IMG/VR virus record: IMGVR_UViG_3300041964_000083
Location: 32,001-96,000 of that record
Reading direction: 5' to 3' (one strand)
DNA from: a virus
Length of the DNA stretch: 64,000 bases
Shown: positions 1 through 64,000 of the stretch, piece by piece
How positions within the stretch are numbered: the first letter of the stretch is position 1
Layout: each line of letters opens with the position of its first letter
Translations under genes and position numbers: made by a program
The notes under the pieces: generated by a model
The model's input: the letters and a program-made list of their open reading frames with translations, nothing else
Databases searched by the model: none
Told to the model about the DNA's origin: nothing

Positions 1-2
1 TA

Positions 3-1121
3 GGTCGCTCTGGAGTAAAGATTACTGACGTAGCTGTTGACTCAGAAACTGGAATTGTTACGATTATCATTCGTAAAATCACATCTCACTTAGCTGAAGT
101 TCCAGCAGAGAAACTGGTAAAAGCGACTGGATTTTTCAAGCAGCAGAAGACTTCAGCTAAAAAGATTTGTTTCAAAGCAACCGACGACAAAGGCGTCACA
201 AAAACTTATGCAGTTGGTGAGCGTGCAGCATCGCTGGGTGGTGCGGCTGGCTTAAACCAAGCTAAAACGGTTGACATGGATAAACGGTTGATGGGTGTAA
301 TGACTGCCCTCGGCATTTTCTCTGGTGAAATTGCCTTAGGTGTTCAAATACCGTTTGCTTCTGGAAAACAGTTTCAGGGAGAATCAGAAAAAGCACAGCA
401 CCTAGTTAAGGACGGGTTACGGTGGGAGTTGGAAAACAAACCACGCCAGCTAACTCTTCAGGATGACAACTTGCGTGTAGCCCCTGAAGATTATTACTCG
501 GAATACCTGACTTGGGAGTTGAAGTATGACCGAGCAGGTAATGAGTATCCCTGCTGGCAAGGGATGGGGAGGTTGATTGTTGGTCTTGGTTTTCAAACGA
601 CCAACATTGGGGTTATTGATGAAGATGACGCTTTTGACCCTATGCTTAGTCAGTCCATTCAGTTTGGGGTCAATCAGTTCTATAAATACTGTGCTGAACC
701 GATGGGCAACAACGTCAACTTTGAAGACCCTAAGTTTATTGAGCTAATTAATTCGATTGCTACAATCTCTCCAGCAGACGAACCTCCTTTCGAGACTTCA
801 ATTCAAGTACCAGGACAGGCTAAACCATTAGAGTTTGGTGAACTAAAAGGTTTTGTTGAATCGGCTAAGAACTCATTTTTTGCCGAGTTAATGGCAAAGC
901 TCGGACTCAGTTCAGATTTTGATTCTAGTTCAAGCAAGGCTACGGATATTGCTAGTTTGTTTGCTGCTTATGGTCGGTTCAGTGTTGTGGGCGGTGGCGC
1001 TTATTTATTTGGCGATCGCTTAATTGAAACCCTCGACAACTTTGAAGGGTTCGTCTGCCCTCTACCTGATGTAGCATCAGCGCTGGGTATGACGTTGGCA
1101 GTTGCTAGAGGGGAATTTTAA
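3..1121 (+). CDS. ParM/StbA-like actin-family ATPase (5'-truncated at window edge)
   Basis: The frame of ORF 276..1121 is open back to nt 3. It reads GRSGVK (end of a DxGxxxxK phosphate-1 motif), YAVGERA, VAPE, IVGLGFQTTN (phosphate-2-like), VVGGGAYL (adenosine motif) and ASALG. Confidence 0.7.
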   Translation, partial: GRSGVKITDVAVDSETGIVTIIIRKITSHLAEVPAEKLVKATGFFKQQKTSAKKICFKATDDKGVTKTYAVGERAASLGGAAGLNQAKTVDMDKRLMGVMTALGIFSGEIALGVQIPFASGKQFQGESEKAQHLVKDGLRWELENKPRQLTLQDDNLRVAPEDYYSEYLTWELKYDRAGNEYPCWQGMGRLIVGLGFQTTNIGVIDEDDAFDPMLSQSIQFGVNQFYKYCAEPMGNNVNFEDPKFIELINSIATISPADEPPFETSIQVPGQAKPLEFGELKGFVESAKNSFFAELMAKLGLSSDFDSSSSKATDIASLFAAYGRFSVVGGGAYLFGDRLIETLDNFEGFVCPLPDVASALGMTLAVARGEF

Positions 1122-1594
1122 TGTATTCCAAGAAAAACATTCATGCGTTTCCACACTTCAAAGTTCGAGAAGGGTTTGAGACTATCTTCCCTTTTGACAA
1201 CCTAGAAGAAAGGTTAGAGCAGGAGTTACGGGTTATTGGGTTAACCGAAGAGAACCTAACCAAAGCTGAAAAGCTAAATGCTGAAAAAGCAGCAAAGCTT
1301 AAAACTAGGGTTGAAGTCGTCAAGGCAAAAGCACTTAAAGCTGGGGTTCTAATCGATTCTATTGAGTCAATCGCCTACAGTGACGCTAAAGTTGACGCTT
1401 TAGAGAAAGTCATTGAAAGACTTGGGGTTCTAGAGAAGCAAGTTGAAGACCAGTTAGTCCCTTGGACAAAATCTCAATTCAAGTCAGCCTTACCCTGGTT
1501 GCTTTTAGGGATTGTGGTCACGATTTTTGGTTTGACAGCTGTGGTTAGCCGTGGGTCAACGCCCACTCTTGAAACTAAAACACAAGTGAAGTAG
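1121..1594 (+). CDS. Hypothetical coiled-coil protein with C-terminal TM helix
   Basis: Stop/start overlap with the ATPase gene; hydrophobic LPWLLLGIVVTIFGLTAVV. Confidence 0.6.
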   Translation: MYSKKNIHAFPHFKVREGFETIFPFDNLEERLEQELRVIGLTEENLTKAEKLNAEKAAKLKTRVEVVKAKALKAGVLIDSIESIAYSDAKVDALEKVIERLGVLEKQVEDQLVPWTKSQFKSALPWLLLGIVVTIFGLTAVVSRGSTPTLETKTQVK

Positions 1595-1684
1595 TTTTCC
1601 CACCCTGCCATCTATCTTACCTATTTTGGTTAGGAAGTTGGCAGGTTGAGGGAAACCTTCTTACTTTTAATTTCATAAACGCAA

Positions 1685-2920
1685 ATGGTTGTAACACTTG
1701 ATCGTTCTAGCCATAAAGTTGCTCATGCCTTAAGGATTGAGATTGATAATTTAGCCTATGCCCTACAGCGGCAGCAAACCGTAAAGGATGTTGAACAACG
1801 GCTCTTAGAAATCAATCGAAAATTGGGAGGAGTAAAATCAGACCCCCAGTACAAAGAACTTCGAGAACACTTCTTAGCTCTTACTGCTGCGGCTGGAATC
1901 TTCCTAACTGTGGCAACTACTAGTCACTACCAAGTTAATCCGCAGATTTTCCAGCCTACTTCAATTGAACTCCGAGCGGACACTTCGGCTGGAATCCGTC
2001 TGACATCTACGACTCAAATCCTTAATGAAGTCCAAGCGGACTTCGGAACCACTTCGAGTCAACTCAGCATAACCGCATTGATGCACGCCATCATTGGTCA
2101 GGAATCAAACGGAAAATTCAACATCACCAACCCACATTCAGGAGCATTAGGTTATGGGCAAGTGATGCCAGAGAATGTTACTCCTTGGAGCTTAGAAGCT
2201 CTGGGGTATGCCCTTACTCCCAAGGAGTTTCTCAATAGCCCCAAGTTACAACTCAAAATCATCAAATTTAAGTTGGGGCAGGCGATCGCATCCCAAACCC
2301 AACCCGACCGGAGCGAGGAAGAGGTGATTCGTCGTGCTGCTGCTATTTGGTATTCAGGTCAAGCTCGGTTATGGAATAGCAACAGACCGGAATATTACAA
2401 CGGGCATCCCTACCCGTCTATTGCTGAGTACACCCAGAGTGTTTGGGAGAAGTACCAAGCAGAATTATCCCCCGCATCTTCGGAGTTAAGCGACTGGACG
2501 GCAGATGATAAATCTACCCCAGCTAAAGGGGAGAAGATTGCAGGGTATGAGGTAACCTCCCCTTGGGGTAATCGAAAAGGGGCGAATCTTCCTGTAGGAG
2601 CCAGCACTTTCCATAAGGGAACGGACGTGGGGATGCCAGAAGGAACCCCCCTTTACGTTATTGGGAGTGCCCAAAACTTTAATTGTTCTTGGGATGCCAA
2701 GGCGGGGAATATTGCCAGCTTTGATTCCCCTGAATTAGGCAAGAGTTTTGATTACTACCATCTATCGAAGTGCGATCGCACAACCCGTGAAATGAGGGTT
2801 GGTAATACGGGGATAGATGGAGGAGCGCACCTCCACATTAATCAGCGAAATCCTCAAACCTTGGAAAAAGAACCACCTTGGCGTGGTTTTATTAGATGGG
2901 CTATTCGAGGCAAGAAATAG
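1685..2920 (+). CDS. Lytic transglycosylase (SLT-like) fused to M23 peptidase
   Basis: SLT motifs IIGQES and GALGYGQVMP; M23 motifs VTSPWG, HKGTD, YYHL, VGNTG, GAHLH. Confidence 0.8.
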   Translation: MVVTLDRSSHKVAHALRIEIDNLAYALQRQQTVKDVEQRLLEINRKLGGVKSDPQYKELREHFLALTAAAGIFLTVATTSHYQVNPQIFQPTSIELRADTSAGIRLTSTTQILNEVQADFGTTSSQLSITALMHAIIGQESNGKFNITNPHSGALGYGQVMPENVTPWSLEALGYALTPKEFLNSPKLQLKIIKFKLGQAIASQTQPDRSEEEVIRRAAAIWYSGQARLWNSNRPEYYNGHPYPSIAEYTQSVWEKYQAELSPASSELSDWTADDKSTPAKGEKIAGYEVTSPWGNRKGANLPVGASTFHKGTDVGMPEGTPLYVIGSAQNFNCSWDAKAGNIASFDSPELGKSFDYYHLSKCDRTTREMRVGNTGIDGGAHLHINQRNPQTLEKEPPWRGFIRWAIRGKK

Positions 2921-3310
2921 CCAATATGTTTACTTTGATTCAGGTCGTGCCAATTAATGGGATGCGCTATCCGCTCAACACTAAACATTAGTGGACAAGA
3001 TAGCCAGACTCAGGCGCAAGCCTACGTTATAGAAGTCATGACACCCATGAATGCTTTCCAGTTTGTGGCAACTGTCGTCAAAAGTTAAACAGATTTATTG
3101 AGCAATGAATTGGCGATTAGAGGTATAGCGATCGCACAGAGAATTTATGGAAATCGTGAAGCGCGATCGTAGGTATCAAACCAACAATCGATTTGTTTTC
3201 ACCGCGACAGTTATCGATTCGTCCAAACTTTGAGTAATAATTGACTGCACTCTTCTAACTGGTGGCAGTGGTTGGGGAGTTGGAGTCAATCAACAAGGAG
3301 AACTTTAGTA

Positions 3311-3514
3311 ATGAGTAAACCATCTCTCAAACAATTTGCTGCTACTTCTGTGATAGCGTTAGCTACCTCTGTAGGATTGAATGCCGTTGACGCTCATGTT
3401 GGAATTCATGCTACTGCGGGTGCAGCTATAGGTATAGGTTCCGCAGCCATAGCCGGATTAAAAGACGGCTTAAAAGCAGCCAAGGAAAAGGAAGACGCTG
3501 ACAAGAAAGGTTAA
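3311..3514 (+). CDS. Small hydrophobic protein
   Basis: ATG downstream of AAGGAG; Ala/Gly-rich hydrophobic sequence. Confidence 0.5.
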   Translation: MSKPSLKQFAATSVIALATSVGLNAVDAHVGIHATAGAAIGIGSAAIAGLKDGLKAAKEKEDADKKG

Positions 3515-3584
3515 TTGCCTGCATCCCTTCAGCTAGTGACAGGAGTTAGGGGACTGGAGTTAATTAATTTTAAGAGGGTGATTC

Positions 3585-3719
3585 ATGTTTGAAAAGCAAA
3601 TAACCGAGATTTGCATGATTTTGATTGTGGCGTTCTTTGCCTTAATTGCTCCACAAGTTTTTGTTCCAGTTTTAGCTGGAATGTTAATTGCAACCGTACA
3701 GGAGAAGAAGAATGGCTGA
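3585..3719 (+). CDS. 44-aa membrane peptide
   Basis: MFEKQITEICMILIVAFFALIAPQVFVPVLAGMLIATVQEKKNG after GAGGG; overlaps the next start. Below the ORF-track cutoff. Confidence 0.45.
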   Translation: MFEKQITEICMILIVAFFALIAPQVFVPVLAGMLIATVQEKKNG

Positions 3720-3906
3720 TTTAGGTAAGTTGAATGTAGGCGATCGCGTAAAAGACGAAGAACGCGAATATGAAGTTGTTGGTTACCACCCAAATGGTGC
3801 AGTTAAAATTGCGTTTGGTGAACCCGAATCGGGTGGCGACTGGGGATTTTTGCACTACACACCTGAAGAACTTGCAGAAGCTGGGATTACAAAAACCGAT
3901 GCTTAA
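3712..3906 (+). CDS. Hypothetical phage protein
   Basis: ATG (MADLGK) after AGGAGAAG; coupled to neighbouring genes. Confidence 0.55.
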   Translation: MADLGKLNVGDRVKDEEREYEVVGYHPNGAVKIAFGEPESGGDWGFLHYTPEELAEAGITKTDA

Positions 3907-4309
3907 ACCAAAAGAAACTGAGATAATAACGATACCTGAACCTCCTGAAGGTTCTTACCTCCACTCCGAGGTCATAACTCATGCCAAACAAGACTTTTTT
4001 GGGCGCACATGGATGCTTAAGTATCGTGGGTGGACATTAAACAATCGCGCTGTGTACGTTCAAGTTCAAGATTATCTAGGCTACTGCTTCTACACTCCGG
4101 AAGGCGTTGGCAAGTTATCTAGAATAGTTCCTCGTGATAACGAAAATGCGGCTCTGAATGAAATGTTTAGATACTTCGACTGGTTTATTTTCTCCTATGA
4201 ATCTAAGCTGATTGAAGTTGATATTGAGGATAAGACAACTCAAAAGCCTGCTGTGCAGAATGTTAAAAGACTGACGGGTAAGCGAACCAACATCAAGGAG
4301 GTAAGCTAA
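3899..4309 (+). CDS. Hypothetical phage protein
   Basis: Likely start MLKPKE overlapping the previous stop. Confidence 0.55.
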   Translation: MLKPKETEIITIPEPPEGSYLHSEVITHAKQDFFGRTWMLKYRGWTLNNRAVYVQVQDYLGYCFYTPEGVGKLSRIVPRDNENAALNEMFRYFDWFIFSYESKLIEVDIEDKTTQKPAVQNVKRLTGKRTNIKEVS

Positions 4310-4376
4310 AACTATTCAAAATAATCCGTGCCAGTTTGACTAAGAAGCTGATGTAGACAAAAAAAGAGAAAAGCAA

Positions 4377-4715
4377 ATGACCTTACAACCACACGAATTA
4401 AAGCTAGCAGCAGAACTGTTAGAATTAGCCGCCGACCAATTCAGCAATCACGGTTGCAATGATTTTGATTTAGTGACAGAAGCTGGATTAACTCTAGAGC
4501 AAGCCTATGAAGTCAACAAAGCATATGTGGAATGGAATGGTGAAGCTGGACAATACGAAGATAGTGAACTACGAACAACAGAAGCATGGTCTGGTAATGA
4601 CGGGATGATGCGTTGGTTATCAGCAAGGATGAAACAAGAATTAGAGGTGGGCGACTCTCTTGGAGCAGAAACTTACGAGGAATACGCAAAAAGAACGGGA
4701 TGCGATCGCACATGA
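4377..4715 (+). CDS. Hypothetical phage protein
   Basis: Clean ORF ending in a HIP1-containing ATGA overlap. Confidence 0.6.
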   Translation: MTLQPHELKLAAELLELAADQFSNHGCNDFDLVTEAGLTLEQAYEVNKAYVEWNGEAGQYEDSELRTTEAWSGNDGMMRWLSARMKQELEVGDSLGAETYEEYAKRTGCDRT

Positions 4716-5026
4716 CTAACCCACTACCATACACAATCTCGGATATCTTGTTAAACCATGAGCGCGGTGAGTTTTTACGCAAACGCAATATCAAGGTTTC
4801 TCAAGTCTTGGAGTCTAAAGCTGATGAATTCTATCAATACTTTGGAATCCACCTCGTTTTCTTTATCGATCCAATAATAGGATTTAATTATTGCTCTTTC
4901 ACTAATACTGTTCTTAGTCCTACACCAAACGGTATAAGTGACTACAACGTGGTTTTAAGTCGATACGGGGTAAGAGCAGCTGAATTGATTGACGAATTAA
5001 TTAATGCTATAACGGATTGCAAATGA
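4712..5026 (+). CDS. Hypothetical phage protein
   Basis: Start MTNPLP in an ATGA overlap. Confidence 0.5.
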   Translation: MTNPLPYTISDILLNHERGEFLRKRNIKVSQVLESKADEFYQYFGIHLVFFIDPIIGFNYCSFTNTVLSPTPNGISDYNVVLSRYGVRAAELIDELINAITDCK

Positions 5027-5212
5027 TTAATCCACACATATGCGATCGCGTATACAACGTTCTTCTTGTTACATTGGTTTGATGCTGTTAAAATAAACAA
5101 CGATACACAGCAATTTGCATACAGCGTATCTTGCCTTCTGAGTACATCGGAAGGTTTTGTTTTGTTTGTAGTGCTGTAAAATTAGATGTGATTAAATTTT
5201 TGATGAGAGCAG

Positions 5213-5240
5213 ACCCGTGGCGTGTAACACGGGTTTTTGT
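5213..5240 (+). terminator. Intrinsic terminator
   Basis: ACCCGTG-loop-CACGGGT followed by a T tract, between convergent operons. Confidence 0.6.
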
Positions 5241-5245
5241 TTGAC

Positions 5246-5264
5246 TGACAACTAATCGTTGTCA
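5246..5264. promoter_or_regulatory. 19-bp palindrome TGACAAC-N5-GTTGTCA, copy 1 of 7
   Basis: TGACAACTAATCGTTGTCA. Confidence 0.75.
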
Positions 5265-5368
5265 GCACGAATATAAAGAAGCGATATCATTAAAATATAG
5301 ATGCACCCTTGACCAAAGAGACGATTATTTTTTTGCCTAAGCTGCAAGGAAGCGATCGCCTCTTTTCC

Positions 5369-5845
5369 TTATTTAGAAACGAAATGTATCCATAGCTCCC
5401 CATCTGCACTGCAAGTGCGTGCCATCAGATTGTAAGAATACGTCAAGCCTGCTCCTGATCGCGTGGTGTCATAGCCATCAGTGAAAAATTCGCCAAAAGG
5501 ATCGTTCACCACAAACCCTTTTTCGTTATAGCCAATGATTACGATAATATGACCAAATTCGGTGAAGTACCCATGAACAATACACGGGTTTTCTTTGTCT
5601 AACCACGCTTTAACAGCATCCCAGTTGGTATGCCGAGTAAATTCATCTTTATACCCATACAGCCTGAATAATTCAGCTAAATCTTCTCCAACGTGTCGGT
5701 TTAACCCGCTGTCGATGCAATATTGATAAAGCTCATCTTCTAATTGGACACCAGCGTTATTCCTAATGGGGTAACCAAAAAATGCCATACACATCGCTAC
5801 AGACGTTACATTGCAGCTACCGTAAGGGTTTTCTGAGTTGTCCAA
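5369..5845 (-). CDS. C39-like cysteine peptidase domain; C-terminal part of a frameshifted endolysin
   Basis: The frame extends upstream as LKVPYLLQLDNSENPYGSCNVTS; also GHIIVIIGY and VNDP (Cys-His-Asp). Confidence 0.75.
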   Translation of the reverse strand: MDNSENPYGSCNVTSVAMCMAFFGYPIRNNAGVQLEDELYQYCIDSGLNRHVGEDLAELFRLYGYKDEFTRHTNWDAVKAWLDKENPCIVHGYFTEFGHIIVIIGYNEKGFVVNDPFGEFFTDGYDTTRSGAGLTYSYNLMARTCSADGELWIHFVSK

Positions 5846-6771
5846 TTGCAGTAAGTATGGAACTTTAAGTAGTTTTGAGTTACTTGCTCTTGAACTGAAG
5901 TTGGCGTACTGGCAGCAGCAGGCGCATTAACAGGCTCTAGTTTAATGAAGTCTGTGCTATCGAAGGCATACCATGTGTTGTAATGCCCCAAAGCAAAATT
6001 GTTTTCTTTTGCCCAAGCTAAGTCGAGCGTAAATCGGATATGGCGATCTTCTTTTATCCAACACGCGATCGCAAACTCTAATCCTTTTTTTACTAAATAC
6101 TTTTGATCGTCTGGTAATTGACTCGATTGGGCGATTGAGCGCTTGAGATAGCCTTGATCTGTTTCCACCCTTATCCAAGCAAAACCACCTTTATCGGGTA
6201 CTGGTAATGCTAAATTAGGGGTTACATGGGGTGTTGTAGAAATGGTAGGGATAGACAGATTACTTTGCTGTGGTCGATTTGTGAGTAGTGCATTAAACTG
6301 TGCTACGTTATCTAAAACGGTTTCATTTGTAACAATTTTTCCTGTTTTCCATAGAATAGCTTCAGCTCTACGTCGCCGCACTAATCCTAATTCTTGTACT
6401 CGCTCTCCATTAACGTAAGTGTTTACATACAAGAGCATTCGCTCAAGCGCACCATCAAAATTACCTTGATTGAGTAGTTCTAAAAATCGCGAACTGTAAA
6501 TTTGCTCTGGTACAGCATTGTAAAAAAAACTCAAAACGGCGTTGTAAATATTTTCTTCAAGTTTTATTTTTACAAAATCTTCAAGCATTGTTTCTTTCTC
6601 GGTTACCACCTGCCGTAGGTAGTCTTCTGCTGTTTCAAGACTCATTACCAACCCTTCTGTTACCCAGCTTCCGGTAAAACCATACCCAATTGTCCATTGG
6701 TCGTAATGATAAGCCTTCTCGCTGAAGCCTTCAAAGAATTTAATGAGTGCGATCGCGTTATCAATATTCAT
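5806..6771 (-). CDS. Phage lysozyme (GH24) endolysin, N-terminal part
   Basis: FEGF..AY..WTIGYG, SFFYN, GLVRRRRAE; likely start MNIDN at 6771. Confidence 0.8.
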   Translation of the reverse strand: MNIDNAIALIKFFEGFSEKAYHYDQWTIGYGFTGSWVTEGLVMSLETAEDYLRQVVTEKETMLEDFVKIKLEENIYNAVLSFFYNAVPEQIYSSRFLELLNQGNFDGALERMLLYVNTYVNGERVQELGLVRRRRAEAILWKTGKIVTNETVLDNVAQFNALLTNRPQQSNLSIPTISTTPHVTPNLALPVPDKGGFAWIRVETDQGYLKRSIAQSSQLPDDQKYLVKKGLEFAIACWIKEDRHIRFTLDLAWAKENNFALGHYNTWYAFDSTDFIKLEPVNAPAAASTPTSVQEQVTQNYLKFHTYCNWTTQKTLTVAAM

Positions 6772-7165
6772 CGTCAGGAGGCAGTGCGTTTCTAGTACCA
6801 ATTCTTGATGAGCGTACTTTTTGTTCTAATGGCGGCTCAATGTACGTCTCTTCTCTAGGAAGTGTTTGAGAAATTCGGGTTGCTTGGGTTACAACATTTT
6901 CTTTATTAGGTCCCCACACACCACGAGGGGTATAAGCAAGAGAGCCATTTGCACCAACTCTTGATGCCATCACTACACTTTGCCCAGTAATTGTAAGCAC
7001 TACCGTAGATACCCCAACAACCCAATCAGTCGCTGTTAATTTCCCATTAGCATCAAATCGATTTGCCATAGAAATTGCAACTGACGCGATCGCACTTAAG
7101 GTTGTAACGTATACACCCAGAGCGGTTCGTGTTAAAAATAGGTTGCGAATTTCTAATTTAGACAT
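6761..7165 (-). CDS. Candidate holin (2 TM)
   Basis: Two hydrophobic segments, charged C-terminus, overlaps the endolysin start. Confidence 0.5.
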   Translation of the reverse strand: MSKLEIRNLFLTRTALGVYVTTLSAIASVAISMANRFDANGKLTATDWVVGVSTVVLTITGQSVVMASRVGANGSLAYTPRGVWGPNKENVVTQATRISQTLPREETYIEPPLEQKVRSSRIGTRNALPPDDEY

Positions 7166-7177
7166 AACCTAAAACTA

Positions 7178-7540
7178 TTATTTGTCAATTAATTCTTTGA
7201 TTTTCTGCAATAACTCTTGCCAATAAAAAGGCTTAGTGATAAATGTTGCACCTAACGCAATACCTTTTTCAATGCTTTCGCTATCAGCAATAGCGGATAA
7301 GAAAGCAACAGGGATATCCTTAGTGTTAGAGGTTTTTTTTAATTGCTCAATAACTTGGAACCCATTTAATTCTCGCATAACAACATCGCAAATTATTAAG
7401 TTAGGCATAAATTTAGTTGCTAGTTGTAATCCGCTGATTCCATTGTCTGCCGATAACACAGTATAATTTTCCATCTTTAATAACTCAGATAGAACATCTA
7501 AAATATCTTTGTTGTCTTCAATTATTAGAATTGTCGGCAT
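7178..7540 (-). CDS. Single-domain response regulator (CheY-like receiver)
   Basis: ILIIED, LIICDVVM, NGF, FLSA, FITKPF. Confidence 0.9.
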   Translation of the reverse strand: MPTILIIEDNKDILDVLSELLKMENYTVLSADNGISGLQLATKFMPNLIICDVVMRELNGFQVIEQLKKTSNTKDIPVAFLSAIADSESIEKGIALGATFITKPFYWQELLQKIKELIDK

Positions 7541-8108
7541 TTTTTCTATCGTTTTCTAAAACAACAAGCTTCATTTCATGTTTTGTTACTTGTTCTATGA
7601 TTTTAATTAACGCACCACTACCTAAAATATCATTAATTCGCCCTTGAGCACCTTGTGCGATCGCGAGTGCAACATCAGCTATTTTGCCCGCGTTCTGGGT
7701 TTCTCCTTTTGTACTGTATATTTCTCCTCGTAGTTGCTCTAATGTATTTGAGGTTGATGTTACAGCTTCTCGATTGCTGTCTACAATATTGCGTAGAGAT
7801 GGGATTAAAGCTTCGAGTGAATCAATTCGCATATCAAGAACCATGCGAATATCTTTAATTTCTTGCTCTAATTTATCGATTTTTCCGTCTTTTTGTTTAA
7901 TCTGGTCTATTATTTGCTGACTTTTAGCTTTAAGTAGACTTTTAACATAATTTAAAATATATGGTGCAGCAAAACCAACAATACCTACAATAAACGACCA
8001 CTGCGAATTACCCAATCGTTTTGATTCGGTGAAGATAAACGCGATTGCACAACCACTCAATAGCGCGGTCCCAAGTTGGGTGAAATTAAGCGATCGCATC
8101 CGTTTCAT
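7518..8108 (-). CDS. Membrane-anchored coiled-coil protein
   Basis: Two N-terminal TM segments followed by heptad repeats. Confidence 0.65.
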   Translation of the reverse strand: MKRMRSLNFTQLGTALLSGCAIAFIFTESKRLGNSQWSFIVGIVGFAAPYILNYVKSLLKAKSQQIIDQIKQKDGKIDKLEQEIKDIRMVLDMRIDSLEALIPSLRNIVDSNREAVTSTSNTLEQLRGEIYSTKGETQNAGKIADVALAIAQGAQGRINDILGSGALIKIIEQVTKHEMKLVVLENDRKNADNSNN

Positions 8109-8538
8109 CGTAGTTAAAACCTAATGTGTCATCTTCGGTTCGCTCAATCTTCTCTTCTACTATTGTATAAATTATTTCTAAAGGCAAAGGCGGTACTTTT
8201 AGGTAATCGCCATCACGCAGGATGTGGTCTTGCTCTATTGGTTTTTCGTTAACAACTAATTTTTGTTTTAGGGTTTTTAGTAGATGAATATCACCGTGAT
8301 TGGTAGAAACACAAATAATTTTACCTAAATTTGAAGTAATTGCAGGGTTATAAATTGGTATGATATTTTCAATACTTAAAGAGGGATGTTCTACTACAGG
8401 ACGACGACCAATAAACCACGTCAAACCACGTTCAAACGGTAGTTTAACATACATATCAAATTGATAACCCACTGCGTCATTAGAAATGCGGTGAGTCGGC
8501 TGACGAATACGAAGTTCTGCAAATTTCATTATTCCCAA
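8086..8538 (-). CDS. FHA-like domain protein
   Basis: WFIGRR ... VVNEKPI...LRDGDYLKV pattern; phosphothreonine-binding residues look degenerate. Confidence 0.55.
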   Translation of the reverse strand: MGIMKFAELRIRQPTHRISNDAVGYQFDMYVKLPFERGLTWFIGRRPVVEHPSLSIENIIPIYNPAITSNLGKIICVSTNHGDIHLLKTLKQKLVVNEKPIEQDHILRDGDYLKVPPLPLEIIYTIVEEKIERTEDDTLGFNYDETDAIA

Positions 8539-8741
8539 AATACAAAACTGGTATTAATTGCGAAATAAATAAAACTAATTCCATCCCGCTATTAAGATTG
8601 ATTGCTTCTAGTTCTTCTACGGAACTGGCTAACTTTATTAGTTCTTCAATTCCGCCAGCTCTTTCAATAATCTAAATGAAGGTAAAGAAGGTAAAGAAGG
8701 TAAAGAAGAAGGAATCTCTCTTCTCCTTTACCTTTCTCTTG

Positions 8742-10553
8742 TTACGAGTAAAATTCAATTTCCGCTATATTCCCGTAACCGCGTTCAGGGGAAACGTATC
8801 GTCCGTATTGAGCTGAAACATTTACCTCCACTTCTTGCCAATCTCTTGTGTTAATTCCAGTCGGAACTGTGTGAGCATTTACGTAGTTGATTCCATCCGA
8901 CGAAAATTCAAATCGACCACCTATGATGCGATCAGCTGTTGTATCATTTTCTCGTCGAGCAAGGTAGCGGATTTTTCGTACTTGCTTAACGCTTCCAAAA
9001 TTTAAACCGCAAATAGCACCGCTGGACGTATTTGAGTCAAAGAAAGTCTCTGGATTTCCATCAAAAACGGAAGCATAGCTGTTTTGCGGGTTGTTACCAT
9101 GAAACCCTTCGGTTCCGAAAGGTGTACCCGTTATTTTTACTCCTGTAGCTTGTTGTACAGTTTGTGCAGATTGTACAGGTGGAGGTGGTGTAGGCGTCGA
9201 ACCTAGCCTGAATCCCTTATGAAACCAAGCCTCAAAACTATCATTCGGAACGGGTCCCTCACCAGGTTGAGGACTAGCCGGATTGGCAGGCTCACGAGTA
9301 TAGAACTTCAAGATAGACTGTGTCCCGGGGTAAGAGATTTCCGGTTTACGAACGGATTGATAAGGTGCTAGAGCTTCGCTTAATTCTGTTAAGCGGAAGT
9401 CACGCTCTCCTAATTCGATGGTGAAAGTTGTAGTAATTATGTTGTAGTTAACTGCTGCTCCAGTATTCGGATCGGTTCCAGAAACAGGGATACTGGCAAC
9501 CACTCGATTTGTTAAAGTTTTAATCGGGTTGTACCGCTGGAACAACGCTAAGAAAGCTGCTTCAGCTTCGGTTAACGTTGTTTTGGTTGCAACTTCTGTT
9601 TGTAATCCTTGAATCGCCGTATTTTGAGCTTCGTTAACTTGTTGTACGCCAGCAATGGCTGTATTTTGAGCTTCGTTAACCTGCTCAATCTGGGTAACCT
9701 GAGAATTAAGAGAGGAAATTTCCGCGTCTTGTGCCAAATCTTTGGCTTGAATAGATGCGATTGACTGCTGCTGACTCTCGTTAAGCTGCTGAACGCTTGT
9801 AACATCATCTCGCAACGTATCCAAGTTGCGGTCAACACCATTTCTCCAATCGATAAAAGCTTGAGAGAAATCGAGCGAGTTTACGCCATCAATTGACAAA
9901 ACCCTGAAAAATTCAGAATTAACGTGTGCAGTCAGTCGATTTGCGGTTAGCGTTAGAAAAGTGGCGGGGTTAACACCTAAGTCTTGAACCCGACCAAAAG
10001 GCTGTAGAGGAAGCGCTGTAGCGGTAGGCTCGTCGCTGACGTACCAATGAGAATTAGCAGCTGTACCCGCATCAACAAAAATTAACTGACCGTTTTGGAA
10101 GGCGTCAGTTGTTGGGAATCTAGGGTCGCGGCTTCCATTTGGTAGATAGATCCCATTGTCGGCGGGGTTTGCGGGGTCATAGACCAAAATTAAATTGCTG
10201 TAGCCATCGGTTGCTGCCGGATCGATTCCTGGCACGGTTGGGGCAACTTCTTCCGCAGAACCAACCATTGCACTAACAACAATGCGATCGCGTACTCCCT
10301 CAACTGCTGCGGTTAGTCGTTGATTAACTTGGTTAATAGCTTGTTGCAGCTGGGCATTAAGTGCGTCGTCCCCAGCGCGTTGAGTAGCTTCAGCATTAAC
10401 AATTAAATTAGTAAGGCTTCCTTTTAACTGTTCAAGTTGGATAACCGCAACTTGATCGCTTGGGGCAATACCGGAATTAATTCGTGAAGGGGGTGTTCCT
10501 GTCAGAATTGAGCCTGTGTACTCGATTTGGCGTCCTTCAAAAACTTGCACCAT
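8742..10553 (-). CDS. Fibre-like protein: coiled-coil shaft plus C-terminal discoidin (F5/8 type C)-like domain
   Basis: QVNEAQNTAI repeats; VFDGNPETF, LNFG, FSSDG, YGRY, IAEIEFY. Confidence 0.65.
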   Translation of the reverse strand: MVQVFEGRQIEYTGSILTGTPPSRINSGIAPSDQVAVIQLEQLKGSLTNLIVNAEATQRAGDDALNAQLQQAINQVNQRLTAAVEGVRDRIVVSAMVGSAEEVAPTVPGIDPAATDGYSNLILVYDPANPADNGIYLPNGSRDPRFPTTDAFQNGQLIFVDAGTAANSHWYVSDEPTATALPLQPFGRVQDLGVNPATFLTLTANRLTAHVNSEFFRVLSIDGVNSLDFSQAFIDWRNGVDRNLDTLRDDVTSVQQLNESQQQSIASIQAKDLAQDAEISSLNSQVTQIEQVNEAQNTAIAGVQQVNEAQNTAIQGLQTEVATKTTLTEAEAAFLALFQRYNPIKTLTNRVVASIPVSGTDPNTGAAVNYNIITTTFTIELGERDFRLTELSEALAPYQSVRKPEISYPGTQSILKFYTREPANPASPQPGEGPVPNDSFEAWFHKGFRLGSTPTPPPPVQSAQTVQQATGVKITGTPFGTEGFHGNNPQNSYASVFDGNPETFFDSNTSSGAICGLNFGSVKQVRKIRYLARRENDTTADRIIGGRFEFSSDGINYVNAHTVPTGINTRDWQEVEVNVSAQYGRYVSPERGYGNIAEIEFYS

Positions 10554-10607
10554 TCTTTTTCCTTGCCTTAAATTTGCTAATGTCTGTCACCATCCTAGAG
10601 TTGTAAT

Positions 10608-10946
10608 GTGGTTAAAATTAAGTATGTTAAAAAATACTGCATTATGCTCTCAAATGTGCAGCCTACAAGCGTTCTAGCCGCATCAAAAAAGAAAGGGCGT
10701 CCAAAAAAGTCTCCAGAAAAAATAGCAATAGAGACTTTAGGACGCAAAATCAAGAGACGACGTGAAGCAAAAAGAATGAGCAAATCTCAACTAGCTCAAG
10801 AAGCCGGACACGGTTTGTATCGACAAGCAATTGATAAAATAGAGCGCGGTAAACAGCTACCTTCTATTTTTCAGTTAGTCGCGATCGCAAAAAAATTAGA
10901 CGCTGACCTTCTCCATTGGTTAAGTATTTTCGACTCTGTTAATTAA
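10608..10946 (+). CDS. XRE-family HTH regulator
   Basis: LGRKIKRRREAKRMSKSQLA...IDKIERGKQLPSI; KKGRPKK AT-hook-like motif. Confidence 0.85.
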   Translation: MVKIKYVKKYCIMLSNVQPTSVLAASKKKGRPKKSPEKIAIETLGRKIKRRREAKRMSKSQLAQEAGHGLYRQAIDKIERGKQLPSIFQLVAIAKKLDADLLHWLSIFDSVN

Positions 10947-11272
10947 GGTTGAGCTATGATGCAGACTTCAAATATACCTTTTGCAATAGGTTCGCCTTTT
11001 GACCAAAATTGACACTCTAGATAATCACCTCGAACACAAACAGCCTTAACGCTTACCTCTGCTTGACTTTCGGAATAAGAAGCGGTTTCCCTAAATGGTC
11101 CCCATTGGAATCGATTATCCCCCAATCCGGTGGGGACTCGAAAAGTTGTGACTATGAATTCACCCGATGACACTTCGGTTTTGTTTATTAAAGGTAGCCA
11201 TTCGGGATAACCAATTCTAAGCTTAAGTTGTCCTCGTCGTGGGTGTCGTCCTGGTGAAAGTGAAGTTGTCAT
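10943..11272 (-). CDS. Hypothetical protein
   Basis: Coupled to 11269..11733. Confidence 0.55.
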   Translation of the reverse strand: MTTSLSPGRHPRRGQLKLRIGYPEWLPLINKTEVSSGEFIVTTFRVPTGLGDNRFQWGPFRETASYSESQAEVSVKAVCVRGDYLECQFWSKGEPIAKGIFEVCIIAQP

Positions 11273-11733
11273 CTTTCTTCATCGACTATAAAGCTGATTT
11301 GAAAGGGTTGTCCTTTTGGGTCATAACTGGTGCTGACAAGATAATTTCCATCGGTAGCCGCTGCTGAAACAATGGCATCAGGCTTTAGAGGTTGTCCATC
11401 TACTTCTCCTACATCATCTCCATCATTTTTAATTGAAAAAGCTGATATCCCATAAGGCGTCTCTCCTGGTTCTTGGGTTGTAATAATCTCAAGGCGTTGT
11501 GCTTTTTTTTGGGTTAGACTACTAACACTTCCACCTGTTGAAGTACTACGACTGTTATTCCACAGCAATCGTAATACCAGTTTTTGCCAATCAGACAGCA
11601 GCGTTTCTTTCCACCCGCTAGGCGTCCAATATTTTAAATACGCGATCGCCTCTTCTGGCAAGGGTGCAACAAGCTTATCTAATTGAGCTGTTATTTTTTC
11701 GCGGTTTGGGTTGGCAACCATAATACTACTCAA
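11269..11733 (-). CDS. Hypothetical protein
   Basis: First gene of the leftward operon. Confidence 0.55.
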   Translation of the reverse strand: MSSIMVANPNREKITAQLDKLVAPLPEEAIAYLKYWTPSGWKETLLSDWQKLVLRLLWNNSRSTSTGGSVSSLTQKKAQRLEIITTQEPGETPYGISAFSIKNDGDDVGEVDGQPLKPDAIVSAAATDGNYLVSTSYDPKGQPFQISFIVDEER

Positions 11734-11795
11734 AATTGAATCAAAAATATATTGAAGCGACTTATACGATTAAGTTGGGGTTTCTCCTCAATTTT

Positions 11796-12224
11796 ATGCC
11801 CAAAACTCTATCTGAGCATTATAAAAGTTACGATCACGCAACATCCCAAAAAATGACTGAACACAACAAGTCTGGTGGAGATGTTCGCAAGCCCGTGCGG
11901 AAGGTCGGCAACGCATCAACGCAAGGTAAATATGATCGCGCAAAATTTAATCATCGCAAAGCTATGCAAATTCTCAAGCGTGGCGACCCGTTAACTGATA
12001 AAGATGGGATGCCAACTCCTGCGGCTATGCAATTTAAGCGATGGGCAGAGAAGGTTCCGAAAACAATGGAAGACGTAAAGGGAATACGCGATCGCGCCGA
12101 GAAACAAAAAGCCTCCTACAGTAAAAAACTAGGTAAGGGTGATTGTGGCGGAACGTGTGCTTGCAATAGCTGCTCTGGGCGTAGTGACGCTTATTTAGCT
12201 GGATTTTGGAGCGTGTCTCGATGA
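11796..12224 (+). CDS. Basic phage protein (DUF6321-like) ending in CGGTCACNSC-RSDAYLAGF
   Basis: KPV...PLTDKDGMPT...KRW pattern; shares the SDAY motif with the cargo family. Confidence 0.55.
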   Translation: MPKTLSEHYKSYDHATSQKMTEHNKSGGDVRKPVRKVGNASTQGKYDRAKFNHRKAMQILKRGDPLTDKDGMPTPAAMQFKRWAEKVPKTMEDVKGIRDRAEKQKASYSKKLGKGDCGGTCACNSCSGRSDAYLAGFWSVSR

Positions 12225-13399
12225 TTAATCGTTGGTTTCAAGAACAAATACTTGCGTACCTCGACCCAGATAATGCCAAGGCACTGGCACGATTAGATAG
12301 CAAAAGCCTTGAAGAGGAGTTTCAAACGGTTGTTCAACTCCTTGTTGATGCTCCTGATGACATCCGAATAGATGATGGGGTTGAGCCAACTGAAACATTG
12401 GTTGAGCAGATAAGCGATCGCGTAACATCCACGGTTATTAATCTGTTTGCGCCAGTTCTCGCCAAAATTGAATCCAAGTTATCTAGATCTGACAACGAAA
12501 CGTTGTCAACTGAAGAACTATTACCTGCAATTACCCGATCAGATGCTAACGTTCCTATTAAACGTGTAGTCAAACATCAAGGATTTGAGATTGGCATTAC
12601 GCACGAGAAGGATGCCATACGTTTCCCTTACTCGTTACCCCTATCGGCTGGGTATGGGCATATTCGACGCTCATACGGCGCAGCCGAGGACAAGAAGGCT
12701 ATCGATGTGTACTGGGGTGGGGATGAATCGGCTACAGATGTATATAGAGTGCGCCAACTCAACCCTGATACAGGGTTTGTAGCAGAACACGACTACTTCA
12801 TGGGGTTTGGTGGAGAAGATGCTCCTAAAGCGATTAGGGAGCTATATCTTCGACATTTAGGACAAAAGCGGTTTGGTGGGTTAGAGAAAGTAGATTTATC
12901 TCAGATTACCCAATATCAAGATAAACCATCAGAAGTGATTCCAGAAGGACATCATTGGGTAAAAAACGATAACGTCGTGGGTGGTGGTTACATCCGACGA
13001 AATTGGCGAGAACAAAAAAAAACTGACAACGATGCGTTGTTAACCGATTGGGATAATCTTCGCTACGATTCTCCAAATCAAGATGATTGGGATGATTCAG
13101 ACTACATAATTGACCACACAATGCAGCAATCGGGCAAAGTGTTCAATCGTTGGCTATCTAAGATTCAAGACTGGGTGGGCGAACAAGGAAGTTTAGAGAA
13201 TGCACGCGATCGCATTCATGAACTTTACCAACACCTTGACGGAAAACAACTCGCCCAAGTTTTAGAGCAAGGAATGACATTAGCAGATTTGAGCGGACGT
13301 TTAGCTGTGGTAACCGAAAGTGCCGAAGACGAAGAAGAAGCCAACACTGGCGCAGAAGAAGAAAGTCAAGACCGTGATGCATCGATGGAAAGAGGGTAA
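12221..13399 (+). CDS. Head-region protein with InPase-like domain and Mu gp29-like C-terminal helices
   Basis: YGHIRRSYG..D..IDVY..VYRVRQ..G..EH..MGF; SLENARDRIHELYQHLD..LAQVLEQGMTLADLSGR. Confidence 0.6.
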   Translation: MINRWFQEQILAYLDPDNAKALARLDSKSLEEEFQTVVQLLVDAPDDIRIDDGVEPTETLVEQISDRVTSTVINLFAPVLAKIESKLSRSDNETLSTEELLPAITRSDANVPIKRVVKHQGFEIGITHEKDAIRFPYSLPLSAGYGHIRRSYGAAEDKKAIDVYWGGDESATDVYRVRQLNPDTGFVAEHDYFMGFGGEDAPKAIRELYLRHLGQKRFGGLEKVDLSQITQYQDKPSEVIPEGHHWVKNDNVVGGGYIRRNWREQKKTDNDALLTDWDNLRYDSPNQDDWDDSDYIIDHTMQQSGKVFNRWLSKIQDWVGEQGSLENARDRIHELYQHLDGKQLAQVLEQGMTLADLSGRLAVVTESAEDEEEANTGAEEESQDRDASMERG

Positions 13400-15062
13400 G
13401 CTTCATGTCGGCAAGTCTGACAAAATCGTGACTTCACAAAAACAGGCGGTCGTGATCGCGTTAAATCAATCGGGGTTATCCAATCGCAAAAAAAAGGCTC
13501 ATAGAAAAGATGCTGATAATGCTATTAATATCAGTCTTGCGCTCAAGCGAATTATTGGTTCGGTATATCGCGATGGTGTAGACGCAGTTCTTTCTTATGA
13601 TACGGATGCGACAGGTGGGATATCAGGGTTATTCCGTGATGGTCGTGAAGTATTTGATTACAGTATTGCCCCAACCGGACAAATCATGTATGTTGAAGTT
13701 GCTGATGCGAGACGGGATGCTTACCTAGAAGGGTTTTATCTGGCAGGGCGAGTACCTGATTGCAGCATTAGTAATACGTATACAAAATCAGTTTTAGAGA
13801 CAGAGCTAACACGAATAGATACTAAAAAATCACGCAAATGTAGTAGTGGTAAGTCTTGTGGCGGTAGTTGTATCGCTAAAGGTTTTAGGTGTGTTCAACA
13901 ACTTGGTCAAGGCGAACAACTTGCAGTTAAACGAATATCTCAAACTATAAAAGCCCAAAAAAGCAAAAAACAATCTCCGTTAGATACATTGAAACGTCAT
14001 GCACCAATTCTTGCTGGGATTGCAGGCGCAGGGTTGTTAGGTGCTGCGGCAGTAGGAGTCGCAATGGCAAACCAAGGCAAGCCATCTCCTACAACTACGC
14101 CTGTTAAACCTAAAGAGTATTCACCTACAACTCCTGCACAAAATCCGACATCACAACCCAAGCCACAAGCACCAGCAACAAAAAAACAATCCGGTGTAGC
14201 TGACCCGTGGGATGGACCAGAACCCGATCCTTGGGAAGGGCAAGTCACGCCAAGACCAGATACACCTCAACCTAAAACAACTCCCAAAATTACACCAGGC
14301 GCTACACCACAATTAGTACCATCACCACAACCAAAACCCCAAAACGAGGAATTTCTTCGGGAATCCACAGCTAGTGAGGCTGAAGCTGCTAAAAACACGT
14401 TACTTAATAAAAATACCGGATATAAACTTAATGAAGCTCTGGATATCCAAGGATTTGATAGCGATACAGCAAGCAAGCTAAACCATACTGTTAATCAAAT
14501 TCATAAAACAGTAAATATTCCTAATTTGTCCAAAATCCCTGTTCAGCCGTCTACGGATGGTAAAGACGACGGTAATTATTATTCTGCAACTTGTACTGAC
14601 GGTAAAACAGGTGCGTTTTTAGGACGAGTACCATTAAAGATTGAACTAGATCCAAACGGTAATCGCAAAGAATCAGCGCTTGTTCACGAAGTTGGACATT
14701 TTATTCACCATTCTGCAATTGGCGATCCTAAAGAAGGGTATAAGGGCAAAATAAAGCCTGAAATGCAAGAGTTATTTAATGCTGTAAACAAGACAAATGC
14801 TGTAAAAAAACTCGATAAGTTAGTACGTACTGCTCGAAACCAAGATATTCGTGAGCGGGCAAATTATCTCAACCAACCAGAAGAATTGTTTGCTCGTGCT
14901 TTTACTCAATACATTGCTAAAAAATCTGGTTCTAAGATATTACAAGTGCAAGTCAAGATGGGGCAAAAAGGCAAAGCCGTTGAATACTGGGATGATCGCG
15001 AATTTAGTCGTACTGTAGAACCTGCAATGGATAAATTTGCTAAAGATATGGGATGGAGATAA
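13320..15062 (+). CDS. Cys4-module protein with zincin metallopeptidase payload
   Basis: DUF6496-like N-terminus, shared domain A, Cys4 motif at 13839, TM, Pro-rich linker, HEVGH and EELFARAF. Confidence 0.75.
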   Translation: MPKTKKKPTLAQKKKVKTVMHRWKEGKLHVGKSDKIVTSQKQAVVIALNQSGLSNRKKKAHRKDADNAINISLALKRIIGSVYRDGVDAVLSYDTDATGGISGLFRDGREVFDYSIAPTGQIMYVEVADARRDAYLEGFYLAGRVPDCSISNTYTKSVLETELTRIDTKKSRKCSSGKSCGGSCIAKGFRCVQQLGQGEQLAVKRISQTIKAQKSKKQSPLDTLKRHAPILAGIAGAGLLGAAAVGVAMANQGKPSPTTTPVKPKEYSPTTPAQNPTSQPKPQAPATKKQSGVADPWDGPEPDPWEGQVTPRPDTPQPKTTPKITPGATPQLVPSPQPKPQNEEFLRESTASEAEAAKNTLLNKNTGYKLNEALDIQGFDSDTASKLNHTVNQIHKTVNIPNLSKIPVQPSTDGKDDGNYYSATCTDGKTGAFLGRVPLKIELDPNGNRKESALVHEVGHFIHHSAIGDPKEGYKGKIKPEMQELFNAVNKTNAVKKLDKLVRTARNQDIRERANYLNQPEELFARAFTQYIAKKSGSKILQVQVKMGQKGKAVEYWDDREFSRTVEPAMDKFAKDMGWR

Positions 15063-15307
15063 TGTTTAACTCTATAGAACAGATACAACAAGATTATAAA
15101 ATTGGTGTTGGAACCGCCAGTTTTCTTTATACGCTTGGGTACATACCAGCGCTTGAACGTTTTCCTAAATCAATCCCGATAGAAGATTTAGTAAGTATTT
15201 TTCAAAAAGAAGAGACATTAACTCCAGAAGAATCCCAGCTTATGGTGCGATGGAATAGAGGTGATATTCATCGCAGTCGTGCTGTCAATGTGCTTGTGGA
15301 GGTTTAG
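15062..15307 (+). CDS. Small protein coupled to the zincin gene
   Basis: TAATG stop/start overlap. Confidence 0.55.
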
Positions 15308-15312
15308 ATATT

Positions 15313-16203
15313 ATGACAAGTTCAGCTTACTATCAGAGTTTTGTTGAAACAACTAATAGGGTGAGACGCGATCGCATTAAAGAACGTACTGGTCGTGTGC
15401 GTTTTACAAAAGCAAAGTGCAAAAAAGGTAAGCCTTGTGGCGATATCTGCATACCTCAAAAAGCTAAATGTAATGAAGGAAATGTTCGCCCACCTAAATC
15501 ACAAGCAAATAGCATAGCCGCAAATGCTATTAGGGGTGCGGTGGCGGTAGCTGGTTTGGCTTTAGGGGCTAAAATGATTCAAGATATACAAAAAGAAGGC
15601 GAAGAAATAAAACAAGCTAAAGAAAAAGTAGCTGCTGCTGGCAAGTACAACGAAAATTTAAATAATTGGAATAAAAAATATGCAGGTAAACAATATACCG
15701 AGTTCACAACAGAAGAATGGGAACAAGCCCGTGATGAGTTTCAAAAGAATCGAGAAGAATTTAAGCGCAAAGCTGGCTTTGACCCAGATCCAGGATTTGA
15801 TGACCGATGGAAACAATCTGTAGGTTCAGGAAAACACAAACCAGATCCCGTCAAAAACGAACAAGGTAAAGCTTATTATGACGTGTTAGGTGTGCCTAAA
15901 AATGCGTCACCTCAACAAATCAAAGCGGCTTACCGCAAGCTTGCAGCACAGCTTCATCCGGATAATCGTGAAACAGGCAACCCAGATAAGTTCAGAGAAG
16001 CGACTGAAGCTTATGAAAAAGCTCAAGCACACAAAGGTTCTGCAAGAGGCAAAGGTAATCGCAAGGATAGCGTTTGGGACGACATTGAATCTGCTTATAA
16101 TGAGGCAATAGCACAACATCCAGCAATGCCCAGTAGCTACTGGTACAACTTTTCAACATACGACCCATACAACGCTTGGCGTAAGCCACTTGATTTGCTA
16201 TGA
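15313..16203 (+). CDS. Cys4-module protein with J-domain payload
   Basis: Cys4 at 15418, TM, YYDVLGV...AYRKLA..LHPD...EAYE. Confidence 0.8.
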
Positions 16204-16550
16204 ATAGTGCCGCTTATTACACCAGTTTTATTCAGACAACTGCTAGGGTAAGACGTGATCGTGCCTTACGTGCTAAACCCAAATGTAAACCCGGAAATAA
16301 ACCTTGTGGGCAACGCTGCATCCCACAAGAAGACATATGTCGTCAAAATAGCGCGGGTATGCGAGGAGCTATTCCTGCTGCACTAGCAGCTACGGCTGTC
16401 CTAGCAACAGCTGGAACTTTGTATGCTAAAAACAAGCAACGCCAAAAAAGTCAAACTGAAGATAAAGAACTTGACGAAGGATGGAACCGTCTAGGACATG
16501 AAAGTACTGAAATTTTGAGAAGAGTGCAAGGAAAAAAGAAAAGAAGCTAG
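16200..16550 (+). CDS. Minimal Cys4-module protein
   Basis: N-terminus paralogous to 15313; Cys4 at 16284; TM; short tail. Confidence 0.75.
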
Positions 16551-16568
16551 TTTTGAGTTATCTTTACA

Positions 16569-17318
16569 GTGCCAAAGCGACCAGAATATTTAAACCAACC
16601 ATTTCAGGAAGCAATTGATTACTTTAAAGACAAAGTACCTTTTCCAACGCAACGTGGGCAGAAAGTGCCTGAAGGTTTCCACGACCACGCTTTCACTATC
16701 ACAGGACTTACCAAAGGCAGTTTACTAGAAGATGCCAAGTGGCTTATTGAACGGGCAATGGAAGACGGTACAGGACTAGACGACTTCACCCGTCAATTTA
16801 ATCGCTTAATTGGGCGCAAGGGATGGCAACCTGGTGATCGCCGCATTCAAACTATTTTTGACACTAATATTCGTCGCAGTTATAGTGCAGGACGGCGTGA
16901 GCAAATGCTTGACCCCGACATAGCTGATCGTCGTCCGGGTTGGATGTGGATTCATAGGACGCCAGGGAAAGAAGAAGGTGGAACACCCAGACTACACCAC
17001 CAAGCGTTGCATCGCAAAGTATTTAGGAATACTGAGACATTTTGGGATAAAGCCTTTGCTCCCTGCGGATTTGGCTGTCGCTGTACTGTTATGACGTTAA
17101 GCGAGAAACAAATGGAACGCATGGGTGTTACGTATGAAACTCCACCTAATCCTAATACCATTGCAGAACCTGGGTTTAGGAGTGCCGCAGGTTCATCGCC
17201 TAAAGAATCGCGACAACAAATCCTAAAAGACGGATTAACGGGTCTTTCTCCTAGCATTAGAGAAGTGGTGGAAAAAGACCTTAGCGCCAAAGGAGTTTTG
17301 GACGATGGTAACGATTAG
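16569..17318 (+). CDS. Phage Mu F-like minor head protein (short form)
   Basis: PFQEAIDYF, AFTITG, RIQTIFDTNIRRSYSAGR, R.HH, FW....PCGFGCRC. Confidence 0.9.
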   Translation: MPKRPEYLNQPFQEAIDYFKDKVPFPTQRGQKVPEGFHDHAFTITGLTKGSLLEDAKWLIERAMEDGTGLDDFTRQFNRLIGRKGWQPGDRRIQTIFDTNIRRSYSAGRREQMLDPDIADRRPGWMWIHRTPGKEEGGTPRLHHQALHRKVFRNTETFWDKAFAPCGFGCRCTVMTLSEKQMERMGVTYETPPNPNTIAEPGFRSAAGSSPKESRQQILKDGLTGLSPSIREVVEKDLSAKGVLDDGND

Positions 17319-17760
17319 TGCTGCAATAAGCGATCGCGAACTCAAAGATAAACTTACCCAACTTCAGCAGGTTACAGCCGATTTAGGTAAACTCAAGCTT
17401 GTTGTAGGAACTCCTATCAAATACATGAAACAGCATCAGTTAGGTACAAATGGAATGACAAAACGAGAGTTTTTGGGGATTAGTCGAACTGATCGCCAAG
17501 AAATAATTGAAATTTTTGATGATGCTATAGCCGAGCCTGTACCAAGAGGTGCTGAAATTGCTTTACGTGAATGCGGTGAAACGTTACTCCTAAGTATAGA
17601 TACCCGTTGGGATAGAGAAATTGCGCCAGATGGTACACCTTGGAAGAAAAACACACCTTACACAAGAAGGTTAAAAAAAGCCAAAGGACGAATACTAAAA
17701 ACATTGCAATCTACAGGTCTAGCACGCGCAAGCATTAACTACCAAATCATTCGTGAGTAA
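17305..17760 (+). CDS. Mu gpG / phage virion morphogenesis-like protein with rearranged motif order
   Basis: VGT..Y..HQLG...REFLGIS and PDGTPW...LQSTG..SI motifs; directly after MuF. Confidence 0.75.
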   Translation: MVTISAAISDRELKDKLTQLQQVTADLGKLKLVVGTPIKYMKQHQLGTNGMTKREFLGISRTDRQEIIEIFDDAIAEPVPRGAEIALRECGETLLLSIDTRWDREIAPDGTPWKKNTPYTRRLKKAKGRILKTLQSTGLARASINYQIIRE

Positions 17761-18282
17761 GTCACAAAGAGCATCATCTAACTGCTTAAATTCCTCACAC
17801 TCTCGCAGTATTCGTGCGATCGCCCACACCTCAAGCAAATAAATTCGGACGAAGCCTGATTCAATTCGCCACAACAAAGCAGCGTCTATTCCTGTTCGTC
17901 TTGACAGTTCGTTTCTATTTATTCCAACGTTCAGTCTAGACTTGCAAATTAAAACACCTGTTTGTTTATGGATATCACGAGTTCCGTGATTTCCTTTGGG
18001 AAAATGTGTATCTAAAACTAATTTAAGCTGTGCAATTTCAGGTGAATACACACTAAACAGGCTAGCAATATCCTTGACTTCAAATAAATCTAATTTTCTG
18101 ATTCCATGTTCTATATATTCAACGCTAGTGCGATTTAGGTTAATTAATTCCCCTAGTTTTTCTTGCGTAATTATGTTTCGATGATTACGCCGACGCAGGT
18201 TATAGATAATTTTCCCCAATGCTTTATATGGGTTCACACCTAAATAGGATATATTTTTTTCTGAGATTTTACGCTGCATCAC
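17719..18282 (-). CDS. Tandem XRE HTH protein
   Basis: ITQEKLGELINLNRTSVEYIEHG and INRNELSRRTGIDAALLWRIESG. Confidence 0.8.
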   Translation of the reverse strand: MMQRKISEKNISYLGVNPYKALGKIIYNLRRRNHRNIITQEKLGELINLNRTSVEYIEHGIRKLDLFEVKDIASLFSVYSPEIAQLKLVLDTHFPKGNHGTRDIHKQTGVLICKSRLNVGINRNELSRRTGIDAALLWRIESGFVRIYLLEVWAIARILRECEEFKQLDDALCDLLTNDLVVNACAC

Positions 18283-18409
18283 AGTTCAACTACTAATACC
18301 CATCCTCACTTTAATTCGATAAAACCTGCTTAAGTGATGCAAAACTGAGTAGTTCCACCAATTTGCTTGTTGAAATCTTTAGTATTTAGCTAGCGATTTT
18401 ATAAGTATT

Positions 18410-19969
18410 TTGGTGGCTACACGCTACGACTCAGGCAAACTTCGTAAAGCTCATAAAACTGCCGAAGGCGCATTGTTTTCGGAAGCTATTTATGCGCGAG
18501 ATGGCGTTTTAGAGTATCGCCTTCCCAACGGTGGGACAAGGCGAGAACTTCGCTTACCAGAAACCAACTACGACGAGGAAACGCTGACTAGTTACGGCTC
18601 AAAACCTATAACGGTCGAGCATCCACCTGTTTTAGTGACAGCGGATAATGCAAAAACTTATCAAGTTGGAGCATCAGATGCTGAACCAATGTATGAACGT
18701 CGCTACGAAAAGGGTTTTGTTGGCGGCATTGTTCGTATTTGGCATAGCGATGGCGTGAATGCTGTTGAGTGCAATGGGAAGAAAGAAGTATCCATTGGTT
18801 ACACCTGTGACATTGAACCCGTTGGTGGCATCTACTACCCAAAAACAGGCACTTATGTTGTTACCGATGCTGCTCCAGATAAGGGTGGTGAACGATTTGA
18901 CGCCATTCAGCGCAACGTTCGCGTAAACCATATTGCACTTACTTCTAAAGGTCGTGCTGGTCCAGAAGTCTGCTTGCGAATTGATAGCGAAGACGATGAT
19001 GTTGCCATCCTTGCCAAACCGTTTGAATTTCGCAAAGACGAATATGTAATTCCTGATTCTCCTTTACCTACTACTAACTCACCCACAAAACGCATGGCTG
19101 TCATCCGTATCGACAACATGGATTTTTCTGATGTGCCGGAAACTGTTGCGGTACTGATGAACCAAAAACTCAACGCTCTTGTAGAGCTTCAATCTCGCAA
19201 AGACGCTTTAGAGATTCAATTTCAAGAGCGCGAAGAACAACTCGATGAATTGCGAGAACAAGTAGACGAAGTTGCCGACGAGCGCGATCGCGAACGTGGT
19301 AGGGCTGACGCTTTAGAAATTCAACTCGCTGAAGCTGAAAGTAGGCAAGATGCTGCGATGCCATACAAAGGCAAGAAAAAAGGCAAAGCTCCCATTGTTG
19401 AGGTTGACGAAGACGAAGATTTTGACCCAGATGATATCGACGAGCTGGGTGACGATGACGAAGCTGACGATGAGGACGATGACGAAGATATGGAACCTAC
19501 GCCAATACCAAAGAAAAAAGGGGGACGGAAGGATTCTGATTTTGTTGATGTTGACCCTCATCAGCTGTTTGTTGCTTACGTTGATGCCAACAAAATTGTC
19601 CCTGGTTTGATTTCTGAAGACAAACTTGATTCGTTTGCCACACCTACCGATGTTCGTCGGCTGGCTATAGAAACGCTTAATCCCGATATTGACTTAACAA
19701 ATCGGAGTGATGCCTATGTTGATGGGGTTTATGACTTTATCAAATCTCAAAAGCTTCAAACTACCGAACAGTACCCGGAGCAGCTAGAACGTAACGACAG
19801 TATTAACACTACTTCCTATATCGGTTCTCATACACCACCTAGCGAAATTCAAACTGCGATCGCGCAAGCTCGCTCAAATAGCACTCCTACTTCCCCGCTG
19901 CAAGGTGCAGCAGAAAAGCAACGCGACCTCTACATGAATTCTTGGAACAAACCCCTCGACTTGGTTTAA
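18410..19969 (+). CDS. DUF2213-family prohead protease/scaffold protein
   Basis: ARDGVLEY, PITVEHP, EVSIGY, QRNVRVNHIALTSKGRAG, followed by an acidic coiled-coil scaffold region. Confidence 0.88.
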   Translation: MVATRYDSGKLRKAHKTAEGALFSEAIYARDGVLEYRLPNGGTRRELRLPETNYDEETLTSYGSKPITVEHPPVLVTADNAKTYQVGASDAEPMYERRYEKGFVGGIVRIWHSDGVNAVECNGKKEVSIGYTCDIEPVGGIYYPKTGTYVVTDAAPDKGGERFDAIQRNVRVNHIALTSKGRAGPEVCLRIDSEDDDVAILAKPFEFRKDEYVIPDSPLPTTNSPTKRMAVIRIDNMDFSDVPETVAVLMNQKLNALVELQSRKDALEIQFQEREEQLDELREQVDEVADERDRERGRADALEIQLAEAESRQDAAMPYKGKKKGKAPIVEVDEDEDFDPDDIDELGDDDEADDEDDDEDMEPTPIPKKKGGRKDSDFVDVDPHQLFVAYVDANKIVPGLISEDKLDSFATPTDVRRLAIETLNPDIDLTNRSDAYVDGVYDFIKSQKLQTTEQYPEQLERNDSINTTSYIGSHTPPSEIQTAIAQARSNSTPTSPLQGAAEKQRDLYMNSWNKPLDLV

Positions 19970-19972
19970 ATT

Positions 19973-20848
19973 ATGGCTGAATTCTTTCCCACACATAACC
20001 CAGTCGGAGGGCAAACCGACTATCGCACTGATATGTTTGTTGCCTTACCCGGAATGCTTTCCGGTATGGGTAGCTCACGTATTCTCCCTCACGTTAATGA
20101 CGTTGGTGCTGTTGACACGTACACAATAACCACTGGCGCAGTTACAGCAAACACCGAATACAGCGCAATGATTCAAGGGCAACGCATCAGTTATATGTCA
20201 GATGCTGATCCGACTATTGCTGAAGTCATTACTGGAATCTACAACGAGATTAGGTTAAAACCTACGGTGTATCGTCTTGCCGACTTGACTAAAAACGATA
20301 CAACCAACACGCTTACACTAACTGGACGCATTCAAGGCGTACCGTTAAGCATTACGGGGCAAGGACTAACCGTTACCAAAGTGGTAACGGGTTCTAACCT
20401 ATGTGACGCATCTAATCTTGTCATTCCCTTCGGTCGTTTTGTTGGTCGAAAAACCGATTACAAACTCGACCCGCGTGAAGGTGTGAGTTCAGCAACATTG
20501 ATTGACTCGCTCACTGACGAAATCTTGGGCATCACCAAACGTACTCATCACACCGAACAAGTTGGGTATTTCCACTGCGCTCAAAGTGGATATATGTTCG
20601 GGGACACCATGAACGTCATGGAAGACACCGGAACGATTAAGGGTATCTGGACAGAGTGTGTTGAAGCTGATTTAAAGATTGGCGAGAAAGCCTATTGCGC
20701 GATCGCACCCGGTTTAAAAGGCAAGCTCACTCGCGACACTACGGGCAAAGACATTTCTGCAATGTGCCGAATTGTGGGAGCAACCGAACCTACGGTTGGC
20801 GGACTTTTCATGGCGTTATGCCAGTTCAACCGCTACGGAACTTGGTAG
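19973..20848 (+). CDS. Head decoration / minor capsid protein
   Basis: Lies between DUF2213 and the major capsid gene; PGM, IPFGRFV, G.IW motifs. Confidence 0.65.
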   Translation: MAEFFPTHNPVGGQTDYRTDMFVALPGMLSGMGSSRILPHVNDVGAVDTYTITTGAVTANTEYSAMIQGQRISYMSDADPTIAEVITGIYNEIRLKPTVYRLADLTKNDTTNTLTLTGRIQGVPLSITGQGLTVTKVVTGSNLCDASNLVIPFGRFVGRKTDYKLDPREGVSSATLIDSLTDEILGITKRTHHTEQVGYFHCAQSGYMFGDTMNVMEDTGTIKGIWTECVEADLKIGEKAYCAIAPGLKGKLTRDTTGKDISAMCRIVGATEPTVGGLFMALCQFNRYGTW

Positions 20849-20889
20849 GCAAAACAGCTAATAACGAACGACTAACAACCAATAATTAA

Positions 20890-21825
20890 ATGGCAATCAA
20901 ATCCTATCAAGCTGAACTTAGAACCGACTCTCCAGGCGTCATGGCATTTGCTCGTGACCTTGAGTACAAAGAAGCTAGGGTAATCGAGCAAGTTTATCCG
21001 GAGAAAAAAGCCGCCAACGGCTTGATGATTCAAATTGAAGAGGTCGAGATGCCGTGGGCGCTCTCCACCAGCTTCCGCATGACAGATGGAGTTGGTAGCT
21101 TCGAGCTAGCCGACGACTTCACCACCAACCTCCCATTCGTGGATATGGTGGCTACCGAATTCAAGAACGATGTTAAATCTTATCGTTCTGGCTACTACTA
21201 CTCCGAAAAAGAAGTAGCAGCTTTTAATCACTTAGGCTTACCTATTGATGAACAAAAGATTGCGCTAGTTCGTAAGGCTTATGTTCAAACACTCAATAGG
21301 CTAATACTGTTTGGCGATCGCAAGACGGGAATGCCGGGATTTGTTAACCATCCTGCGTTCTTGCGTTCAATCTCTCCCTATAAACTCGACGGTTCTGTAG
21401 GAAATGCCAACCAGCTTATCTCCGCACTTACATTTGGGATGAGTGCTGTATCTGACTCTACAATCGACGCGCTCGAATGTGACACCATCTGGCTTCCACG
21501 TAAACAGTTTACGTTTATGAACTCCCAAGCCCGGATGGATGGTGCTCTGGAAAAAACTGTACTCAAGTTCTTTAAGGAGAACAACACTAACCCAAACGTT
21601 CAGATCGGCTGGATGCGGGAATTAGAAGGTTGTGGACCTAACGGGGAAGACGTAGCACTCTTCTACTCTAGAAACCCCATGTATGTAAAGGCGCGTATTA
21701 CTGACCCCTTCCGCTTCCGTCAGCTGATGGTCTACCCGTTCATGCTGTATCGCCCTGTGGCGTTTGATTGGAACGGCATCCAAGTTTACAACCCCTACTC
21801 CGTTCATGTCATGATCGGAGTTTAA
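20890..21825 (+). CDS. Major capsid protein (DUF2184 family, HK97 fold)
   Basis: LE......YP, YSEKEVAA, NRLILFGD..GMPGFVNHP, ELEGCG, G.QVYNP; canonical position. Confidence 0.88.
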   Translation: MAIKSYQAELRTDSPGVMAFARDLEYKEARVIEQVYPEKKAANGLMIQIEEVEMPWALSTSFRMTDGVGSFELADDFTTNLPFVDMVATEFKNDVKSYRSGYYYSEKEVAAFNHLGLPIDEQKIALVRKAYVQTLNRLILFGDRKTGMPGFVNHPAFLRSISPYKLDGSVGNANQLISALTFGMSAVSDSTIDALECDTIWLPRKQFTFMNSQARMDGALEKTVLKFFKENNTNPNVQIGWMRELEGCGPNGEDVALFYSRNPMYVKARITDPFRFRQLMVYPFMLYRPVAFDWNGIQVYNPYSVHVMIGV

Positions 21826-21870
21826 TCCTATAGTACTCACTACTCACTACTCAGCACCAACGACTAAACA

Positions 21871-22398
21871 ATGCCTGAAACAGAATCTAAAGTACAAGTT
21901 AAAGTTGTCGAAAAACGACTACCCGAATATTACGCAGTGGCACATCGTCCTAAACTCGATCAACCTCAGCGTATGGGACATCTCATTTTTGCTTACCCAA
22001 AAGAAAATGAGTTTGAGTTTAACAAAAATGTCCAAACCCAAGTCTTGATGGGTGTTTTAACCTTAAAAGAGGGATGTACGTTTGTTGACTACGCAATTTG
22101 GCAAGCTGCCATGTCCTTTCCACAGAATCAGAAAGAAGTGGAACGAATGCAGGGTGTAGGTGCGATCGCAATCTTCATACCTAACGCAGAAACTACATCA
22201 CGCGACAGCACCGATTTTACGACTATTGGTGCTGCGGTATCCGTGATTGGCTTCTGTAATGATTTGAGTTGGCTAGAGAAGTCTAGGAATCGGGACAAGC
22301 GCTTAGAAATTGATAAAGCGATCGCAGCGCGGCTAGAACAAGTTGCAGAAAAGACCAAGAACCCACAACAATCGTTTCCAGTAGGTTCATTTATCTAG
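21871..22398 (+). CDS. Hypothetical head-region protein
   Basis: ORF directly after the major capsid gene. Confidence 0.65.
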   Translation: MPETESKVQVKVVEKRLPEYYAVAHRPKLDQPQRMGHLIFAYPKENEFEFNKNVQTQVLMGVLTLKEGCTFVDYAIWQAAMSFPQNQKEVERMQGVGAIAIFIPNAETTSRDSTDFTTIGAAVSVIGFCNDLSWLEKSRNRDKRLEIDKAIAARLEQVAEKTKNPQQSFPVGSFI

Positions 22399-22406
22399 GT
22401 TAAATC

Positions 22407-22607
22407 ATGGTACTTAACATCAAATCTAAGGAATTACCTTTTGATCTCGTTGGCGATCAGGTTCGTTATCCTAACGGGCAGTTAGAGCCTGTTAATGGTA
22501 CACATTTGGCATTGGTTCAAATATTTCTACTCAAAGAAATACTAGCTGAACAAAAAAAGTCAAATGAAACACCTGAGCCGTCTCCACCAGCAACCAAAAC
22601 AAAATAG
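22407..22607 (+). CDS. Hypothetical protein
   Basis: Short co-oriented ORF. Confidence 0.5.
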   Translation: MVLNIKSKELPFDLVGDQVRYPNGQLEPVNGTHLALVQIFLLKEILAEQKKSNETPEPSPPATKTK

Positions 22608-22625
22608 TATAAATTAACGTAATTT

Positions 22626-22644
22626 TGACAACGCATCGTTGTCA
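22626..22644. promoter_or_regulatory. 19-bp palindrome, copy 2
   Basis: TGACAACGCATCGTTGTCA. Confidence 0.75.
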
Positions 22645-22828
22645 GTTTGATTTTTATGACTACTCAACAAGACAGAGAACACGCACAGAAGTTACTCGAT
22701 ATTCGTAATGCCGGACGCCCCAAGCGCACTATTGTCGGCAATACATTGGTAATTACCAACGGTTCAGATACGATCAATTTATCCATGTTTACCAGCAACG
22801 TTCAGTCAGAACGAACGGCAATATTCCG

Positions 22829-23248
22829 ATGACTCGTGAAGAATTTCTACTCAGCTATCCTGAGTTTGCTCGTCTGAGAGCTTCTATAATTACAAGCACT
22901 ATAACGCTTGCTGAAATAAGCTGCCCTGTTGCCAAATGGGGGACAATGCAGCCGATCGCGGTTGGGTTATTTACAGCGCACACGCTATCAGCACGCTACA
23001 ACCAACTATCAGTCACTGCTTCAACAGCCGGTGCGATCGCGGCAGGCAATCAGGTGAGTTTTCCATCTGTTCCGACTAGTGGTGGTAGTGGTGCTGAGGA
23101 TGATGCGTTCTTGGGGATGACAACTTATGGTGTTCGGCTCAAACAGTACAAAGATCAGCTTGGAGAATTAGCAAAGCTAGGTATGTTAGGCGATGAAGCC
23201 AAGGGTTATCAAGAATCTGTATCGGCTAATACAGGATTTGCTTTCTGA
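22829..23248 (+). CDS. Head-tail adaptor (DUF4054-like)
   Basis: F...YPEF, LFTAHTL, TTYG. Confidence 0.8.
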   Translation: MTREEFLLSYPEFARLRASIITSTITLAEISCPVAKWGTMQPIAVGLFTAHTLSARYNQLSVTASTAGAIAAGNQVSFPSVPTSGGSGAEDDAFLGMTTYGVRLKQYKDQLGELAKLGMLGDEAKGYQESVSANTGFAF

Positions 23249-23667
23249 TGTGGGGAGAACATCTCAGTGACATGATTGGGTTAAGAGATGAGCTAGCAGC
23301 TGAAGCTGAAGGACTCGACACAATTCGATCGCTTATCATCCGTCGTCGTAATCGAGACGATGAAACATTCCTGGAAATAACACCTAAGCCCCACATTACC
23401 TACACATCGCCACAAGAGAAGGGGTTAGAAGGCGCTACTCAAATTCAAGCCGCTAACCAGCAATTTCAGGTAAAGGGTATTAGTAAACGGTATTTGTACG
23501 GGGATTTAGTTGGGCAGCGACTTGACTATTGGATAGATGGCGTTGTTGTAGACGAACAGCTTACCGAAGGTATTCAGTGTAGCTTTGTCTCGATTGAGGA
23601 GAAGAGTACTACGTGGGATATGGTGTTAGAGAGCAAAATAGGAGAGCAGCAAGTCTATGTTTATTGA
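23248..23667 (+). CDS. Putative head-closure protein
   Basis: Position and size after the adaptor; beta-rich. Confidence 0.45.
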
Positions 23668-23872
23668 CGACTCACACCTTAAGAAATCGCTATTTAGTGA
23701 CATCTGCACCAAATGCAAGCACTTAGACTTAGAATCTGCCAAAACAGATAAGAAAATCTGTACAGCATTCCCCGATGGTATCCCATTTGAAATATGGTCG
23801 GGTAAGAATGACCACAAGAAACCCTATCCAGGTGATCGCGGTATTCAATTTAAGCTCAAAACCATTAAATGA
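23657..23872 (+). CDS. Small Cys/His protein (CxxC...CxAFPDGIP...H..PYPGD.GIQF)
   Basis: Coupled to both neighbours; potential metal ligands. Confidence 0.7.
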
Positions 23873-25311
23873 ACGCAGCAACTCTCCCTAAACTTAGCCC
23901 TCAGCAACGCATTCGATTAATGCTCAAGCGTGTTATCGAGAGCGGATTTACGTCAGGGATTAATGGGGTGTTGAGTTTTGATTTGGAAGAAGATGGAAAG
24001 ATAACGGGAAAGTTTTTAGAGAATCGTCAGGTTTATGACTTCGCGATTACACCTAACAATATTTTGAGTTATGTAGAATCAAAAGTTAGGAGTGATGCTT
24101 ACCTTATTGGCTACTACGGAGATAGCGGTTTATTAAAATATGGAGCAAGACTAGACACAAGTAGTAGCAAGCGTCGTTGTGTAGCAGGTAAGCCATGCGG
24201 AAAGACTTGTATTACCAAAGGCAAGAAGTGTTCGATTAAGCTTGGCAATGTCGCAGCTAAAACAATGGGTGCAATTCGCACTCAATTAAAATCTGCACCG
24301 CCTGACACAAATAAGCAAGATGTTGCCAAAAAATATAATGTAACTCCATTAATAGCAGCCGGTGCTATAGCAGGTGCTGCTGTAATTGGGATGTCCGCAG
24401 CTAGCTATATGGCATTTCGTTCTGAATATCGAGAAGGATTTAAGGAGTCTGCCGAAAAGGTAAAAACAGCTGTTAAAGAGAAGCTTGACAAGGATTCTGA
24501 TACTACACCGCTTAAGACAGGCTTGAATGGTGACAAAGACATTGATGCTGATGAAATAACACTTGTTGTTGGTGGTTTTGCTGGACAAGATGGAAAAAAT
24601 TCTGAAAAATGGGCAAAACAATTACTAGGTAATGATGGATTATTTGATAATCATTATGTAGAGCCTATTGAAAATAAAGAATTTGATGTAGATTTTCAAG
24701 AACATATTGAAAACACTAAAAAAGGTCAGTTTAGTCCTGGAACAATTACAGGAAATAATAAAATTTTAGCAATGGAAATGTCTTGGGCAAAGATGCTCAA
24801 TACAGCTATTGGTAAAAAACATAACCCTGTTTCAGTGAACCTTGCAACCCAAGCTTATTATTATCACCAAAAATATCCAGATAAACCTATTAACTTGATG
24901 GGTTATTCGGCGGGTGGGATGGTTACACACGAAGCTGCGGAGATATTAAAAGAGTTGGGTGTTACTAAAAATGTAAAAACCGCTAATTTTGGTAGCCCTT
25001 ATTGGGGGTTGACAGAAAAAGTTGGAGATTCAATTACATTTGCATCTGATAACGATCAGAATATGACAGGAATGCCCATTCGCGATCGCGTAGAAGTAAG
25101 TTCAGTACATAATCATTTTGATTATTTAAAAAACCCTACGGTTAGAAAACAACTCAAAGGATTCTTGGGTGGTAAAGCCGTATCTGGTGAAAAAATTAGC
25201 AAAGAGCAAGAAGAGCGCATTAAAAAAGCTCAGTCACGACGGGAAAAACGTAATCCTGAAGAATTGAAGCGAAAATTAGAAGAGCGCAATAGACGGAGAA
25301 AACAAAACTAA
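23869..25311 (+). CDS. Cys4-module protein with alpha/beta-hydrolase payload
   Basis: Domain A, Cys4 at 24178, TM, VVGGFAG, GYSAGG, FGSP, HNH. Confidence 0.8.
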
Positions 25312-27569
25312 TGGTTGCAACTTCAGTTTCTACACCGTCTAGACAACAGACCGCATTAGCTTTAAAAAAGATTATTGAGTCTTCATTTACTAGCGGTATA
25401 GATGCTGTACTTAGTTTTGCGTTGGATGAAGACAATACGATTACAGGTAAATTTTTAGAAAATCGTCAAGTTTATACTTTTGAGATATCTCCAAAAAACA
25501 GAATTCGGTATGTTGAAGCACAAGCAAAAAGCGATGCATATCTAGCGGGTTTTGTTGAAGTTATGCCTATCCGCTTAGACAAAATGAACGGAGGTAAGAA
25601 GAAGCGCTGTATTGTTGGTAAAGCGTGTGGTGGTACTTGTATAGCAAAAGGAAAGGTGTGCGATCGCGAACTATCACCTAAAGCTGCCCAATTAAGTAAC
25701 GCAGTGCGAAAGGTGTTAGGTGGCAGCACAACTAAACCACCCGAACAGAAATTTCCAAAGATTAATCCAGGTCTTGTCGGTGCAGCTGTATTTGCAGCTG
25801 GGGTATTAGGTGTGCCTGTTGCTGGATATTTAGCAACAAGAGCAACATACCGCGCAGGCTTTAGTGAATCTGCGGAGATTGCTAAAAAAGAAGCTGAAAA
25901 ATTAGCAACTCAAAATTATAAATGGACTAAACGAGACAAAAAGCTTATTGCAGCTTCAAAGTTTAAAGGCGAAGGTGTTCCTGAACCTAAAAGTGAAGGA
26001 GAGCCAGCAATTCCAGATGTACTCTACGGTGGAACTCCTAATGAACGGTATTTTTTAGGGGAAGTCGGAAAACGCTACGGCAAAGAACCAAGCGAAATGT
26101 ACAAAAAAGCTAAGCAAATTACGTTAGTTGCTAATGGGTTTGCCGGAGAAGACAACACGGACTCAGGCGTCAGTGTTTCAGGCGATTTGATGGGTAACGA
26201 TGGTCTATTTGACGATCACCACGTTGTTCCTATTGATGCGTCTGGTTTTTCCCCTAATTTCATGAAAGGTGAAGAAATTGCCAAAAACGTTTTAGAAAAA
26301 GTATTTAAAGAAGGTCGTAACCCCGTAGCCGTCAGAATGGCGTCACACGCCTACGCATTTAGTAAAAAACATCCAGATGTACCTATTAACCTAATTGGTT
26401 ATTCTGGTGCTGGAATGGCAACCCATGAGGCACAGGAAATATTAAAACAAATGGGTGTTAAGGTACGTGTTGCTAACTTTGGCTCACCTTACGGGGGGTT
26501 AACTGAAAAAGTAGGTGACTCGGTAACATTTAACAGCCCATCAGATTTTGTTACTCGTCATACACCTGTTCGAGACGAAATTAATGTTCCTCATGTAGAT
26601 GGACATTTTAAATATTTATTAGATAGCAAAGTCAGAGGAAAACTTCGGGATTACTTTGACGGCAAGAAAATTAAAGGTGAGCCAACATCTCTTGAGCAAG
26701 AAAGACACGCTCAAAATGTACTGAAAAAAGAGACATCGGCGTTTGCTGAAAAACAAGCTCGGTTAAGAGAAATTGACCGTAAGCGGAAAGAGCGTGGAGC
26801 AAAACGTAGTAAAAAAAAACTAGATAGCATCAAACCAAATTGTTCACCTAAAAGTAAATTGTGTGGCACTCGCTGTGTTCCTAAAGAATACAATTGCAAA
26901 CAAACTAAACAAAAACCATTCAATGCAACAAATGCTGTTTCTATAGGTGTTGGAATAGCTGCTACTGTGGGACTTGGGGCAGCTATAGCCATTCCGGCAT
27001 CGATGGCTCTACATACAGAAATTGCAAAAAATCGTGCTGAAACTGTAAAACGCAACGTTGAAAAAGAAGAAGATGCAATTAAAGACTCACCTGTTGAGCA
27101 TTTTGTAATTATTAATCCCAAAACAGGAAAGACAATAGCAAAAGGTTCTAGCAACGAAGCAACAAGAGTGGATATTCCTACTGAAGCTATGGGTAAAATG
27201 AAGGGCGCTATTTTTACCCATAATCATCCCAAAGCTCTTAATTTTCCAGAATCTCATCCTCAAGGTAAAGGTACTAGTTTTTCTGAAGCTGATATTCGTA
27301 TTTCTTGTCAAATGAATGTTAAAGAGATGCGTGCTGTGAGCCGAAAATATCGTCATAGCTTAAGCGTAGGTGCTAAGGGTTGGGGGGATTGGGATAATCA
27401 AGTAAAACCTATATACGACAAACACGACGAACAACTTCTAAAGGAATGTCAAGATCATATACTTTCTCGCAAATACAAAGCCGCAGAGCTAAACGCAATT
27501 TATCACCACGAACTCAATAAGCGTGTAGCTAAAGATATGGGATGGACTTACATACGAACACCTATTTAA
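25311..27569 (+). CDS. Two-module Cys4 protein: alpha/beta-hydrolase plus JAB/MPN-like domain
   Basis: Cys4 at 25608 and 26841, each followed by a TM; GYSGAG; E...THNHP...SFSEAD. Confidence 0.8.
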   Translation: MVATSVSTPSRQQTALALKKIIESSFTSGIDAVLSFALDEDNTITGKFLENRQVYTFEISPKNRIRYVEAQAKSDAYLAGFVEVMPIRLDKMNGGKKKRCIVGKACGGTCIAKGKVCDRELSPKAAQLSNAVRKVLGGSTTKPPEQKFPKINPGLVGAAVFAAGVLGVPVAGYLATRATYRAGFSESAEIAKKEAEKLATQNYKWTKRDKKLIAASKFKGEGVPEPKSEGEPAIPDVLYGGTPNERYFLGEVGKRYGKEPSEMYKKAKQITLVANGFAGEDNTDSGVSVSGDLMGNDGLFDDHHVVPIDASGFSPNFMKGEEIAKNVLEKVFKEGRNPVAVRMASHAYAFSKKHPDVPINLIGYSGAGMATHEAQEILKQMGVKVRVANFGSPYGGLTEKVGDSVTFNSPSDFVTRHTPVRDEINVPHVDGHFKYLLDSKVRGKLRDYFDGKKIKGEPTSLEQERHAQNVLKKETSAFAEKQARLREIDRKRKERGAKRSKKKLDSIKPNCSPKSKLCGTRCVPKEYNCKQTKQKPFNATNAVSIGVGIAATVGLGAAIAIPASMALHTEIAKNRAETVKRNVEKEEDAIKDSPVEHFVIINPKTGKTIAKGSSNEATRVDIPTEAMGKMKGAIFTHNHPKALNFPESHPQGKGTSFSEADIRISCQMNVKEMRAVSRKYRHSLSVGAKGWGDWDNQVKPIYDKHDEQLLKECQDHILSRKYKAAELNAIYHHELNKRVAKDMGWTYIRTPI

Positions 27570-27650
27570 CAACATTGATTCAATTTTGAGTAGTTTTTAT
27601 AACCATCACGTACACGACCCTAAACTTAAGAAGTCGCGCTATGTCTTGTT

Positions 27651-28415
27651 TTGGCAGATTTATCAGACACCTACGTTGAGGCGTTACTCTTGCAGTTGGC
27701 TAGGGGTGATTCTGCTTGTAATGCTACTGAGCGTGTGCGATCGCGTGCTTATCGTCAAGGATTTTTGAGAATTGACCGCACAACCCCTAACTGTTCGCCC
27801 AAAAGCAAGTTGTGCGGAAATGCTTGTGTGCCTAAAACCAAAAAATGCAAATCGACAACAAAGCTATCTAGAGCAAGCTCACCAGACTTTGTTAGACAGA
27901 GAGTTGAGGCTGAAGAAGACAAACTAAAAGATCTTCCATACGAACACTTGTTAATAATCGATTCTAAGACTGGCGATGTACTAGCTCACCGTACTGACAA
28001 TCACCCTACACAGGTAGGTTTTGATGCTAGCGACTTTCCCAAGATAAAAGGCGCGATCGTTACCCACAATCATCCAAATGCTTACGGGTTCCCACCTAGC
28101 CATCCTGCTTCTAAAGGTATAAGTCTATCCCCTCCTGATATTCAAGTGGCTTGTACTTTTCGTCCAAAAGAAATGCGGGCTGTAAGCGCAGGCTATCGAC
28201 ACGTTCTTAGTCCGGGTGAAAAAGGTTGGGGGGATTGGAACTGGCGGGTAAAGCCAGTTTACGAGAAACACGAACGTCAAGTGATGAATGAATTTCAAAC
28301 AGATTTAATTTTAGGGAGAAAAGCAGCGTCACAGCTAGAAGCAGATTACCACCATGAAATAAATACTCGAACCGCAAAAGAGTTGGGATGGAAATACGAA
28401 AGGCAGGTTATTTAG
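27651..28415 (+). CDS. Cys4-module protein with JAB/MPN-like payload (no TM)
   Basis: Cys4 at 27792; EH...THNHP...SLSPPD; paralog of the C-terminal unit of 25311. Confidence 0.75.
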   Translation: MADLSDTYVEALLLQLARGDSACNATERVRSRAYRQGFLRIDRTTPNCSPKSKLCGNACVPKTKKCKSTTKLSRASSPDFVRQRVEAEEDKLKDLPYEHLLIIDSKTGDVLAHRTDNHPTQVGFDASDFPKIKGAIVTHNHPNAYGFPPSHPASKGISLSPPDIQVACTFRPKEMRAVSAGYRHVLSPGEKGWGDWNWRVKPVYEKHERQVMNEFQTDLILGRKAASQLEADYHHEINTRTAKELGWKYERQVI

Positions 28416-29018
28416 ATGGAGTTTAGAAAGCTTGTTCAACCCATAGCAGAAGCGATCGCGCTAACTTTTGATGCTCCTGTGGATGAAATTTTAACAGCTA
28501 ACCTTGATTCTGAAGGTATTGTGTTTGGACAACTTTTGTCTGAAGGTAAATTTTATTCTTATGCATCAAATGGTAATGAAGTTGTTACAAGCTACCACCA
28601 AGACGCAACTGATTATTTAGATGAATACGCAAAAGGTTTTTTAAATAATATAAATATTCATGTTGATTCATCAAATACTTATGATTACGCTTGTGGCTTC
28701 TTCCGAGTTGATGCACAAGTAAAATGTAGTCAAGGTAATCAACCTTGTGGAAATCGCTGTATTTCTAGAAAAAAGCGATGTCGTAAAAATATGAAAAACC
28801 CTGCTAAAAACGCGATGAGACAAGGACTTGTTAGTCTTAAAAATCCAGCTAATCAAGCATTTGGAGCAGCCGCAGGTATTGCAGGAACTGTAGGAACTGC
28901 TGTTTTAATGGGTGCGGGTATGGCTGCGGGTTCCGCACTTTACGAAAACAGAGAAACAATTATGCGAGATGTTCAATCAGGTATCGACAAAGCAAAGCAA
29001 CGTATTCAAGGCAAGTAA
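28416..29018 (+). CDS. Cys4-module protein, short
   Basis: Divergent domain A, RVDA, Cys4 at 28725, TM. Confidence 0.75.
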   Translation: MEFRKLVQPIAEAIALTFDAPVDEILTANLDSEGIVFGQLLSEGKFYSYASNGNEVVTSYHQDATDYLDEYAKGFLNNINIHVDSSNTYDYACGFFRVDAQVKCSQGNQPCGNRCISRKKRCRKNMKNPAKNAMRQGLVSLKNPANQAFGAAAGIAGTVGTAVLMGAGMAAGSALYENRETIMRDVQSGIDKAKQRIQGK

Positions 29019-29043
29019 GAATTACGAAAGGAAGGTTATTTAA

Positions 29044-30075
29044 ATGAACGACAGAGAAATTACACAACCAATTGCTGAAGCAATTACGCTAACATTTGAT
29101 GCTCCTGTTGATGCAGTATTAACCGCGAACCTAGATTCTGATGGTGTTTTGTTTGGTCAAATAATGTCCGGGGGAAACTTTTACTCATACATTGCCGATT
29201 CCGACACAATCACTACTTATTATCATCCCGAAGAAACTGAGTATCTAAACGAATACGCTCATGCCGTACTCGACAACATAGGTATTCATACTGATGCTTG
29301 GGAGACATACGATTATGCATTGGGGTTTTTCCGTGTTGATGCACAGATGAGATGCAAACCAGGAAACAAACCCTGTGGTAGGCGTTGTATCCCTCAGCAA
29401 ATGAAATGTAGAAGTGCAATGGGCGGTGGGGCGCAAGCAAAAATGCGACAAGGGCGTGCTAACTTACGCGCTCCTGGCGCAGGTGCAATTGCCGCTGGCG
29501 TTGTTGGTGCTGCGGCATTAGCTGCGGGTGGTGCTGCGGCTTATCAAAACAGAGAAGAGATTGCTAAAGGTGCAAAAAAAATTGGGCGACAGGTACAAAA
29601 AACCGCACTTGTAGCAAAGCGGGAAGTAGAAGGGAAAGCCGCAGAACTTGCTAGCAATGTCAACAAAGGTGTAGAGGTGGCTAAAGAAAACATTCAACAA
29701 GCTGCAAAGAAAACGGGTCAAGCGGCACGAATAGCTGGCAAGAAAGCGACACGCGCTGTAGAACGTACAAAAAAAGAAGTCGATAAAAATTACAAAGAAA
29801 CAAAAAAAGAAGTCGATAAGAAATACCATGAAACTCGTAAAGCGGCTATAAGAACAGCTAAAGAAGTAGGAGTCGCTGGCAAAAGACTTCAAAAACAAGC
29901 TGAACGGAAAGTAGCTGAAGTTACAAAAGGTGCTGAAAATACAGGTAAGAAGATTCAACAACAAGCACGCAAAAGCAAGAAGCGTGGTGAACGTTATGCT
30001 GCTGACCCAGAAAGAGTACAGAAAGTGGGTAAACGCTTAGGCGATCGCTGGGCAAGAAATATGGGAGCAAAATAA
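29044..30075 (+). CDS. Cys4-module protein with basic LEA-like helical tail
   Basis: Paralog of 28416; Cys4 at 29353; TM; TKKEVDK repeats. Confidence 0.75.
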   Translation: MNDREITQPIAEAITLTFDAPVDAVLTANLDSDGVLFGQIMSGGNFYSYIADSDTITTYYHPEETEYLNEYAHAVLDNIGIHTDAWETYDYALGFFRVDAQMRCKPGNKPCGRRCIPQQMKCRSAMGGGAQAKMRQGRANLRAPGAGAIAAGVVGAAALAAGGAAAYQNREEIAKGAKKIGRQVQKTALVAKREVEGKAAELASNVNKGVEVAKENIQQAAKKTGQAARIAGKKATRAVERTKKEVDKNYKETKKEVDKKYHETRKAAIRTAKEVGVAGKRLQKQAERKVAEVTKGAENTGKKIQQQARKSKKRGERYAADPERVQKVGKRLGDRWARNMGAK

Positions 30076-33000
30076 TGATTGCTGTTCGCTATGATCGTGC
30101 CAAACCTAATTGCAAAAAAGGTAAGCCTTGCGGTAGCGTTTGCATTCCGCAAAAAGCTAAATGTCGTAAAGAATCTCCACAAGAAACTAATACAGGTGGG
30201 GATGGCGCAATCAAAGCAGCGGGCTGGGCAGTTGCGGCTGCCGCAACTGCCGCATTAATTGGTGTGCCTGTAGCCACTTACGCTGGTGTGCGATCGCGTT
30301 ATCGAGAAGGGTTTAAAGAATCTGCCAAAATGGCACAGTCAATGGCAAAGGATATAGAACCTATCAATGTAAAGGAAAAACAGCACTCTGTTGTATTTTG
30401 TGTTGGTGGAATGGACTATGGGCATGAAAACACTAATCCTAATATTAGTGGCAGAATAATTTCTTTAGCCGTTAATAAGTCTTTATCCCAAAAAGATAAA
30501 GGACTAAAGACAATTCCTATTTCTACACAAGGTAGTAATTTAGATAAGAAAGAGAAACCAGAAGGTATTCATCAATTTGTTGCTGATGGATTTAAGCGAA
30601 CTGTTTACAAAAATGTGGTAGAGCAAGGTAGAAATAAAGCTGCGGTAAGGCTTGCTGCACAGGCGATCGCGTATCACGATAAATACCCAGATAAGCAAAT
30701 CGTCATGTTTGGTACTTCTATGGGTGGGATGATTGTCAATGAAGCACAGGAGATACTAAAACAAGCCAAACCGTCTATGAAGAGCAAGCTTAAGTCAATG
30801 ACGGTTGGAACTCCTTATTTTGGGCTAACTGAGCCTTGGGGAGAAACGACAGAGATTGCTGCACACGAAGACAAATTTACAACCGTTTTACCGACGCGAT
30901 CAAAGACTAAGTTATTTAATCTCAAGCACGTAAACACTAAATCTACGGATGTGCTTCATGGACATTTGTTAAGTGATTATTTTCAGTCAGATGAGGTGAA
31001 AAAACATTTATCAGATTTTATTTATAAAGATGTTAAAACAACTAAAAATACCAAAAAAGACTCAGCTAACGAACCTAAATGTCGGACAGGACAACCATGT
31101 GGGGAGATTTGCATACCTAAAACACATAAATGCAGAATAGGTTCTTATTCTCCTGCAAAAAAAGCAAAAGTTGAAGCTGTAAAAAGAAAACGACGACAAG
31201 TCGCATTAATGAAATTTTCTGCCGCAATAGGCGTACTTGTGGCATTTGAAGCTGCGGTTGTTGCCACGAATTACGCAATTGACAGAAGGAATGAGCAAAC
31301 AATAGCTGAAGAAAAAGAGGTTAAAGACGATTTTCAATCAGATGTCGACAATTTTGTAGATTTTCGTTCCGAAATGAGAGATAAGGCTCGATCATGGGGT
31401 GTTGGTCGAGGATATACGGATATTGAGCTTGTAGATGATTGGTATTGGGGCTTTCCTCCTACAGGGTATATGCAAGAACCTATTCAAAGTGAAAACCAAG
31501 AACTAGAACAAGTTAAAAAATCACTACAAGACATGGAAAAGAAGTGGCGCGATCGCGCTAACGTTGAGCATTTTAACAATATCCCTGATACAGCGCATAG
31601 CAAGAATAGAAAAAAAGCTACTACAGATTCTATTGCTGTCACCAATCCACATTATCAAAAACTTATATTTCAATTAAAAACTATTCTAAATCGTGTTTAT
31701 ACAGATGGTATTGATCATTTTATAAAAGTAGAAGTTGATAAGGCTAATACTATAACTGGGTTATTCAGAGATGGTACAAAAATATTAGAGTTTACGATTA
31801 AAGGTAACGACATTACTTATAAAAAAGCAGGATTTAAAAACAAAAAAGACTCAACTTATTATGATTCTTTGGCATTAGAGTTAACGTTACGTAGTGATGC
31901 GATCAAGAAAAAAGATAAATGCGTAAAGGGTATATCTTGTGGGGCAGCTTGTGTTGCTTCTAATAAATCATGTCGATTGAAAGCTAACGCGATCGCGTCA
32001 TTTGGGGAACTGGCTCAACTAAGAACTACGGCTGCTCAAGTTGGTGGTGGAACTGCACCAACACCCGTAGCCGATCAAGACACATATGAAACGAACCCAG
32101 ATACTGGACAACCCTACACTATTCGAGAGCTAAAGAAAAAAGCATCAGAAAAAGGAGTATATCGTTACTCTGAAATGACAAGTGATCAGCTTAAAGAGGC
32201 GTTAAGGGCAACAGATAAAGACCCTGACCAACAAGAAAGGCTAGGGAAAACTCTAACTAGAGAGCGATCACTTACTGGGCGTGCCCAACGCGCTGGTTTA
32301 ATTGGCAAAACTAAACCTGAAAAGCAATTTGTTCAATGGACGCGGGAATGGAACAAGATTTCTAAGTTTGCTGATTATGTCGGCAAAGCGCCACTAGGTT
32401 GGGGGATGACAGCAACTGCTGCATTCTTGGCGGGTACAGCAGTTCGTACTTATGAGCAAGCTAAAGACCACTATCGACAAGGTTTGAATGACTCAGCACG
32501 AGCCGCTGAAGCGCGTGCCGTTGGAATGGATACGAGTCGCGTTAGCAAAGAAAATATTGCATTTGTGGTTGGCGGTTTTAATGGGTTAGGGCATTCATCT
32601 CAGAAGATGCGCGAACTATTGGAAGAAGACCCTCAGCTAACTGATAAAAATCATTATGTGCAATTTGATTTAAAAGAAACCGATGTTCCTCCTTACGACG
32701 GTAACAAGCGTAACCCCGATGGTTCTTATAGTTTGGGTTATTTAGGGTATGTTGCAACTAGAGGTGTAGGGCAATTTGCTAAAGATTTGACCAGACAGCG
32801 TAACGATGATGCTGTAGAACTAGCCGCCCAAATTTATGCTCATGCGGTACGACGCAATGCGACCAATTATCAGATGGCGCATAAAGACAAAAGCTTCAAC
32901 ATCGTGTCGCATTCGGTAGGTGGCGAAGTCGTGAACCAAGCAATGGATATCCTATCCAAAATGAAAGCGGTAGGGGGGAAGAGTTCACCTACAGGGAAGG

Positions 33001-34724
33001 AGGTACTAGAGCGAGTTAATATTGTTCACCTATCCGCTCCCGATACGGGGTTTACTGAAAACCTTCCAGGTAACTACCGCAATATTACTTCTGGGCAAGA
33101 CCCTTTTTCTTGGATGCCCAAACGTCGAGAAAAGTGGGTAAGTACGGTTAAAGGGAATGAGCCTGAAGATTATATTCGTGACCCAGAGGTGCGAGAACAG
33201 ATTCGTCAAGGGTTTGGCTATTACGATATCAGTGCTAAACAACGGGAACGTAGCGAGAAGACGCGATCGCGCAAGAAGAAAGAACCGAGTGCAGCTAAAT
33301 CAAAACCGAAGCCTAAACCTAAAGCAAAATCTCAAGGCACAGAACAGAAAACAGATGCTTACTGGGAAGCATTTAATGCGGTTCGCTTAGATGCAGCTCG
33401 AAAAAAAGCTAAATGTAAAACAGGTAAACCTTGTAAGGATGTCTGCATACCCAAAAACGCTATTTGCCGCGATGACGTGATTAAACGGGTAAAAATAGGT
33501 GCGGAAATTACAGGTAAAGGGTTATTGGCTGCTGCTGGTGTAGGACTAGCGGTAGGTGCTGCTAGTATTTTGTCACCTGGAGGTGGACTCCCCATGCCAG
33601 GGAAACCACCCAAAATTGATATTAAAGCACCTGTAGTTGATAAACAAGCTCAGAAAGAAAGATCAGAGCAAATACGTAAACAAGGCGAAGAAATTGGGCA
33701 GCAGGTTAAAGAAGGGTTAGAGAAAACACGACAGCGTTTTGAAGATGAGCGCAAAGCAAGACGAGAAGAGGAAAAAGTGGAACGGGAACGCAAAAAAACC
33801 GAAAGTAGAGCGCAACGACAAAAGGAACAAGAAGAAGCTTGGAACAAAATTCAAGCTAAAAGAAGACAAGCCATTGCCACCAACAAACAGGTAATTGATG
33901 AAAATTTCGATGATTGGGTTGATCGAGCTTCAGCTAATACACTGGATTTAACACCCGAAGAACGCGCAAAAAAAAGTGAAGCTGGCGATCGTTTCCTTAA
34001 TGGAAAAGGTATGGGGGCTATCGCTGGTGGTAGTTATAGCGAATTTTTGTTACTACAAAACCATGTAGCTAAATCTAGTCCAGAAGAAGCTTACAAAGCG
34101 TGGAAGCAAGAAATGGGGTTAACCAAAGAACAACTACAAGAAAAAGTTATTTCTAGGTATGCTCCTGATGACGAACTTGAAATGCAGCACGATGATATTG
34201 ACAAGGGAGAAGGCACAAAAGAAGAAAAAACGTTTTCTAAGCAGCTTGCTACAACACGTCACAACAACAAAGTAGCAGCATACAAAAAAATTGCCGAAAA
34301 AATGGCTAATGATGTTGACTTAGTAAACCCAAGGCAACGCAAGTCCGAATTTGAAATGTCAGCAAAAATGGCAGGTGCAGCTAAAGATTTAGTTGGTGGA
34401 ATGAATAAGACATTGCGGGATATTGAAGACTGGGATATAGGCAAAGATTTTGATAAGGTATTTAACCAATTTAAAGATAGATTTAAATCTAACTTTGGTG
34501 AAGGTAATACCCGATCACGTAGTACCAAAACATTTGCTGGTAATGATTGGTGGGATGCACTAGAAGTTAAGCAAGCTTCTACGGAACCAGAAGTTAAACA
34601 AGCATTTAAGAAAAAAGCTAGACAATACCATCCAGATATTAATAAAGCGCCAGAAGCTGAAGAACAAATGAAAGAAATTGTCAACGCTTACGAACTTTGG
34701 CAGCACCATAACAAGCGCAAATAG
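30075..34724 (+). CDS. Four-module Cys4 polyprotein (hydrolase, unknown, hydrolase, J-domain)
   Basis: Cys4 at 30111, 31080, 31920, 33414; GTSMGG; SHSVGG; C-terminal YHPD J-domain. Confidence 0.8.
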   Translation: MIAVRYDRAKPNCKKGKPCGSVCIPQKAKCRKESPQETNTGGDGAIKAAGWAVAAAATAALIGVPVATYAGVRSRYREGFKESAKMAQSMAKDIEPINVKEKQHSVVFCVGGMDYGHENTNPNISGRIISLAVNKSLSQKDKGLKTIPISTQGSNLDKKEKPEGIHQFVADGFKRTVYKNVVEQGRNKAAVRLAAQAIAYHDKYPDKQIVMFGTSMGGMIVNEAQEILKQAKPSMKSKLKSMTVGTPYFGLTEPWGETTEIAAHEDKFTTVLPTRSKTKLFNLKHVNTKSTDVLHGHLLSDYFQSDEVKKHLSDFIYKDVKTTKNTKKDSANEPKCRTGQPCGEICIPKTHKCRIGSYSPAKKAKVEAVKRKRRQVALMKFSAAIGVLVAFEAAVVATNYAIDRRNEQTIAEEKEVKDDFQSDVDNFVDFRSEMRDKARSWGVGRGYTDIELVDDWYWGFPPTGYMQEPIQSENQELEQVKKSLQDMEKKWRDRANVEHFNNIPDTAHSKNRKKATTDSIAVTNPHYQKLIFQLKTILNRVYTDGIDHFIKVEVDKANTITGLFRDGTKILEFTIKGNDITYKKAGFKNKKDSTYYDSLALELTLRSDAIKKKDKCVKGISCGAACVASNKSCRLKANAIASFGELAQLRTTAAQVGGGTAPTPVADQDTYETNPDTGQPYTIRELKKKASEKGVYRYSEMTSDQLKEALRATDKDPDQQERLGKTLTRERSLTGRAQRAGLIGKTKPEKQFVQWTREWNKISKFADYVGKAPLGWGMTATAAFLAGTAVRTYEQAKDHYRQGLNDSARAAEARAVGMDTSRVSKENIAFVVGGFNGLGHSSQKMRELLEEDPQLTDKNHYVQFDLKETDVPPYDGNKRNPDGSYSLGYLGYVATRGVGQFAKDLTRQRNDDAVELAAQIYAHAVRRNATNYQMAHKDKSFNIVSHSVGGEVVNQAMDILSKMKAVGGKSSPTGKEVLERVNIVHLSAPDTGFTENLPGNYRNITSGQDPFSWMPKRREKWVSTVKGNEPEDYIRDPEVREQIRQGFGYYDISAKQRERSEKTRSRKKKEPSAAKSKPKPKPKAKSQGTEQKTDAYWEAFNAVRLDAARKKAKCKTGKPCKDVCIPKNAICRDDVIKRVKIGAEITGKGLLAAAGVGLAVGAASILSPGGGLPMPGKPPKIDIKAPVVDKQAQKERSEQIRKQGEEIGQQVKEGLEKTRQRFEDERKARREEEKVERERKKTESRAQRQKEQEEAWNKIQAKRRQAIATNKQVIDENFDDWVDRASANTLDLTPEERAKKSEAGDRFLNGKGMGAIAGGSYSEFLLLQNHVAKSSPEEAYKAWKQEMGLTKEQLQEKVISRYAPDDELEMQHDDIDKGEGTKEEKTFSKQLATTRHNNKVAAYKKIAEKMANDVDLVNPRQRKSEFEMSAKMAGAAKDLVGGMNKTLRDIEDWDIGKDFDKVFNQFKDRFKSNFGEGNTRSRSTKTFAGNDWWDALEVKQASTEPEVKQAFKKKARQYHPDINKAPEAEEQMKEIVNAYELWQHHNKRK

Positions 34725-37700
34725 ATGCCAGCAACTAACAACGCGGTTCAAATTGTCATTAGTGCCACCGACAACGCCAGTGGTGTTATTTCCAACATTC
34801 AATCAAGCCTGAGTGGTTTATCAAAGCTTGTTTCTCAACCACTACAGACGGCATTATTAAATCTTAACCGTGTTACCAACTCTGTTTCTCAAGATATTGT
34901 CGATAAAGTTGGCGCAATTGGCAAATCATTCAACCAAGTTTTTAGCAATATAGCCAGCCCAGTCTCCTTTCCTCTGAGTGGGTTGACGCGATCGCTTGAT
35001 GAAATTCCGGGTTTATTCACATCAGCCTTCACTCGTGGTAGTCAAGCTGCAACCATAGCAATTCAGGATATTGGTGGAGTAGACACAAGGGATTTAAATC
35101 AGTCTCTTGGTGAAGTACCTAAACTATTTAACTCCACATTCACTCGTGGTGCTCAAGCTGCAAACAATGCGCTTAAAGAGATTGGTGGATTAGATGTAGG
35201 TGAGCTAAATCAATCTTTAGCAGGTGTACCACAACTATTCAACTCTACATTTATTCGCGGTAGTCAGGCAGCTAATAGCGCACTCCAGAATATTGGCGGT
35301 ATTGATACAGGCAAATTAACTCAATCCCTTGATAGAGTTCCACAACTATTCAACTCGACTTTCATTCGCAGCACTCAATCAGCTCAAAACGCGCTTAAAA
35401 GTATTGGTAGTGTTAATACCAGTGGATTGAGCCAGTCTTTAGGTGAAGTTCCAGCTTTGTTCGCTTCGGCATTTAATCGTAGCGGTCAGGTGGCAAACAA
35501 TGCTCTCCAGAATATTGGCAAATTAAATACTGGTGAACTATCTCAATCATTAGCCGAAGTTCCCAAACTATTTAACTCAACATTTACGCGCAGCAGTCAA
35601 GTAGCTCAGAATGCGCTACGGGATATTGGTGGAATAGAGACTGATGGATTGACGCGATCGCTAAATGAAATTCCAACCTTATTTGCAGCAACATTTACTC
35701 GCAGCGCTCAGTCGGCGCAAAAAGTCATTCAATCGATTGGTGGTGTAGAAACAAACCAGATAACACAGTCTTTAGCTGAAGTTCCAGGTTTATTCACATC
35801 AGCATTTACTCGTGGTACTAACGCTGCAACAAATGCTCTCCAATCGATGGGAGAATTAAATACTGAGGGACTAACTCAATCTCTGGATGAAGTACCGCAG
35901 CTTTTCAATTCAGCGTTTACCCGTGGAAGTCAGGCTGCAACTACAGCTCTTGGGTCAATTAATGGAATTGATACAGACAAACTAGACCAATCACTAAGTG
36001 AAGTACCAAGTTTATTTGCTAGGGTATTTAACCAAAGCAATCAGATTGCTCAAAACAATCTTGAATCGATTGGTGGAGTGGACACAAGGGAAATAACCCA
36101 ATCATTAGCTGAAGTTCCAACCTTATTCACATCAGCATTTAGTCGTGGAGAGCAGGTAGCACAAAATGCTTTTAAAGGTATTGGAAATATTAATACGGGT
36201 GAATTAAAGCAATCCTTAAACGAGATACCGAGTTTATTTAATTCAACATTTACTCGTAGCGCACAATTAGCACAGAACAAACTCAAAGATTTCGATGGTA
36301 TAAATACTGGCAAATTAACGCAATCGCTAAGTGAGGTTCCACAGCTTTTTAGTTCAACTTTTAATCGAAGTAGCCAAGTTGCCCAAAATGCTCTCCAGAA
36401 CATTGGCGACGTTAATACTGACGGATTAGCTCAATCATTGGGTGAAGTGCCGCGTTTATTTACTTCATTTTTTACCCGTGGTACTCAAACTGCTCAGAAT
36501 GCGCTTCAAAACATTGGTGATATTGATGCTAGTGAGCTAACGCGATCGCTAGACAAGATTCCAAGTTTATTCACAACCACATTCACCCGTAGTAGCCAAG
36601 TAGCAAAAAATGCGCTTCAAAACATTGGAGAAATAGATACGGGTAAATTAATCCAATCAATTGATGAGGTACCAAGCTTACTCGTATCAACATTTACTCG
36701 TGGTAGTCAAGCGGTTAACAACGCACTTCAAAATATTGATGGAATCGATACCGACAAACTAACTCAGTCTTTGTCAGAAGTACCAGCTTTGTTTACTTCA
36801 ACATTCAATCAGGGGAGTCGTGCAGCTACTAATGCTCTTCAGGCGATTGGTGGCATAGACACTGGAGGGTTAACTGAATCTCTTGGTGAAGTACCTCAAT
36901 TGTTTAATTCGGCATTTACTCGTGGTAAGCAATCGGCAAATAATGCCATTCAGGGTATTGGTGAATTAAGCACGGATAAACTTAATCAATCACTAGAAGA
37001 AATACCGCGACTATTTGGCACAACATTTACTCGTAGTAGGCAAGTTGCGGACAATGCTTTTCAAAATATTGATGGGATAAACACTGGTAAATTAGATCAG
37101 TCTTTAAATCAAATACTTAAACTTTTCACATCAACATTTAATCAAAGCAGTCAGGCTGCAACCAATGCTTTACAGAAAATTGGTGGAGTAGATACCGACA
37201 AACTAACTCAATCAATCAACGAAGTTCCCCAATTATTAGGCTCTTCATTTACTCGTGGCAGTCAAGCGGCAACTACGGCACTTCAGAATATTGGTAAGCT
37301 TGACACAGGCAGACTTACTCAATCTTTAGGCGAAATACCCGCTTTATTTAATTCAGCGTTTACTCGTGGTGGTCAAGTAGCACAAAATGCACTTGCAAGT
37401 GTTGATGGTATTGACACGAGTAGATTAACCCAATCATTGAGTGGTGTTCCACAACTATTCAACTCAGCATTTGATCGTAGCAGTCAAGCCGCAACCACCG
37501 CGCTTCAGAATATCGGTGAATTAAATACAAGCGGTTTAACCCAATCTCTTGGTGAGATTCCGACACTTTTTAATTCAGCGTTCACCCGTGGTTCGCAATC
37601 AGCTCAAAATGCTCTTCAGGACATTGGTGGTGTTGTCGATACAAGCGAACTTACTCAATCGCTGAGTGAAGTTCCACAAATTTTTAACTCAACATTCGCT

Positions 37701-40700
37701 CGTAGTAGTCAAGTTGCACAGAACGCCATACAGTCAATCGGGGAAGTCGATACGGGTGCGCTAAGTCAATCTTTGGGTGAAATACCGAGTTTATTTGCAT
37801 CAACATTTAATCGTAGTCGCCAAACGGCTTCAGATGCGCTTAAAGATATTGGAGGAGTAAACACCGACGAATTAAATCAATCGCTAGGCAAAATTCCGCA
37901 ACTCTTTAACTCGGCATTTAGTCGAGGTAGTCAGGTTGCCACAGATTCACTTCAAACCGTGGGTGAATTGAACACCGACGAATTAACGCGATCGCTAGCC
38001 GAAATACCTGATTTATTTAACTCGACCTTCACCCGTAGTCGTCAGTCAGCTCAAACTGCCTTACAGTCAATTGGTGGTATTGATACTGGAGAACTAAGCC
38101 AGTCTGTCAATAGTATCCCACCGCTCTTTACTTCAGCGTTTGATAAAGGCAGTCAAGCCGCAGAAAATGCACTTCAAGATATTGGTGGGGTAGATGCCCG
38201 TAAGTTGACACAATCTTTAGAAGATGTTCCGGGTTTATTCGCCTCGACATTTAATCGGAGCGCTCAAGCAGCACAGAACGCTCTCCAGAGCATCGGTGAA
38301 TTAAATACAAGTGGTTTAACTCAATCATTGAGTGAGGTTCCAGTTTTATTTAATTTGGCATTCACCCGTAGTAGTCAGGCTGCAAGCAACGCTCTTCAGG
38401 GTATCGACAAACTTGACACAAAGCGTTTAAGCCAATCACTAGACGAGATTCCTCAACTATTTACATCGACATTTACTCGTGGTAATCAAGTTGCTCAAGA
38501 TGCACTTCAGAATATTGATGGCGTCAATACAGATAACCTAAAGCAGTCGCTAAATGAAGTCCCAAGTTTATTTACATCAGTATTTAATCGTAGCCGTTCA
38601 GTTGCCACCAATACCCTTCGATCAATTGGTGGAGTAGATACTAGTGAATTAACGCGATCGCTAAGTGGAATACCTCAATTCTTCACTTCAGCATTTACCC
38701 GTGGTGTTCAGATAGCACAAAATACCTTTCAGAGTATTGGCGAACTTGACACTGGTGAATTGAATCAGTCTCTGAGTGAGATTCCTCAATTATTTAACTC
38801 CGCATTCACCCGTGGTAACCAATCTGCTACCAACGCTCTTCAGAATATTGGTAATGTAGACACTAGCGGACTGACTCAATCACTGACTGAAGTCCCGCAG
38901 ATTCTCAACTCAGCATTCACTCGCGGCAGTCAATCAGCAAACAGCGCACTCCAAGATATTGGTGGTGTTAATACAGATGAACTAACGCAATCGCTGAATG
39001 AAGTACCTCAACTCTTTAGCTCTACGTTTAATCGCGGCACTCAAGCCGCAACTAATGCTCTTCAAAACATTGGTGAACTCAATACAAGTGGTTTAACTCA
39101 AGCGCTAGGCGAGGTTCTAACTTTATTTAATTCAGCTTTCACTCGTGGTAGTCAGGCGGCAAACAGCGCACTTCAGTCCATTGATGATATCGACACGGGT
39201 AACTTAAATCGGTCTTTGGCTGAAATCCCTCAGTTATTCACTTCAACATTTAATCGGGGTACTCAAGCTGCGCGGAATGCTCTACAGTCAATTGATGGAG
39301 TAGATACAAATCAGCTGGGTCAATCTCTAAGTGAGGTTCCTCAGCTATTTACGTCGGCATTTACCCGTGGGGGTCAAGCAGCACAAGATACGATCGCGTC
39401 CGTGTTTTCAGATATCCCCGCAGATGTATCAACGCTGTTTAGTGATATATCGAATCGCGCTAAAACTTCGGTTGATAGTTTATTTCAAGGAATTGCACCA
39501 GATACTGGAAAACTTAATGCCGCAATTAAGCCTATTGGCAATGCTATACCAGATTCGCTAAAACCTGGAATTGCATCTGCACGGCAAACTTTTGCAAGCT
39601 TTTTTCAATCAATCCCTAATCAAGTTGATGATTGGCTTGCAGCACTACCTACATCATTAGGTAATGCTGTTAACAGTGCAGTTGACAGCATTGCATTAAA
39701 TTTTGATGGATTGACGCGATCGCTTACCGATGGTCTATCCGATGCCTTTGGTGGTGCGGCTCTAGGGATTGGTGATATTGGTGCTGGATTAAACCCTTTT
39801 GCAGGATTAGCATCTGGGATTAGCGGTGCTGCCACTGGATTAGATAAAGTCGGAACATCTATTAGTAGCGCGATCACATCTGGCTTTACCAAAGCCAATA
39901 CTCAAGTAGATGGATTTTTCACTGGAATTACAAACCGAGTACCCAATCTTCTATCGGGTTTACCCCAAGCTATTTTAGCTCAATTAGATACGTCTGTTAA
40001 AGCACTCACTCCTGATTTAAGCGGTATTCAAGCATCGTTTGGTCGAATTAGCGATGCATTTGCCATCGGATTTGAACCAGGAATCGCCGCAGCACAAGAA
40101 GAAGTTGAAACATTTTTCCGAGAAATTGCTCAAAATGCACCCGAATGGATGCGGGATTTACCGCAGTCAATTACAAATACATTCGATAGTGCATTTAATT
40201 CAATAAACCTTGGACAAGCCTCGTCAAACTTTTTAGAGTTTGGTGAAAATGTATTTTCTGTATTTGACAGTATTGGAGACGCAATCAATGATACTGGTAA
40301 TTTAATCCGAAATCTTGACACTATTTTCCAGACAACTCTAGGCACTAGTCTGGGTGACTTGGTTAAGAAACAAATTGAAGACCTTAACGATGATATGGGT
40401 AAGGTTTTTGATGACGGACAAATATTAATACCATTGTCAACAACATTAGGTGAGCTTGCTAAAACAGGTACACCCGCAGGTGCTAGCTTCTTCTCTGGGT
40501 TTTTTGGAGCTTTTGGTGAAGAATTTGCTAGTTTCTTTCCTACATTCACAAGTCTTATTTCAAAAGGAATAAGCAGTGTTACAGGGCTGATTCCATCTTT
40601 ATTCGGTTCAATTTCGTCGTTAATACCTAGTACCCTTAAAACGGCATTTTCTTCTGTAACAGCAACCGCAGGGTCAGCTTTCACTTCCATTTCGGCATTA

Positions 40701-43700
40701 ATACCCACCACGTTTACATCAGCCTTTAGTTCAGCTGCGGGCAGTATCAGTACAACTATAAGCTCTGCATTTTCGTCTGTAACAACAACCGCAGCATCTA
40801 TATTCACCTCAATTTCAGCAAGAATACCCAGTTGGCTTGCTGGCGCACCAGCGGCAATAATTGATACATTTGATCGTGCTTGGTTTGGCGTTGCCGATTC
40901 ATTTGAAACTACGTTTAGTTCTATAGACTTTGCAGGAAATGTTGGCGCTAATTTAGCTAGTATCGGCACAGGTGCAGACGATTATGCTAGAGTATTTGAT
41001 TTACTGAAAAATTCTGTTGGTGGGGTAACCGACGCAATTGGAACTGTTACCCAGCAGGCGTTCTTCTTCACCGAAGGATTCAGTGCTTTACAAGGATTAG
41101 TACAAAACGGTCCTTATCAACTACTTGTTCAGCAGAACGTAGAATTGCAGCAGCAACTATTAGAAACACAAGCAAGTCTAGTTGCTACAAACAAAATCAT
41201 GCAGTCAGGGCAGCAAATTGTTGATCCTACTGCGGCAATTCAAGCATTAAATGCGCCAATTCGTTCCGCGATCGCGCAACTTAGACAAGATAGTTTAGAG
41301 CTTGTTGGTGTTACTTCTAAAGACTTAGTTGGTGTGTTTCAAGTTGTGGCACAACAAGCTTCTGGGATTGGAATTAACATTCAAGAAGCTCAAAAACTTA
41401 CAGTTTCATTCTCGGCTGCACTTGGAACAATGGGTGTGCCGCTCCACCAAGCGTCGCAAGAGATAACATCAATTTTGACAAGTCAAATTGACCAAAATAG
41501 CGTCGTAGCAAAGAATCTAGGACTAAATAATGATTTAATTCAACGCTTATCTACACAAGGTAAGTTGTATGATTTCTTGCAACAAAAACTGGGCGCTTTC
41601 CGAGAAGGAAATAAATTACAGTCTCAAACAATTGAAGGTATAACTTCAAACATTCAAGAACTGGTAGACACAGTTGGACTTGCTGCGGGAGAACAATTAA
41701 TTAAACCAATTGTTGATAATTTAAATCAGGTTTATTCATATTTACAAAATAACTTTAAGACTATTTCTGATTATGCCACATCATTAGTTGGAAAACTTAG
41801 TACCGCAGGTCAATATGTAGCAGAAGCTGTTGGATTAGTATTGAACAGTATTGCTGGTGTTTTAGGCGCAACAACCAATTCGCTATTTGATTTTCTAATT
41901 ATTGGCGCAAAAGGATTTAAAGACGCGGTAGCTACAATGCTTCCGATATTTCAACCTTTTATTGATTCGCTGGCAATACTAATAACAGTTGCAGGTAATT
42001 TGTCCGAGGCAATAGGTGAATTGCCATTTACCCAGCTTTTCTTCCAATTCAAAATTCTTACAACAGGTGCTGGATTATTAAAAGAATCATTCAGCGCATT
42101 TGCGGGTGTTACGCCAATACTTGGCGAAGCCATGTTCTTAATGGGTGGTCGTGCTAACGGGTTAGTTGGTACATTTACTAATCTCACCCAAGCGTTGGGT
42201 AATAGCAGTGCAGCAATGGGGTTGCTGGCTGGCAAGCATATGAACGATATCCCAATACTTGCTGGGCTTGTTCAAAATAAAGTCACGGGTATGCTTGGAC
42301 CATTCAGTGCATTTGGTCCCGTAATTAGCGGTTTAGTTCCACAGTTATCAACCGGTGCGATCGCGTTAGTTGGTTTAACTAAGCAATTCCCAGTACTTGG
42401 AAGCACAATCACAAGCGCAGCAGGTATGATACCTGGGCTTTTGAGTAGTACTGGCGCTTTAGCGGGATCTAAAGGATTTGGAGCGTTAGGTGCAAGCCTA
42501 ACAGCAGCTTCGGGTAACCTCAGTACATTTTTGAGCGGTACGGATTTAGCTACTTTTGCCAGTGAGAAGTTAACAGAAGTAACCAAGCAAGTTAGAGCAG
42601 AGTTCATCAAAACAATTACAACTACAGGGCTTGTGATTGCTGGTCTTGCTGCACTAGCCATAATTGTGGTTGAAGTCACTAAGCGAATGCAAGATGGTGG
42701 CGCACCGATTAAGCAACTAGCCAAAGACACACAGAATACAGCCAACTTAATTCGAGATACTTGGGACAAAACACGCGCTACAACCAGTAAAAAGTTATTT
42801 GAAGACCAGCAAGTTCCAGCAACCGATTGGATTGACACGATGATTCTCAAGACCCGTGAGCTTGAGAAGGGAACTCTGCAAATCACAGACGCTATGAGCG
42901 CTGTTCAAGCGGTAGGTGCAATTTTAGCTAAGGGATTTGATTTTGTTGCCAAGGCTGTACAGTCTGTTGTTGTTTTGGTATATGAAGGAGTGCAAGGGAT
43001 TGTTGCAGGGGCACAGTTAGCATTTAATGTGCTAAAAAACCCACTAGATACTAAAGCTATTGAAGCTTCAATGCAGAAATTGGTAAGTGTTGGAGATAAC
43101 GCTTCAGATGGATTGCAAGAAACTTGGTCACGTAGCTTTGGCGATATTCAGACCAAAGGCGAAAAATCGATGACTGACATTGGTGACGCCTTAAAGTCGG
43201 GGGGGTTGCAGCGTGGTGTCAAAGACATGGTTGACCAAGTTAATAGTTTAATTGCTAGCGGACTCCAACCCGGTAAATTATTTGAAAAAGAATTAGAACC
43301 AGTTAGCACGGCTATAGAAAATCTCAAAAACAAAACAGGTTCAGTAAAAGATGTACGAGACGCGATCGCAACACTCCCAGATTCAATACCGGCTGATCGC
43401 AAACGAGAATTCCTGGATTTGGTTAACAAGGAATTCCCAAACGGTGTAGCTGAGTCGGGTGAATCTACAGAAGCATTCCAAGAGCGCTTAAAAAACCTTA
43501 GCAAACAGCTAGGCGTAACAGGTTCAGATGCATCTAATATTAGGCTTGAAGAAATTCGTGAAAAGCTTGAAGGTAATATTCAATCAATCAACCAACAGAT
43601 TGATGCTCTGAAGCGTTCTGGACAAGGGTACAGTGGTAACGCCCGTGAGCTTCGGAGTTTGGAGGGACAACTAAAGACAGCTAAAGATGCGTTTGATAAA

Positions 43701-46190
43701 TTTAACCAATCAACCAAAATTGAACAAGATTCGGTACAAAAGCTAGAAAAAGCTCTTGCTGCGGGTGAAGGAAAGATTAAACAAGTAGCATCAGCAGCAA
43801 CCGCAGACGAGAAAGAGCGATTGGCAAAATCTACAGAAGCATTTGCTAAACATCAATCTGATAAAGAGTCTCTTGAGTTAGATCAAATCAACACATCTCA
43901 AGCGTCACAGAAGAAGCAATACGCAGAAACACAAAAGCAGCTAAGTTTAGCTCAAGAACAATACAGTAAGCTCACTAAAGAAGAAAAGGAACGTGCTAGC
44001 CCGCAACTTGAAAAAATTAATGCATTGCGATCGCAGGCAGCAGAACAGCGCACTACGATCGCTAAAGCTGAAACTGAACGGGAAGAAAAACTCAGAAGCA
44101 CAGCAACCGAAAAATCTAGCATCGCTCAACAAAAAGCGTTAGATGTTGCTAAGGCTGCGGAAAATGATCGCCTAAAGAACATTCAAGAGCTTGTAAACAA
44201 AGGTGTTCTAAGTCAAGCAGATGCGGATGAACAACGCGCCAACCTTACAGTTGGTAGCTTAAAAAACCAGCTAAGTGCCGAGCAAGCACACTTAGCCAAT
44301 ATGGTTGACATTGCTAAAAAATACCCCAAAACAGGGCTAGAAGGGCAAAAGCAAGAGGAAGAGATTCGCAAAGCTCGAATCAAGACTCAAGAAATCACAA
44401 CACAAATACTGGAACAAGAAAAAGCAGCGTATGAGGCACACATCGCATCGATTACCGCCGCACTAGACCGCGAAAGCAACTTGAGTCAAGCTAAAGATGA
44501 GCAACTTGTTCGAGATGGATTGGAGATTCAGGAAGGTGCTGATCGCAAGAAGGCTGATTCTACAGTTAACCGTTTACAGAAGTTACTAGCACTCGAAACC
44601 AAAGATAAAGATAAACGCGCTCAATTAGAACTACAGCTACAAGAAGCACTGTCGGCACAAGACGATGCGCGGGTAAAAGAAAAATTAAAACATATTGATA
44701 ATGTCAATACCCAAGAACTGGCAAGAGATGAAGAACTATATCGTACAGGCAAACTTAAGAAAGAACAGTACGAAATAGAAAAAGCTCAATCAACATTAAG
44801 TCGTTTAGAACAAGAGCTTGCTTTAGAACAAGACGATGTAAGTAAGCGAATTGCTCTAGAACTTCAGGTACAGCAAGCGCGTACCAGTTTGCAAGAGGCA
44901 CAGCTAAGTCAACGCAAAGCTCAAATTGAAAGTGAGAACCAAGAATACCAAAACCAATTAGAGCGACAGCTCGAACCTCTCAAAGCACAGCAGTCTGTAT
45001 TTGACCTCCTCAATAAAGCATTAGAGAACCGCAATAAACTTCTCAGTGCTAGCCAAGACTTAATGCGGGCAGGTGCTAATTACTTGACTGGGCAGCTAGA
45101 AGCTATCTCATCTGTAGAGACATCAGAATATCGCCGTAAGCAGCTAGCTCAAGGTATTGCGGCAATCAAATTGGATGCGGCTAAAAAAGAAGCTGAAATG
45201 ACCGCAGCTTCCCTTGAAGCAGAGCAACAGATGCAACGATTTGCCCTGATGAGAGAGCAAATTGAAAATAGAGTTGCACTAGCGCGTCAGGTTGGGGAAA
45301 CAGCTAAACTCCAAGGGCAAATTGCAGTAGCCGAAGCTGACCCCCGTACCAGCAAAGCCCAGAAAGATGCGTTGTATATCCAACTTGATGCCGCCAAACA
45401 ACAGCAAGCACAGCTAAAGGGTATTGGTGTTCTATTGGCACAACAAGCACCTGCTCAAGAAAAAGTATTTGCTTTGCAGAAGCGCTCTAAACAGCTAGAA
45501 GCTGAAGGAACGGTTACTCAAGCGCAAGCGGCATTGATTAATACGCTTGGACCCGGCTCTAAAGAGCGTGCCGCTCGTGCTTTCCAAGAGCAACAATCCC
45601 AAAAAGTGTTTGGAACGAGTTATCAAGATGTAAGATCTGGTTCTCGTGCGTTAGCGCGTGAAACAGTTGATCGGGAAATACCGGGCGCAAACTTAGGGAC
45701 AGGGGCTGGAATGTCGGGGTTTGCACCTTATTTAGAGGAAGTGAGTGGTTCTGTTGCAGCTATGGCTCAAGCTAATACAGATTTGGCAAGAACAATGGGA
45801 CCTGCGGCAACAGCAGGAGTTGGCTTAGTCGGTGCTGGTGCTGCATCGTTAAGACTTCCGGATGTAGTTGGAAAGATACCGGGGTTAGATGAAATTAATC
45901 GCGGTTCACAAGATGCGATCGCGCAATCACTTCAGGCTTATCAACAAGAAGGGTTAAAGCTACCCACAGGACTCGCAGGACAACAGTTACAACTACCTAA
46001 AGTTTCAACGGATGGAATGGCGAAAAGTAGTTCCACGTTTGAAAAAGCTGTTTCTCAGTTTGCCAAAGCGGTACAATCGAGTCAGCAAACGAAAAAAACT
46101 AGTAGCGGCAATAATGTAACACTCAACGTTAATCAGTCGCAGTCATCAGATATCGGTAACATCTTAACCCTTGCAAAACAACTAAGCTAA
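34725..46190 (+). CDS. Tape measure protein, 3821 aa
   Basis: VQIVISATDNASG start; Ala/Gly/Ser-rich helical repeats; TMP-like core near 41.2-41.7 kb; coiled-coil C-terminus. Confidence 0.8.
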   Translation: MPATNNAVQIVISATDNASGVISNIQSSLSGLSKLVSQPLQTALLNLNRVTNSVSQDIVDKVGAIGKSFNQVFSNIASPVSFPLSGLTRSLDEIPGLFTSAFTRGSQAATIAIQDIGGVDTRDLNQSLGEVPKLFNSTFTRGAQAANNALKEIGGLDVGELNQSLAGVPQLFNSTFIRGSQAANSALQNIGGIDTGKLTQSLDRVPQLFNSTFIRSTQSAQNALKSIGSVNTSGLSQSLGEVPALFASAFNRSGQVANNALQNIGKLNTGELSQSLAEVPKLFNSTFTRSSQVAQNALRDIGGIETDGLTRSLNEIPTLFAATFTRSAQSAQKVIQSIGGVETNQITQSLAEVPGLFTSAFTRGTNAATNALQSMGELNTEGLTQSLDEVPQLFNSAFTRGSQAATTALGSINGIDTDKLDQSLSEVPSLFARVFNQSNQIAQNNLESIGGVDTREITQSLAEVPTLFTSAFSRGEQVAQNAFKGIGNINTGELKQSLNEIPSLFNSTFTRSAQLAQNKLKDFDGINTGKLTQSLSEVPQLFSSTFNRSSQVAQNALQNIGDVNTDGLAQSLGEVPRLFTSFFTRGTQTAQNALQNIGDIDASELTRSLDKIPSLFTTTFTRSSQVAKNALQNIGEIDTGKLIQSIDEVPSLLVSTFTRGSQAVNNALQNIDGIDTDKLTQSLSEVPALFTSTFNQGSRAATNALQAIGGIDTGGLTESLGEVPQLFNSAFTRGKQSANNAIQGIGELSTDKLNQSLEEIPRLFGTTFTRSRQVADNAFQNIDGINTGKLDQSLNQILKLFTSTFNQSSQAATNALQKIGGVDTDKLTQSINEVPQLLGSSFTRGSQAATTALQNIGKLDTGRLTQSLGEIPALFNSAFTRGGQVAQNALASVDGIDTSRLTQSLSGVPQLFNSAFDRSSQAATTALQNIGELNTSGLTQSLGEIPTLFNSAFTRGSQSAQNALQDIGGVVDTSELTQSLSEVPQIFNSTFARSSQVAQNAIQSIGEVDTGALSQSLGEIPSLFASTFNRSRQTASDALKDIGGVNTDELNQSLGKIPQLFNSAFSRGSQVATDSLQTVGELNTDELTRSLAEIPDLFNSTFTRSRQSAQTALQSIGGIDTGELSQSVNSIPPLFTSAFDKGSQAAENALQDIGGVDARKLTQSLEDVPGLFASTFNRSAQAAQNALQSIGELNTSGLTQSLSEVPVLFNLAFTRSSQAASNALQGIDKLDTKRLSQSLDEIPQLFTSTFTRGNQVAQDALQNIDGVNTDNLKQSLNEVPSLFTSVFNRSRSVATNTLRSIGGVDTSELTRSLSGIPQFFTSAFTRGVQIAQNTFQSIGELDTGELNQSLSEIPQLFNSAFTRGNQSATNALQNIGNVDTSGLTQSLTEVPQILNSAFTRGSQSANSALQDIGGVNTDELTQSLNEVPQLFSSTFNRGTQAATNALQNIGELNTSGLTQALGEVLTLFNSAFTRGSQAANSALQSIDDIDTGNLNRSLAEIPQLFTSTFNRGTQAARNALQSIDGVDTNQLGQSLSEVPQLFTSAFTRGGQAAQDTIASVFSDIPADVSTLFSDISNRAKTSVDSLFQGIAPDTGKLNAAIKPIGNAIPDSLKPGIASARQTFASFFQSIPNQVDDWLAALPTSLGNAVNSAVDSIALNFDGLTRSLTDGLSDAFGGAALGIGDIGAGLNPFAGLASGISGAATGLDKVGTSISSAITSGFTKANTQVDGFFTGITNRVPNLLSGLPQAILAQLDTSVKALTPDLSGIQASFGRISDAFAIGFEPGIAAAQEEVETFFREIAQNAPEWMRDLPQSITNTFDSAFNSINLGQASSNFLEFGENVFSVFDSIGDAINDTGNLIRNLDTIFQTTLGTSLGDLVKKQIEDLNDDMGKVFDDGQILIPLSTTLGELAKTGTPAGASFFSGFFGAFGEEFASFFPTFTSLISKGISSVTGLIPSLFGSISSLIPSTLKTAFSSVTATAGSAFTSISALIPTTFTSAFSSAAGSISTTISSAFSSVTTTAASIFTSISARIPSWLAGAPAAIIDTFDRAWFGVADSFETTFSSIDFAGNVGANLASIGTGADDYARVFDLLKNSVGGVTDAIGTVTQQAFFFTEGFSALQGLVQNGPYQLLVQQNVELQQQLLETQASLVATNKIMQSGQQIVDPTAAIQALNAPIRSAIAQLRQDSLELVGVTSKDLVGVFQVVAQQASGIGINIQEAQKLTVSFSAALGTMGVPLHQASQEITSILTSQIDQNSVVAKNLGLNNDLIQRLSTQGKLYDFLQQKLGAFREGNKLQSQTIEGITSNIQELVDTVGLAAGEQLIKPIVDNLNQVYSYLQNNFKTISDYATSLVGKLSTAGQYVAEAVGLVLNSIAGVLGATTNSLFDFLIIGAKGFKDAVATMLPIFQPFIDSLAILITVAGNLSEAIGELPFTQLFFQFKILTTGAGLLKESFSAFAGVTPILGEAMFLMGGRANGLVGTFTNLTQALGNSSAAMGLLAGKHMNDIPILAGLVQNKVTGMLGPFSAFGPVISGLVPQLSTGAIALVGLTKQFPVLGSTITSAAGMIPGLLSSTGALAGSKGFGALGASLTAASGNLSTFLSGTDLATFASEKLTEVTKQVRAEFIKTITTTGLVIAGLAALAIIVVEVTKRMQDGGAPIKQLAKDTQNTANLIRDTWDKTRATTSKKLFEDQQVPATDWIDTMILKTRELEKGTLQITDAMSAVQAVGAILAKGFDFVAKAVQSVVVLVYEGVQGIVAGAQLAFNVLKNPLDTKAIEASMQKLVSVGDNASDGLQETWSRSFGDIQTKGEKSMTDIGDALKSGGLQRGVKDMVDQVNSLIASGLQPGKLFEKELEPVSTAIENLKNKTGSVKDVRDAIATLPDSIPADRKREFLDLVNKEFPNGVAESGESTEAFQERLKNLSKQLGVTGSDASNIRLEEIREKLEGNIQSINQQIDALKRSGQGYSGNARELRSLEGQLKTAKDAFDKFNQSTKIEQDSVQKLEKALAAGEGKIKQVASAATADEKERLAKSTEAFAKHQSDKESLELDQINTSQASQKKQYAETQKQLSLAQEQYSKLTKEEKERASPQLEKINALRSQAAEQRTTIAKAETEREEKLRSTATEKSSIAQQKALDVAKAAENDRLKNIQELVNKGVLSQADADEQRANLTVGSLKNQLSAEQAHLANMVDIAKKYPKTGLEGQKQEEEIRKARIKTQEITTQILEQEKAAYEAHIASITAALDRESNLSQAKDEQLVRDGLEIQEGADRKKADSTVNRLQKLLALETKDKDKRAQLELQLQEALSAQDDARVKEKLKHIDNVNTQELARDEELYRTGKLKKEQYEIEKAQSTLSRLEQELALEQDDVSKRIALELQVQQARTSLQEAQLSQRKAQIESENQEYQNQLERQLEPLKAQQSVFDLLNKALENRNKLLSASQDLMRAGANYLTGQLEAISSVETSEYRRKQLAQGIAAIKLDAAKKEAEMTAASLEAEQQMQRFALMREQIENRVALARQVGETAKLQGQIAVAEADPRTSKAQKDALYIQLDAAKQQQAQLKGIGVLLAQQAPAQEKVFALQKRSKQLEAEGTVTQAQAALINTLGPGSKERAARAFQEQQSQKVFGTSYQDVRSGSRALARETVDREIPGANLGTGAGMSGFAPYLEEVSGSVAAMAQANTDLARTMGPAATAGVGLVGAGAASLRLPDVVGKIPGLDEINRGSQDAIAQSLQAYQQEGLKLPTGLAGQQLQLPKVSTDGMAKSSSTFEKAVSQFAKAVQSSQQTKKTSSGNNVTLNVNQSQSSDIGNILTLAKQLS
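34975..39395 (+). repeat. About 40 tandem 37-aa (111-nt) coding repeats
   Basis: Consensus GGIDTGKLTQSLSEVPQLFNSTFTRGSQAATNALQNI; copy number estimated as span divided by 111. Confidence 0.9.
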
Positions 46191-46195
46191 ATATT

Positions 46196-46504
46196 ATGAG
46201 TGGTGGACTGAATTACATACAAAACCAAGACTTACAACTTGTGGGCGAAGTTAAAGCTGTAGCAAAACCTGACCGCACTCTGTTTAAATTAATTGCTCAA
46301 AACACCGAAAACCTTCATGAACTTGGAAAAGAGTTGAGATTAGCTGAAGGTGCGAACAATATTCAAAAACTAGCTGCTGCGATCGCGAGTTTAGCTGATG
46401 CTCAAAGTAAATTGGTTGTAATTGCGCTAACACAAGAACCCAACTATACACGAATTCTCGACTATGCCGAGCATTTAACCAATGATCAAGAGTCCACACT
46501 TTGA
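46196..46504 (+). CDS. Hypothetical protein
   Basis: Follows the TMP gene. Confidence 0.55.
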   Translation: MSGGLNYIQNQDLQLVGEVKAVAKPDRTLFKLIAQNTENLHELGKELRLAEGANNIQKLAAAIASLADAQSKLVVIALTQEPNYTRILDYAEHLTNDQESTL

Positions 46505-47069
46505 TACAGGTCGAGCGCTTGCAACCCAAATCAACAATGTTTTTGTGCGATCGTTTGGGTTAAAGACACCATTTCGTTACGATGATGTGCTTCCCGGTGA
46601 GCAGTACGGGCTGATTAACTTCCGGTATTTGCGCCAAGGCAACTATCTAGCCCACAATGCGGTAGCGCAGCACCCGTTGGTTATGGATGCAATAATTGTA
46701 ATCGGCTGCAAGGATATGCAAGAGGCAAGTGAGATGGAACTTGCGTGGATGCTCAATGCCGACCATGTTAGCAACGCCATCAAAACACTTGATGAATTTG
46801 ATGGCGCAGACTTACTCCATGATTTAGAAATTAGTGGTGACATAACGGCTGTACCACGACAAAGCGTTAAACCATTAGAGGATAGCCAAGATTCTAATCC
46901 CAAAATAAGGAATGGGCGTAACGCTAGACCCATCCACCCTTGGATGGTAGATATAAGCTGGGAACTCAAGGGTATGCTGCATATACCTAAAGGGTATGAT
47001 GGACAACATATTCAATTTCCTCAAATTGAAACTGGCTCAAGCAATTCTTTAGCAATTACCAACAGATAA
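46482..47069 (+). CDS. Hypothetical (possible tail-completion) protein
   Basis: Overlapping start; function inferred from context only. Confidence 0.5.
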   Translation: MIKSPHFDTGRALATQINNVFVRSFGLKTPFRYDDVLPGEQYGLINFRYLRQGNYLAHNAVAQHPLVMDAIIVIGCKDMQEASEMELAWMLNADHVSNAIKTLDEFDGADLLHDLEISGDITAVPRQSVKPLEDSQDSNPKIRNGRNARPIHPWMVDISWELKGMLHIPKGYDGQHIQFPQIETGSSNSLAITNR

Positions 47070-47087
47070 ATATCGAGATTTACTAAT

Positions 47088-47819
47088 ATGGCAGATTACG
47101 CAGCGATTGAAGTTGAACTTAAGGGCATCAAGTACACTACCGAAGGAACCGACTCTACGGGTTTGTTGTTTCTCTCTATCCTCTTTAGTGAAGAAGAAAC
47201 AGCGTTAATTAAGCAGGGGCGCATAAAAGATGTGATTACGATGTATGGCGATCGCAGCACATCGAGGATGAAGCAGAAACTCGAAAGCGCTACAACTCCT
47301 GAAGAGAAAGAGAAAGTAGAAAAGCAGCTCAACGATGAAATTATGCTCGCGTTGTGGCAGCGAATGGAGCGCGACTGGGAGATTCGGTTATTAGTGGCTG
47401 AACGGATTGTTGAATTATTCCGATTTGCCGAGCCGCACGCTATTCCTAAAAAGCTTGTAATGTTTGAAGCTTACAAAGAAGGGGACAAGCTCAAGTATGA
47501 ATTTGGCATCAACTTGTCATCAACCGATCTGCTAGCTTTGTTTGGCGCGATCATTGGACCCACCTTGGCTGACATCAGCGAGAGGCAGAAGAAATCTAGT
47601 GAGCCAGCATCAGAACCCACAACAGCTATCGAACAGGTAAGTGTTACAGAAGAAACACCAACCTCATCAGCACTTGTACTTACAGACACAAGTCGTCGGG
47701 ATGAACTAACACAGCAGCGTGTTGCGATCACAAAGCTACTTGAATCAAATCCAAGTGAAGATATGCGGCTAGGTTTAGAGAAACAGTTGAAGGATGTTGA
47801 TGCTCAATTGGTGAGTTGA
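47088..47819 (+). CDS. Hypothetical helical protein (possible tail chaperone)
   Basis: Context only. Confidence 0.5.
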   Translation: MADYAAIEVELKGIKYTTEGTDSTGLLFLSILFSEEETALIKQGRIKDVITMYGDRSTSRMKQKLESATTPEEKEKVEKQLNDEIMLALWQRMERDWEIRLLVAERIVELFRFAEPHAIPKKLVMFEAYKEGDKLKYEFGINLSSTDLLALFGAIIGPTLADISERQKKSSEPASEPTTAIEQVSVTEETPTSSALVLTDTSRRDELTQQRVAITKLLESNPSEDMRLGLEKQLKDVDAQLVS

Positions 47820-48361
47820 CATCGATTCGATGTCAGCGCGATCACACAACCTTTGAATATATGACAGTAAAAACACCCCTTCCTCTTGAATACTTGTTTC
47901 CGATTGAAGCAAGTACTGATTTTAATCCAGAATCATATCGGCATAGAATTCTGTTTGGTGAGCCTAAGTTCAACATTCCGGGTATATTCAATCATCCTGA
48001 GATACCACGCTTCTTTGCTTGCTACACCAACGATATTCCTGATCGGGAGGTCGCATGGCACAAGATTATTTCTACGAGCTTAAACTCGCTAGAAACACTA
48101 ACAATGTGTATGGAGCAACCCGACTCTTTGTTGTTACCCTACTGGTTAAACCCTAGCGTAAGTTTGTTAACTGCATTGCAGGGGATGAATATCAAAAGTA
48201 TAGGAGTGCTACCTGAACTCGGCAAAGCCTTTATGCCACATGGTGATACAGCATTAATTTACACAAAAAATAAGTGTAAGTTTGAAATCTTCGTAGACCA
48301 TAACAAGTGTGAAGTGGCGCTGTACCGACCACATTCATTGGCTTTTATTTTGGGTATTTGA
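47816..48361 (+). CDS. Hypothetical protein
   Basis: Overlaps the previous stop. Confidence 0.5.
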   Translation: MTSIRCQRDHTTFEYMTVKTPLPLEYLFPIEASTDFNPESYRHRILFGEPKFNIPGIFNHPEIPRFFACYTNDIPDREVAWHKIISTSLNSLETLTMCMEQPDSLLLPYWLNPSVSLLTALQGMNIKSIGVLPELGKAFMPHGDTALIYTKNKCKFEIFVDHNKCEVALYRPHSLAFILGI

Positions 48362-48896
48362 TACGCATACGCGATCGCACCCCTAACCCAAAACAATCAC
48401 ATAAGAATCACAATATCCATGTTGTTCGTCAGCAGTATGACGGATAGCCCAGTCGGTATGCGATCGCGGGATGTATCCAGCATCCTCCGATTCGCGACTG
48501 GTGATTACTCCTAAATTGTAATATAAATAATTACTATCTTTTGTCGTTTTGCTAACATTTGAAAGTTCTGTTTTATGAACCAACTAAAACCAGTTTGTGT
48601 TTATCATGTATGCTTTTGCATAAATAATCCTAACTGGGTAATAACATATGTTAAACCAAAAGATAAATCGGCTTATTACGTTGTAGTTGTTCCCAAACAT
48701 TGTGATATTGAGAAACGTGGCAATATGCATTCAGAAGAAATGCTAGGGCTTCTTGAATATTTGGGATGCGGATACCTGAATTGCCGCTAAGGTACAATGA
48801 GAACTAGCGATCGCGTAATTGATTTCCAGTCATGAGTACGCGATCACTTGTGTTTGTTGATATAATTATACAGCGAATACAATGTATAATATAGAT

Positions 48897-49037
48897 ATGG
48901 CAAGAACCCACAGGTTTCAGATTCTCTTCACAGATGAAGAGGCGGCACGGTTAAAAGCTGAGTCAATACGACGAGGAATACCGATGGCTGAAATTATTAG
49001 AGATTATGTGAAAAATTTGCCAGCACCAAACGAATAG
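48897..49037 (+). CDS. Ribbon-helix-helix (CopG-like) protein
   Basis: MARTHRFQILFTDEEAARLKAESIRRGIPMAEIIRDYV; not in the ORF track. Confidence 0.75.
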   Translation: MARTHRFQILFTDEEAARLKAESIRRGIPMAEIIRDYVKNLPAPNE

Positions 49038-49051
49038 GAGCGCGATCATAC

Positions 49052-49402
49052 ATGACTTACATTGGTTTGCCTTTGTTTAATATTTCAGACGAACAGTTTC
49101 AGCAACTAATTGAATTTGCTATTTTTGACGGCGCAATTACTAAATGCAACTGTTTTGAAGAGAATGGAACTCAGATTTGTTTGATAACCACTTTTGAATT
49201 AAACCCATCAAAACTTGAATCACCGCAAAAGCTTAAGGACGAATTGTTTTCTATTGATTCCGCTAAAGCATATTTAACGGGGTTGCTACGAGGAAGAATT
49301 AACGGACGTGTATCTACCAGGATGGCTTTTGACCTTAACTCAGGATGGCATAGGGTTGATTTTGACCAAGATAATGCAAATTCTCAAGGCGATCGCGCAT
49401 GA
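49052..49402 (+). CDS. Hypothetical protein
   Basis: AGGAG RBS; inside the cassette. Confidence 0.6.
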   Translation: MTYIGLPLFNISDEQFQQLIEFAIFDGAITKCNCFEENGTQICLITTFELNPSKLESPQKLKDELFSIDSAKAYLTGLLRGRINGRVSTRMAFDLNSGWHRVDFDQDNANSQGDRA

Positions 49403-49725
49403 ATCTATTGAACCAATTTCTTGAAGATTTTTGTAAACCCGTAGGTATAACATCTGATGGAGGTTTAACTTATTCTTTGAATTCCCCAAAAGAAACCGTA
49501 AACCTAGGAAAAAACTGGAGCAAAATTCATGAAGATTTATATGTTTTGATTGTGATCACAGAAAGCCAGCTAAAAATCGAAGTTTGGCATGTGGGTAGTG
49601 ATGAGGAACTAGAAAATCAAAAAAGCTTGCCTATTAACACATCGTTTAAAGAAATCACAGAAACAATCGTAGAGCTTTTGTTTGCAGCGTCTTCTTTTTA
49701 TATCGCAATAGATATTGTTGTTTAG
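49399..49725 (+). CDS. Hypothetical protein
   Basis: ATGA overlap. Confidence 0.6.
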   Translation: MNLLNQFLEDFCKPVGITSDGGLTYSLNSPKETVNLGKNWSKIHEDLYVLIVITESQLKIEVWHVGSDEELENQKSLPINTSFKEITETIVELLFAASSFYIAIDIVV

Positions 49726-49988
49726 TGCGATCGCGCAACATCATTCACAAAAACCAAAAGAATACCGTGTCAGAATTAAATCTCAGCCTACAAGCATCAG
49801 AAAACAGCACACCTGTAACCTTCCGTTATTCCGGAGAAACGTCTGAATCTGGTATAGGAGAAATTCAAATTGGAGAAACCAAAGCAGAAATAAGTATTGT
49901 TGTGCTGTGCAAAATAGCCGAACTGTTAAAAACATTAGACACAGTTGATTATCTAAAAAAGAGCAGCGTGTCAGACAAACGTAAATGA
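49725..49988 (+). CDS. Hypothetical protein
   Basis: TAGTG overlap. Confidence 0.45.
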   Translation: MRSRNIIHKNQKNTVSELNLSLQASENSTPVTFRYSGETSESGIGEIQIGETKAEISIVVLCKIAELLKTLDTVDYLKKSSVSDKRK

Positions 49989-50004
49989 CAACTAATAGTT
50001 GTCA
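49986..50004. promoter_or_regulatory. 19-bp palindrome, copy 3
   Basis: TGACAACTAATAGTTGTCA. Confidence 0.75.
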
Positions 50005-50007
50005 TTT

Positions 50008-50044
50008 CAACACCGCGTCATGTACTGATGCGGTGTTGTTTTTT
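50008..50044 (+). terminator. Intrinsic terminator
   Basis: CAACACCGCGTCA-loop-TGATGCGGTGTTG plus T tract. Confidence 0.7.
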
Positions 50045-50084
50045 CGTATCAGGGTAGAATTGACATGAGAACTAGCGATCGCGT

Positions 50085-52139
50085 GTGGCAACTCAACAAG
50101 ATTTAGATAAAACCTACCTCACTATCCTTCGTCGCATAATCGAGGAGCAGTTAGGCGATCGCGTAAATCGTTTTCTTTCGCTCAAATTCACTCCACAAGG
50201 CGTAACTGGTACATTCCTAAGTGAAGCTCGACGATTTAACTTCTCTGTTAATCCAACTGAAATCAAATATGGACTCGCTACAGAAAAGTTTGATAGTTAC
50301 GCCGTTGGTTCAGCCTCGAACCGTCTAGGGCTATCCCACTTACCACTAGGAACCGATGCGTACTCCTTAGCGTTCATGCAGGTATATGAACGGTTAGACG
50401 CGGGCAAAAAGAAGTGTGTGGTTGGTATTGGTTGTGGTGGAACCTGTATTAACAACAAGAAAATGTGTCGGTTGTTGGTTAAATCCCCTGAAACTAAAAA
50501 ACTGATACGAAAGCTAGGGGAGGTGCAGGATTATGTGCAGCGTAAACCTGGAAATGCCATACTTGCGCTACTTGGAGTCGCCGCAGTTGGAGCCGCAGCA
50601 TTTACCGCAGCCGCTTACTTTGCAGGAAAACCTAACTACAATGCAAAACCGTTAGAACCTCGATATCAGGGCAAGAAACCTACGGGTAAATTACCCAACA
50701 CAACGCCAAGAGCAGCGCGATCGTTTAAAACCCCTGCGTCAGAACCCGCACCACCCCCAGAACCACCTACTGTAGTTGTTGCGCCAGCCCAACCAACCGT
50801 AAACAAGCCACCAGTATCTGTAAAACGTACTCGTAAACCATCGACAAGCGTTCCAGAAGGTCAACTAGAGATTGATATGAATACTCGGTACGTAGAGACA
50901 GTGCGGGAGGTTAAGACCGTACCTGAAGATGTATCTGGGATAAAAGAATTGCCTATTGATCAAGTTAAAGTAGCACCGCGTTTGTTTCAGTACAAAATGC
51001 CAGAAGGGGTAGGCAAGCAAGCACAAAAAGATTTTAAAGAGAAAGGTGTAACAGGCGCATTAGCTGATGCTAAGGTATGGAACCCCAATTTGGCAGGAAG
51101 CTTGATGGTATGGCGCGTACCTAAAGGTGGGGTAAAAGATGGTGAAGGGAATCAGTTTGAAGAAGGTGAATCATTGTTGGTGCATGGACACCACCGATTA
51201 GCATTGGCTCAACGCGCGGAAGGTGTATTTGAGGGAGATCCGAGTACGGGTAAGGTTGTTCCCGGTAAGCCTGATAAGGTGCGCGTCGAGTTTATCAACG
51301 CACCTACTCCCAAAGAAGCACGGGTAGTGGGAGCGCTCCAGAATATTGCCCAAGGTGCGGGAACATCCAAGGATGCAGCGAATGTATTCCGAGAGCTTAA
51401 CGTCAATGACTCCAATCAACTAAAACAGTGGGGCATTTCACTTAAAGGGAAGGTTGCTGATGAAGGATTGGGGTTAGCTGGGCTTAACGATCATCTGTGG
51501 CGCAAGGTATCAGACCCTAGTTATCAGAAACAATCAGGGGAACGGAAACTTACGACAACGAGAGCTAGTGAAATTGGTAAGATTCGCAATCCTGACTTAC
51601 AGAATGAAGTTTGGGATGTGGTGCGTACCAGCGATGATGTAGACGATGATTTTGTGAAGTCGTTGAGCGATCGCGTACAGCGTCGATATGAGCGGGGTGA
51701 AATCGCATTCCAATCACCAGAAGCGGGTAACCAAATGTCGCTATTCGACCAAGCCAAGATTGCAGTGGCTGGTGAGAAAGAGCGGGCTGAAGCTGATTCA
51801 CATATCGAGCGACAGATTACGGATAATGATAAATTCTGGTCGGGTAAGCGGATGGGCGCGATTGCAGACCGATTAAAGTCAGAAAATGTTGGAGACTTGG
51901 ATTTAGACCGCGCTGGAGAAGTATCAGAACAGACCGCTAAAGTGCGTTGGCTCTACCGCAAGGCTAAATCCCTTCCCAATGACCCCAATGCTCAAGCAGT
52001 GGAATCTGCACTCAATAAGTTTGGAAACGAGATTCAGGCTGCGCGATCACAAGGGGCGGATAAAGCTGAAATCAAGAAGATTAAGGAGGCGCAATGGAAC
52101 GAAATGCAAAAACTTCTTACCGCGTTCTTAAACGGTTAA
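50085..52139 (+). CDS. Cys4-module protein with ParB/Srx-like payload
   Basis: Domain A, RLDA, Cys4 at 50415, TM, Pro-rich linker, FQYK...LMVWR...LVHGHHRL. Confidence 0.75.
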   Translation: MATQQDLDKTYLTILRRIIEEQLGDRVNRFLSLKFTPQGVTGTFLSEARRFNFSVNPTEIKYGLATEKFDSYAVGSASNRLGLSHLPLGTDAYSLAFMQVYERLDAGKKKCVVGIGCGGTCINNKKMCRLLVKSPETKKLIRKLGEVQDYVQRKPGNAILALLGVAAVGAAAFTAAAYFAGKPNYNAKPLEPRYQGKKPTGKLPNTTPRAARSFKTPASEPAPPPEPPTVVVAPAQPTVNKPPVSVKRTRKPSTSVPEGQLEIDMNTRYVETVREVKTVPEDVSGIKELPIDQVKVAPRLFQYKMPEGVGKQAQKDFKEKGVTGALADAKVWNPNLAGSLMVWRVPKGGVKDGEGNQFEEGESLLVHGHHRLALAQRAEGVFEGDPSTGKVVPGKPDKVRVEFINAPTPKEARVVGALQNIAQGAGTSKDAANVFRELNVNDSNQLKQWGISLKGKVADEGLGLAGLNDHLWRKVSDPSYQKQSGERKLTTTRASEIGKIRNPDLQNEVWDVVRTSDDVDDDFVKSLSDRVQRRYERGEIAFQSPEAGNQMSLFDQAKIAVAGEKERAEADSHIERQITDNDKFWSGKRMGAIADRLKSENVGDLDLDRAGEVSEQTAKVRWLYRKAKSLPNDPNAQAVESALNKFGNEIQAARSQGADKAEIKKIKEAQWNEMQKLLTAFLNG

Positions 52140-52478
52140 GTGAAGAGGAGCGCGATCGCGTATTGAAAGAATTTGTTCGCTTACAAGAGTTATCCCTTTC
52201 AGTTACCAAGGAAGACAGCGATATACCAGAGGCACATCCTGACACTTCTGCCTATATCGCCCCAATTTCGTGAACAAATGGCTTATTTGTATGGATGGGG
52301 GTTGTTAGTCAAGATTGGTGCAATCAAAAATGAAGTAATAGACAAAACCCTCTACAAAAAGTATGGGATAGCACCTGAATTCAGAAAAGGTAGAACGCGA
52401 TCACGTAAGCTTTGTTTCAATGTTTTCTAAAGGTTGGGTGGATGTTGATGTGCGATCGCGTATGGCATATAGCGTAAG

Positions 52479-52835
52479 TCAATCAAGTGGAACAAACTGA
52501 GAAAAGAATTTAGCTCCACCAAAAACCCCATTGGGATAGCTAGCATCAATTGTTATCCTACAATCATCTAATTTGGAATCGATGTACCAAACCCAGTAAT
52601 AGCGGTCTAACATATTGCCTGCACCAAACTGCCAATCCTTGATTCGGATAATCTCGTTACGAAACCGATACTCGCCATCTCGTACCAAATTGTTGCCATT
52701 AGTATCTACCACAGGGCACTCATCAGTATTAAAAACACTGCCAGTGTCTAAAACTCGATCAAACGCTTCAGTTAGTCTTGGGTCTTGGTTTAGCAGAAAA
52801 AGGTTTTGACGAATATTCTTGTGATTGTCGTTCAT
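52479..52835 (-). CDS. Hypothetical protein
   Basis: ATGA-coupled to the RHH gene. Confidence 0.6.
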   Translation of the reverse strand: MNDNHKNIRQNLFLLNQDPRLTEAFDRVLDTGSVFNTDECPVVDTNGNNLVRDGEYRFRNEIIRIKDWQFGAGNMLDRYYWVWYIDSKLDDCRITIDASYPNGVFGGAKFFSQFVPLD

Positions 52836-52984
52836 GATTTTACTGTTGTTTTTGGGTTAGGTAGTCTGTGGATGTACTGCCGAATGATTTCAGCCATCGG
52901 TTCGCCTTTAGCATCAGCCTTAGCTTTCAACTTTAAAAACTCATTTTCACTGAGCCTGATTTGAAGTCTGTGGGTCTTTGTCAT
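52832..52984 (-). CDS. Ribbon-helix-helix protein, paralog of 48897
   Basis: MTKTHRLQIRLSENEFLKLKAKADAKGEPMAEIIRQYI. Confidence 0.75.
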   Translation of the reverse strand: MTKTHRLQIRLSENEFLKLKAKADAKGEPMAEIIRQYIHRLPNPKTTVKS

Positions 52985-53169
52985 GAACTTATTGTACATT
53001 CAAGTAGATGTACAATGTCAAATAAGCAAAAAATAACCGCCTACTAAGAGACGGTAAATTGAAGAATAACTATGCACGATGCCATGCACACACTGTCGAA
53101 GTGTAGAGCAAAACAGAAGTGCTGATTTTATTTTACCTGTTTGCGATCGCGTAACACCTTTCCTCTAAA

Positions 53170-53188
53170 TGACAACGAATCGTTGTCA
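53170..53188. promoter_or_regulatory. 19-bp palindrome, copy 4
   Basis: TGACAACGAATCGTTGTCA. Confidence 0.75.
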
Positions 53189-53192
53189 AACC

Positions 53193-53220
53193 AAAAAAAT
53201 AACCGCCTTATCAGGGCGGT
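53193..53220 (-). terminator. Intrinsic terminator
   Basis: ACCGCC-loop-GGCGGT preceded by an A tract on the + strand. Confidence 0.6.
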
Positions 53221-53269
53221 GTATATAAGAAAAAAATGAAGAAACCCGATGAAGGGTTGCATTTATATT

Positions 53270-54043
53270 TTACCGACTAGCGAGCGCTTCCGCTTTATCC
53301 TTCTTGCTAATTTTCAAGAATCTAGGTGCAGTTTCAGATGGCATATTGAGTAGCGTGGAGAATTCAAATAAATCGTTGTCAGGCAAGAATTTCGTTGTCA
53401 TTTGGATGAATGCAGGTTGACCTTGGGCTTCTCTATCAAGTTTGGGGTTGAATCGGTACGGTTTGATGATTGGTCTATCCCAGCTGATGGGAACATGAGA
53501 AGCTTTCAAAGTTTTTAGTTTATCAGCAGGTGGCAACTCTTTAATGCGCGATCGCCTATCATCACTAAAATTCCGCAGCACCGTAACAACCGGATACTTG
53601 CAGACAGGGATATGCTGCCACAGTCCGCAGAGTCGAAATTCAAAATCCTGCAACTCTTTAGTAATGCTATCTTCTCGCGGTTTGTTGCCTTCAAACCCCA
53701 GTAAATTGAATGTTAGTTGGTGGGGAACATCGCGTCCGGGTAAGTGAATGACGCGAGGGTAAACGACAAGTCGCTGTTTCTTGCCTGTTCGTGCGATCGC
53801 GTACTTCAATGCCCGGAATGTCTGACGATTGATAGCATCCCCACCAAGCCGATATATGCTATCGCCTTGGTTTTCCATCACATAGCCAAGTCGATAGGAT
53901 TTATCACCAATTACAACAGACGCTTTACCTTCGTCTAGTTCAACATCAGCATAGAGTACACCAATGGCTTGAAATATCGAATCGGGTTGTGGGGTTTTGA
54001 GTAGCTGCGGCTTGGGTTTGGGAACGGGTTTGGTGATTACCAT
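53270..54043 (-). CDS. Hypothetical protein
   Basis: 257-aa clean ORF. Confidence 0.7.
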   Translation of the reverse strand: MVITKPVPKPKPQLLKTPQPDSIFQAIGVLYADVELDEGKASVVIGDKSYRLGYVMENQGDSIYRLGGDAINRQTFRALKYAIARTGKKQRLVVYPRVIHLPGRDVPHQLTFNLLGFEGNKPREDSITKELQDFEFRLCGLWQHIPVCKYPVVTVLRNFSDDRRSRIKELPPADKLKTLKASHVPISWDRPIIKPYRFNPKLDREAQGQPAFIQMTTKFLPDNDLFEFSTLLNMPSETAPRFLKISKKDKAEALASR

Positions 54044-54086
54044 CAGTATTTTTTCAAATTCCTGTTACATATGATATGCGATCGCG

Positions 54087-54581
54087 TTACTTTTCTGACG
54101 GTAATTTAATGTGCCCCAACTTAGTCAATTCACTCAAGACTTCACTCAACTGAGCTGCATAATCCGTTTCGAGAGCACGGAGTTGTTGTTCAAACTCCAC
54201 TTGTAACTGACGTTTTGCGTACTCATGCCGAGTTTCTAGTAATTTAATAGCTATTTGGCGCTCGGAAACAATGCGTTTTCTTAATTCCAAAAGACTCTGG
54301 ATTTGAATGCTCCATCCGGAAGTTGGTCGGCGTAACTCAACGCTACGGTTTTCTTGTCTGTTTACAACTATTTCCCAACAGGGAAAATTTAAAACGTAGT
54401 CTATCAAGTGTCTTTTGCACCCCAAAGAATACAGGTTAGCCGATAACAAATCGTCAGTTAATGTGTAATCACCTTCATCAGGAAAGTTATATTCCGACTG
54501 AAAGAATTGATTCGTTGGTTTGTATTTTAGAAGCAGCATATTTTTGTCTGTTTTTTGAAGATTCAATCGCCGCTTGCTCAA
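54087..54581 (-). CDS. Hypothetical protein
   Basis: Downstream of the HTH gene; start uncertain. Confidence 0.5.
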   Translation of the reverse strand: MSKRRLNLQKTDKNMLLLKYKPTNQFFQSEYNFPDEGDYTLTDDLLSANLYSLGCKRHLIDYVLNFPCWEIVVNRQENRSVELRRPTSGWSIQIQSLLELRKRIVSERQIAIKLLETRHEYAKRQLQVEFEQQLRALETDYAAQLSEVLSELTKLGHIKLPSEK

Positions 54582-54756
54582 ACTCAGCCAAAGTACATCG
54601 ATACACTTCCAAAGCCAACCGTGTCTCCGTGGGCGTTAATGTTGGCACAAAGCGACCTGTTTCCCAATTGCTGATAGTTGTGTGACTTTTGCCGAGCGTA
54701 GCCGCAACCTGTTCTCGACGTAACCCAGTTTTTTCCCGTAACTCACGTAAGTCCAA
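54487..54756 (-). CDS. XRE-family HTH regulator
   Basis: LRELREKTGLRREQVA..LG...TISNWETGRFVP. Confidence 0.85.
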   Translation of the reverse strand: MDLRELREKTGLRREQVAATLGKSHTTISNWETGRFVPTLTPTETRLALEVYRCTLAEFEQAAIESSKNRQKYAASKIQTNESILSVGI

Positions 54757-54897
54757 TGTACTAACAGTCTCTAATTTGTATTGTTTTCTTGTTCAGTATA
54801 CAATATTTACAGAAAATTAAAAGCGATCGCGTTTCTCGACTGGACATCTGGAATTACGCGATCGCCTTACCCCACACACATGAAGGGCTAACAGCAT

Positions 54898-55614
54898 ATG
54901 CTAACAGTCAATGAGCGCAATGGTTTACTTGTTGTTGATTCTCGATTGATCGCCAAGCGGCTAGGGATTCAGCACAAGAACTTCTTAGGAACTATCGACA
55001 AATATTCAGCCAAAATGGCTGAAAGCCTCATTGTTAAAGCACCCGCGTTTGAAACGCGCCTGGTTAAGCGCCAACAAGGTGGTAGTTTTGAAGACCGATG
55101 GGCGTGGCTAACAGAACCACAAGCTAACTTCTTGATGACGTTATCGCGAAATACCGATGAAGTTGTTCAATGTAAACTTGAGTTGGTTGAAGCGTTTGAA
55201 AAAGCTAAGAATAAACTGCGATCGCGCACAGATGTTTCTCAAGCCTCCCTTGTAGGTCATTGGGCAGAACGTCAGCGCCTGTTTATCCAGCGCACGACTA
55301 TCCCTAGCGGTTGGTTCTGTATTTTCCAAGAGCTGGCACAGTTAATGTGGCAATTAGAAAATTTGGGGTATGTTATCCCTGACTATAGTCCTGTGGATAA
55401 CTCGCGGATAATCCCGGATATCTCAATTGGGCGAATGTTCTGTAGTAATATGCGGTCAAAAGGGTATGCGGTGGGTGCAAAAACCCAGAAGTACCCGCAC
55501 TGGTATCCGGGCTGGAAGTTGCCAGTCAAAGCCAATATCTATCCCAATGCTTGGTTAGAGGAGTTCCGAGCTTGGTTTGATAACCAATGGAAACCGAATA
55601 ATTTGTTACGGTAA
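54898..55614 (+). CDS. Rha-family antirepressor-like protein with a C-terminal domain shared with 61753
   Basis: VVDSRLIA..LGIQHKN...LTEPQANFLMT...KLELVEAF. Confidence 0.75.
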   Translation: MLTVNERNGLLVVDSRLIAKRLGIQHKNFLGTIDKYSAKMAESLIVKAPAFETRLVKRQQGGSFEDRWAWLTEPQANFLMTLSRNTDEVVQCKLELVEAFEKAKNKLRSRTDVSQASLVGHWAERQRLFIQRTTIPSGWFCIFQELAQLMWQLENLGYVIPDYSPVDNSRIIPDISIGRMFCSNMRSKGYAVGAKTQKYPHWYPGWKLPVKANIYPNAWLEEFRAWFDNQWKPNNLLR

Positions 55615-55621
55615 ACCGAAT

Positions 55622-57541
55622 CTAAAGGTCGTCTATCCAGTCAGCAGACTCTGGCGCTTTTACGAGCTGGATGTAGAATGCTGCTACAGAAAACATGGTG
55701 GCATAGAACAAGTCATCTATGTTGTTTTGCCCTCGACTCCACCGACCTGTAGCGGAATCATAACTAGGTCCTGTGAAGTGGACAAGGGGCGATCGCTCAC
55801 TTGGGTTACCAAACCATTGCTCCCACTCTGGAGGGAGACGGTACAAAGGAAGGTCATCAAACCCAGGTTTTAAGAATCCCACCAATACTTGTTTGAGAAA
55901 CATCTCGTTGCGTATTGCCCAACATGGGTATTCAATCCCTCCATCAAATACCGTTGTCTCTTTCACAGCATCTTTAAGTCCTGGCTTTTGGTCTGCCATC
56001 TCAAGGCAAGTGGTGCGGCATAGTTCCGATGCATCAGCACGGTCTGGTTCGTTATCAATAATTCCGTAGGTTACGTTATATTCCCTGAGCTTATCGGGTA
56101 TCGCGTTGCGCTGTACGTCTCCACCAAATAAGATCACTCGCGTACTTTGCTCCATGATTTCAGATATAGACAAACGGCTGTAAAGAGGTGGGTAGTAAAA
56201 GCCTGTAATAACTAACCAATCCTCGCCACGTCCTTGGTCTACTCCAGCTACTACAACATCCGGGCGAATCATTGGACGAGGAGCCGCGATCGCACTCCTC
56301 AGCATATCCAACGTAATATTTCCAAGCTCAGATTCAGATGGATGTCCTAAACGCTGCTGCTGCCAATCTCGATTGTTATAAGTGTCTATTCCTTCCCGAA
56401 TAATCTCAGCCGCTAAGTTATATTCGGTTAGGCGTAGTAGTGGGCTAAGGTTAATCCCTACCTTCCATCGTCGCTTAGGAATACCTTCTGGCAATTCATC
56501 TAAAAACTGACGTAATGGTTTTCCAGTCTTGCGACATTGAAACCAAGCGTTTTGACGTTTCTTGTCTGCTATAGGCTGCCCACATTCAGAACACGCAAAC
56601 CACGCCGTATTTACTGCATCCCCTTTATTTTCGCAATGCCATTCAACTGGACGACCAATCTCAGATAGATAGGATATCTTCTCTTCCCCTACCGAATCAG
56701 TTCGTTTTATTGGTTTGAGTAAACATCCCTTAGGGTCAAGCGCGATCGTTGTGCCGCAGTTATCGCAAGAGCAGTGCGGGTAGAAGTAGTGGTCTGCACT
56801 CTCAATAGATAGCTCAATACCATTTCCTGCTCCAGGTGTTCCTAGTTCTCGAATTGGTTGTGATGGTAAGCGTGATGCATCAAGACGGCGAACTAAAGGG
56901 TCGCCCGCACCCATTGGATACTGGCTACGCTCTTCTTGAAATAAGATGTCGCGACTAGTTCCTACAGCAATACCACCCGCTGCTGCACCGCCTTCATTCT
57001 TTGCCTTGGCGCTAGTGCTGACATAAGTAAACTGTGCTGACACACTCCCCAATTGGTAGAGCGTATTGTTTCGCACTCCTTCACTAGAACGCCCAACTTT
57101 AATATTTCGAGATGCTAACCATTGGCGAATAACTGGACGAAAGTTACTGGGTACTTGTAAATCCAAAGTCCGCTCTTGATCATAAGACCAGAGTGTATTG
57201 AGTCGTCCTTCGGTAAGACAAAAACAAACCAGTAACGTGTGGAGTAGCGTTTTCCCAACTTGGGCACAACCCGATGCAAGTGTAATTTTCACCCGGAAAT
57301 CGCCAATCATTTCGGCATACTCTTCGTGCCACGGGTAAAGCGTTAGGCGATCGCCCCTTTCGTTTACGCCCCATTTCTTCACTGCCGCAACAAACGGTTT
57401 ACCACCCAATATGTAGCACTGCTCGATAAAGCGATCGCGTGCCATAGGGTCATAAGGTAAGACCTGATTCTTAGATTTCCCTGCCTCCGCCATCATCTTC
57501 TTGTTGGCGTGTGTCAGCTGGGAGATTGGTTGTATCTGCAT
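55622..57541 (-). CDS. terL: Terminase large subunit (lambda gpA-like)
   Basis: AQVGKT Walker A, ILFQEE Walker B variant, GTP coupling motif, CxxC pairs, GVDQG nuclease motif; follows terS. Confidence 0.82.
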   Translation of the reverse strand: MQIQPISQLTHANKKMMAEAGKSKNQVLPYDPMARDRFIEQCYILGGKPFVAAVKKWGVNERGDRLTLYPWHEEYAEMIGDFRVKITLASGCAQVGKTLLHTLLVCFCLTEGRLNTLWSYDQERTLDLQVPSNFRPVIRQWLASRNIKVGRSSEGVRNNTLYQLGSVSAQFTYVSTSAKAKNEGGAAAGGIAVGTSRDILFQEERSQYPMGAGDPLVRRLDASRLPSQPIRELGTPGAGNGIELSIESADHYFYPHCSCDNCGTTIALDPKGCLLKPIKRTDSVGEEKISYLSEIGRPVEWHCENKGDAVNTAWFACSECGQPIADKKRQNAWFQCRKTGKPLRQFLDELPEGIPKRRWKVGINLSPLLRLTEYNLAAEIIREGIDTYNNRDWQQQRLGHPSESELGNITLDMLRSAIAAPRPMIRPDVVVAGVDQGRGEDWLVITGFYYPPLYSRLSISEIMEQSTRVILFGGDVQRNAIPDKLREYNVTYGIIDNEPDRADASELCRTTCLEMADQKPGLKDAVKETTVFDGGIEYPCWAIRNEMFLKQVLVGFLKPGFDDLPLYRLPPEWEQWFGNPSERSPLVHFTGPSYDSATGRWSRGQNNIDDLFYATMFSVAAFYIQLVKAPESADWIDDL

Positions 57542-58061
57542 CGAGTGGTGTTACTTCCCATGCGCCAGAGTCACTTTGTCGTAGCACTAAACCGTATTTG
57601 CGAAGCGTCGCGATCGCACGGTTGAAATCGTTATCCAATCCCAAGTGCTGCATTACAAGTTTGAGTGCAGTTTTCTTGTCATGTAACTTGGCATAAGTCT
57701 TGGTACTTTTGCCAGCTTCAATCTGTCCTACTTCCTGGATTGCCGCGATCGCCCAATCAGGTAAGACATCACTATTCTTGAGTGAGAAATTACTATTCGA
57801 GAATGAAGTTACATCGGTAATTCTGGAGAAGGCAATATAAGATAATTCTTCTAAGACGCGATCGGCTGTTATCTGGGTTCTACGCGATCGCTCCGCCTGG
57901 AGTCTAGCTATCTCAAATTGTATGTCATGTTTTGACATATTTAGATCTGCGACTTGGCGTGCAGATCTCGCGCTATACCCAGCCCGTATAGCCGCCTGAG
58001 TCCCATTCAGGTCAACAATGTACTCTATACAGAACTGGCGTTGTTTGTTTGTTAAAGACAA
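57471..58061 (-). CDS. terS: Terminase small subunit
   Basis: LTNKQRQFCIEYIVDLNGTQAAIRAGYS; ITADRVLEEL..IAF; KLHDK..AL. Confidence 0.92.
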   Translation of the reverse strand: MSLTNKQRQFCIEYIVDLNGTQAAIRAGYSARSARQVADLNMSKHDIQFEIARLQAERSRRTQITADRVLEELSYIAFSRITDVTSFSNSNFSLKNSDVLPDWAIAAIQEVGQIEAGKSTKTYAKLHDKKTALKLVMQHLGLDNDFNRAIATLRKYGLVLRQSDSGAWEVTPLDADTTNLPADTRQQEDDGGGREI

Positions 58062-58231
58062 TTCTCGTGGGAGATAGACTATTACTAGTTTACGTTATGC
58101 GATCGCACACCAAAGACATATGGAAAAAAATAGAAGTTAGCTTCTATAGCAAACGATCGCGCACACAAACATTGATGATAACGGGGAAGCGATCGCACAC
58201 ATCTGCCAAAATTACTTAACCAAGCGTTGAA

Positions 58232-58471
58232 ATGCTGTTATCGGAACTATGCGATCGCGCAAAAATCAAATATTCAACCGCGATCGCAGTAGTACTCGGC
58301 TGCAAGAAGCTCAAACCGTCACTGGCAATATTCCACACCTGCCAGCCAAAACCTGTCCAACTTAAGAAATTCGGCACAGGTTTCCCCAACACCCCATACC
58401 GTTGCCCTTGCTGTGATGTGTTGGTTAGAAACCCAAATGAGTTGAATTACGATGTTTTAGTGAGCAAATGA
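58232..58471 (+). CDS. Small HTH/Zn-ribbon-like hypothetical protein
   Basis: HTC and CPCC motifs; the stop lies in palindrome copy 5. Confidence 0.4.
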   Translation: MLLSELCDRAKIKYSTAIAVVLGCKKLKPSLAIFHTCQPKPVQLKKFGTGFPNTPYRCPCCDVLVRNPNELNYDVLVSK

Positions 58472-58487
58472 CAACGCATCGTTGTCA
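58469..58487. promoter_or_regulatory. 19-bp palindrome, copy 5
   Basis: TGACAACGCATCGTTGTCA. Confidence 0.75.
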
Positions 58488-58520
58488 AACAAAAACACCC
58501 CGTCACAACGACGGGGTGTG
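58488..58520 (-). terminator. Intrinsic terminator
   Basis: ACACCCCGTC-loop-GACGGGGTGT with an A-rich flank. Confidence 0.65.
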
Positions 58521-58625
58521 TCGCCCAAGACAAGCGACGATAAGAAAATTGTTCCAGAATTCTATTCTACTGCCTTGTAAACGTGAACGTTATTTCTTAA
58601 CTAATGCGATCGCGTCTCCCTTTGT

Positions 58626-59015
58626 TCAATTTTTGAACCCGTACACGTAATATTCGTAACCGTTAGATAAGTTGCATCCACCCATAACGCAAATAAGTTT
58701 CAACTTGGGGTTATCAAAATACGCTCTCAAAAACGCTTCTGCGTATCGGGCTGTTCTTGGTGATGCGCCTGAATCCTTTGCTTTCTCGCTTGCCGCTTCT
58801 GCTTTCGTCCTATCCCATTGCCAGATGCGATCGCTATACTCCCATGTCAAACCATCTTCTTGATGACCATAAATAACTTGAGGCTTTTTCCAGATTTTTT
58901 GCTGATAACTTGGGTACTGAAGGCGTTGATCTGGGTCTAATGTTGGAATAATTGCTGGTAGCTGATATTCTTTGGCAATGCCATGCGCCATTTCAAACCA
59001 TTCTTCGTCCATCAT
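58626..59015 (-). CDS. Hypothetical phage protein
   Basis: Clean ORF in the leftward operon. Confidence 0.6.
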   Translation of the reverse strand: MMDEEWFEMAHGIAKEYQLPAIIPTLDPDQRLQYPSYQQKIWKKPQVIYGHQEDGLTWEYSDRIWQWDRTKAEAASEKAKDSGASPRTARYAEAFLRAYFDNPKLKLICVMGGCNLSNGYEYYVYGFKN

Positions 59016-59084
59016 CGCTTTATCCTTGCAATTTGTTGAGTAGACGCAAGTCCTAATAATGTACGGTGCGATCGCGTCTCCCCT

Positions 59085-60242
59085 TTAGTCTCTAATCTGT
59101 ACGGGCATATCAGGTAAGTCATCTTCAACTCACCTAGGGGTACGAGTATGACCGGAGTATCAGCGGTATTAATCAACATCTGAATCTCTGTAGTCGCAAG
59201 CGTCTTTAAGCCATCAATTAAGTATTTAACATTGAAGGCTATAAGTAAGTCATCACCTGATACCTGAATAGGCATTGACTCTTGTCCACTACCAACATCT
59301 TGAGCATCAACCGATAAAGTAAGCTGCTGGTTAATGCTGTCAATGCTGAACTTAACCGTATTGTTTTTCTGGTCAGCTAGTACGCCGATGCGCTCCACTG
59401 CACCAAGTAACTGCCGTCGATCAATTGTGACTTGCCGCTGGAACTGAACTGGAATCAACTGCCGATAGGCTGGGTATGTTCCTTCTAGTGTGCGACTCGT
59501 TAAGCGCTGCTCTCCCTCCTGAAAGACAAGCTGACCTTGCTCAAAATGAAGCATAACCGTATCTACTGGTTGCTTGGTGGCAATCATCCGTTCAAGCTCT
59601 TTTAGCGCTCTAGTGGGCACGGTGACTTGAAATGGCTCAACACTTTCTTGATTGTCTTCGCTCTGATTTTTTGTTTCTACAACGGCAAGGCGATGCCCAT
59701 CTGTGGCAGCAAACTCTAAGCCATCTTGCTGAACAGTTAAGTGAACACCAGTTAGTACCTGTTTGGTTTCATCGGGACTAGTGGCAAACAGCGTGCTACC
59801 CAACCCTTGCTTTAGCGCTTCAACGGGGTAGGCTAATTGCCGTCTCTGATTGCACCTGTGGAAGTGCTGGGAATTCATCAGCACTCATCCCGCGCATTTG
59901 ATAGCGCCCAGATGCTGAAGTTAGCGTGACGATATGGCTACCTTCAGCATCGCCTTCTCCTGATTTCTCAGATAACGTGATTTCCCCTTCAGATAGACGA
60001 GAAACAATATCACTAAGTAGTTTTGCCGGAATGGTTAGTTTTCCGCTCGTTTCTACCGTAGCGGCAAAACTGGTCTGAATGCCAAGACTCAGATCAAATG
60101 CGGTAAGCGTCACCTTCTGTGCTTCGGCATCAGCCACGAGCAGCACATTACCCAATATTGGGTGGGTAGGACGAGAGGGAACCGCTCGACTTACTAGAGA
60201 GAGGTTTGTGTTGAGTTCGCTTTGGATGCAGGTTAGTTTCAT
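59085..60242 (-). pseudogene. dnaN: DNA polymerase III beta sliding clamp with two 1-nt frameshifts (or sequencing errors)
   Basis: SRAVPSRPTHPIL, AFDLSLGI, AATDGHRLA, YPAYRQLIP, IAFNVKYL. One extra G at 59825-59828 and one missing base near 59108; repair restores SLPVEALK and the ending MPVQIRD*. Confidence 0.9.
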
Positions 60243-60277
60243 GGTTTTGTCCAATGTTGGTTGTTGTGTGCGATCGC

Positions 60278-60529
60278 CTAATAACTGTCAGTGCCTAAAA
60301 TCTTAGATTTTGGTTTGGGTTTGTTTACCCGCCACTTTTTAAAGCTACGTTCGCTATACCATTGAGGAGGACTACCATTCCAAGAAGCAAATACTTTTTG
60401 GTTGTCGATATCAACCTCAATTATTTTGAGCGTGTAGAGCGCGCCGTATGAAATCTTGACCACACCCATCTGCTGACGACGCACTTCATAGACGATTTGC
60501 TCTGGCTTAAGTCGATTAATTGATGCCAT
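60278..60529 (-). CDS. Hypothetical phage protein
   Basis: GAGG RBS. Confidence 0.6.
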   Translation of the reverse strand: MASINRLKPEQIVYEVRRQQMGVVKISYGALYTLKIIEVDIDNQKVFASWNGSPPQWYSERSFKKWRVNKPKPKSKILGTDSY

Positions 60530-60566
60530 GTTTATGCCTCATTAATGAAAGTTAGTTGCAAATAAA

Positions 60567-60989
60567 TTATGTGCGATCGCGCTCCTCTTTATCTGGAAAA
60601 GTTGCCCAAACAGGAACTTCGCCTAAACAAATCCAAATAAACAAGTCTTCCCAGTACCCAGATTGAGCCTGAAGAGTTATTGATTCTGTTAACAAAGAAA
60701 GCGATCGTGCATTACGAAATGAGCAAGCGTGCGATCGCTTTACAACTTTAAAAGGTATATGTGCCGTACCCTTAAAATTGTTGTGTATAGAATCTGAATC
60801 CACAAAAACGCTCATTGGATGTACGTTTAATTGTTGTGCTGATTCATACATTTGCCGAGTGATGTCAAACAGCAGTACAACTTCATCACCAATCATAAAA
60901 CTGGCAAATGAAGATAAATCGTTACCGTCGTATAGATTGAAACTACAGTCTATTGCAGTTTCGTATTTGCGAGATTGAAAATATACCAT
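60567..60989 (-). CDS. Hypothetical protein
   Basis: Likely start MVYFQ after AGGA plus HIP1. Confidence 0.55.
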   Translation of the reverse strand: MVYFQSRKYETAIDCSFNLYDGNDLSSFASFMIGDEVVLLFDITRQMYESAQQLNVHPMSVFVDSDSIHNNFKGTAHIPFKVVKRSHACSFRNARSLSLLTESITLQAQSGYWEDLFIWICLGEVPVWATFPDKEERDRT

Positions 60990-61006
60990 GTGCGATCGCG
61001 TCCTGT

Positions 61007-61459
61007 TTAAAACAAATTTAACTGTCCTGGAACTTCTGCTAAACATCGCTCCACTTCATCAATCACAGCTTTAGCGAAGTCTCTGATAAGTGTGTCGTGA
61101 TAGTAGCCAAACTCTTCATCCGTAGGGCGACCCCACCAACCCGACTCGTGGATGATATCAACAGCAAGAATACCCCCATTGGGAATATCGAGGTAAATAC
61201 CCCATCCTCTGTACGGTTGGATTTCGTTCTCAGGATAGTCACACTCCTCACCCATATGAATAAAACCAAATTGGTCTACAAGCTGATCAATCCTGCCAGC
61301 TAATCCAGTCAAATGAGAGGCTCTTAGCTTGTTGGTGTCAATTTTGAAAACTTCAGGCAACTCTAACAAGACACCACCACAGTCTTCATGCTCCATCTCA
61401 CTTAAGTTTTCGAGGCTATCGATGATTTCGTCACAGCGGGAACAACGGTACTTAGTCAT
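61007..61459 (-). CDS. Hypothetical protein with CxxC..H..C
   Basis: GGAGG RBS. Confidence 0.6.
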   Translation of the reverse strand: MTKYRCSRCDEIIDSLENLSEMEHEDCGGVLLELPEVFKIDTNKLRASHLTGLAGRIDQLVDQFGFIHMGEECDYPENEIQPYRGWGIYLDIPNGGILAVDIIHESGWWGRPTDEEFGYYHDTLIRDFAKAVIDEVERCLAEVPGQLNLF

Positions 61460-61620
61460 GTGCGATCGCGTCCTCCAATCTTTTCGTAAATAAACTCTCT
61501 AACTGCATCCGCCATAGTGGTTTTGTTTTTTTGACACCACTCAGCAAATGCCTCTTTGTCGGATTTCTCCAAATGAACATGGATATCCGCAGGCTCTTTA
61601 TATCTCTTAGGTCGTGGCAT
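61456..61620 (-). CDS. Ribbon-helix-helix protein
   Basis: MPRPKRYKEPADIHVHLEKSDKEAFAEWCQKNKTTMADAVREFI. Confidence 0.7.
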   Translation of the reverse strand: MPRPKRYKEPADIHVHLEKSDKEAFAEWCQKNKTTMADAVREFIYEKIGGRDRT

Positions 61621-61752
61621 TTCTTTAATTCGGTCTATGGGTTATACTATATACCATAAACCAATAATTGCAAAGCAAAAGCGATCGCGCACCTCGGACT
61701 GGAAATCTGGTTACGCGATCGCCTAGCACTACCCAACTACTTAGGAGCACCA

Positions 61753-62657
61753 ATGGAAATCATACGTCGCGTTGACAACAACGTCGAGTTTTACACAGTA
61801 ACTGCTACCGGAAAATCTGGAATGAGTCAAAGTGGTTTATCAATTCTTTCTGGAGTTACCCGCCAAGCTATTATCAAAATCGAAAAGACCCTTGTAACCG
61901 AAGCACCATCTAAAACGCTGGAAAGGTTTGTGGGTAAGGATTTTACCCTTGTAACCGAAAATGCAATGATTGATGGTAAACCAACCGGAAACCTCAATGT
62001 TTACGCTTCGCCGTTTTGCGGAGCAGTGATTCGTCACTATGCATACAAAGGTAACGATACGGCACAATATAGCCTTGAACAGTTCTCTGATATGGGGATA
62101 GAGAAGTGGATTCAAGAGATTACTGGATGGACTAAACCCAATCAACCGTCTCAAGCATCAATGGTTGGGTACTGGGCAGAGCGGCAGCGGCTATTCATCC
62201 AGAAGACTACAATCCCTAGTGGGTGGTTCTGTGTCTTTGAGGAATTGGCTAAGTTGATGTGGCAGCTTGAGAACTTGGGTATGTTATCCCCGACTACAGT
62301 CCAGTAACCAACAAACGGATTATGCCCGATATATCGATTGGTAAAATATTCTGCAAATATATGCGGAAGAATGGCTACGCTGTTGACTCTACTGTTCGCA
62401 GCTACCCGCATTATTATCCCGGATGGGCGTTACCCGTAAACGCTAACATTTACCCCAATGCTTGGTTAGAAGTGTTTCGAGCTTGGTTTGATGAGCAGTG
62501 GAAGCCGCAACGGTTGGTTAAGTATTTAGGAAAGCGCGACCCCGATAGTATGCCTTCAATCTGCAAATTGTTAGGTTTACCTGAAGCGCCAGTGCAACTT
62601 GAACTACTTACTGTTAAAAATGGCGAGATTCTAGTACTCAAAGATTGCAACAGCTAA
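61753..62657 (+). pseudogene. KilA-N/BstA-like protein split by a 1-nt deletion
   Basis: GGG at 62277-62279 where the paralog 54898 has GGGG; repair gives LENLGYVIPDYSP and a 301-aa protein. Confidence 0.7.
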
Positions 62658-62672
62658 CTCAATTATCTAGAC

Positions 62673-62691
62673 TGACAACGTTTCGTTGTCA
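62673..62691. promoter_or_regulatory. 19-bp palindrome, copy 6 (extends to 29 bp, 62668-62696)
   Basis: TAGACTGACAACG-TTT-CGTTGTCAGTCTA. Confidence 0.75.
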
Positions 62692-62721
62692 GTCTACCAC
62701 TAGAACCAATACCCAAACCTT

Positions 62722-63252
62722 ATGTCAACCTACACAGAACTCCGACAAGAACTAGATCGCATTGAGAAGTATATTCAAGACGCGATCGCGCAATTAGTCA
62801 ACGCTAAAGAACCAAAGGACAAATTGCGAGAAGAATTAAATCGTGTGATGGGCGAACAAATCAGAGTGCGAGTTGAGCTATCCAGTTTGCTAGAGCGTGA
62901 AGCAAAGGAAATTGCTGCATCATCCGACCTTGACGATATTAAATTCTTGTACCGGGGGAGACGATATTCGGCAAGTGGTTGGTGGCACGTCTACTACGAG
63001 AAGTGCCAAGTCATCGAACGTAAGCCCAATTATCTCACTGTGGTGTCTCAAGATATGGATATCCCAGGCTTTTATAAAGGTGGAAAGTTTCGGGTTAAGC
63101 GTGATGAGCTTCAGTCTGAGGCAAAGCCTACCATAGCCGACATGGAGAATTCTTTTACATCGAACCCCTTAGCGACAGTTCACCCCTCCCCGGTAGTGCG
63201 GTCATTGGCTCAAACCTTACGGCTACTCCAGAGCAAGGCGCAATGGTGCTAG
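62722..63252 (+). CDS. Hypothetical protein (possible frameshift near 63120)
   Basis: Coiled-coil N-terminus; an alternative frame continues GKAYHSRHGEFFY. Confidence 0.55.
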   Translation: MSTYTELRQELDRIEKYIQDAIAQLVNAKEPKDKLREELNRVMGEQIRVRVELSSLLEREAKEIAASSDLDDIKFLYRGRRYSASGWWHVYYEKCQVIERKPNYLTVVSQDMDIPGFYKGGKFRVKRDELQSEAKPTIADMENSFTSNPLATVHPSPVVRSLAQTLRLLQSKAQWC

Positions 63253-63272
63253 GTACACCCCATCAATTACGT

Positions 63273-63291
63273 TGACAACGAATAGTTGTCA
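63273..63291. promoter_or_regulatory. 19-bp palindrome, copy 7
   Basis: TGACAACGAATAGTTGTCA. Confidence 0.75.
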
Positions 63292-63300
63292 TTTGAAAGC

Positions 63301-63330
63301 CCACCCTCAGCGATAGGGTGGTTTTTGTTT
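63301..63330 (+). terminator. Intrinsic terminator
   Basis: CCACCCT-loop-AGGGTGG followed by a T tract. Confidence 0.65.
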
Positions 63331-63404
63331 GGAGATGGTGCGATCGCGCAATATTAAATAGTTGGTGCTGCTTATTCCAGAATGATTGCTGTGTCTAAGC
63401 TTCG

Positions 63405-63713
63405 ATGGAACCGTTACACCTACTCCTCAAATCAGAGACGGTTCAAGCTCCAAATCTAGGTAGTGTATTAATTGTATGCGATCATTCTAATATGGCTGGA
63501 ATTTGCTCAAAACACCAACACCACGAGGTTGGATGCCCGCTTTGTGAGGCGTCACCAACAGATTTGTTCCCTGATTGGCACGAGAAGAAAGCTGCTGCTA
63601 TACTGGCTGGAACTCAGGTGTGTGCGTATTGTGGTTTTGAATCATACAAAACAACTTCATCTTGCCCAAAATGTCGGGCGCATTTTCCTGAAGATAAAAG
63701 TTTGCTGAATTAG
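63405..63713 (+). CDS. Small Cys-rich Zn-finger-like protein
   Basis: CSKH, CPLC, CAYC, CPKC. Confidence 0.5.
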   Translation: MEPLHLLLKSETVQAPNLGSVLIVCDHSNMAGICSKHQHHEVGCPLCEASPTDLFPDWHEKKAAAILAGTQVCAYCGFESYKTTSSCPKCRAHFPEDKSLLN

Positions 63714-64000
63714 ATTTGGTGTGATCGCGTATCAATCCACTCCGGCGACACATCCGCAGATTCCTCAGTATCTAAGCAAACTCCGCCAAAGATGTTGTAG
63801 GAAATACCATTTTCCCAGTACACAGCAACGTGTTTGGGGTCTACTTCTGGTTTGCCAACGCTGTCAGTCTTGCGACGGAATCGGGTTACCCCTTCAAAAA
63901 CAGCGTTGAAGAGCAGCCGGACGATCGCGCCTCTATGTTTAGGTAAATCGTGCAAATCACTATGCCAGCGCCAGCAGAAGAACTCTTCTAAGCTTTCGTA

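What the first reader, a model, noticed from the sequence alone, without database searches (positions are those of the whole stretch)
13320..52139. Candidate new system: polymorphic Cys4-tagged virion cargo family (14 modules in 10 genes)
Seen: the motif C-x5/6-C-x3-C-[IV]-x5-C (e.g. [18 protein letters not shown]) starts at 13839, 15418, 16284, 24178, 25608, 26841, 27792, 28725, 29353, 30111, 31080, 31920, 33414 and 50415. Each copy is in a basic context, lies a short way after an [R/K]-x-D site and, in 13 of 14 cases, precedes an Ala/Gly-rich hydrophobic helix. A variable payload follows: alpha/beta-hydrolase x4, JAB/MPN-like x2, J-domain x2, zincin, ParB-like, LEA-like, or little/unknown. 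Nine of the ten genes sit among the head genes. Established: a conserved N-terminal delivery module with a swappable C-terminus defines polymorphic effector systems, and zincin, ParB and InPase domains recur in phage polyvalent and MuF-fused proteins. Inference: these proteins are packaged into the head and delivered to the host, with the Cys4+TM unit as an ejection or membrane-targeting tag. The MuF gene here has no toxin extension, so the payloads use their own tag.
Basis: partly seen in the sequence, partly recalled or inferred. Interest (0 to 1): 0.95.

Follow-up and report, generated by a model that had tools for sequence, protein, structure and literature searches.

The report
Cysteine-knot tagged phage virion cargo proteins
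A large cyanophage carries ten genes built from one repeated, undescribed unit (a probable protease site, a small four-cysteine knot and a membrane-like helix) joined to swappable enzymes; relatives of these proteins are known parts of purified phage particles, so the unit most likely marks enzymes that travel in the virion and enter the host envelope at infection.

Summary
All 14 motifs lie at the stated coordinates, in frame on the + strand, and a 15th lies elsewhere in the same 154-kb phage genome. Shuffled genomes give 0-1.

The motif is the core of a real, unannotated module: R-x-D, about 10 residues, then C-x5/6-C-G-x2-C-[IV]-x5-C, usually followed by an Ala/Gly-rich hydrophobic segment. 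Many copies are preceded by a ~70-aa N domain and followed by an enzyme. Pfam and NCBIfam have no model for it.

- **Spread:** an exhaustive profile search finds 758 protein clusters, many of them polyproteins with up to 7 detected modules.
- **Context:** the genes sit beside DUF2213/DUF2184 head genes, MuF, portal or the tape-measure gene.
- **Virion presence:** in the nearest isolate, Aphanizomenon phage CL131, all four module-bearing proteins were detected by LC-MS/MS in CsCl-purified virions.
- **Tag behaviour:** an unrelated 118-kb phage has at least 13 genes that begin directly with the knot, most followed by a hydrophobic helix.
- **Cysteines:** they vary as two pairs, which argues against an obligatory four-cysteine Zn site. 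Bare cores also occur in secreted bacterial proteins.
- **R-x-D:** it is about 5-fold enriched in virion proteins and aligns at capsid and scaffold termini, so it is a likely prohead-protease site.

Still inferred: head versus tail location, cleavage, and delivery to the host. The scan's earlier notes cover only this genome, not other DNA.

The parts
13320..15062 (+). Cargo gene 1 (580 aa, pI 9.7). Order: DUF6496-like N-terminus, N domain, RID, Cys knot at 13839, Ala/Gly hydrophobic segment, Pro-rich linker, zincin-like C-terminus.
   Evidence: LPD1 scores 25-26 bits (cut-off 27); phrog_4529 'minor head protein and DNA pilot' 4e-16.
15313..16203 (+). Cargo gene 2 (296 aa). Order: AYY helix, RRD, Cys knot at 15418, hydrophobic segment, J-domain, RKDS, then a C-terminal tail [10 protein letters not shown] that copies the end of the DUF2213 scaffold/protease.
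16200..16550 (+). Minimal cargo gene 3 (116 aa). Order: AYY helix, RRD, Cys knot at 16284, hydrophobic segment, short basic tail.
23869..25311 (+). Cargo gene 4 (480 aa). Order: N domain, RLD, Cys knot at 24178, hydrophobic segment, alpha/beta-hydrolase (GYSAGG).
25311..27569 (+). Two-unit cargo gene 5 (752 aa). Unit 1: N domain, RLD, knot at 25608, hydrophobic segment, hydrolase. Unit 2: KLDS, knot at 26841, hydrophobic segment, JAB/MPN-like domain.
27651..28415 (+). Cargo gene 6 (254 aa). Order: RID, Cys knot at 27792, no hydrophobic segment, JAB/MPN-like domain.
28416..29018 (+). Cargo gene 7 (200 aa). N domain, RVD, Cys knot at 28725 and hydrophobic segment only. This protein was folded.
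29044..30075 (+). Cargo gene 8 (343 aa). Order: N domain, RVD, Cys knot at 29353, hydrophobic segment, Lys-rich helical tail. Relative of CL131 ORF045.
30075..34724 (+). Four-unit polyprotein (1549 aa) with knots at 30111, 31080, 31920 and 33414. Payloads: hydrolase, acidic domain, Rho_N-like segment plus hydrolase, coiled coil plus J-domain. Counterpart of CL131 ORF048.
50085..52139 (+). Cargo gene 10 (684 aa). Order: N domain, RLD, Cys knot at 50415, hydrophobic segment, Pro-rich linker, then a C-terminal domain shared with portal-fused large proteins. The ParB-like label is unconfirmed.
18410..19969 (+). DUF2213 (Pa193_gp24) head maturation protease/scaffold. Its conserved R-x-D-[SA] sites and C-terminal tail are shared with the cargo genes.
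20890..21825 (+). Major capsid protein (PF09950/DUF2184) with a conserved R-x-D at residues 11-13.
34725..46190 (+). 3821-aa tape-measure-like protein with about 40 tandem 38-aa repeats, hydrophobic segments and no cysteine. It lies directly downstream of the cargo block.
16569..17318 (+). MuF-like minor head protein (249 aa) with no C-terminal extension.
12206..13399 (+). InPase-domain protein (a domain associated with polyvalent proteins). It has three R-x-D-S/A sites and no Cys knot.

Best explanation
The ten genes encode virion-packaged cargo or ejection proteins of a CL131/PaV-LD-like cyanosiphophage. They are built from one repeated unit.

The unit has five parts in a fixed order:
1. An optional ~70-aa alpha/beta N domain.
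2. A flexible linker carrying R-x-D-[S/A].
3. A basic ~18-residue mini-domain of three short strands, held by two cysteine pairs (C1-C3 and C2-C4).
4. Usually an Ala/Gly-rich membrane-active segment.
5. A swappable enzyme: lipase-like hydrolase, JAB, J-domain or zincin in this window, and LRAT/NlpC, NUDIX, phosphatase, kinases or exonuclease in relatives.

Most likely mechanism, with steps marked:
- **Packaging (inferred).** The proteins enter the procapsid. The signal may be the N domain or, for the J-domain protein, a copy of the scaffold's C-terminal tail.
- **Cleavage (inferred).** The DUF2213 prohead protease cuts at R-x-D. This separates polyproteins into units whose new N-terminus lies about 10 residues before the knot.
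- **Presence in the virion (shown for CL131 orthologues).** The units stay in the mature particle.
- **Delivery (inferred).** At infection they leave with the tape-measure protein and the DNA. The cationic knot and the hydrophobic segment then anchor each enzyme in the host envelope. Lipid- and wall-directed enzymes would help breach it, and the others would act on host takeover.
For: - **The motif is real.** It occurs 15 times in the genome against 0-1 in shuffles.
- **Orthologues are virion proteins.** The nearest isolate, CL131 (capsid protein 50% identical), has 7 modules in gp044, gp045, gp047 and gp048, in the same slot before the tape-measure gene. All four proteins were detected in CsCl-purified virions: ORF048 with 175 PSMs and 55% coverage, ORF045 with 123 PSMs (PMC6293099 Table S5).
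- **The family is wide.** The exhaustive profile search finds 758 clusters at E <= 1e-3, with up to 7 detected modules per protein.
- **The unit order is fixed.** The N domain lies directly upstream of a module in 60 of 60 cases. A module lies within 150 aa upstream of 68 of 107 hydrolase domains and 18 of 22 JAB domains.
- **Payloads are diverse**.
- **Synteny with head genes.** Modules lie next to DUF2213, the capsid gene, DUF4054 and a giant tape-measure-like gene in L011, L016 and L017. They lie next to MuF in L018 and are fused to a Mu-type portal in P0102. The PF09950 capsid gene is present in 20 of 39 IMG/VR contigs with the motif against 1 of 24 control contigs (Fisher p = 8e-5). In four complete genomes the modules lie within about 2-8 kb of the capsid gene on the same strand.
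- **The tag is portable.** A 118.6-kb phage without that capsid type has 18 sites, and at least 13 genes begin with the knot, 8 of them followed by a hydrophobic segment.
- **R-x-D behaves like a processing site.** R is present in 92% and D in 96% of modules. It lies in a low-confidence linker of the model. It is absent from the cellular and portal-fused copies inspected. It aligns at the capsid N-terminus, the DUF2213 N-terminus and the protease/scaffold boundary in four phages. In the virion block there are 24 R-x-D-[SA] sites against 4.4 +/- 2.1 after shuffling, and 2.6 per 1000 aa against 0.5 in the rest of the genome.
- **Scaffold tail.** Six DUF2213 proteins and, in this genome, only the J-domain cargo end with the same tail.
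- **Cysteine pairs.** Of 351 modules, 310 have all four cysteines and 36 lack exactly C1 and C3. C2 and C4 are kept in all, and no clear single loss was seen.
- **Extracytoplasmic relatives.** Bare cores occur behind signal peptides in bacterial proteins.
Against: - No experiment covers this phage itself. Virion presence is transferred from orthologues of modest identity (39% for the one pair measured).
- The CL131 data are whole-protein identifications. They show neither cleavage nor head-versus-tail location.
- The six central genes lie directly upstream of the tape-measure gene, which fits a tail or tape-measure association equally well.
- No cleavage specificity is published for DUF2213 proteins. 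The Pa193 paper treats gp24 only as a putative scaffold (PMC11456595).
- R-x-D could instead be a structural cap of the knot.
- AlphaFold2 gives pLDDT < 50 for the hydrophobic segment, and membrane insertion is judged from hydropathy alone.
- Only about half of all modules in relatives are followed by such a segment (156 of 305), and the PaV-LD modules inspected have none nearby.
- J-domain, JAB, NUDIX and nuclease payloads act in the cytoplasm, while the cellular knots are extracytoplasmic, so the final topology is unresolved.
- The 'SDAY helix' likeness to the scaffold is not significant (E 2.5).
Confidence: 0.6

Rival explanations
1. The proteins are partners of the tape-measure protein. 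They are carried in or at the tail and, together with that protein, form the trans-envelope channel. They are not head-internal cargo, and R-x-D is not a prohead-protease site.
For: Six of the ten genes, and the polyproteins of CL131, L011, L015, L016 and L017, lie directly upstream of a giant tape-measure-like gene. The Ala/Gly-rich hydrophobic segments resemble those of the tape-measure protein itself. Lipase-like and LRAT/NlpC payloads would suit envelope breaching.
Against: - R-x-D-[SA] is shared with the capsid and scaffold proteins. The 3821-aa tape-measure protein has only one strict R-x-D-[SA] site, or three if K is allowed at the first position.
- Modules also occur fused to a portal, next to MuF, and upstream of the capsid gene in 70-kb phages.
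- One cargo protein carries the scaffold's C-terminal tail.
- CL131 ORF045 and ORF048 gave among the highest spectral counts. By inference, that is hard to fit into a tail lumen already filled by the tape-measure protein.
Confidence: 0.2
2. They are resident internal virion proteins that bind and condense the packaged DNA. The basic Cys4 unit acts as a metal-binding nucleic-acid knuckle, and the enzymes are not delivered effectors.
For: All ten proteins are basic (pI 8.6-10.3), and the motif region carries a net charge of +4 to +9. The CL131 orthologues are abundant in virions, with pI 9.1-9.7. A Rho_N-like nucleic-acid-binding segment occurs in one unit.
Against: C1 and C3 are lost together in 10% of modules, which does not fit an obligatory four-ligand metal site. 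The same core is found in secreted bacterial proteins behind signal peptides. Hydrophobic segments and lipase-type payloads have no role in DNA condensation.
Confidence: 0.1
3. The tag is an N-terminal membrane-insertion signal for phage proteins that work in the infected cell's membranes (for example exclusion, lysis or remodelling). Their detection in CL131 particles is incidental carry-over.
For: In the 118.6-kb phage G004 the tagged genes are scattered over 75 kb on both strands, not in one structural operon. The unit looks like a short N-tail followed by a signal-anchor helix.
Against: In CL131 all four module proteins were identified in CsCl-purified particles. ORF045, 047 and 048 had 38-56% coverage and 14-105 peptides, inside a list of only 23 proteins that all lie in the structural region. 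Gene position beside head genes is conserved in many phages. The shared R-x-D sites and scaffold tail point to procapsid entry.
Confidence: 0.07

Closest known systems
Polyvalent proteins of phages and conjugative elements (Iyer, Burroughs, Anand, de Souza, Aravind 2017; PMC5512222)
   Same: Both are large phage proteins that string together unrelated enzymatic domains. Both are encoded beside portal and MuF genes and are predicted to travel with the DNA. Signature domains occur here too: InPase in the neighbouring gene and an LPD1/zincin-like C-terminus.
   Different: That paper's text does not mention a cysteine motif or a transmembrane segment, and it reports a paucity of polyvalent proteins in cyanobacteria. 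Here every payload is preceded by its own R-x-D, Cys-knot and hydrophobic junction module. The domains are spread over ten genes. Most genes lie before the tape-measure gene rather than being fused to portal or MuF.
Phage T4 internal proteins with a capsid targeting sequence removed by the prohead protease gp21 (own knowledge)
   Same: Both have an N-terminal targeting part, a short consensus cleavage site shared with capsid and scaffold proteins, basic proteins kept in the head, and ejection with the DNA.
   Different: In T4 the signal is about 10 residues and the site is L/I-x-E. Here the upstream part is a folded ~70-aa domain and the site would be R-x-D. The retained part begins with a Cys knot and a hydrophobic helix. 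Cleavage here is inferred, not shown.
HK97 maturation protease C-terminal tail as encapsidation signal (Duda, Oh, Hendrix 2013; own knowledge)
   Same: A short C-terminal tail of the protease/scaffold can carry a protein into the procapsid. The J-domain cargo here ends with the same tail as the DUF2213 protein.
   Different: This applies to one of the ten genes only. The function of the DUF2213 tail has not been tested.
Ejection proteins of T7 (gp14/15/16) and P22 (gp7/16/20), and tape-measure proteins acting as ejection proteins (Swanson, Hou, Cingolani 2022, cited in PMC11456595)
   Same: Both are virion-borne proteins with membrane-active segments that leave the particle and insert into the host envelope. 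Some carry wall-degrading enzymes.
   Different: There is no sequence or fold relation. Here the proteins form a modular, polymorphic family with many enzyme types and a cysteine knot.
MuF-fused polymorphic toxins of temperate phages (Jamet et al. 2017; own knowledge)
   Same: Both have a conserved head-associated N-terminal part with variable C-terminal effector domains.
   Different: The conserved part there is the MuF domain itself. Here MuF is a separate 249-aa protein with no extension.
T6SS Tle lipase effectors and eCIS cargo with the DUF4157/eCIS_core domain
   Same: Some payload families are shared: Tle3, DUF676 and Lipase_3-type hydrolases, LRAT, and eCIS_core in G004.
   Different: The delivery machines and the targeting parts are different.

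Membership tests
Polyvalent proteins (Iyer et al. 2017) | One polypeptide of a phage or conjugative element that combines two or more unrelated effector or enzymatic domains | tested here: met
   Gene 25311 combines a hydrolase and a JAB domain. Gene 30075 combines two hydrolases and a J-domain. Relatives carry up to 7 units.
Polyvalent proteins (Iyer et al. 2017) | Presence of the family's signature domains (LPD domains, InPase, zincin MPTase, DdrB-like ParB) | tested here: inconclusive
   InPase scores 59 bits (cut-off 26.8), but in the neighbouring gene without a knot. LPD1 scores 25.4-26.1 bits, just under the cut-off of 27. There is no Pfam ParB hit.
Polyvalent proteins (Iyer et al. 2017) | Fusion to, or neighbourhood with, portal or MuF head genes | tested here: met
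   Three genes lie just upstream of MuF in the window. P0117 lies upstream of MuF, and P0102 is fused to Portal_Mu.
Polyvalent proteins (Iyer et al. 2017) | Transfer into the recipient cell together with the DNA | not testable with these tools
   Only virion presence of the CL131 orthologues is documented.
MuF polymorphic toxins | N-terminal MuF domain fused to the variable C-terminal domain | tested here: not met
   MuF is a separate 249-aa protein whose domain fills it. None of the ten proteins hits Phage_Mu_F.
T4-type internal proteins (capsid targeting sequence) | N-terminal part removed by the prohead protease at a site shared with capsid and scaffold proteins | tested here: inconclusive
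   R-x-D is conserved before every knot and at aligned capsid and scaffold positions. It is about 5-fold enriched in the virion block. No cleavage data exist.
Four-cysteine zinc ribbon or knuckle | Four metal ligands kept in all members | tested here: not met
   36 of 351 modules lack C1 and C3 together (C3 replaced by F/Y/H) while C2 and C4 are kept in all 351. There is no C-x2-C knuckle.
Any curated family for the Cys core (Pfam-A, NCBIfam) | A significant match to a model covering the motif | tested here: not met
   There are no hits over the motif for the window proteins or for the bare-core proteins, even at E <= 10. Only noise such as DUF7107 at 8.5 bits and TRASH at 13 bits appears.
JAB/MPN+ metallopeptidases (payload of genes 25311 and 27651) | Conserved E, H-x-H and S-x-x-D on an MPN fold | tested here: met
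   The residues are invariant in 13 copies. The model has pLDDT 94.4. The best Foldseek hits are JAMM1 5ld9, RadC 2qlc and Rpn11 homologues (E 2e-3, probability 1.00). There is no Pfam hit at E <= 0.01.
Tape-measure proteins | A very long, largely helical, repeat-rich protein encoded in the tail module | tested here: not met
   The ten proteins are enzyme-bearing and cysteine-containing. The neighbouring 3821-aa ORF fits this description instead.

The most novel reading that the evidence does not exclude
The R-x-D, Cys-knot and hydrophobic-helix unit is a portable, previously unrecognised address tag. It works in at least two unrelated phage lineages. In this reading it directs dozens of different enzymes first into the procapsid, where the prohead protease trims them at R-x-D. 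It then directs them, at ejection, into the host envelope, where the knot (derived from a secreted bacterial mini-domain) oxidises or binds the membrane surface and fixes the topology. This would be a phage-borne polymorphic effector delivery system comparable in logic to T6SS or eCIS cargo tagging.
Probability: 0.35. Interest if true: 0.85.

Novelty: new variant of a known kind. Interest (0 to 1): 0.72.

Why it matters
Phage proteins that enter the host with the DNA are the first weapons of infection. Outside a few model phages they are hard to recognise from sequence.

A short module that can be searched for, and that marks such proteins, would let hundreds of 'hypothetical' genes in cyanophage and metagenomic genomes be read as virion cargo. 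This module marks 758 clusters, and homologues have been verified in purified virions.

It would also open up a large catalogue of payload enzymes: lipases, NlpC/LRAT, JAB, J-domains, NUDIX, kinases and nucleases. It would propose a cleavage rule (R-x-D) for the widespread DUF2213 protease/scaffold family. And it would offer a candidate tag for loading foreign proteins into phage particles.

It bears as well on how long-tailed cyanophages cross the thick cyanobacterial envelope.

Tried and rejected
- **The search for related loci with the module alignment** failed because no stretch was conserved enough. A DNA pattern scan replaced it.
- **Fold searches for the tag.** Foldseek and VIA-align searches with the N domain + knot model gave only generic cystatin-like arrangements (best Z 5.8; Foldseek E > 0.1). 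No fold assignment is made.
- **'SDAY helix' scaffold mimicry.** A profile of the cargo helices ranks the scaffold first among non-cargo ORFs, but at E 2.5. This is not significant and is dropped as evidence.
- **PDB sequence searches** with the DUF2213 protein and with the C-terminus of gene 50085 found nothing useful.
- **ParB-like label for gene 50085.** It has no Pfam support, even among four homologues.
- **Portal_Mu in the phage's own genome.** No match, and the controls did not ring either, so this is uninformative.
- **ESM Atlas look-alikes of the JAB payload** gave only weak leads (Prok-JAB 0.83, RadC 0.81). Folding settled the question instead.
- **Major tail protein.** I considered whether the abundant CL131 ORF045-type protein is the missing major tail protein. 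I rejected this because the N domain recurs inside enzyme polyproteins and shows no tube-like fold. Spectral counts are too noisy to settle copy number.
- **Pfam mTERF hit on the 3821-aa protein.** I read it as an artefact of its 38-aa repeats.
- **Chance or low-complexity origin of the motif** is excluded by the shuffles.

Full report
**What the window is.** The window is bases 32001-96000 of a 153,952-bp IMG/VR virus record, 98% complete and 43% G+C.

Around the finding the + strand carries, in order:
- an InPase-domain gene;
- three motif genes;
- MuF;
- a tail-completion (Phage_tail_S) gene;
- a DUF2213 (Pa193_gp24) head protease/scaffold;
- a cement protein;
- a DUF2184-type major capsid protein;
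- DUF4054 and a small gene;
- six motif genes;
- a 3821-aa cysteine-free protein with about forty 38-aa repeats and hydrophobic segments, which is the tape-measure protein;
- several small genes;
- the tenth motif gene.

The nearest isolate is Aphanizomenon phage vB_AphaS-CL131, whose capsid protein is 50% identical. Planktothrix phage PaV-LD is next.

The strict motif occurs 14 times at the stated coordinates, always in frame on the + strand. A 15th copy ends a small acidic ORF at genome position 127872. Twenty shuffles give 0 or 1. Each copy has [RK]-x-D 4-18 residues upstream and a net charge of +4 to +9. A hydrophobic Ala/Gly-rich 19-mer follows within 35 residues in 12 of 14 copies. Seven units also start with a ~70-aa domain, called here the N domain.

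**It is a real, wide and unannotated family.** A profile of the 14 modules was searched against 1.84 billion representative proteins. It finds 758 clusters at E <= 1e-3 and 113 at E <= 1e-10. Many are polyproteins of 1000-3600 aa with 3-7 modules.
- **Conservation.** Over 351 module instances the consensus is R(92%)-x-D(96%), then about 10 residues rich in K, then C-x2-G-x2-C-G-x2-C-[IV]-P-x4-C.
- **No curated model.** No Pfam or NCBIfam model covers it, and all source names are 'hypothetical protein'.
- **Unit order.** The N domain lies directly upstream of a module in 60 of 60 cases, with a median gap of 5.5 aa. Payload domains lie downstream.
- **Payload families in 35 relatives.** DUF676, Lipase_3, PGAP1, Palm_thioest, Tle3 and other alpha/beta-hydrolases are the commonest. 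LRAT/NlpC, DnaJ, protein and lipid kinases, His_Phos_1, NUDIX and Rho_N follow.
- **Payloads in the window.** The two J-domains are certain. The JAB/MPN assignment is well supported. The zincin is borderline. The ParB-like label is unconfirmed.

**Where the genes sit elsewhere.**
- **CL131** has 7 modules in gp044, gp045, gp047 and gp048 (four in gp048), in the same slot before its tape-measure gene.
- **PaV-LD** has 8 modules in seven genes around its head genes.
- **Three metagenomic or genomic contigs,** including a Nostoc assembly, repeat the order DUF2213, capsid, DUF4054, polyprotein, giant protein.
- **Other relatives** lie just upstream of MuF, next to an InPase protein, or are fused to a Mu-type portal.
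- **IMG/VR scan.** A scan for K-P-C-G-x2-C-I-P returned 69 loci, of which 45 have the full motif. The PF09950 capsid gene is present in 20 of 39 motif contigs (8 of 10 near-complete ones) against 1 of 24 chance-match contigs (0 of 4). Fisher p = 8e-5.
- **Complete genomes.** In four complete genomes the modules are on the capsid gene's strand, about 2-8 kb away.

**Virion presence.** Table S5 of the CL131 paper (PMC6293099) lists 23 proteins found by LC-MS/MS in CsCl-purified particles. ORF044 (9 PSMs), ORF045 (123), ORF047 (24) and ORF048 (175 PSMs, 105 peptides, 55% coverage) are all on it. For comparison the capsid protein gave 86 PSMs and the tape-measure protein 110. The paper calls them structural proteins of unknown function and does not describe the module.

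**The tag is portable.** IMG/VR contig 3300040801_004428 is a 118.6-kb phage with terminal repeats and without the PF09950 capsid. It has 18 C-G-x2-C-[IV]-P sites on both strands between 32 and 108 kb, against none for the reversed pattern. At least 13 of its genes begin with M-x(1-6)-K followed directly by the knot. They have no N domain and no R-x-D. Eight then have a hydrophobic helix. Their C-termini differ: RNase_T exonuclease, eCIS_core/DUF4157, DUF695 and unknowns. So the knot plus helix works as an N-terminal unit by itself.

**What the knot is.** AlphaFold2 on the 200-aa gene 28416, with 41 aligned homologues, gives mean pLDDT 78.6.
- The N domain is helix, four strands, helix.
- The R-V-D lies in the lowest-confidence linker of the ordered part.
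- The knot is three short strands at pLDDT 79-90.
- A helix follows it.
- The hydrophobic segment is unmodelled (pLDDT < 50).

Fold searches give nothing specific. Across 351 modules, 310 have four cysteines and 36 lack exactly C1 and C3, with C3 replaced by F, Y or H. C2 and C4 are kept in all, and the five remaining patterns look like alignment truncations. This pairwise pattern fits two disulfides, or two independent pairs, better than one four-ligand metal site.

Bare cores without R-x-D occur once or several times behind Sec signal peptides or a lipobox in small bacterial proteins. One of these also has a PsiF repeat, and one sampled example sits among cellular genes. The core is therefore an extracytoplasmic mini-domain that phages have joined to a processing site and a helix.

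**R-x-D as a maturation site (inferred).** R-x-D-[S/A/D] aligns in four phages at several places:
- the capsid protein's N-terminus;
- residues 5-8 of the DUF2213 protein;
- its protease/scaffold boundary;
- further scaffold positions.

A solved relative's capsid protein has K-Q-D-A at the same place. In the virion block without the tape-measure protein there are 24 R-x-D-[SA] sites against 4.4 +/- 2.1 in shuffles (maximum 10). That is 2.6 per 1000 aa against 0.5 in the rest of the genome. Four of five control motifs show no comparable enrichment; R-x-D followed by other residues is itself about 2-fold enriched. The tape-measure protein has almost none. No cleavage rule is published for this family; the Pa193 study only suggests that gp24 may be cleaved and models the capsid protein from residue 66.

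If the site is cut, each unit would begin about 10 residues before its knot. That matches the G004 genes and the secreted bacterial forms after signal-peptide removal.

**A second packaging clue.** All six DUF2213 proteins examined end with [AS]-[WY]-x-[KQE]-P-[LG]-x-[LI] plus 1-9 residues. In this genome only one other long ORF ends the same way, also one residue before the stop. It is the J-domain cargo gene 15313 ([10 protein letters not shown], against NSWNKPLDLV in the scaffold). Shuffled genomes give 0-1 matches anywhere in any frame. By analogy with protease or scaffold tails that bind coat protein (own knowledge), this points to procapsid entry. The broader 'SDAY helix' likeness is not significant.

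**Verdict.** What is shown:
- a new conserved module;
- its modular use with many enzymes;
- its linkage to head and tape-measure genes;
- the virion presence of orthologues.

What remains inferred is cleavage at R-x-D, head rather than tail location, the redox or metal state of the knot, membrane insertion, and delivery to the host.

It is best filed as a new variant of virion-borne polyvalent or ejection proteins, not as a wholly new kind of system. Earlier notes of this scan cover only this same genome. A sequence look-up found no look-alike in other genomes.

Noticed in passing
outside the window: genome G000:C1:127581-127970 (+), which would be window coordinates 95581-95970: A 15th Cys-knot copy ends a ~129-aa ORF in an acidic context with extra cysteines. 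It has no R-x-D, no basic flank and no hydrophobic helix. Its role is unknown.
   Followed up: partly
window 11736-12224 (+) and 12206-13399 (+): The ORF before the InPase gene ends with a degenerate Cys-rich stretch (C-G-G-T-C-A-C-N-S-C) and an RSDAYLAGF helix six residues before its stop. The overlapping next ORF soon has A-R-L-D-S. This could be two genes, or one unit split by a frameshift.
   Followed up: no
window 34725-46190 (+): The 3821-aa tape-measure-like protein starts with about forty tandem 38-aa repeats and has no cysteine. By the usual 0.15 nm per residue rule (own knowledge) it would predict a tail over 500 nm long. The Pfam mTERF hit (E 4e-32) looks like a repeat artefact.
   Followed up: partly
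loci L028, L050, L068, L071, L081, L086, L090 (IMG/VR contig 3300040801_004428, handle G004): A 118.6-kb phage with terminal repeats has 18 knot sites on both strands. At least 13 of its genes start directly with the knot. It lacks the PF09950 capsid type.
   Followed up: partly
P0102 (locus L019:102-3284): A Mu-type portal protein has a C-terminal extension carrying two bare Cys knots. The extension has no R-x-D and no hydrophobic helix.
   Followed up: partly
L010 (PaV-LD NC_016564, record positions 38836-59228): PaV-LD has eight knots with a longer first loop (C-x6/7-C). Each is followed by a conserved acidic/helical stretch (K-S-D-P-x-D...D-K-L-[KR]) instead of a hydrophobic helix.
   Followed up: no
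P0132, P0169, P0174, P0178, P0188 (cellular proteins, e.g. Aliidongia dinghuensis): These small secreted bacterial proteins consist of a signal peptide and one or two bare knots. One also has a PsiF repeat (PF07769). Their function is unknown.
   Followed up: partly
P0037 (527 aa, JGI contig of 1.8 kb): This protein has about ten tandem knot-like repeats, an N-terminal signal-like segment and a C-terminal membrane anchor. Its source and role are unknown.
   Followed up: no
L015:3874-5432: An IS200/IS605 pair (Y1_Tnp and OrfB/Cas12f-like TnpB) is inserted in the structural region of a related phage contig.
   Followed up: no
window 13320-13450 (+): Cargo gene 1 starts with a DUF6496-like basic segment (24.1 bits, at the cut-off of 24). 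Its GTG start overlaps the end of the InPase gene by 80 nt, so the true start is uncertain.
   Followed up: no

Follow-up and report, generated by a model that had tools for sequence, protein, structure and literature searches.

The scaffolding protein of Staphylococcus phage 80alpha and the CpmB protein of SaPI1 have in common a C-terminal helix-and-hook (RIIK) that binds the capsid protein (PMC5644958). In herpesviruses, UL26 and UL26.5 share their C-terminal approximately 25 residues, which contact the major capsid protein and are later cut off at the maturation site (PMC8539031). The capsid targeting sequence of the T4 proteins IPI-III and Alt, as well as the N-terminal signal of P1 DarB, are believed to direct injected proteins into the procapsid, after which a gp21-type protease would remove the loading peptide by cleavage at an acidic P1 residue (PMC9024508). 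In phage Pa193, a Pbunavirus, gp24 (PF09979) is the putative scaffold, of which a fragment was seen under the five-fold vertices of the capsid, together with an unassigned peptide some 16 residues long under the hexons (PMC11456595).

Here we compare these systems with the head gene region of an uncultured 154-kb cyanophage-like virus. All coordinates refer to the stretch of its record that was analysed (64,000 nt, the window), and all features described lie on its plus strand. In the original prediction, several cargo proteins of this virus were proposed to share with the scaffold both a C-terminal tail and an SDAY helix, which would act as capsid-targeting signals and be removed later at adjacent RxD sites. 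The claim that emerges from the present analysis is narrower.

The gene at 18410..19969 codes for a protein of 519 aa, in which a protease resembling T4 gp21 and assemblin is joined to a scaffold with a coiled coil. Residues 16-189 match PF09979 (DUF2213 / Pa193_gp24) with 86.2 bits (cut-off 22), and the product matches PHROG 530, 'head maturation protease', with an E value of 2.7e-64. When the AF2 model of the protease domain was used in a Foldseek search, T4 gp21 (5jbl) was found with a probability of 1.00 and an E value of 5e-4 (TM by target 0.47-0.56), and the EBV protease was a weaker match. Residues H71, S128 and H174, candidates for a His-Ser-His catalytic triad, were invariant in the 45 sequences compared. 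The DUF2213 protease domain (residues 1-180) is followed by a coiled coil (244-316), an acidic disordered region and a helical C-terminal domain (383-453); in the AF2 model the protein ends with a helix (496-509) and a tail shaped as a non-helical hook. Downstream in the window are the genes of the cement protein and the major capsid protein (PF09950, 20890..21825, Pfam E 1.4e-24), the latter being the presumed receptor of the tail. The same order of protease-scaffold, cement and capsid genes was found in the related loci L001, L003, L007-L009, L016 and L017 and in PaV-LD.

Translation of positions 19871-19969 gives the end of the scaffold as ...QRDLYMNSWNKPLDLV, followed by the stop; the last 11 residues, MNSWNKPLDLV (19934..19966), constitute the proposed procapsid-docking peptide. 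A similar end was read from positions 16108-16203 in a J-domain cargo protein of 296 aa (15313..16203), whose last 11 residues (16168..16200) match the scaffold tail in an end-anchored way. Both tails are present as the original prediction had them, and the one on the J protein follows an RKDS sequence (16060-16071). The 154-kb genome has 616 frames of 60 aa or more; when their 11 C-terminal residues were aligned from the end, the two tails ranked first among 189,420 ORF pairs. Their BLOSUM62 score was 44, against 30 for the runner-up and a maximum of 38 over 200 genome-wide shuffles. When the C-terminal 60-65 residues of the two proteins were compared by BLASTP, only the last 10 aligned, of which 7 were identical (E 2e-4 for this single comparison). 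At four residues shared by the tails (K, P, L and D) the codons differ synonymously, which indicates that the likeness was kept at the peptide level and does not stem from a recent DNA copy.

Of 120 DUF2213 homologues, 115 had a [WYFH]-x-x-P-L motif at the extreme C-terminus (inside the final 26 residues), with the proline retained in 113 and the leucine in 114, and the consensus of the scaffold ends reads [DEN]-[AS]-W-x-[KRQ]-P-L-x-x-x. Conservation of the W-x-K-P-L tail in this family, which had been put forward as a check of the original prediction, was borne out in this way. The DUF2213 proteins of PB1 and of the T1-like phage SRT8 are without such a tail. An aspartate after PL occurs, among the homologues, only in the clade of the window, and it is present in the J tail as well; judged by sequence, the J tail is a copy of the rare PLDL variant found in its own clade. 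When distant homologues were used to build a profile of the tail segment, the J protein scored only 8.8 bits with it (E 0.12, rank 3 of 924). The tail is also retained in relatives of the J protein, as AWRKPLDLL in P0125, which is 92% identical, and as AWCKPLEL in L002.

A likeness that spans only about 11 residues, is restricted to one lineage and belongs to genes that are readily exchanged between relatives might be without function, either a coincidence or what is left of an old recombination with the scaffold gene's 3' end. We consider this very improbable: the match exceeds all 200 shuffles, it is anchored to the end in both proteins, and it reproduces the family's most conserved residues (W, P and L) together with the clade-specific D-L ending. 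Moreover, the synonymous codon differences speak against it, as does the persistence of the tail in relatives despite diverged upstream sequence.

The distribution of the tail among cargo proteins is narrow. A scaffold-type tail was absent from all other ORFs of the 154-kb genome, including about 12 other cargo genes, so that the J-domain protein is the only second, unrelated protein of this element that carries the peptide. No cargo tail was present in L001, where the scaffold is 91% identical and has the same tail, or in seven further loci, and none of 150 diverse module-bearing cargo proteins ended with it. The J-protein variants in the database were only three and closely related, which makes the evidence from co-variation thin. 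Since the tail was found on one cargo protein only, it is not a general loading signal, and the plural 'cargo proteins' of the original prediction has to be reduced to one J protein with its close variants.

The J protein was identified by its PF00226 score of 55.2 bits (cut-off 27.8; Pfam DnaJ E 7.7e-15) and has the HPD tripeptide (LHPDN). Its parts are, in order, a truncated cargo module (DAY-like helix, RVRRD, Cys4 knuckle), a hydrophobic helix, the J domain with HPD (15874-16017), the RKDS sequence and the scaffold-type tail. The cargo-module profile matched it with positions 69-137 only; positions 1-68, corresponding to the N-terminal helix and beta-sheet, are missing. Neighbouring genes encode polyvalent-protein domains, InPase with 59 bits, MuF with 42.8 bits and LPD1 with 25.4 bits (slightly below the cut-off of 27), as well as the PHROG 'minor head protein and DNA pilot' domain. 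MuF, InPase and LPD1 are signature domains of polyvalent, packaged phage effectors (Iyer et al. 2017, PMC5512222), and by these domains the head-module genes of this virus code for proteins of that class. The cargo genes of this phage group were seen to be freely shuffled between relatives.

The reference copy of the complete module (23869..24294, AF2 mean pLDDT 82.5) was defined by alignment and consists of a helix, four strands, the DAY helix, R-x-D-[AS], a basic stretch and CxxGxxCGxxCIxxxxxC. In its AF2 model, helix 76-85 is followed by a disordered stretch with R-x-D (92-98) and then by the Cys knuckle. Related modules were found in 818 representative proteins at E values up to 1e-3. Seven occurrences of the motif x-DAY-x-x-[GAE]-[FVY] were counted in 12,637 residues, whereas 0.04 were expected from shuffles. 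One is RSDAYVDGVY of the scaffold (19703..19732), which opens the last helix (434-453) in the helical C-terminal domain. The other six are paralogous copies of the cargo module: RSDAYLIGY in the gene 23869-25311 (24088..24114, helix 76-85 of the model) and the equivalent motifs at 12180-12206, 13710-13736, 25527-25553, 33348-33374 and 50349-50375. All DAY strings that had been reported exist, but the positions attached to them were starts of genes and not of motifs. The weaker echoes SAYYQSF, AAYYTSF, RSRAYRQGF, DYACGF and DYALGF align to the same module. As judged from these alignments, the recurrence of DAY among cargo proteins is paralogy within a large, widespread and unnamed module family, not mimicry.

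It might nevertheless be argued that the tail and the SDAY helix are both capsid-targeting peptides imitating the scaffold, and that all DAY-bearing cargo docks at the site used by the scaffold's RSDAY. The pattern S-D-A-Y-hydrophobic-x-G-aromatic is conserved in the scaffold and the cargo families, hhalign aligns precisely the DAY segments of the two, and the scaffold was the best match outside the family for the cargo-module profile among 924 ORFs; the profile alignment extends from RSDAY to RNDS, with the same order of helix, linker and RxD as in the cargo. DAY-type sequences can even be terminal: the cargo protein encoded at 11736-12224 ends with RSDAYLAGFWSVSR, proteins of L017 end with KSDSYWTAFQDFLNG and KKDAYEIAFRQ..., and (R/S)xDSIWAWGF ends two proteins of L016. 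However, the likeness is weak (hhalign over 16 columns, P 0.013, probability 3%; profile E 1.8, 5 bits), and C-terminal DAY is not enriched among 150 module-bearing proteins (1 observed, 1.5 expected). In both AF2 models DAY is part of a helix in or beside a folded domain rather than a free terminal peptide. The SDAY(I/V)xG(I/V)YD pattern of the scaffold homologues is found in SRT8 as well, and scaffold and cargo motifs do not co-vary: the L007 and L008 scaffolds, which read SDAAVEG and NADAVEG, have no tyrosine, whereas their cargo keeps it (RSDSYWAGL and RGDAYLIGW). Taking these observations together, a second, DAY-based mimicry appears quite unlikely, and the SDAY half of the original prediction was not supported. 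The resemblance between scaffold and cargo DAY may reflect a shared [RK]-x-D-[SA] protease-site consensus, or chance, instead of a second docking signal.

Sites of the form [RK]-x-D-[SA] are enriched in the scaffold, with 10 observed and 0.86 expected. RNDS (19790..19801), located 55 residues before the C-terminus and forming a conserved column in an alignment of 38 sequences including that of the window, is a candidate site of maturation cleavage, and RIDS (18977-18988) and RKDS (19526-19537) are similar candidates. All three are in inter-domain linkers with AF2 pLDDT values below 50, which are predicted to be disordered. In the J protein the candidate site RKDS (16060..16071) precedes the C-terminus by 44 residues; the corresponding sequence is RKDS in L002 and HKDS in P0125. 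The capsid protein contains RTDS near its N-terminus (20920-20931), and R-x-D was present within the first 7-14 residues of each of the six related capsid proteins. The capsid model of Pa193 starts at residue 66, directly after AMD-S in the capsid protein of its Pbunavirus relative PB1. The enrichment of the RxD sites in the scaffold, their predicted disorder and their conservation in homologues and near the capsid N-terminus support this part of the original prediction, in which they are candidate cleavage sites. Scaffold mimicry as a whole was supported in part: for the conserved tail, which is retained in two further J variants, but not for the SDAY part or for more than a single cargo protein.

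These sites also allow the shared elements to be read as substrate features of the DUF2213 protease rather than docking signals. According to this explanation the protease would cleave or recognise [RK]-x-D-[SA], in some cases lengthened to [SA]-Y-hydrophobic-x-G-aromatic, and W-x-K-P-L would bind the protease domain or a core component such as the portal instead of the capsid protein. RSDA fits the consensus, the sites are enriched and lie within predicted disordered stretches, and the R-x-D-[AS] before each Cys4 unit is approximately 87% R and 95% D (213/244 and 241/255, counted over those of 302 domain copies that have a residue there). It leaves unexplained, however, why a C-terminal peptide located 44-56 residues downstream of the nearest site is fixed in 115 of 120 homologues, and the known precedents of conserved scaffold or protease C-termini are contacts with the capsid protein. 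We regard it as unlikely.

The reading we prefer, to which we assign a probability of roughly 0.55, is that the J tail is a procapsid-docking peptide borrowed from the scaffold by one cargo protein and released at RKD|S. The terminal peptide of the scaffold would dock inside the procapsid on its inner face; the partner would most likely be the major capsid protein but could be another protein. The J protein, lacking the N-terminal half of the module and ending in its own phage's version of the peptide (PLDL-L/V), would take the docking site of the scaffold and be built into the procapsid beside it. Cleavage by the protease at RKD|S, 44 residues from the end, would then release the J protein inside the head, while the scaffold would be cut likewise at RND|S (55 residues from the end), RID|S and RKD|S. 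The freed J protein, which has a Cys knuckle and a hydrophobic helix, may be ejected with the DNA and engage the DnaK of the host.

Of the systems described above, Pa193 resembles this locus in the Pfam family of the scaffold and in its gene order (scaffold, cement, capsid). In contrast, the PB1 protein related to Pa193 gp24 has neither a W-x-K-P-L tail nor R-x-D sites, and a sequence search for a relative with a solved structure found none. As in 80alpha and SaPI1, two otherwise unrelated proteins have the same short end peptide, with a helix and a hook in the AF2 model. The motif differs (RIIK there, W-x-K-P-L here), the contact is a proposed one here, and the second protein is the phage's own J-domain protein rather than a size-redirecting scaffold of a satellite.

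Like UL26, the phage protein joins an assemblin-fold protease to a scaffold and ends with a conserved peptide, preceded at a distance of a few dozen residues by a conserved candidate site of cleavage in a linker predicted to be disordered. The herpesvirus maturation cleavage site is Ala/Ser, whereas the likely P1 residue in this phage is Asp; moreover, UL26 and UL26.5 have their tail in common through nested genes in the same frame, and here it is found on an unrelated gene. That the very large family of DUF2213 fusions combines herpesvirus-like docking by a terminal W-x-K-P-L with release at an upstream Asp, the peptide now serving as a cargo tag in at least one lineage, is a tentative generalization with somewhat less than even chances. 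The signals of T4 and P1 are N-terminal, and that of T4 targets the scaffold core, whereas the J protein has a C-terminal copy of the scaffold end. The J tail was also considered as a capsid targeting sequence of the T4 type and rejected as such, being C-terminal, whereas that class has an N-terminal leader which the prohead protease removes; the similarity is one of logic only.

In encapsulins, cargo enzymes carry a C-terminal cargo-loading peptide that binds the inner face of the HK97-fold shell. The phage system is not a member of that family: the encapsulin motif is different, and neither a protease step nor DNA is involved there. If the generalization on DUF2213 fusions is correct, the scaffold tail could be reused as a tag for loading foreign proteins, and the virus would possess a natural portable loading tag for an injected J-domain effector, a phage counterpart of the encapsulin loading peptides.

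The full IMG/VR record is 153,952 bp long and 98% complete, and the window corresponds to its bases 32001-96000. The head module spans 11.7-52 kb on the + strand and includes the genes of MuF (16569-17318, +), a Phage_tail_S protein (+), the DUF2213 protein (18410-19969, +), a cement protein (19973-20848, +) and the PF09950 major capsid protein (20890-21825, +), as well as about 12 genes with InPase, LPD1, J-domain or alpha/beta-hydrolase-like parts and ORFs of 1549 and 3821 aa. A helix-turn-helix gene (17719-18282, - strand) lies directly upstream of the DUF2213 gene, and is found with weak or faint Pfam matches at the same place in the related loci L001, L002, L003, L004, L007 and L009. J domains turn up repeatedly among the cargo proteins encoded in the head modules of these phages: two are present in the window (15313-16203 and within 30075-34724, HPD in both) and one each in the relatives L008, L009, L016 and L017. 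Among cultured phages, Planktothrix phage PaV-LD is the closest, and scans for sequence patterns in viral and genome contigs confirmed no close relatives of the capsid protein.

In the AlphaFold2 model of the DUF2213 protein, which was based on an alignment of 45 homologues, two confidently predicted domains stand out, one beta-rich (residues 1-180) and one of four helices (383-453). Between them lie, in this order, a disordered linker, a helix of 70 residues (244-316) and a disordered acidic segment; after the second domain the chain is again disordered up to a last helix (496-509), behind which the tail is non-helical. The N-terminal domain model matched the T4 prohead protease gp21 (5jbl) with a probability of 1.00 and the EBV protease more weakly; His71, Ser128 and His174 are invariant. 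A PDB sequence search for solved structures gave coiled-coil noise only. In the same Pfam family, the Pa193 protein is described as a putative scaffold that partly remains beneath the five-fold vertices (PMC11456595). Taking into account the gp21-like domain, the invariant His/Ser/His residues and the putative role in Pa193, the DUF2213 protein is predicted to be a protease-scaffold fusion (hereafter scaffold).

Translation gave the two C-terminal sequences of the original prediction, that of the scaffold and that of the J-domain cargo protein (J protein, 15313-16203; tail at 16168-16200), exactly as they had been written. The 154-kb genome has 616 frames of 60 aa or more; when their final 11 residues were compared, anchored at the end and scored with BLOSUM62, this pair ranked first among 189,420 pairs with a score of 44. 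The runner-up, a pair of true paralogues, scored 30, and the maximum over 200 composition-preserving shuffles was 38. In BLASTP of the two C-termini only the final 10 residues were aligned (7 identical, 9 similar). A likeness extending further upstream, into an 'AIAQ' stretch, was not supported, the alignment covering the last 10 residues only. The K, P, L and D codons of the two tails differ at the third position, which argues that the match has been held at the peptide level and does not stem from a recent DNA duplication. A profile of the tail segment, derived from distant homologues, gave the J protein 8.8 bits. The shortness of the match is compatible with the J tail being a functionless remnant or a chance resemblance, but next to the ranking and the shuffles this explanation is very unlikely.

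The tail is kept in the family, as the original prediction had required of its WxKPL motif. Among 120 DUF2213 homologues drawn from a set of 5.8 billion proteins, 115 carried [WYFH]-x-x-P-L in their C-terminal 26 residues, as a rule 4 short of the end. The tails have the consensus (D/E)-A-W-K-R-P-L-T-A-T-K, W being found in 91 of the homologues, P in 113 and L in 114; the PaV-LD scaffold ends in DAYKQPLTIGKTRTGFTR. An Asp after P-L, with three residues to the end, occurred within these 120 only in the window's own clade, and the J tail is of the same variant. The DUF2213 proteins of PB1 and of the T1-like phage SRT8 are without the tail, thus not every family member has it. Among cultured phages the scaffold C-terminal domain was found in PaV-LD only, and no cultured members were found for the large clade with AWKRPLTATK tails.

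The second element of the original prediction, the short SDAY helix, lies in the cargo proteins within a module of about 140 residues (cargo module; reference copy 23869-24294), which is N-terminal or repeated. Further copies are in the genes starting at 13320, 25311, 28416, 29044, 30075 (several copies) and 50085. In the AF2 model (mean pLDDT 82.5) a helix (module residues 11-26) is followed by four strands, the DAY helix (76-85, pLDDT ~60), a disordered R-x-D stretch (92-98) with basic residues after R-x-D-[AS], a small Cys knuckle (CxxGxxCGxxCIxxxxxC) and a further helix; a hydrophobic helical segment is seen in the sequences beyond the modelled part. A profile of 16 copies detected 818 representative proteins in a library of 1.84 billion, 237 of them at E <=1e-10; proteins with more than one copy (up to 10) were frequent. 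Pfam gave no match to the module in these proteins, and PDB and ESM Atlas no convincing match to its fold. In a set of 302 copies, R-x-D-[AS] and the four Cys are nearly invariant (R ~87%, D ~95%), and the DAY helix has its Y and G in ~60%. The 3821-aa ORF (34725-46190), which follows the 1549-aa polyprotein, had no copies in a profile search.

That cargo proteins share the scaffold tail held for the J protein and its close variants, and failed for all other ORFs checked. A relative 92% identical to the J protein (P0125) ends in AWRKPLDLL, and in L002, whose scaffold is 79-81% identical, a two-unit J protein of 682 aa ends in AWCKPLEL. The C-terminal region of the J protein had one relative only in the 5.8-billion-protein set. 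No other ORF with the tail was found in the whole 154-kb genome or in L001, L003, L007-L010, L016 and L017, and the best 150 of the 818 module-bearing proteins yielded 0, with 0.28 expected by chance. These observations suggest that one accessory protein acquired the tail as an exception, and that the tail is not a general cargo signal. The J protein matches positions 69-137 of the module profile only, without the N-terminal helix and beta-sheet half of most paralogues, and this absence fits a loading role.

Close relatives have swapped cargo sets. The scaffold of L001 is 91% identical and ends in the same tail, and the cargo of L001 (NUDIX, His_Phos_1, ART-like) is a different set without a tailed member. 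Between Phage_tail_S and scaffold gene, L001 (1556-9329, compared with window 17760-18400) has four extra cargo genes, encoding NUDIX, one unnamed protein, His_Phos_1 and ART-like. The J protein was not found within 10 kb upstream in L001; a 5-kb contig of the same sample carries the J gene. L016 belongs to another clade, in which the scaffold tail is AWKRPLTATK. Two neighbouring cargo proteins there (4198-5166 and 5173-6090), one with a J domain, share a C-terminal peptide right after an x-D-S site, ending in RRDSIWAWGFDT and TSDSIWAWGF.

The DAY strings of the original prediction are real (7 observed, 0.04 expected), and the positions assigned to them are those of gene starts. Since the element lies within a conserved, widespread module, its recurrence among cargo proteins, which had been taken as mimicry, is paralogy. 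Across the scaffold family, a helix of the C-terminal domain starts with the conserved SDAY(I/V)xG(I/V)YD, which is found also in SRT8. The sequence link between scaffold and cargo module is weak: hhalign aligned 16 columns (P 0.013, probability 3%), the scaffold was the best non-family ORF of the cargo profile at E 1.8 (5 bits), and the motifs do not co-vary, the L007 and L008 scaffolds being without the Tyr that their cargo has. DAY-type motifs were not enriched at the C-termini of 150 module-bearing proteins. Three head-module proteins end in a DAY-type peptide (11736-12224, L017:4868-7054 and L017:16947-19373; RSDAYLAGFWSVSR, KSDSYWTAFQDFLNG and KKDAYEIAFRQTLLRRQGV). As RSDA fits the consensus [RK]-x-D-[SA], a shared protease site explains the likeness at least as well as mimicry of a docking helix. 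The original two-signal model, with tail and helix both imitating the scaffold, retains the tail match and the genuine strings, but with paralogy on the helix side it appears quite improbable.

The scaffold contains 10 [RK]-x-D-[SA] sites against 0.86 expected. RIDS (residue 190), RKDS (373) and RNDS (461) are in inter-domain segments with pLDDT <50, and in the alignment of homologues two sites are conserved, the one before the tail and a K-x-D-S where the C-terminal domain starts. R-x-D was present within the first 7-14 residues of 7/7 capsid proteins, the window's (site at 20920-20931, +) and those of six relatives including PaV-LD. The RKDS of the J protein, 44 residues from its C-terminal end, is conserved in J relatives. 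The Pa193 capsid model begins at residue 66, which in the Pbunavirus relative PB1 is right after AMD-S. Together these sites point to cleavage after Asp, and the excess of scaffold sites in predicted disordered linkers and the conserved capsid R-x-D suggest an Asp-specific rule for DUF2213 proteases. In an alternative reading, which these sites would also suit, the shared elements are features of protease substrates and the tail has a different binding partner; we consider this unlikely.

In the reading that we favour, with a probability of roughly 0.55 for the proposal as a whole, the tail would dock the protease-scaffold on the inner surface of the capsid, the J protein would take the same docking site and become enclosed during assembly, and it would then be freed by a cut at RKD|S. 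How head proteins are chosen for packaging and injection is understood in a few model phages only (T4, P1). A tail conserved in hundreds of DUF2213 proteins and copied on one cargo protein offers a simple, testable loading rule in a large group almost without cultured phages and, if confirmed as a docking tag, a ready handle to load proteins into these capsids. The principle is already known. New are a W-K-x-P-L tail shared across the family, the natural transfer of this tail to a J-domain protein, and a cargo module that had gone unannotated. Precedents for tail docking are the 80alpha scaffold with SaPI1 CpmB (PMC5644958) and herpesvirus UL26/UL26.5 (PMC8539031), UL26 having the same protease-scaffold arrangement as the DUF2213 protein. 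The targeting signals of T4 and P1 follow a parallel logic, but are located at the protein end opposite to that of the J tail (PMC9024508).

Follow-up and report, generated by a model that had tools for sequence, protein, structure and literature searches.

Organization of the locus

The 64,000 nucleotides analysed here, hereafter the window, make up the structural region of a cyanophage of 154 kb, a relative of Aphanizomenon phage CL131. Features discussed below are listed in Table 1. The DUF2213 protein scores 86.2 bits against Pfam PF09979, for which the cut-off is 22, and matches phrog_530, 'head maturation protease', with E 2.6e-64. It carries the R-x-D tetrapeptides RYDS 5, RFDA 162 and RIDS 190, as well as those among the scaffold-domain sites of Table 1. 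The major capsid protein is 50% identical to that of CL131. All tetrapeptides named in the preliminary description, which proposed a maturation-protease site shared by scaffold, capsid and cargo, were found at the places it gave, in the DUF2213, capsid and decoration proteins, in ORF 12206-13399 and in the cargo proteins.

Table 1. Features of the window, with positions counted from its first nucleotide.
Feature	Position	Strand	Remarks
RLDS, RIDD, RSDN, RSDA in N-terminal 115 residues of ORF 12206-13399, before InPase domain	12290..12547	+	
RIDT + Cys4 module, ORF 13320-15062 (zincin-like HEVGH protein)	13812..13892	+	
RRDR + Cys4 module, ORF 15313-16203 (DnaJ protein)	15364..15471	+	DnaJ domain 55.2 bits
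RRDR + Cys4 module, ORF 16200-16550	16251..16340	+	
DUF2213 protein (519 aa, TTG start), capsid-maturation protease and scaffold in one polypeptide	18410..19969	+	PF09979, phrog_530
Protease domain, residues 1-183, candidate catalytic His71/Ser128/His174	18410..18958	+	AF2 pLDDT 86.9; T4 gp21 fold
RYDS 5-8, probably structural	18422..18433	+	beta-strand 2-16, pLDDT about 90
RFDA 162-165, within core motif Y/F-D-A-I-Q-R-N	18893..18904	+	core beta-strands
RIDS 190-193, predicted protease/scaffold self-release site	18977..18988	+	D192 invariant; disordered linker
RKDE 208, RIDN 233, RKDA 263, RADA 298, RQDA 312, RKDS 373, KLDS 405, RSDA 432, RNDS 461	19031..19801	+	scaffold-domain sites
Cement/decoration protein	19973..20848	+	Pfam PF22758 Phage_cement, 39.5 bits
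Major capsid protein	20890..21825	+	PF09950 at 87.2 bits, phrog_264
RTD↓S 11-14, predicted 13-residue propeptide removal	20920..20931	+	R11/D13 invariant; TLS alignment
RLDT + Cys4 module, ORF 23869-25311 (GYSAG hydrolase-like)	24148..24231	+	RSDA another 20 residues upstream
RLDK + Cys4 module, ORF 25311-27569 first unit	25572..25661	+	
KLDS + Cys4 module, ORF 25311-27569 internal junction	26817..26897	+	
RIDR + Cys4 module, ORF 27651-28415	27768..27848	+	
RVDA + Cys4 module, ORF 28416-29018	28704..28781	+	HVDS 14 residues upstream
RVDA + Cys4 module, ORF 29044-30075	29332..29409	+	
RYDR + Cys4 module, start of 1549-aa ORF 30075-34724	30087..30164	+	
KKDS + Cys4 module, ORF 30075-34724 internal junction 2	31053..31133	+	
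RSDA + Cys4 module, ORF 30075-34724 internal junction 3	31890..31973	+	
RLDA + Cys4 module, ORF 30075-34724 internal junction 4	33384..33467	+	
3821-aa TMP-like protein, motif-poor comparator	34725..46190	+	1 R-x-D vs 6.5 expected, P(<=1)=0.009
RLDA + Cys4 module, ORF 50085-52139	50391..50468	+	

Protease domain and linker

The analogy with the T4 prohead protease gp21 holds, as the N-terminal domain of the DUF2213 protein has the gp21/assemblin fold: it superimposes on gp21 (5jbl) with a Z-score of 13.1 and an rmsd of 2.5 Å over 140 residues, and gp21 is the best Foldseek match too. The next fold matches are the proteases of VZV (Z 7.5), HCMV (Z 5.4) and KSHV (Z 3.9). Residues H71, S128 and H174, invariant among 32 homologues, are candidate catalytic residues.

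The motif RIDS 190-193 had been placed at the protease/scaffold boundary, and this placement is well supported. In the AF2 model pLDDT falls below 50 from residue 184, so that the motif lies in a linker, and in the homologue alignment D192 is invariant, with R or H at P3 and S at P1'. The same cannot be said of all motifs of this protein that had been taken for sites. Whereas the linker RIDS and the scaffold motifs remain candidate sites, RYDS 5-8 and RFDA 162-165 are unsupported because they are buried in the protease core. The former lies in a strand of the folded core and is probably not cleaved: R5 and D7 are nearly invariant, and P1' is unconstrained, varying freely to include F, Y, I and L. 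The latter is probably not a site either, since it belongs to core strands and its R162 is not conserved among homologues.

Motif statistics

The recurrence of Arg-x-Asp in scaffold, capsid protein and cargo is real, lies far above chance and is conserved in relatives. The DUF2213 protein (18410-19969) contains 11 R-x-D against 3.7 expected and nine R-x-D-[SA] against 0.48, a count reached in none of 2000 shuffles (P<0.0005). All 60 individually tabulated homologues carry 5-16 R-x-D, where 2-5 are expected, and R-x-D is the top over-represented gapped pair (z 38.8) in 121 family sequences, query included. Relative to shuffles within 25-residue windows, R-x-D-[SA] is enriched 12-fold in 41 homologues; in the family, K-x-D-[SA] exceeds local shuffles 3.8-fold and H-x-D 3-fold.

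The enrichment proposed as a check in the preliminary description was found in cargo as well as in scaffold, the pooled cargo ORFs having 17 R-x-D-[SAGT] against 5.7 expected (P<0.001), while the remaining window proteins are at expectation (motif count 7 vs 5.4). ORF 12206-13399, which also holds RYDS and has an InPase domain at residues 118-237 (59 bits), contains three R-x-D-[SA] against 0.34 expected (P=0.007). The suggested controls behaved differently from each other: the TMP-like giant is depleted, and CL131 TMP gp049 has one R-x-D against 3.3 expected, but TerL, an unlikely substrate, is enriched (three R-x-D-[SA] vs 0.34, P=0.002) and is not a clean negative.

Predicted sites in scaffold and capsid proteins

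Many scaffold sites fall in alignment columns that retain [RKH]-x-D-[SAGT] in homologues only 30-40% identical. The favoured residues are S (5.4-fold), A and G at P1' and L, T and F at P2. If all eight motifs of the form [RK]-x-D-[SAGT], starting with RIDS 190, were cut, eight pieces of 14-73 residues would result; RKDE 208 and RIDN 233 are outside this pattern and were left out.

In the major capsid protein, R11 and D13 of the RTDS suspected earlier are invariant in 26 homologues, whereas residues 1-10 vary in length and sequence. D13 is aligned with the Asp of K-N-D↓A in coliphage TLS (the arrow marks the cut) and with that of K-x-D in T1, JakobBernoulli and KP36. The mature TLS capsid protein has the Edman N-terminus ASDMGIW (PMC11447400), which we located in the TLS sequence from residue 28 onward, immediately past the Asp of K-N-D. 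As the capsid site aligns with this mapped maturation site, SPGVM, the start predicted in the preliminary description, is the mature N-terminus to be expected by homology for the capsid protein. The experimental anchor of the rule is this one site, in a protein about 20% identical to the capsid protein here; the TLS authors derived no cleavage rule and surmised that 45 residues are removed (PMC11447400). The proteases of TLS, T1, KP36, JakobBernoulli and Vibrio 1.123.O carry 9-14 [RKH]-x-D-[SAGT], with about 1.5 expected, and P3 co-varies between scaffold and capsid, being always Lys in T1-like phages and Arg in cyanophages, including the phage here.

The decoration protein, for which an N-terminal site had also been suggested, does not fit. 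It has RTDM at residues 18-21, but its orthologues CL131 gp039 and PaV-LD ORF072 have no R-x-D, and the match is probably due to chance.

Cargo Cys4 modules

On the plus strand of the window, [RK]-x-D occurs 4-15 residues upstream in 14/14 Cys4 modules. The motif also precedes all modules of CL131 (7/7), L008 (4/4) and L010 (3/3), and two of the three in PaV-LD, the third beginning at its Met. In distant homologues, 94/104 Cys4 modules have the motif, which is present in 22% of random 22-residue windows. The motif upstream of Cys4 pointed out initially thus proved near-universal before internal modules and dispensable for N-terminal ones: in 70 distant homologues it precedes 87/89 of the former and 7/15 of the latter (Fisher P 1e-6). 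In the AF2 model of ORF 28416-29018, RVDA and HVDS are in loops on either side of helix 88-96, so that the motif lies between a pro-domain helix and the Cys4 hairpin (108-117); conservation of D99 among 38 homologues is 90% or higher. Purified CL131 virions contain the orthologues gp045-048 and fragments of the DUF2213 protein, as seen in a search of fully tryptic peptides only (PMC6293099 Table S5). Cleavage of the cargo by the head protease seems probable.

A rather unlikely alternative is that basic-x-Asp before Cys4 is recognised and left uncut, as part of the Cys4 domain or as a scaffold-mimicking signal for docking or capsid targeting, with cleavage limited to scaffold and capsid protein. 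One cargo subfamily has a fixed gap of 4-5 residues to the first Cys and a conserved block G-F-x-R-x-D-A-Q-V-K-C, therefore the motif could belong to the fold; pLDDT in the motif region there falls just to about 70, so that disorder is not predicted, and cargo copies other scaffold elements, a D-A-Y-x-x-G-F/Y helix and a ...W-x-K-P-L-D-L tail. Arg or Lys, rare at P1' of scaffold sites, occupies this position at 5/14 cargo junctions. However, the distance to the first Cys is not constant across the window, and the difference between internal and N-terminal modules would be unexpected for an integral fold element. The motif also sits exactly at the unit boundaries of both polyproteins, whose units exist as stand-alone genes as well; for instance, the second unit of ORF 25311-27569 resembles ORF 27651-28415.

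Other explanations of the motif

A purely structural role of R-x-D-[S/A] in the scaffold, unrelated to proteolysis, for example in capping boxes at helix N-caps or in salt bridges of a charged coiled coil, is improbable. The scaffold regions are indeed helical and highly charged, D-[SA]-x-E resembles a capping box, and the enrichment of Glu and Asp at P3' and of hydrophobic residues at P2 recalls N-cap and hydrophobic-staple motifs. Yet such a role leaves unexplained the strict basic residue two positions ahead of Asp, the depletion of R-x-E-[SA] to 0.2-fold of local shuffles in the DUF2213 family, and the lack of enrichment there, by the same measure, of the reversed or re-spaced patterns D-x-R, R-x-x-D and R-D. 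The motif is also found in the disordered protease-scaffold linker and at the capsid N-arm, where TLS is cut after Asp.

Processing of the cargo polyproteins by their own peptidases, the zincin-like HEVGH protein or the H-x-H...S-x-x-D JAB-like units, with the head protease uninvolved, is very improbable. Polyvalent proteins, of which the InPase and MuF domains present here are typical, were proposed to be processed by MPTase domains (Iyer et al., 2017; PMC5512222), and ORF 13320-15062 has weak ATLF/LPD1 matches in addition to its HEVGH motif. These zincin Pfam matches, however, fall under the curated cut-offs, and the motif at the junctions also saturates DUF2213 scaffolds, those of T1-like phages included, in which no zincins or polyvalent proteins happened to be noticed. 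To our knowledge, no basic-x-Asp specificity has been described in zincin or JAB-like peptidase families. Finally, chance or the composition of Arg- and Asp-rich proteins, in favour of which the enrichment in the non-substrate TerL may be cited, is already refuted by the shuffling tests, since neither global nor 25-residue local shuffles ever reached the observed counts, and by conservation, as the excess occurs in every homologue examined and positions are conserved.

Comparison with known systems

The closest parallels are provided by T1-like coliphages. Their protease (TLS gp33 / T1 gp50) likewise belongs to PF09979/phrog_530, its protease domain being about 36% identical to the one here, and their capsid protein belongs to PF09950. 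They share the gene order MuF, protease-scaffold, decoration protein, capsid protein, and their scaffold half is saturated with basic-x-D-[SAG], as here. The capsid N-arm sites of TLS and the phage here are homologous, with a propeptide of 27 residues in TLS and a predicted 13 here; Cys4 cargo modules were not found in the T1-like regions examined.

T4 gp21, which shares the fold, degrades the scaffold gp22 to small peptides and trims gp23 and the internal proteins IPI-III and Alt, which carry a capsid-targeting sequence, following the rule [L/I]-x-Glu↓. The logic is alike, a short acidic motif being common to scaffold, capsid propeptide and packaged proteins; however, the motif here is basic-x-Asp↓, with x-Glu versions depleted, protease and scaffold form a single polypeptide, unlike in T4, and the cargo leader comprises a whole domain, about 90 residues long instead of about 10. 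In phiKZ, the prohead protease gp175 processes inner-body proteins and pieces of the virion RNA polymerase at [S/A/G]-x-Glu; it too cuts many packaged proteins, including multi-unit precursors, but motif and cargo differ. The herpesvirus assemblin-scaffold precursor (UL26 type) has the protease upstream of the scaffold and self-release in a linker, as proposed here, and the His...Ser...His order of the candidate residues, although its fold match is much weaker than that of gp21 and assemblin cleaves at Ala↓Ser, unlike the rule here.

The Pbunavirus branch, with Pa193 gp24 and PB1 gp22, also belongs to PF09979. PB1 gp22 has no excess of basic-x-Asp ([RKH]-x-D-[SAGT] 0 vs 1.1 expected), therefore the cleavage rule is clade-specific. 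[quoted passage not shown]

Proposed maturation pathway

The interpretation given in the preliminary description is supported, its predictions testable here having been borne out. With a probability of about 0.68, [R/K/H]-x-D↓[S/A/G] is the site of the head-maturation protease, the scaffold being fragmented, the capsid protein losing 13 residues and cargo units probably being released. Direct results are the motif statistics and conservation, the protease fold and a capsid site homologous to one whose cleavage has been published; we infer cleavage itself, the catalytic residues and all cargo processing in this phage.

On this view, 18410-19969 codes for a capsid-maturation protease of the serine type, which has the fold of T4 gp21 and herpesvirus assemblin and carries its own scaffold. 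It would cut after Asp in [Arg > Lys/His]-x-Asp, with a preference for Ser, Ala or Gly at P1' and a hydrophobic residue or Thr at P2. Inside the prohead, the protease would release itself by cutting R-I-D192↓S in the flexible linker, and about eight more cuts would leave the scaffold as pieces of 14-73 residues, while the major capsid protein would be cut at R-T-D13↓S and lose its propeptide. With lower confidence, cuts may occur just upstream of the 14 modules of Cys4 and hydrophobic helix in about 10 virion 'cargo' proteins. These cuts would strip N-terminal pro-domains bearing the scaffold-like D-A-Y-x-x-G-F helix and split the polyproteins 25311-27569 and 30075-34724 into their units, after which each enzyme unit would start with a short basic stretch followed by the Cys4 knot. 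The proposed specificity amounts to a rule of cleavage that can be tested in a large and hardly studied family of proteases.

Head module and related phages

The source record, of which the window represents bases 32001-96000, has a length of 153,952 bp and is estimated to be 98% complete. The nearest cultured relative of the phage is Aphanizomenon phage vB_AphaS-CL131 (CL131), with 50% identity between the capsid proteins; the corresponding values are 31% for Planktothrix phage PaV-LD and about 25% for T1-like coliphages. The gene order MuF, protease-scaffold (the DUF2213 protein), decoration protein and PF09950 capsid protein is common to the window, the T1-like coliphage TLS, T1, KP36, CL131 and PaV-LD.

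Coordinates of head genes, terminase and cargo ORFs in the window
Feature	Position	Remarks
MuF	16569-17318	head module; 42.8 bits, above cut-off
Mu-G-like protein	17305-17760	head module
DUF2213 protein	18410-19969	head module
Cement protein, family PF22758	19973-20848	head module
Capsid protein, family PF09950	20890-21825	head module
TerL, gpA-type ATPase	55622-57541	minus strand
Cys4 cargo ORFs (10), by start position	13320, 15313, 16200, 23869, 25311, 27651, 28416, 29044, 30075, 50085	14 modules

The protease-scaffold protein

The DUF2213 protein belongs to the DUF2213 proteins of T1/TLS type and matches the PF09979 profile (86.2 bits with the cut-off of 22, residues 16-189) and phrog_530 (E 2.6e-64). 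Residues 1-205 were modeled by AlphaFold with 32 homologues as input; the model is confident at residues 1-183 (mean pLDDT 86.9) and disordered from residue 184 on. Exhaustive structural comparison placed T4 gp21 (5jbl_A) first, with Z 13.1 and rmsd of 2.5 A over 140 of 165 residues, well clear of the next unrelated structures; gp21 was also first in Foldseek. Herpesvirus proteases were matched as well (Varicella-zoster, Z 7.5; cytomegalovirus, Z 5.4). When the protease was compared with solved structures by sequence, coiled-coil noise was the only outcome. The candidate catalytic residues H71, S128 and H174 do not vary among 32 sequences with 37-90% identity, and the G-R-A-G turn (181-184) and D192 are likewise invariant.

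The preliminary description proposed R-x-D-[S/A] as a maturation-protease site shared by scaffold, capsid and cargo, and placed one copy, R-I-D-S, at the apparent boundary between protease and scaffold. This placement agrees with the model: D192, the invariant Asp of R-I-D-S, lies at the start of the linker predicted to be disordered, and R-I-D192-S would be the site of self-release. All tetrapeptides listed in that description are present; however, two of those in the DUF2213 protein, R-Y-D-S (5-8) and R-F-D-A (162-165), are taken as structural, since they lie in core beta-strands.

Distribution of the motif

The DUF2213 protein contains 11 R-x-D versus 3.7 expected, and nine R-x-D-[SA] versus 0.48, both numbers being reached in 0 of 2000 shuffles. 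With the wider pattern R-x-D-[SAGT], nine occurrences were found in the protease-scaffold (0.9 expected, P<0.001) and 17 in the pooled cargo ORFs, the putative packaged proteins with Cys4 modules (5.7 expected, P<0.001), versus seven in the remaining window proteins (5.4 expected). Scaffold and cargo are enriched and the TMP-like protein (3821 aa) is strongly depleted, with one R-x-D versus 6.5 expected (P=0.009). TerL is an outlier, having three R-x-D-[SA] (R-L-D-A, R-T-D-S and R-A-D-A) versus 0.34 expected. At the start of the TMP-like ORF (34725-46190), a unit of about 40 residues (G-G-x-D...L-N-Q-S-L...F-N-S-T-F-x-R-G-x-Q-A-A-N) is repeated in tandem; the ORF is the positional counterpart of the CL131 tape measure gp049.

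The excess is a property of the family. Each of 60 tabulated DUF2213 homologues (about 30-91% identity to the query) has 5-16 R-x-D versus 2-5 expected and 2-11 R-x-D-[SA] versus 0.3-0.8 expected. In an unbiased scan of one-gap residue pairs over 121 family sequences including the query, R-x-D ranked top (z 38.8). Shuffling within 25-residue windows gave 12-fold enrichment of R-x-D-[SA], 3.8-fold of K-x-D-[SA] and 3-fold of H-x-D. In the same local shuffles, x-Glu patterns were not enriched, R-x-E-[SA] being down at 0.2-fold, and D-x-R, R-D, R-x-x-D and R-x-x-x-D were not enriched either. The depletion of R-x-E-[SA] and the flat behavior of reversed and re-spaced pairs speak against a generic effect of charge or coiled coil and in favor of a motif read by something that tells Asp from Glu. 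The scaffold site profile is R>K>H at P3, L/T/F/I at P2, D at P1 and S (5.4-fold), A or G at P1'. Many scaffold sites fall in conserved columns of the alignment, with R, K and H replacing one another; others are lineage-specific.

The predicted capsid site and its anchor in TLS

R11 and D13 are invariant in 26 capsid protein homologues, the residues ahead of them differing in both sequence and length, and HMMER and MAFFT both align D13 with the Asp of a K-x-D-A that T1-like capsid proteins have in their N-arm. The Edman N-terminus of the mature TLS capsid protein, ASDMGIW, was published in the TLS re-annotation paper (PMC11447400). When mapped on TLS gp36 (TLS 15087-16061), it begins at residue 28, immediately past G-A-K-N-D; therefore, TLS is cut between Asp and Ala of K-N-D-A and 27 residues are removed. 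The authors surmised removal of 45 residues, a figure at odds with their Edman result, and drew no link to K-N-D (PMC11447400). This N-terminus is the sole support for proteolysis after Asp in T1/TLS-type PF09979 proteins. By homology to the TLS site, the mature capsid protein of the present phage should start at Ser14, the S-P-G-V-M terminus anticipated in the preliminary description; CL131 gp040 would correspondingly mature to A-P-T-I-G-A-F, which follows R-M-D.

The protease-scaffolds of TLS, T1, JakobBernoulli, KP36 and Vibrio phage 1.123.O have 9-14 [RKH]-x-D-[SAGT] versus about 1.5 expected. P3 is Lys in both scaffold and capsid protein of the T1-like phages and mostly Arg in both in the cyanophage group. 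We predict that scaffold and capsid protein are cleaved at the motif, with a probability of about 0.8.

The R-T-D of the decoration protein, also put forward as a site, was rejected, as CL131 and PaV-LD do not share it. Mu gpI was considered as an equivalent of the DUF2213 protein and discarded: it belongs to a different family, and the motif is not in excess in Mu I, T or the portal. No excess was found in gp22 of Pbunavirus PB1, a distant PF09979 member, either, so the rule is clade-specific. In the cryo-EM study of Pa193, a fragment of gp24, another family member, was retained and the authors could not decide on gp24 cleavage (PMC11456595).

Cys4 modules and the junctions ahead of them

The cargo modules share the pattern C-x5-6-C-G-x2-C-[IV]-x6-7-C, followed in most copies by a Gly/Ala-rich hydrophobic helix and then by an enzyme-like or coiled region. 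As had been noted, the motif precedes them: [RK]-x-D occurs 4-15 residues ahead of the first Cys in 14 of 14 window modules, the upstream sequence being otherwise not conserved. The same holds for 7/7 modules in CL131, 2/3 in PaV-LD (the third starts at its own Met), and 4/4 and 3/3 in two further comparison loci. When 1.84 billion representative proteins were searched in full with HMMER, only 70 relatives were retrieved, in which the motif is present at 94 of 104 modules versus 22% of random 22-residue windows. It was found at 87 of 89 internal modules versus 7 of the 15 that lie no more than 25 residues from the start of their protein (Fisher P 1e-6). The motif could be an integral element of the Cys4 fold; its near-universal presence at internal but not at N-terminal modules fits a junction or cleavage role instead. 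It also sits at the internal boundaries of both multi-unit ORFs, whose units occur as stand-alone genes as well. ORF 28416-29018 was modeled (pLDDT 74.8) with a confident N-terminal domain that closes with helix 88-96, and H-V-D-S and R-V-D-A lie in loops on either side of this helix, before the Cys4 hairpin. Two observations count against cargo cleavage: 5 of the 14 junctions have Arg or Lys in the P1' position, and one cargo subfamily has fixed spacing within a conserved block. Considering both sides, we regard cleavage of the cargo at the motif as an evenly balanced proposition. Some cargo genes, in PaV-LD (11894 onward) and in P0168, P0178 and P0204, start directly with M-x(1-9)-Cys4, lacking both pro-domain and R-x-D; such genes may encode units that need no processing.

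In CL131, the basic (pI above 9) cargo counterparts gp045-048 are abundant in virions, and the DUF2213 protein was seen there with 30% coverage (PMC6293099). These data are blind to N-termini, as only fully tryptic peptides were allowed.

Several features of individual cargo proteins were observed. In the model of the pro-domain of ORF 28416-29018 (residues 1-66, 28416-28613), one helix lies against a sheet of four strands. It came closest in structure to cystatins and to other folds of inhibitors or pro-domains, with Z of only 6-7; the fold search gave cystatin-like matches alone (Z <= 7.2), which is background level. The scaffold C-terminus (19931-19969) ends in S-W-N-K-P-L-D-L-V, and the unrelated J-domain cargo protein (ORF 15313-16203) copies this tail at its own end (16165-16203). 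An aromatic element extends from a putative site in the scaffold (R-S-D-A-Y-V-D-G-V-Y, 19703-19732) and in TLS gp33 (K-A-D-A-Y-I-D-T-A-F, residues 318-327); its cargo form, [RK]-S-D-A-Y-L-x-G-[FY], occurs in ORFs 11736, 13320, 23869 and 25311 between two basic-x-Asp motifs 14-33 residues apart. J-domains (DnaJ) were detected at 15313-16203 (55 bits) and 34545-34724 (52 bits), both on Cys4-bearing virion-module proteins. The paralogous C-terminal unit of ORF 25311-27569 and ORF 27651-28415 contain H-N-H-P...S-x-S-x-x-D, JAB/MPN-like by eye; a Pfam scan of ORF 25311-27569 alone gave nothing at E <= 0.001. ORF 13320-15062, in which HEVGH was found together with a weak match to ATLF (18.4 bits, below the cut-off of 27.4), would be the candidate for a zincin MPTase of the kind proposed to process phage polyvalent proteins.

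Comparison with known systems

T4 gp21 cleaves at [L/I]-x-Glu, and T4 internal proteins carry an N-terminal targeting peptide of about 10 residues, which is removed at the protease site. T4 serves as a working parallel in the protease fold and in the targets, namely the scaffold, the propeptide of the capsid protein and internal proteins with a targeting peptide; however, the proposed rule here is Asp-specific and the scaffold is fused to the protease, and, instead of short peptides, the putative leaders are folded domains of 40-100 residues ending in the motif. phiKZ gp175 is another working parallel, with a different rule. Domains of polyvalent proteins (Iyer et al., 2017; PMC5512222) are also present in head-module proteins, MuF and InPase (59 bits) scoring above their cut-offs and LPD1 slightly under (25.4 bits versus 27), but here MuF, InPase and LPD domains are spread over separate ORFs rather than joined in one giant protein.

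Searches of the literature on DUF2213, prohead-protease cleavage sites and Pa193/E217 found no stated cleavage consensus; papers on Rogue1, Sf11, Mu and AHP24 describe capsid or portal trimming and do not give the exact site.

Implications

DUF2213 proteases are encoded by over a thousand phages sequenced so far (one phage collection contains 1,122 records), including T1-like coliphages and Klebsiella phages from therapy work. Anchored on one published N-terminus, the rule of cleavage between basic-x-Asp and a small residue lets mature capsid, scaffold and cargo products be predicted from sequence; it could explain puzzling densities and gel sizes and flag packaged proteins in uncultured phages. 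Tentatively, and with rather more doubt than for cargo cleavage itself, the head protease may be the loading-and-release hub of a modular effector delivery system. At least 14 enzyme units, among them lipase-like hydrolases, JAB-like units, a zincin, two J-domains and a pyrophosphatase-like unit, would be imported by scaffold-mimicking pro-domains and freed at R-x-D, leaving each with a basic Cys4 knot at its start and a membrane helix next to it. On ejection they would accompany the DNA and become inserted in the membranes of cyanobacteria. Evolution could fuse or split such units while the four-residue junction is kept. In this cyanophage, the rule also marks off enzyme units with membrane anchors, an unusually rich set that is likely delivered into bloom-forming cyanobacteria.
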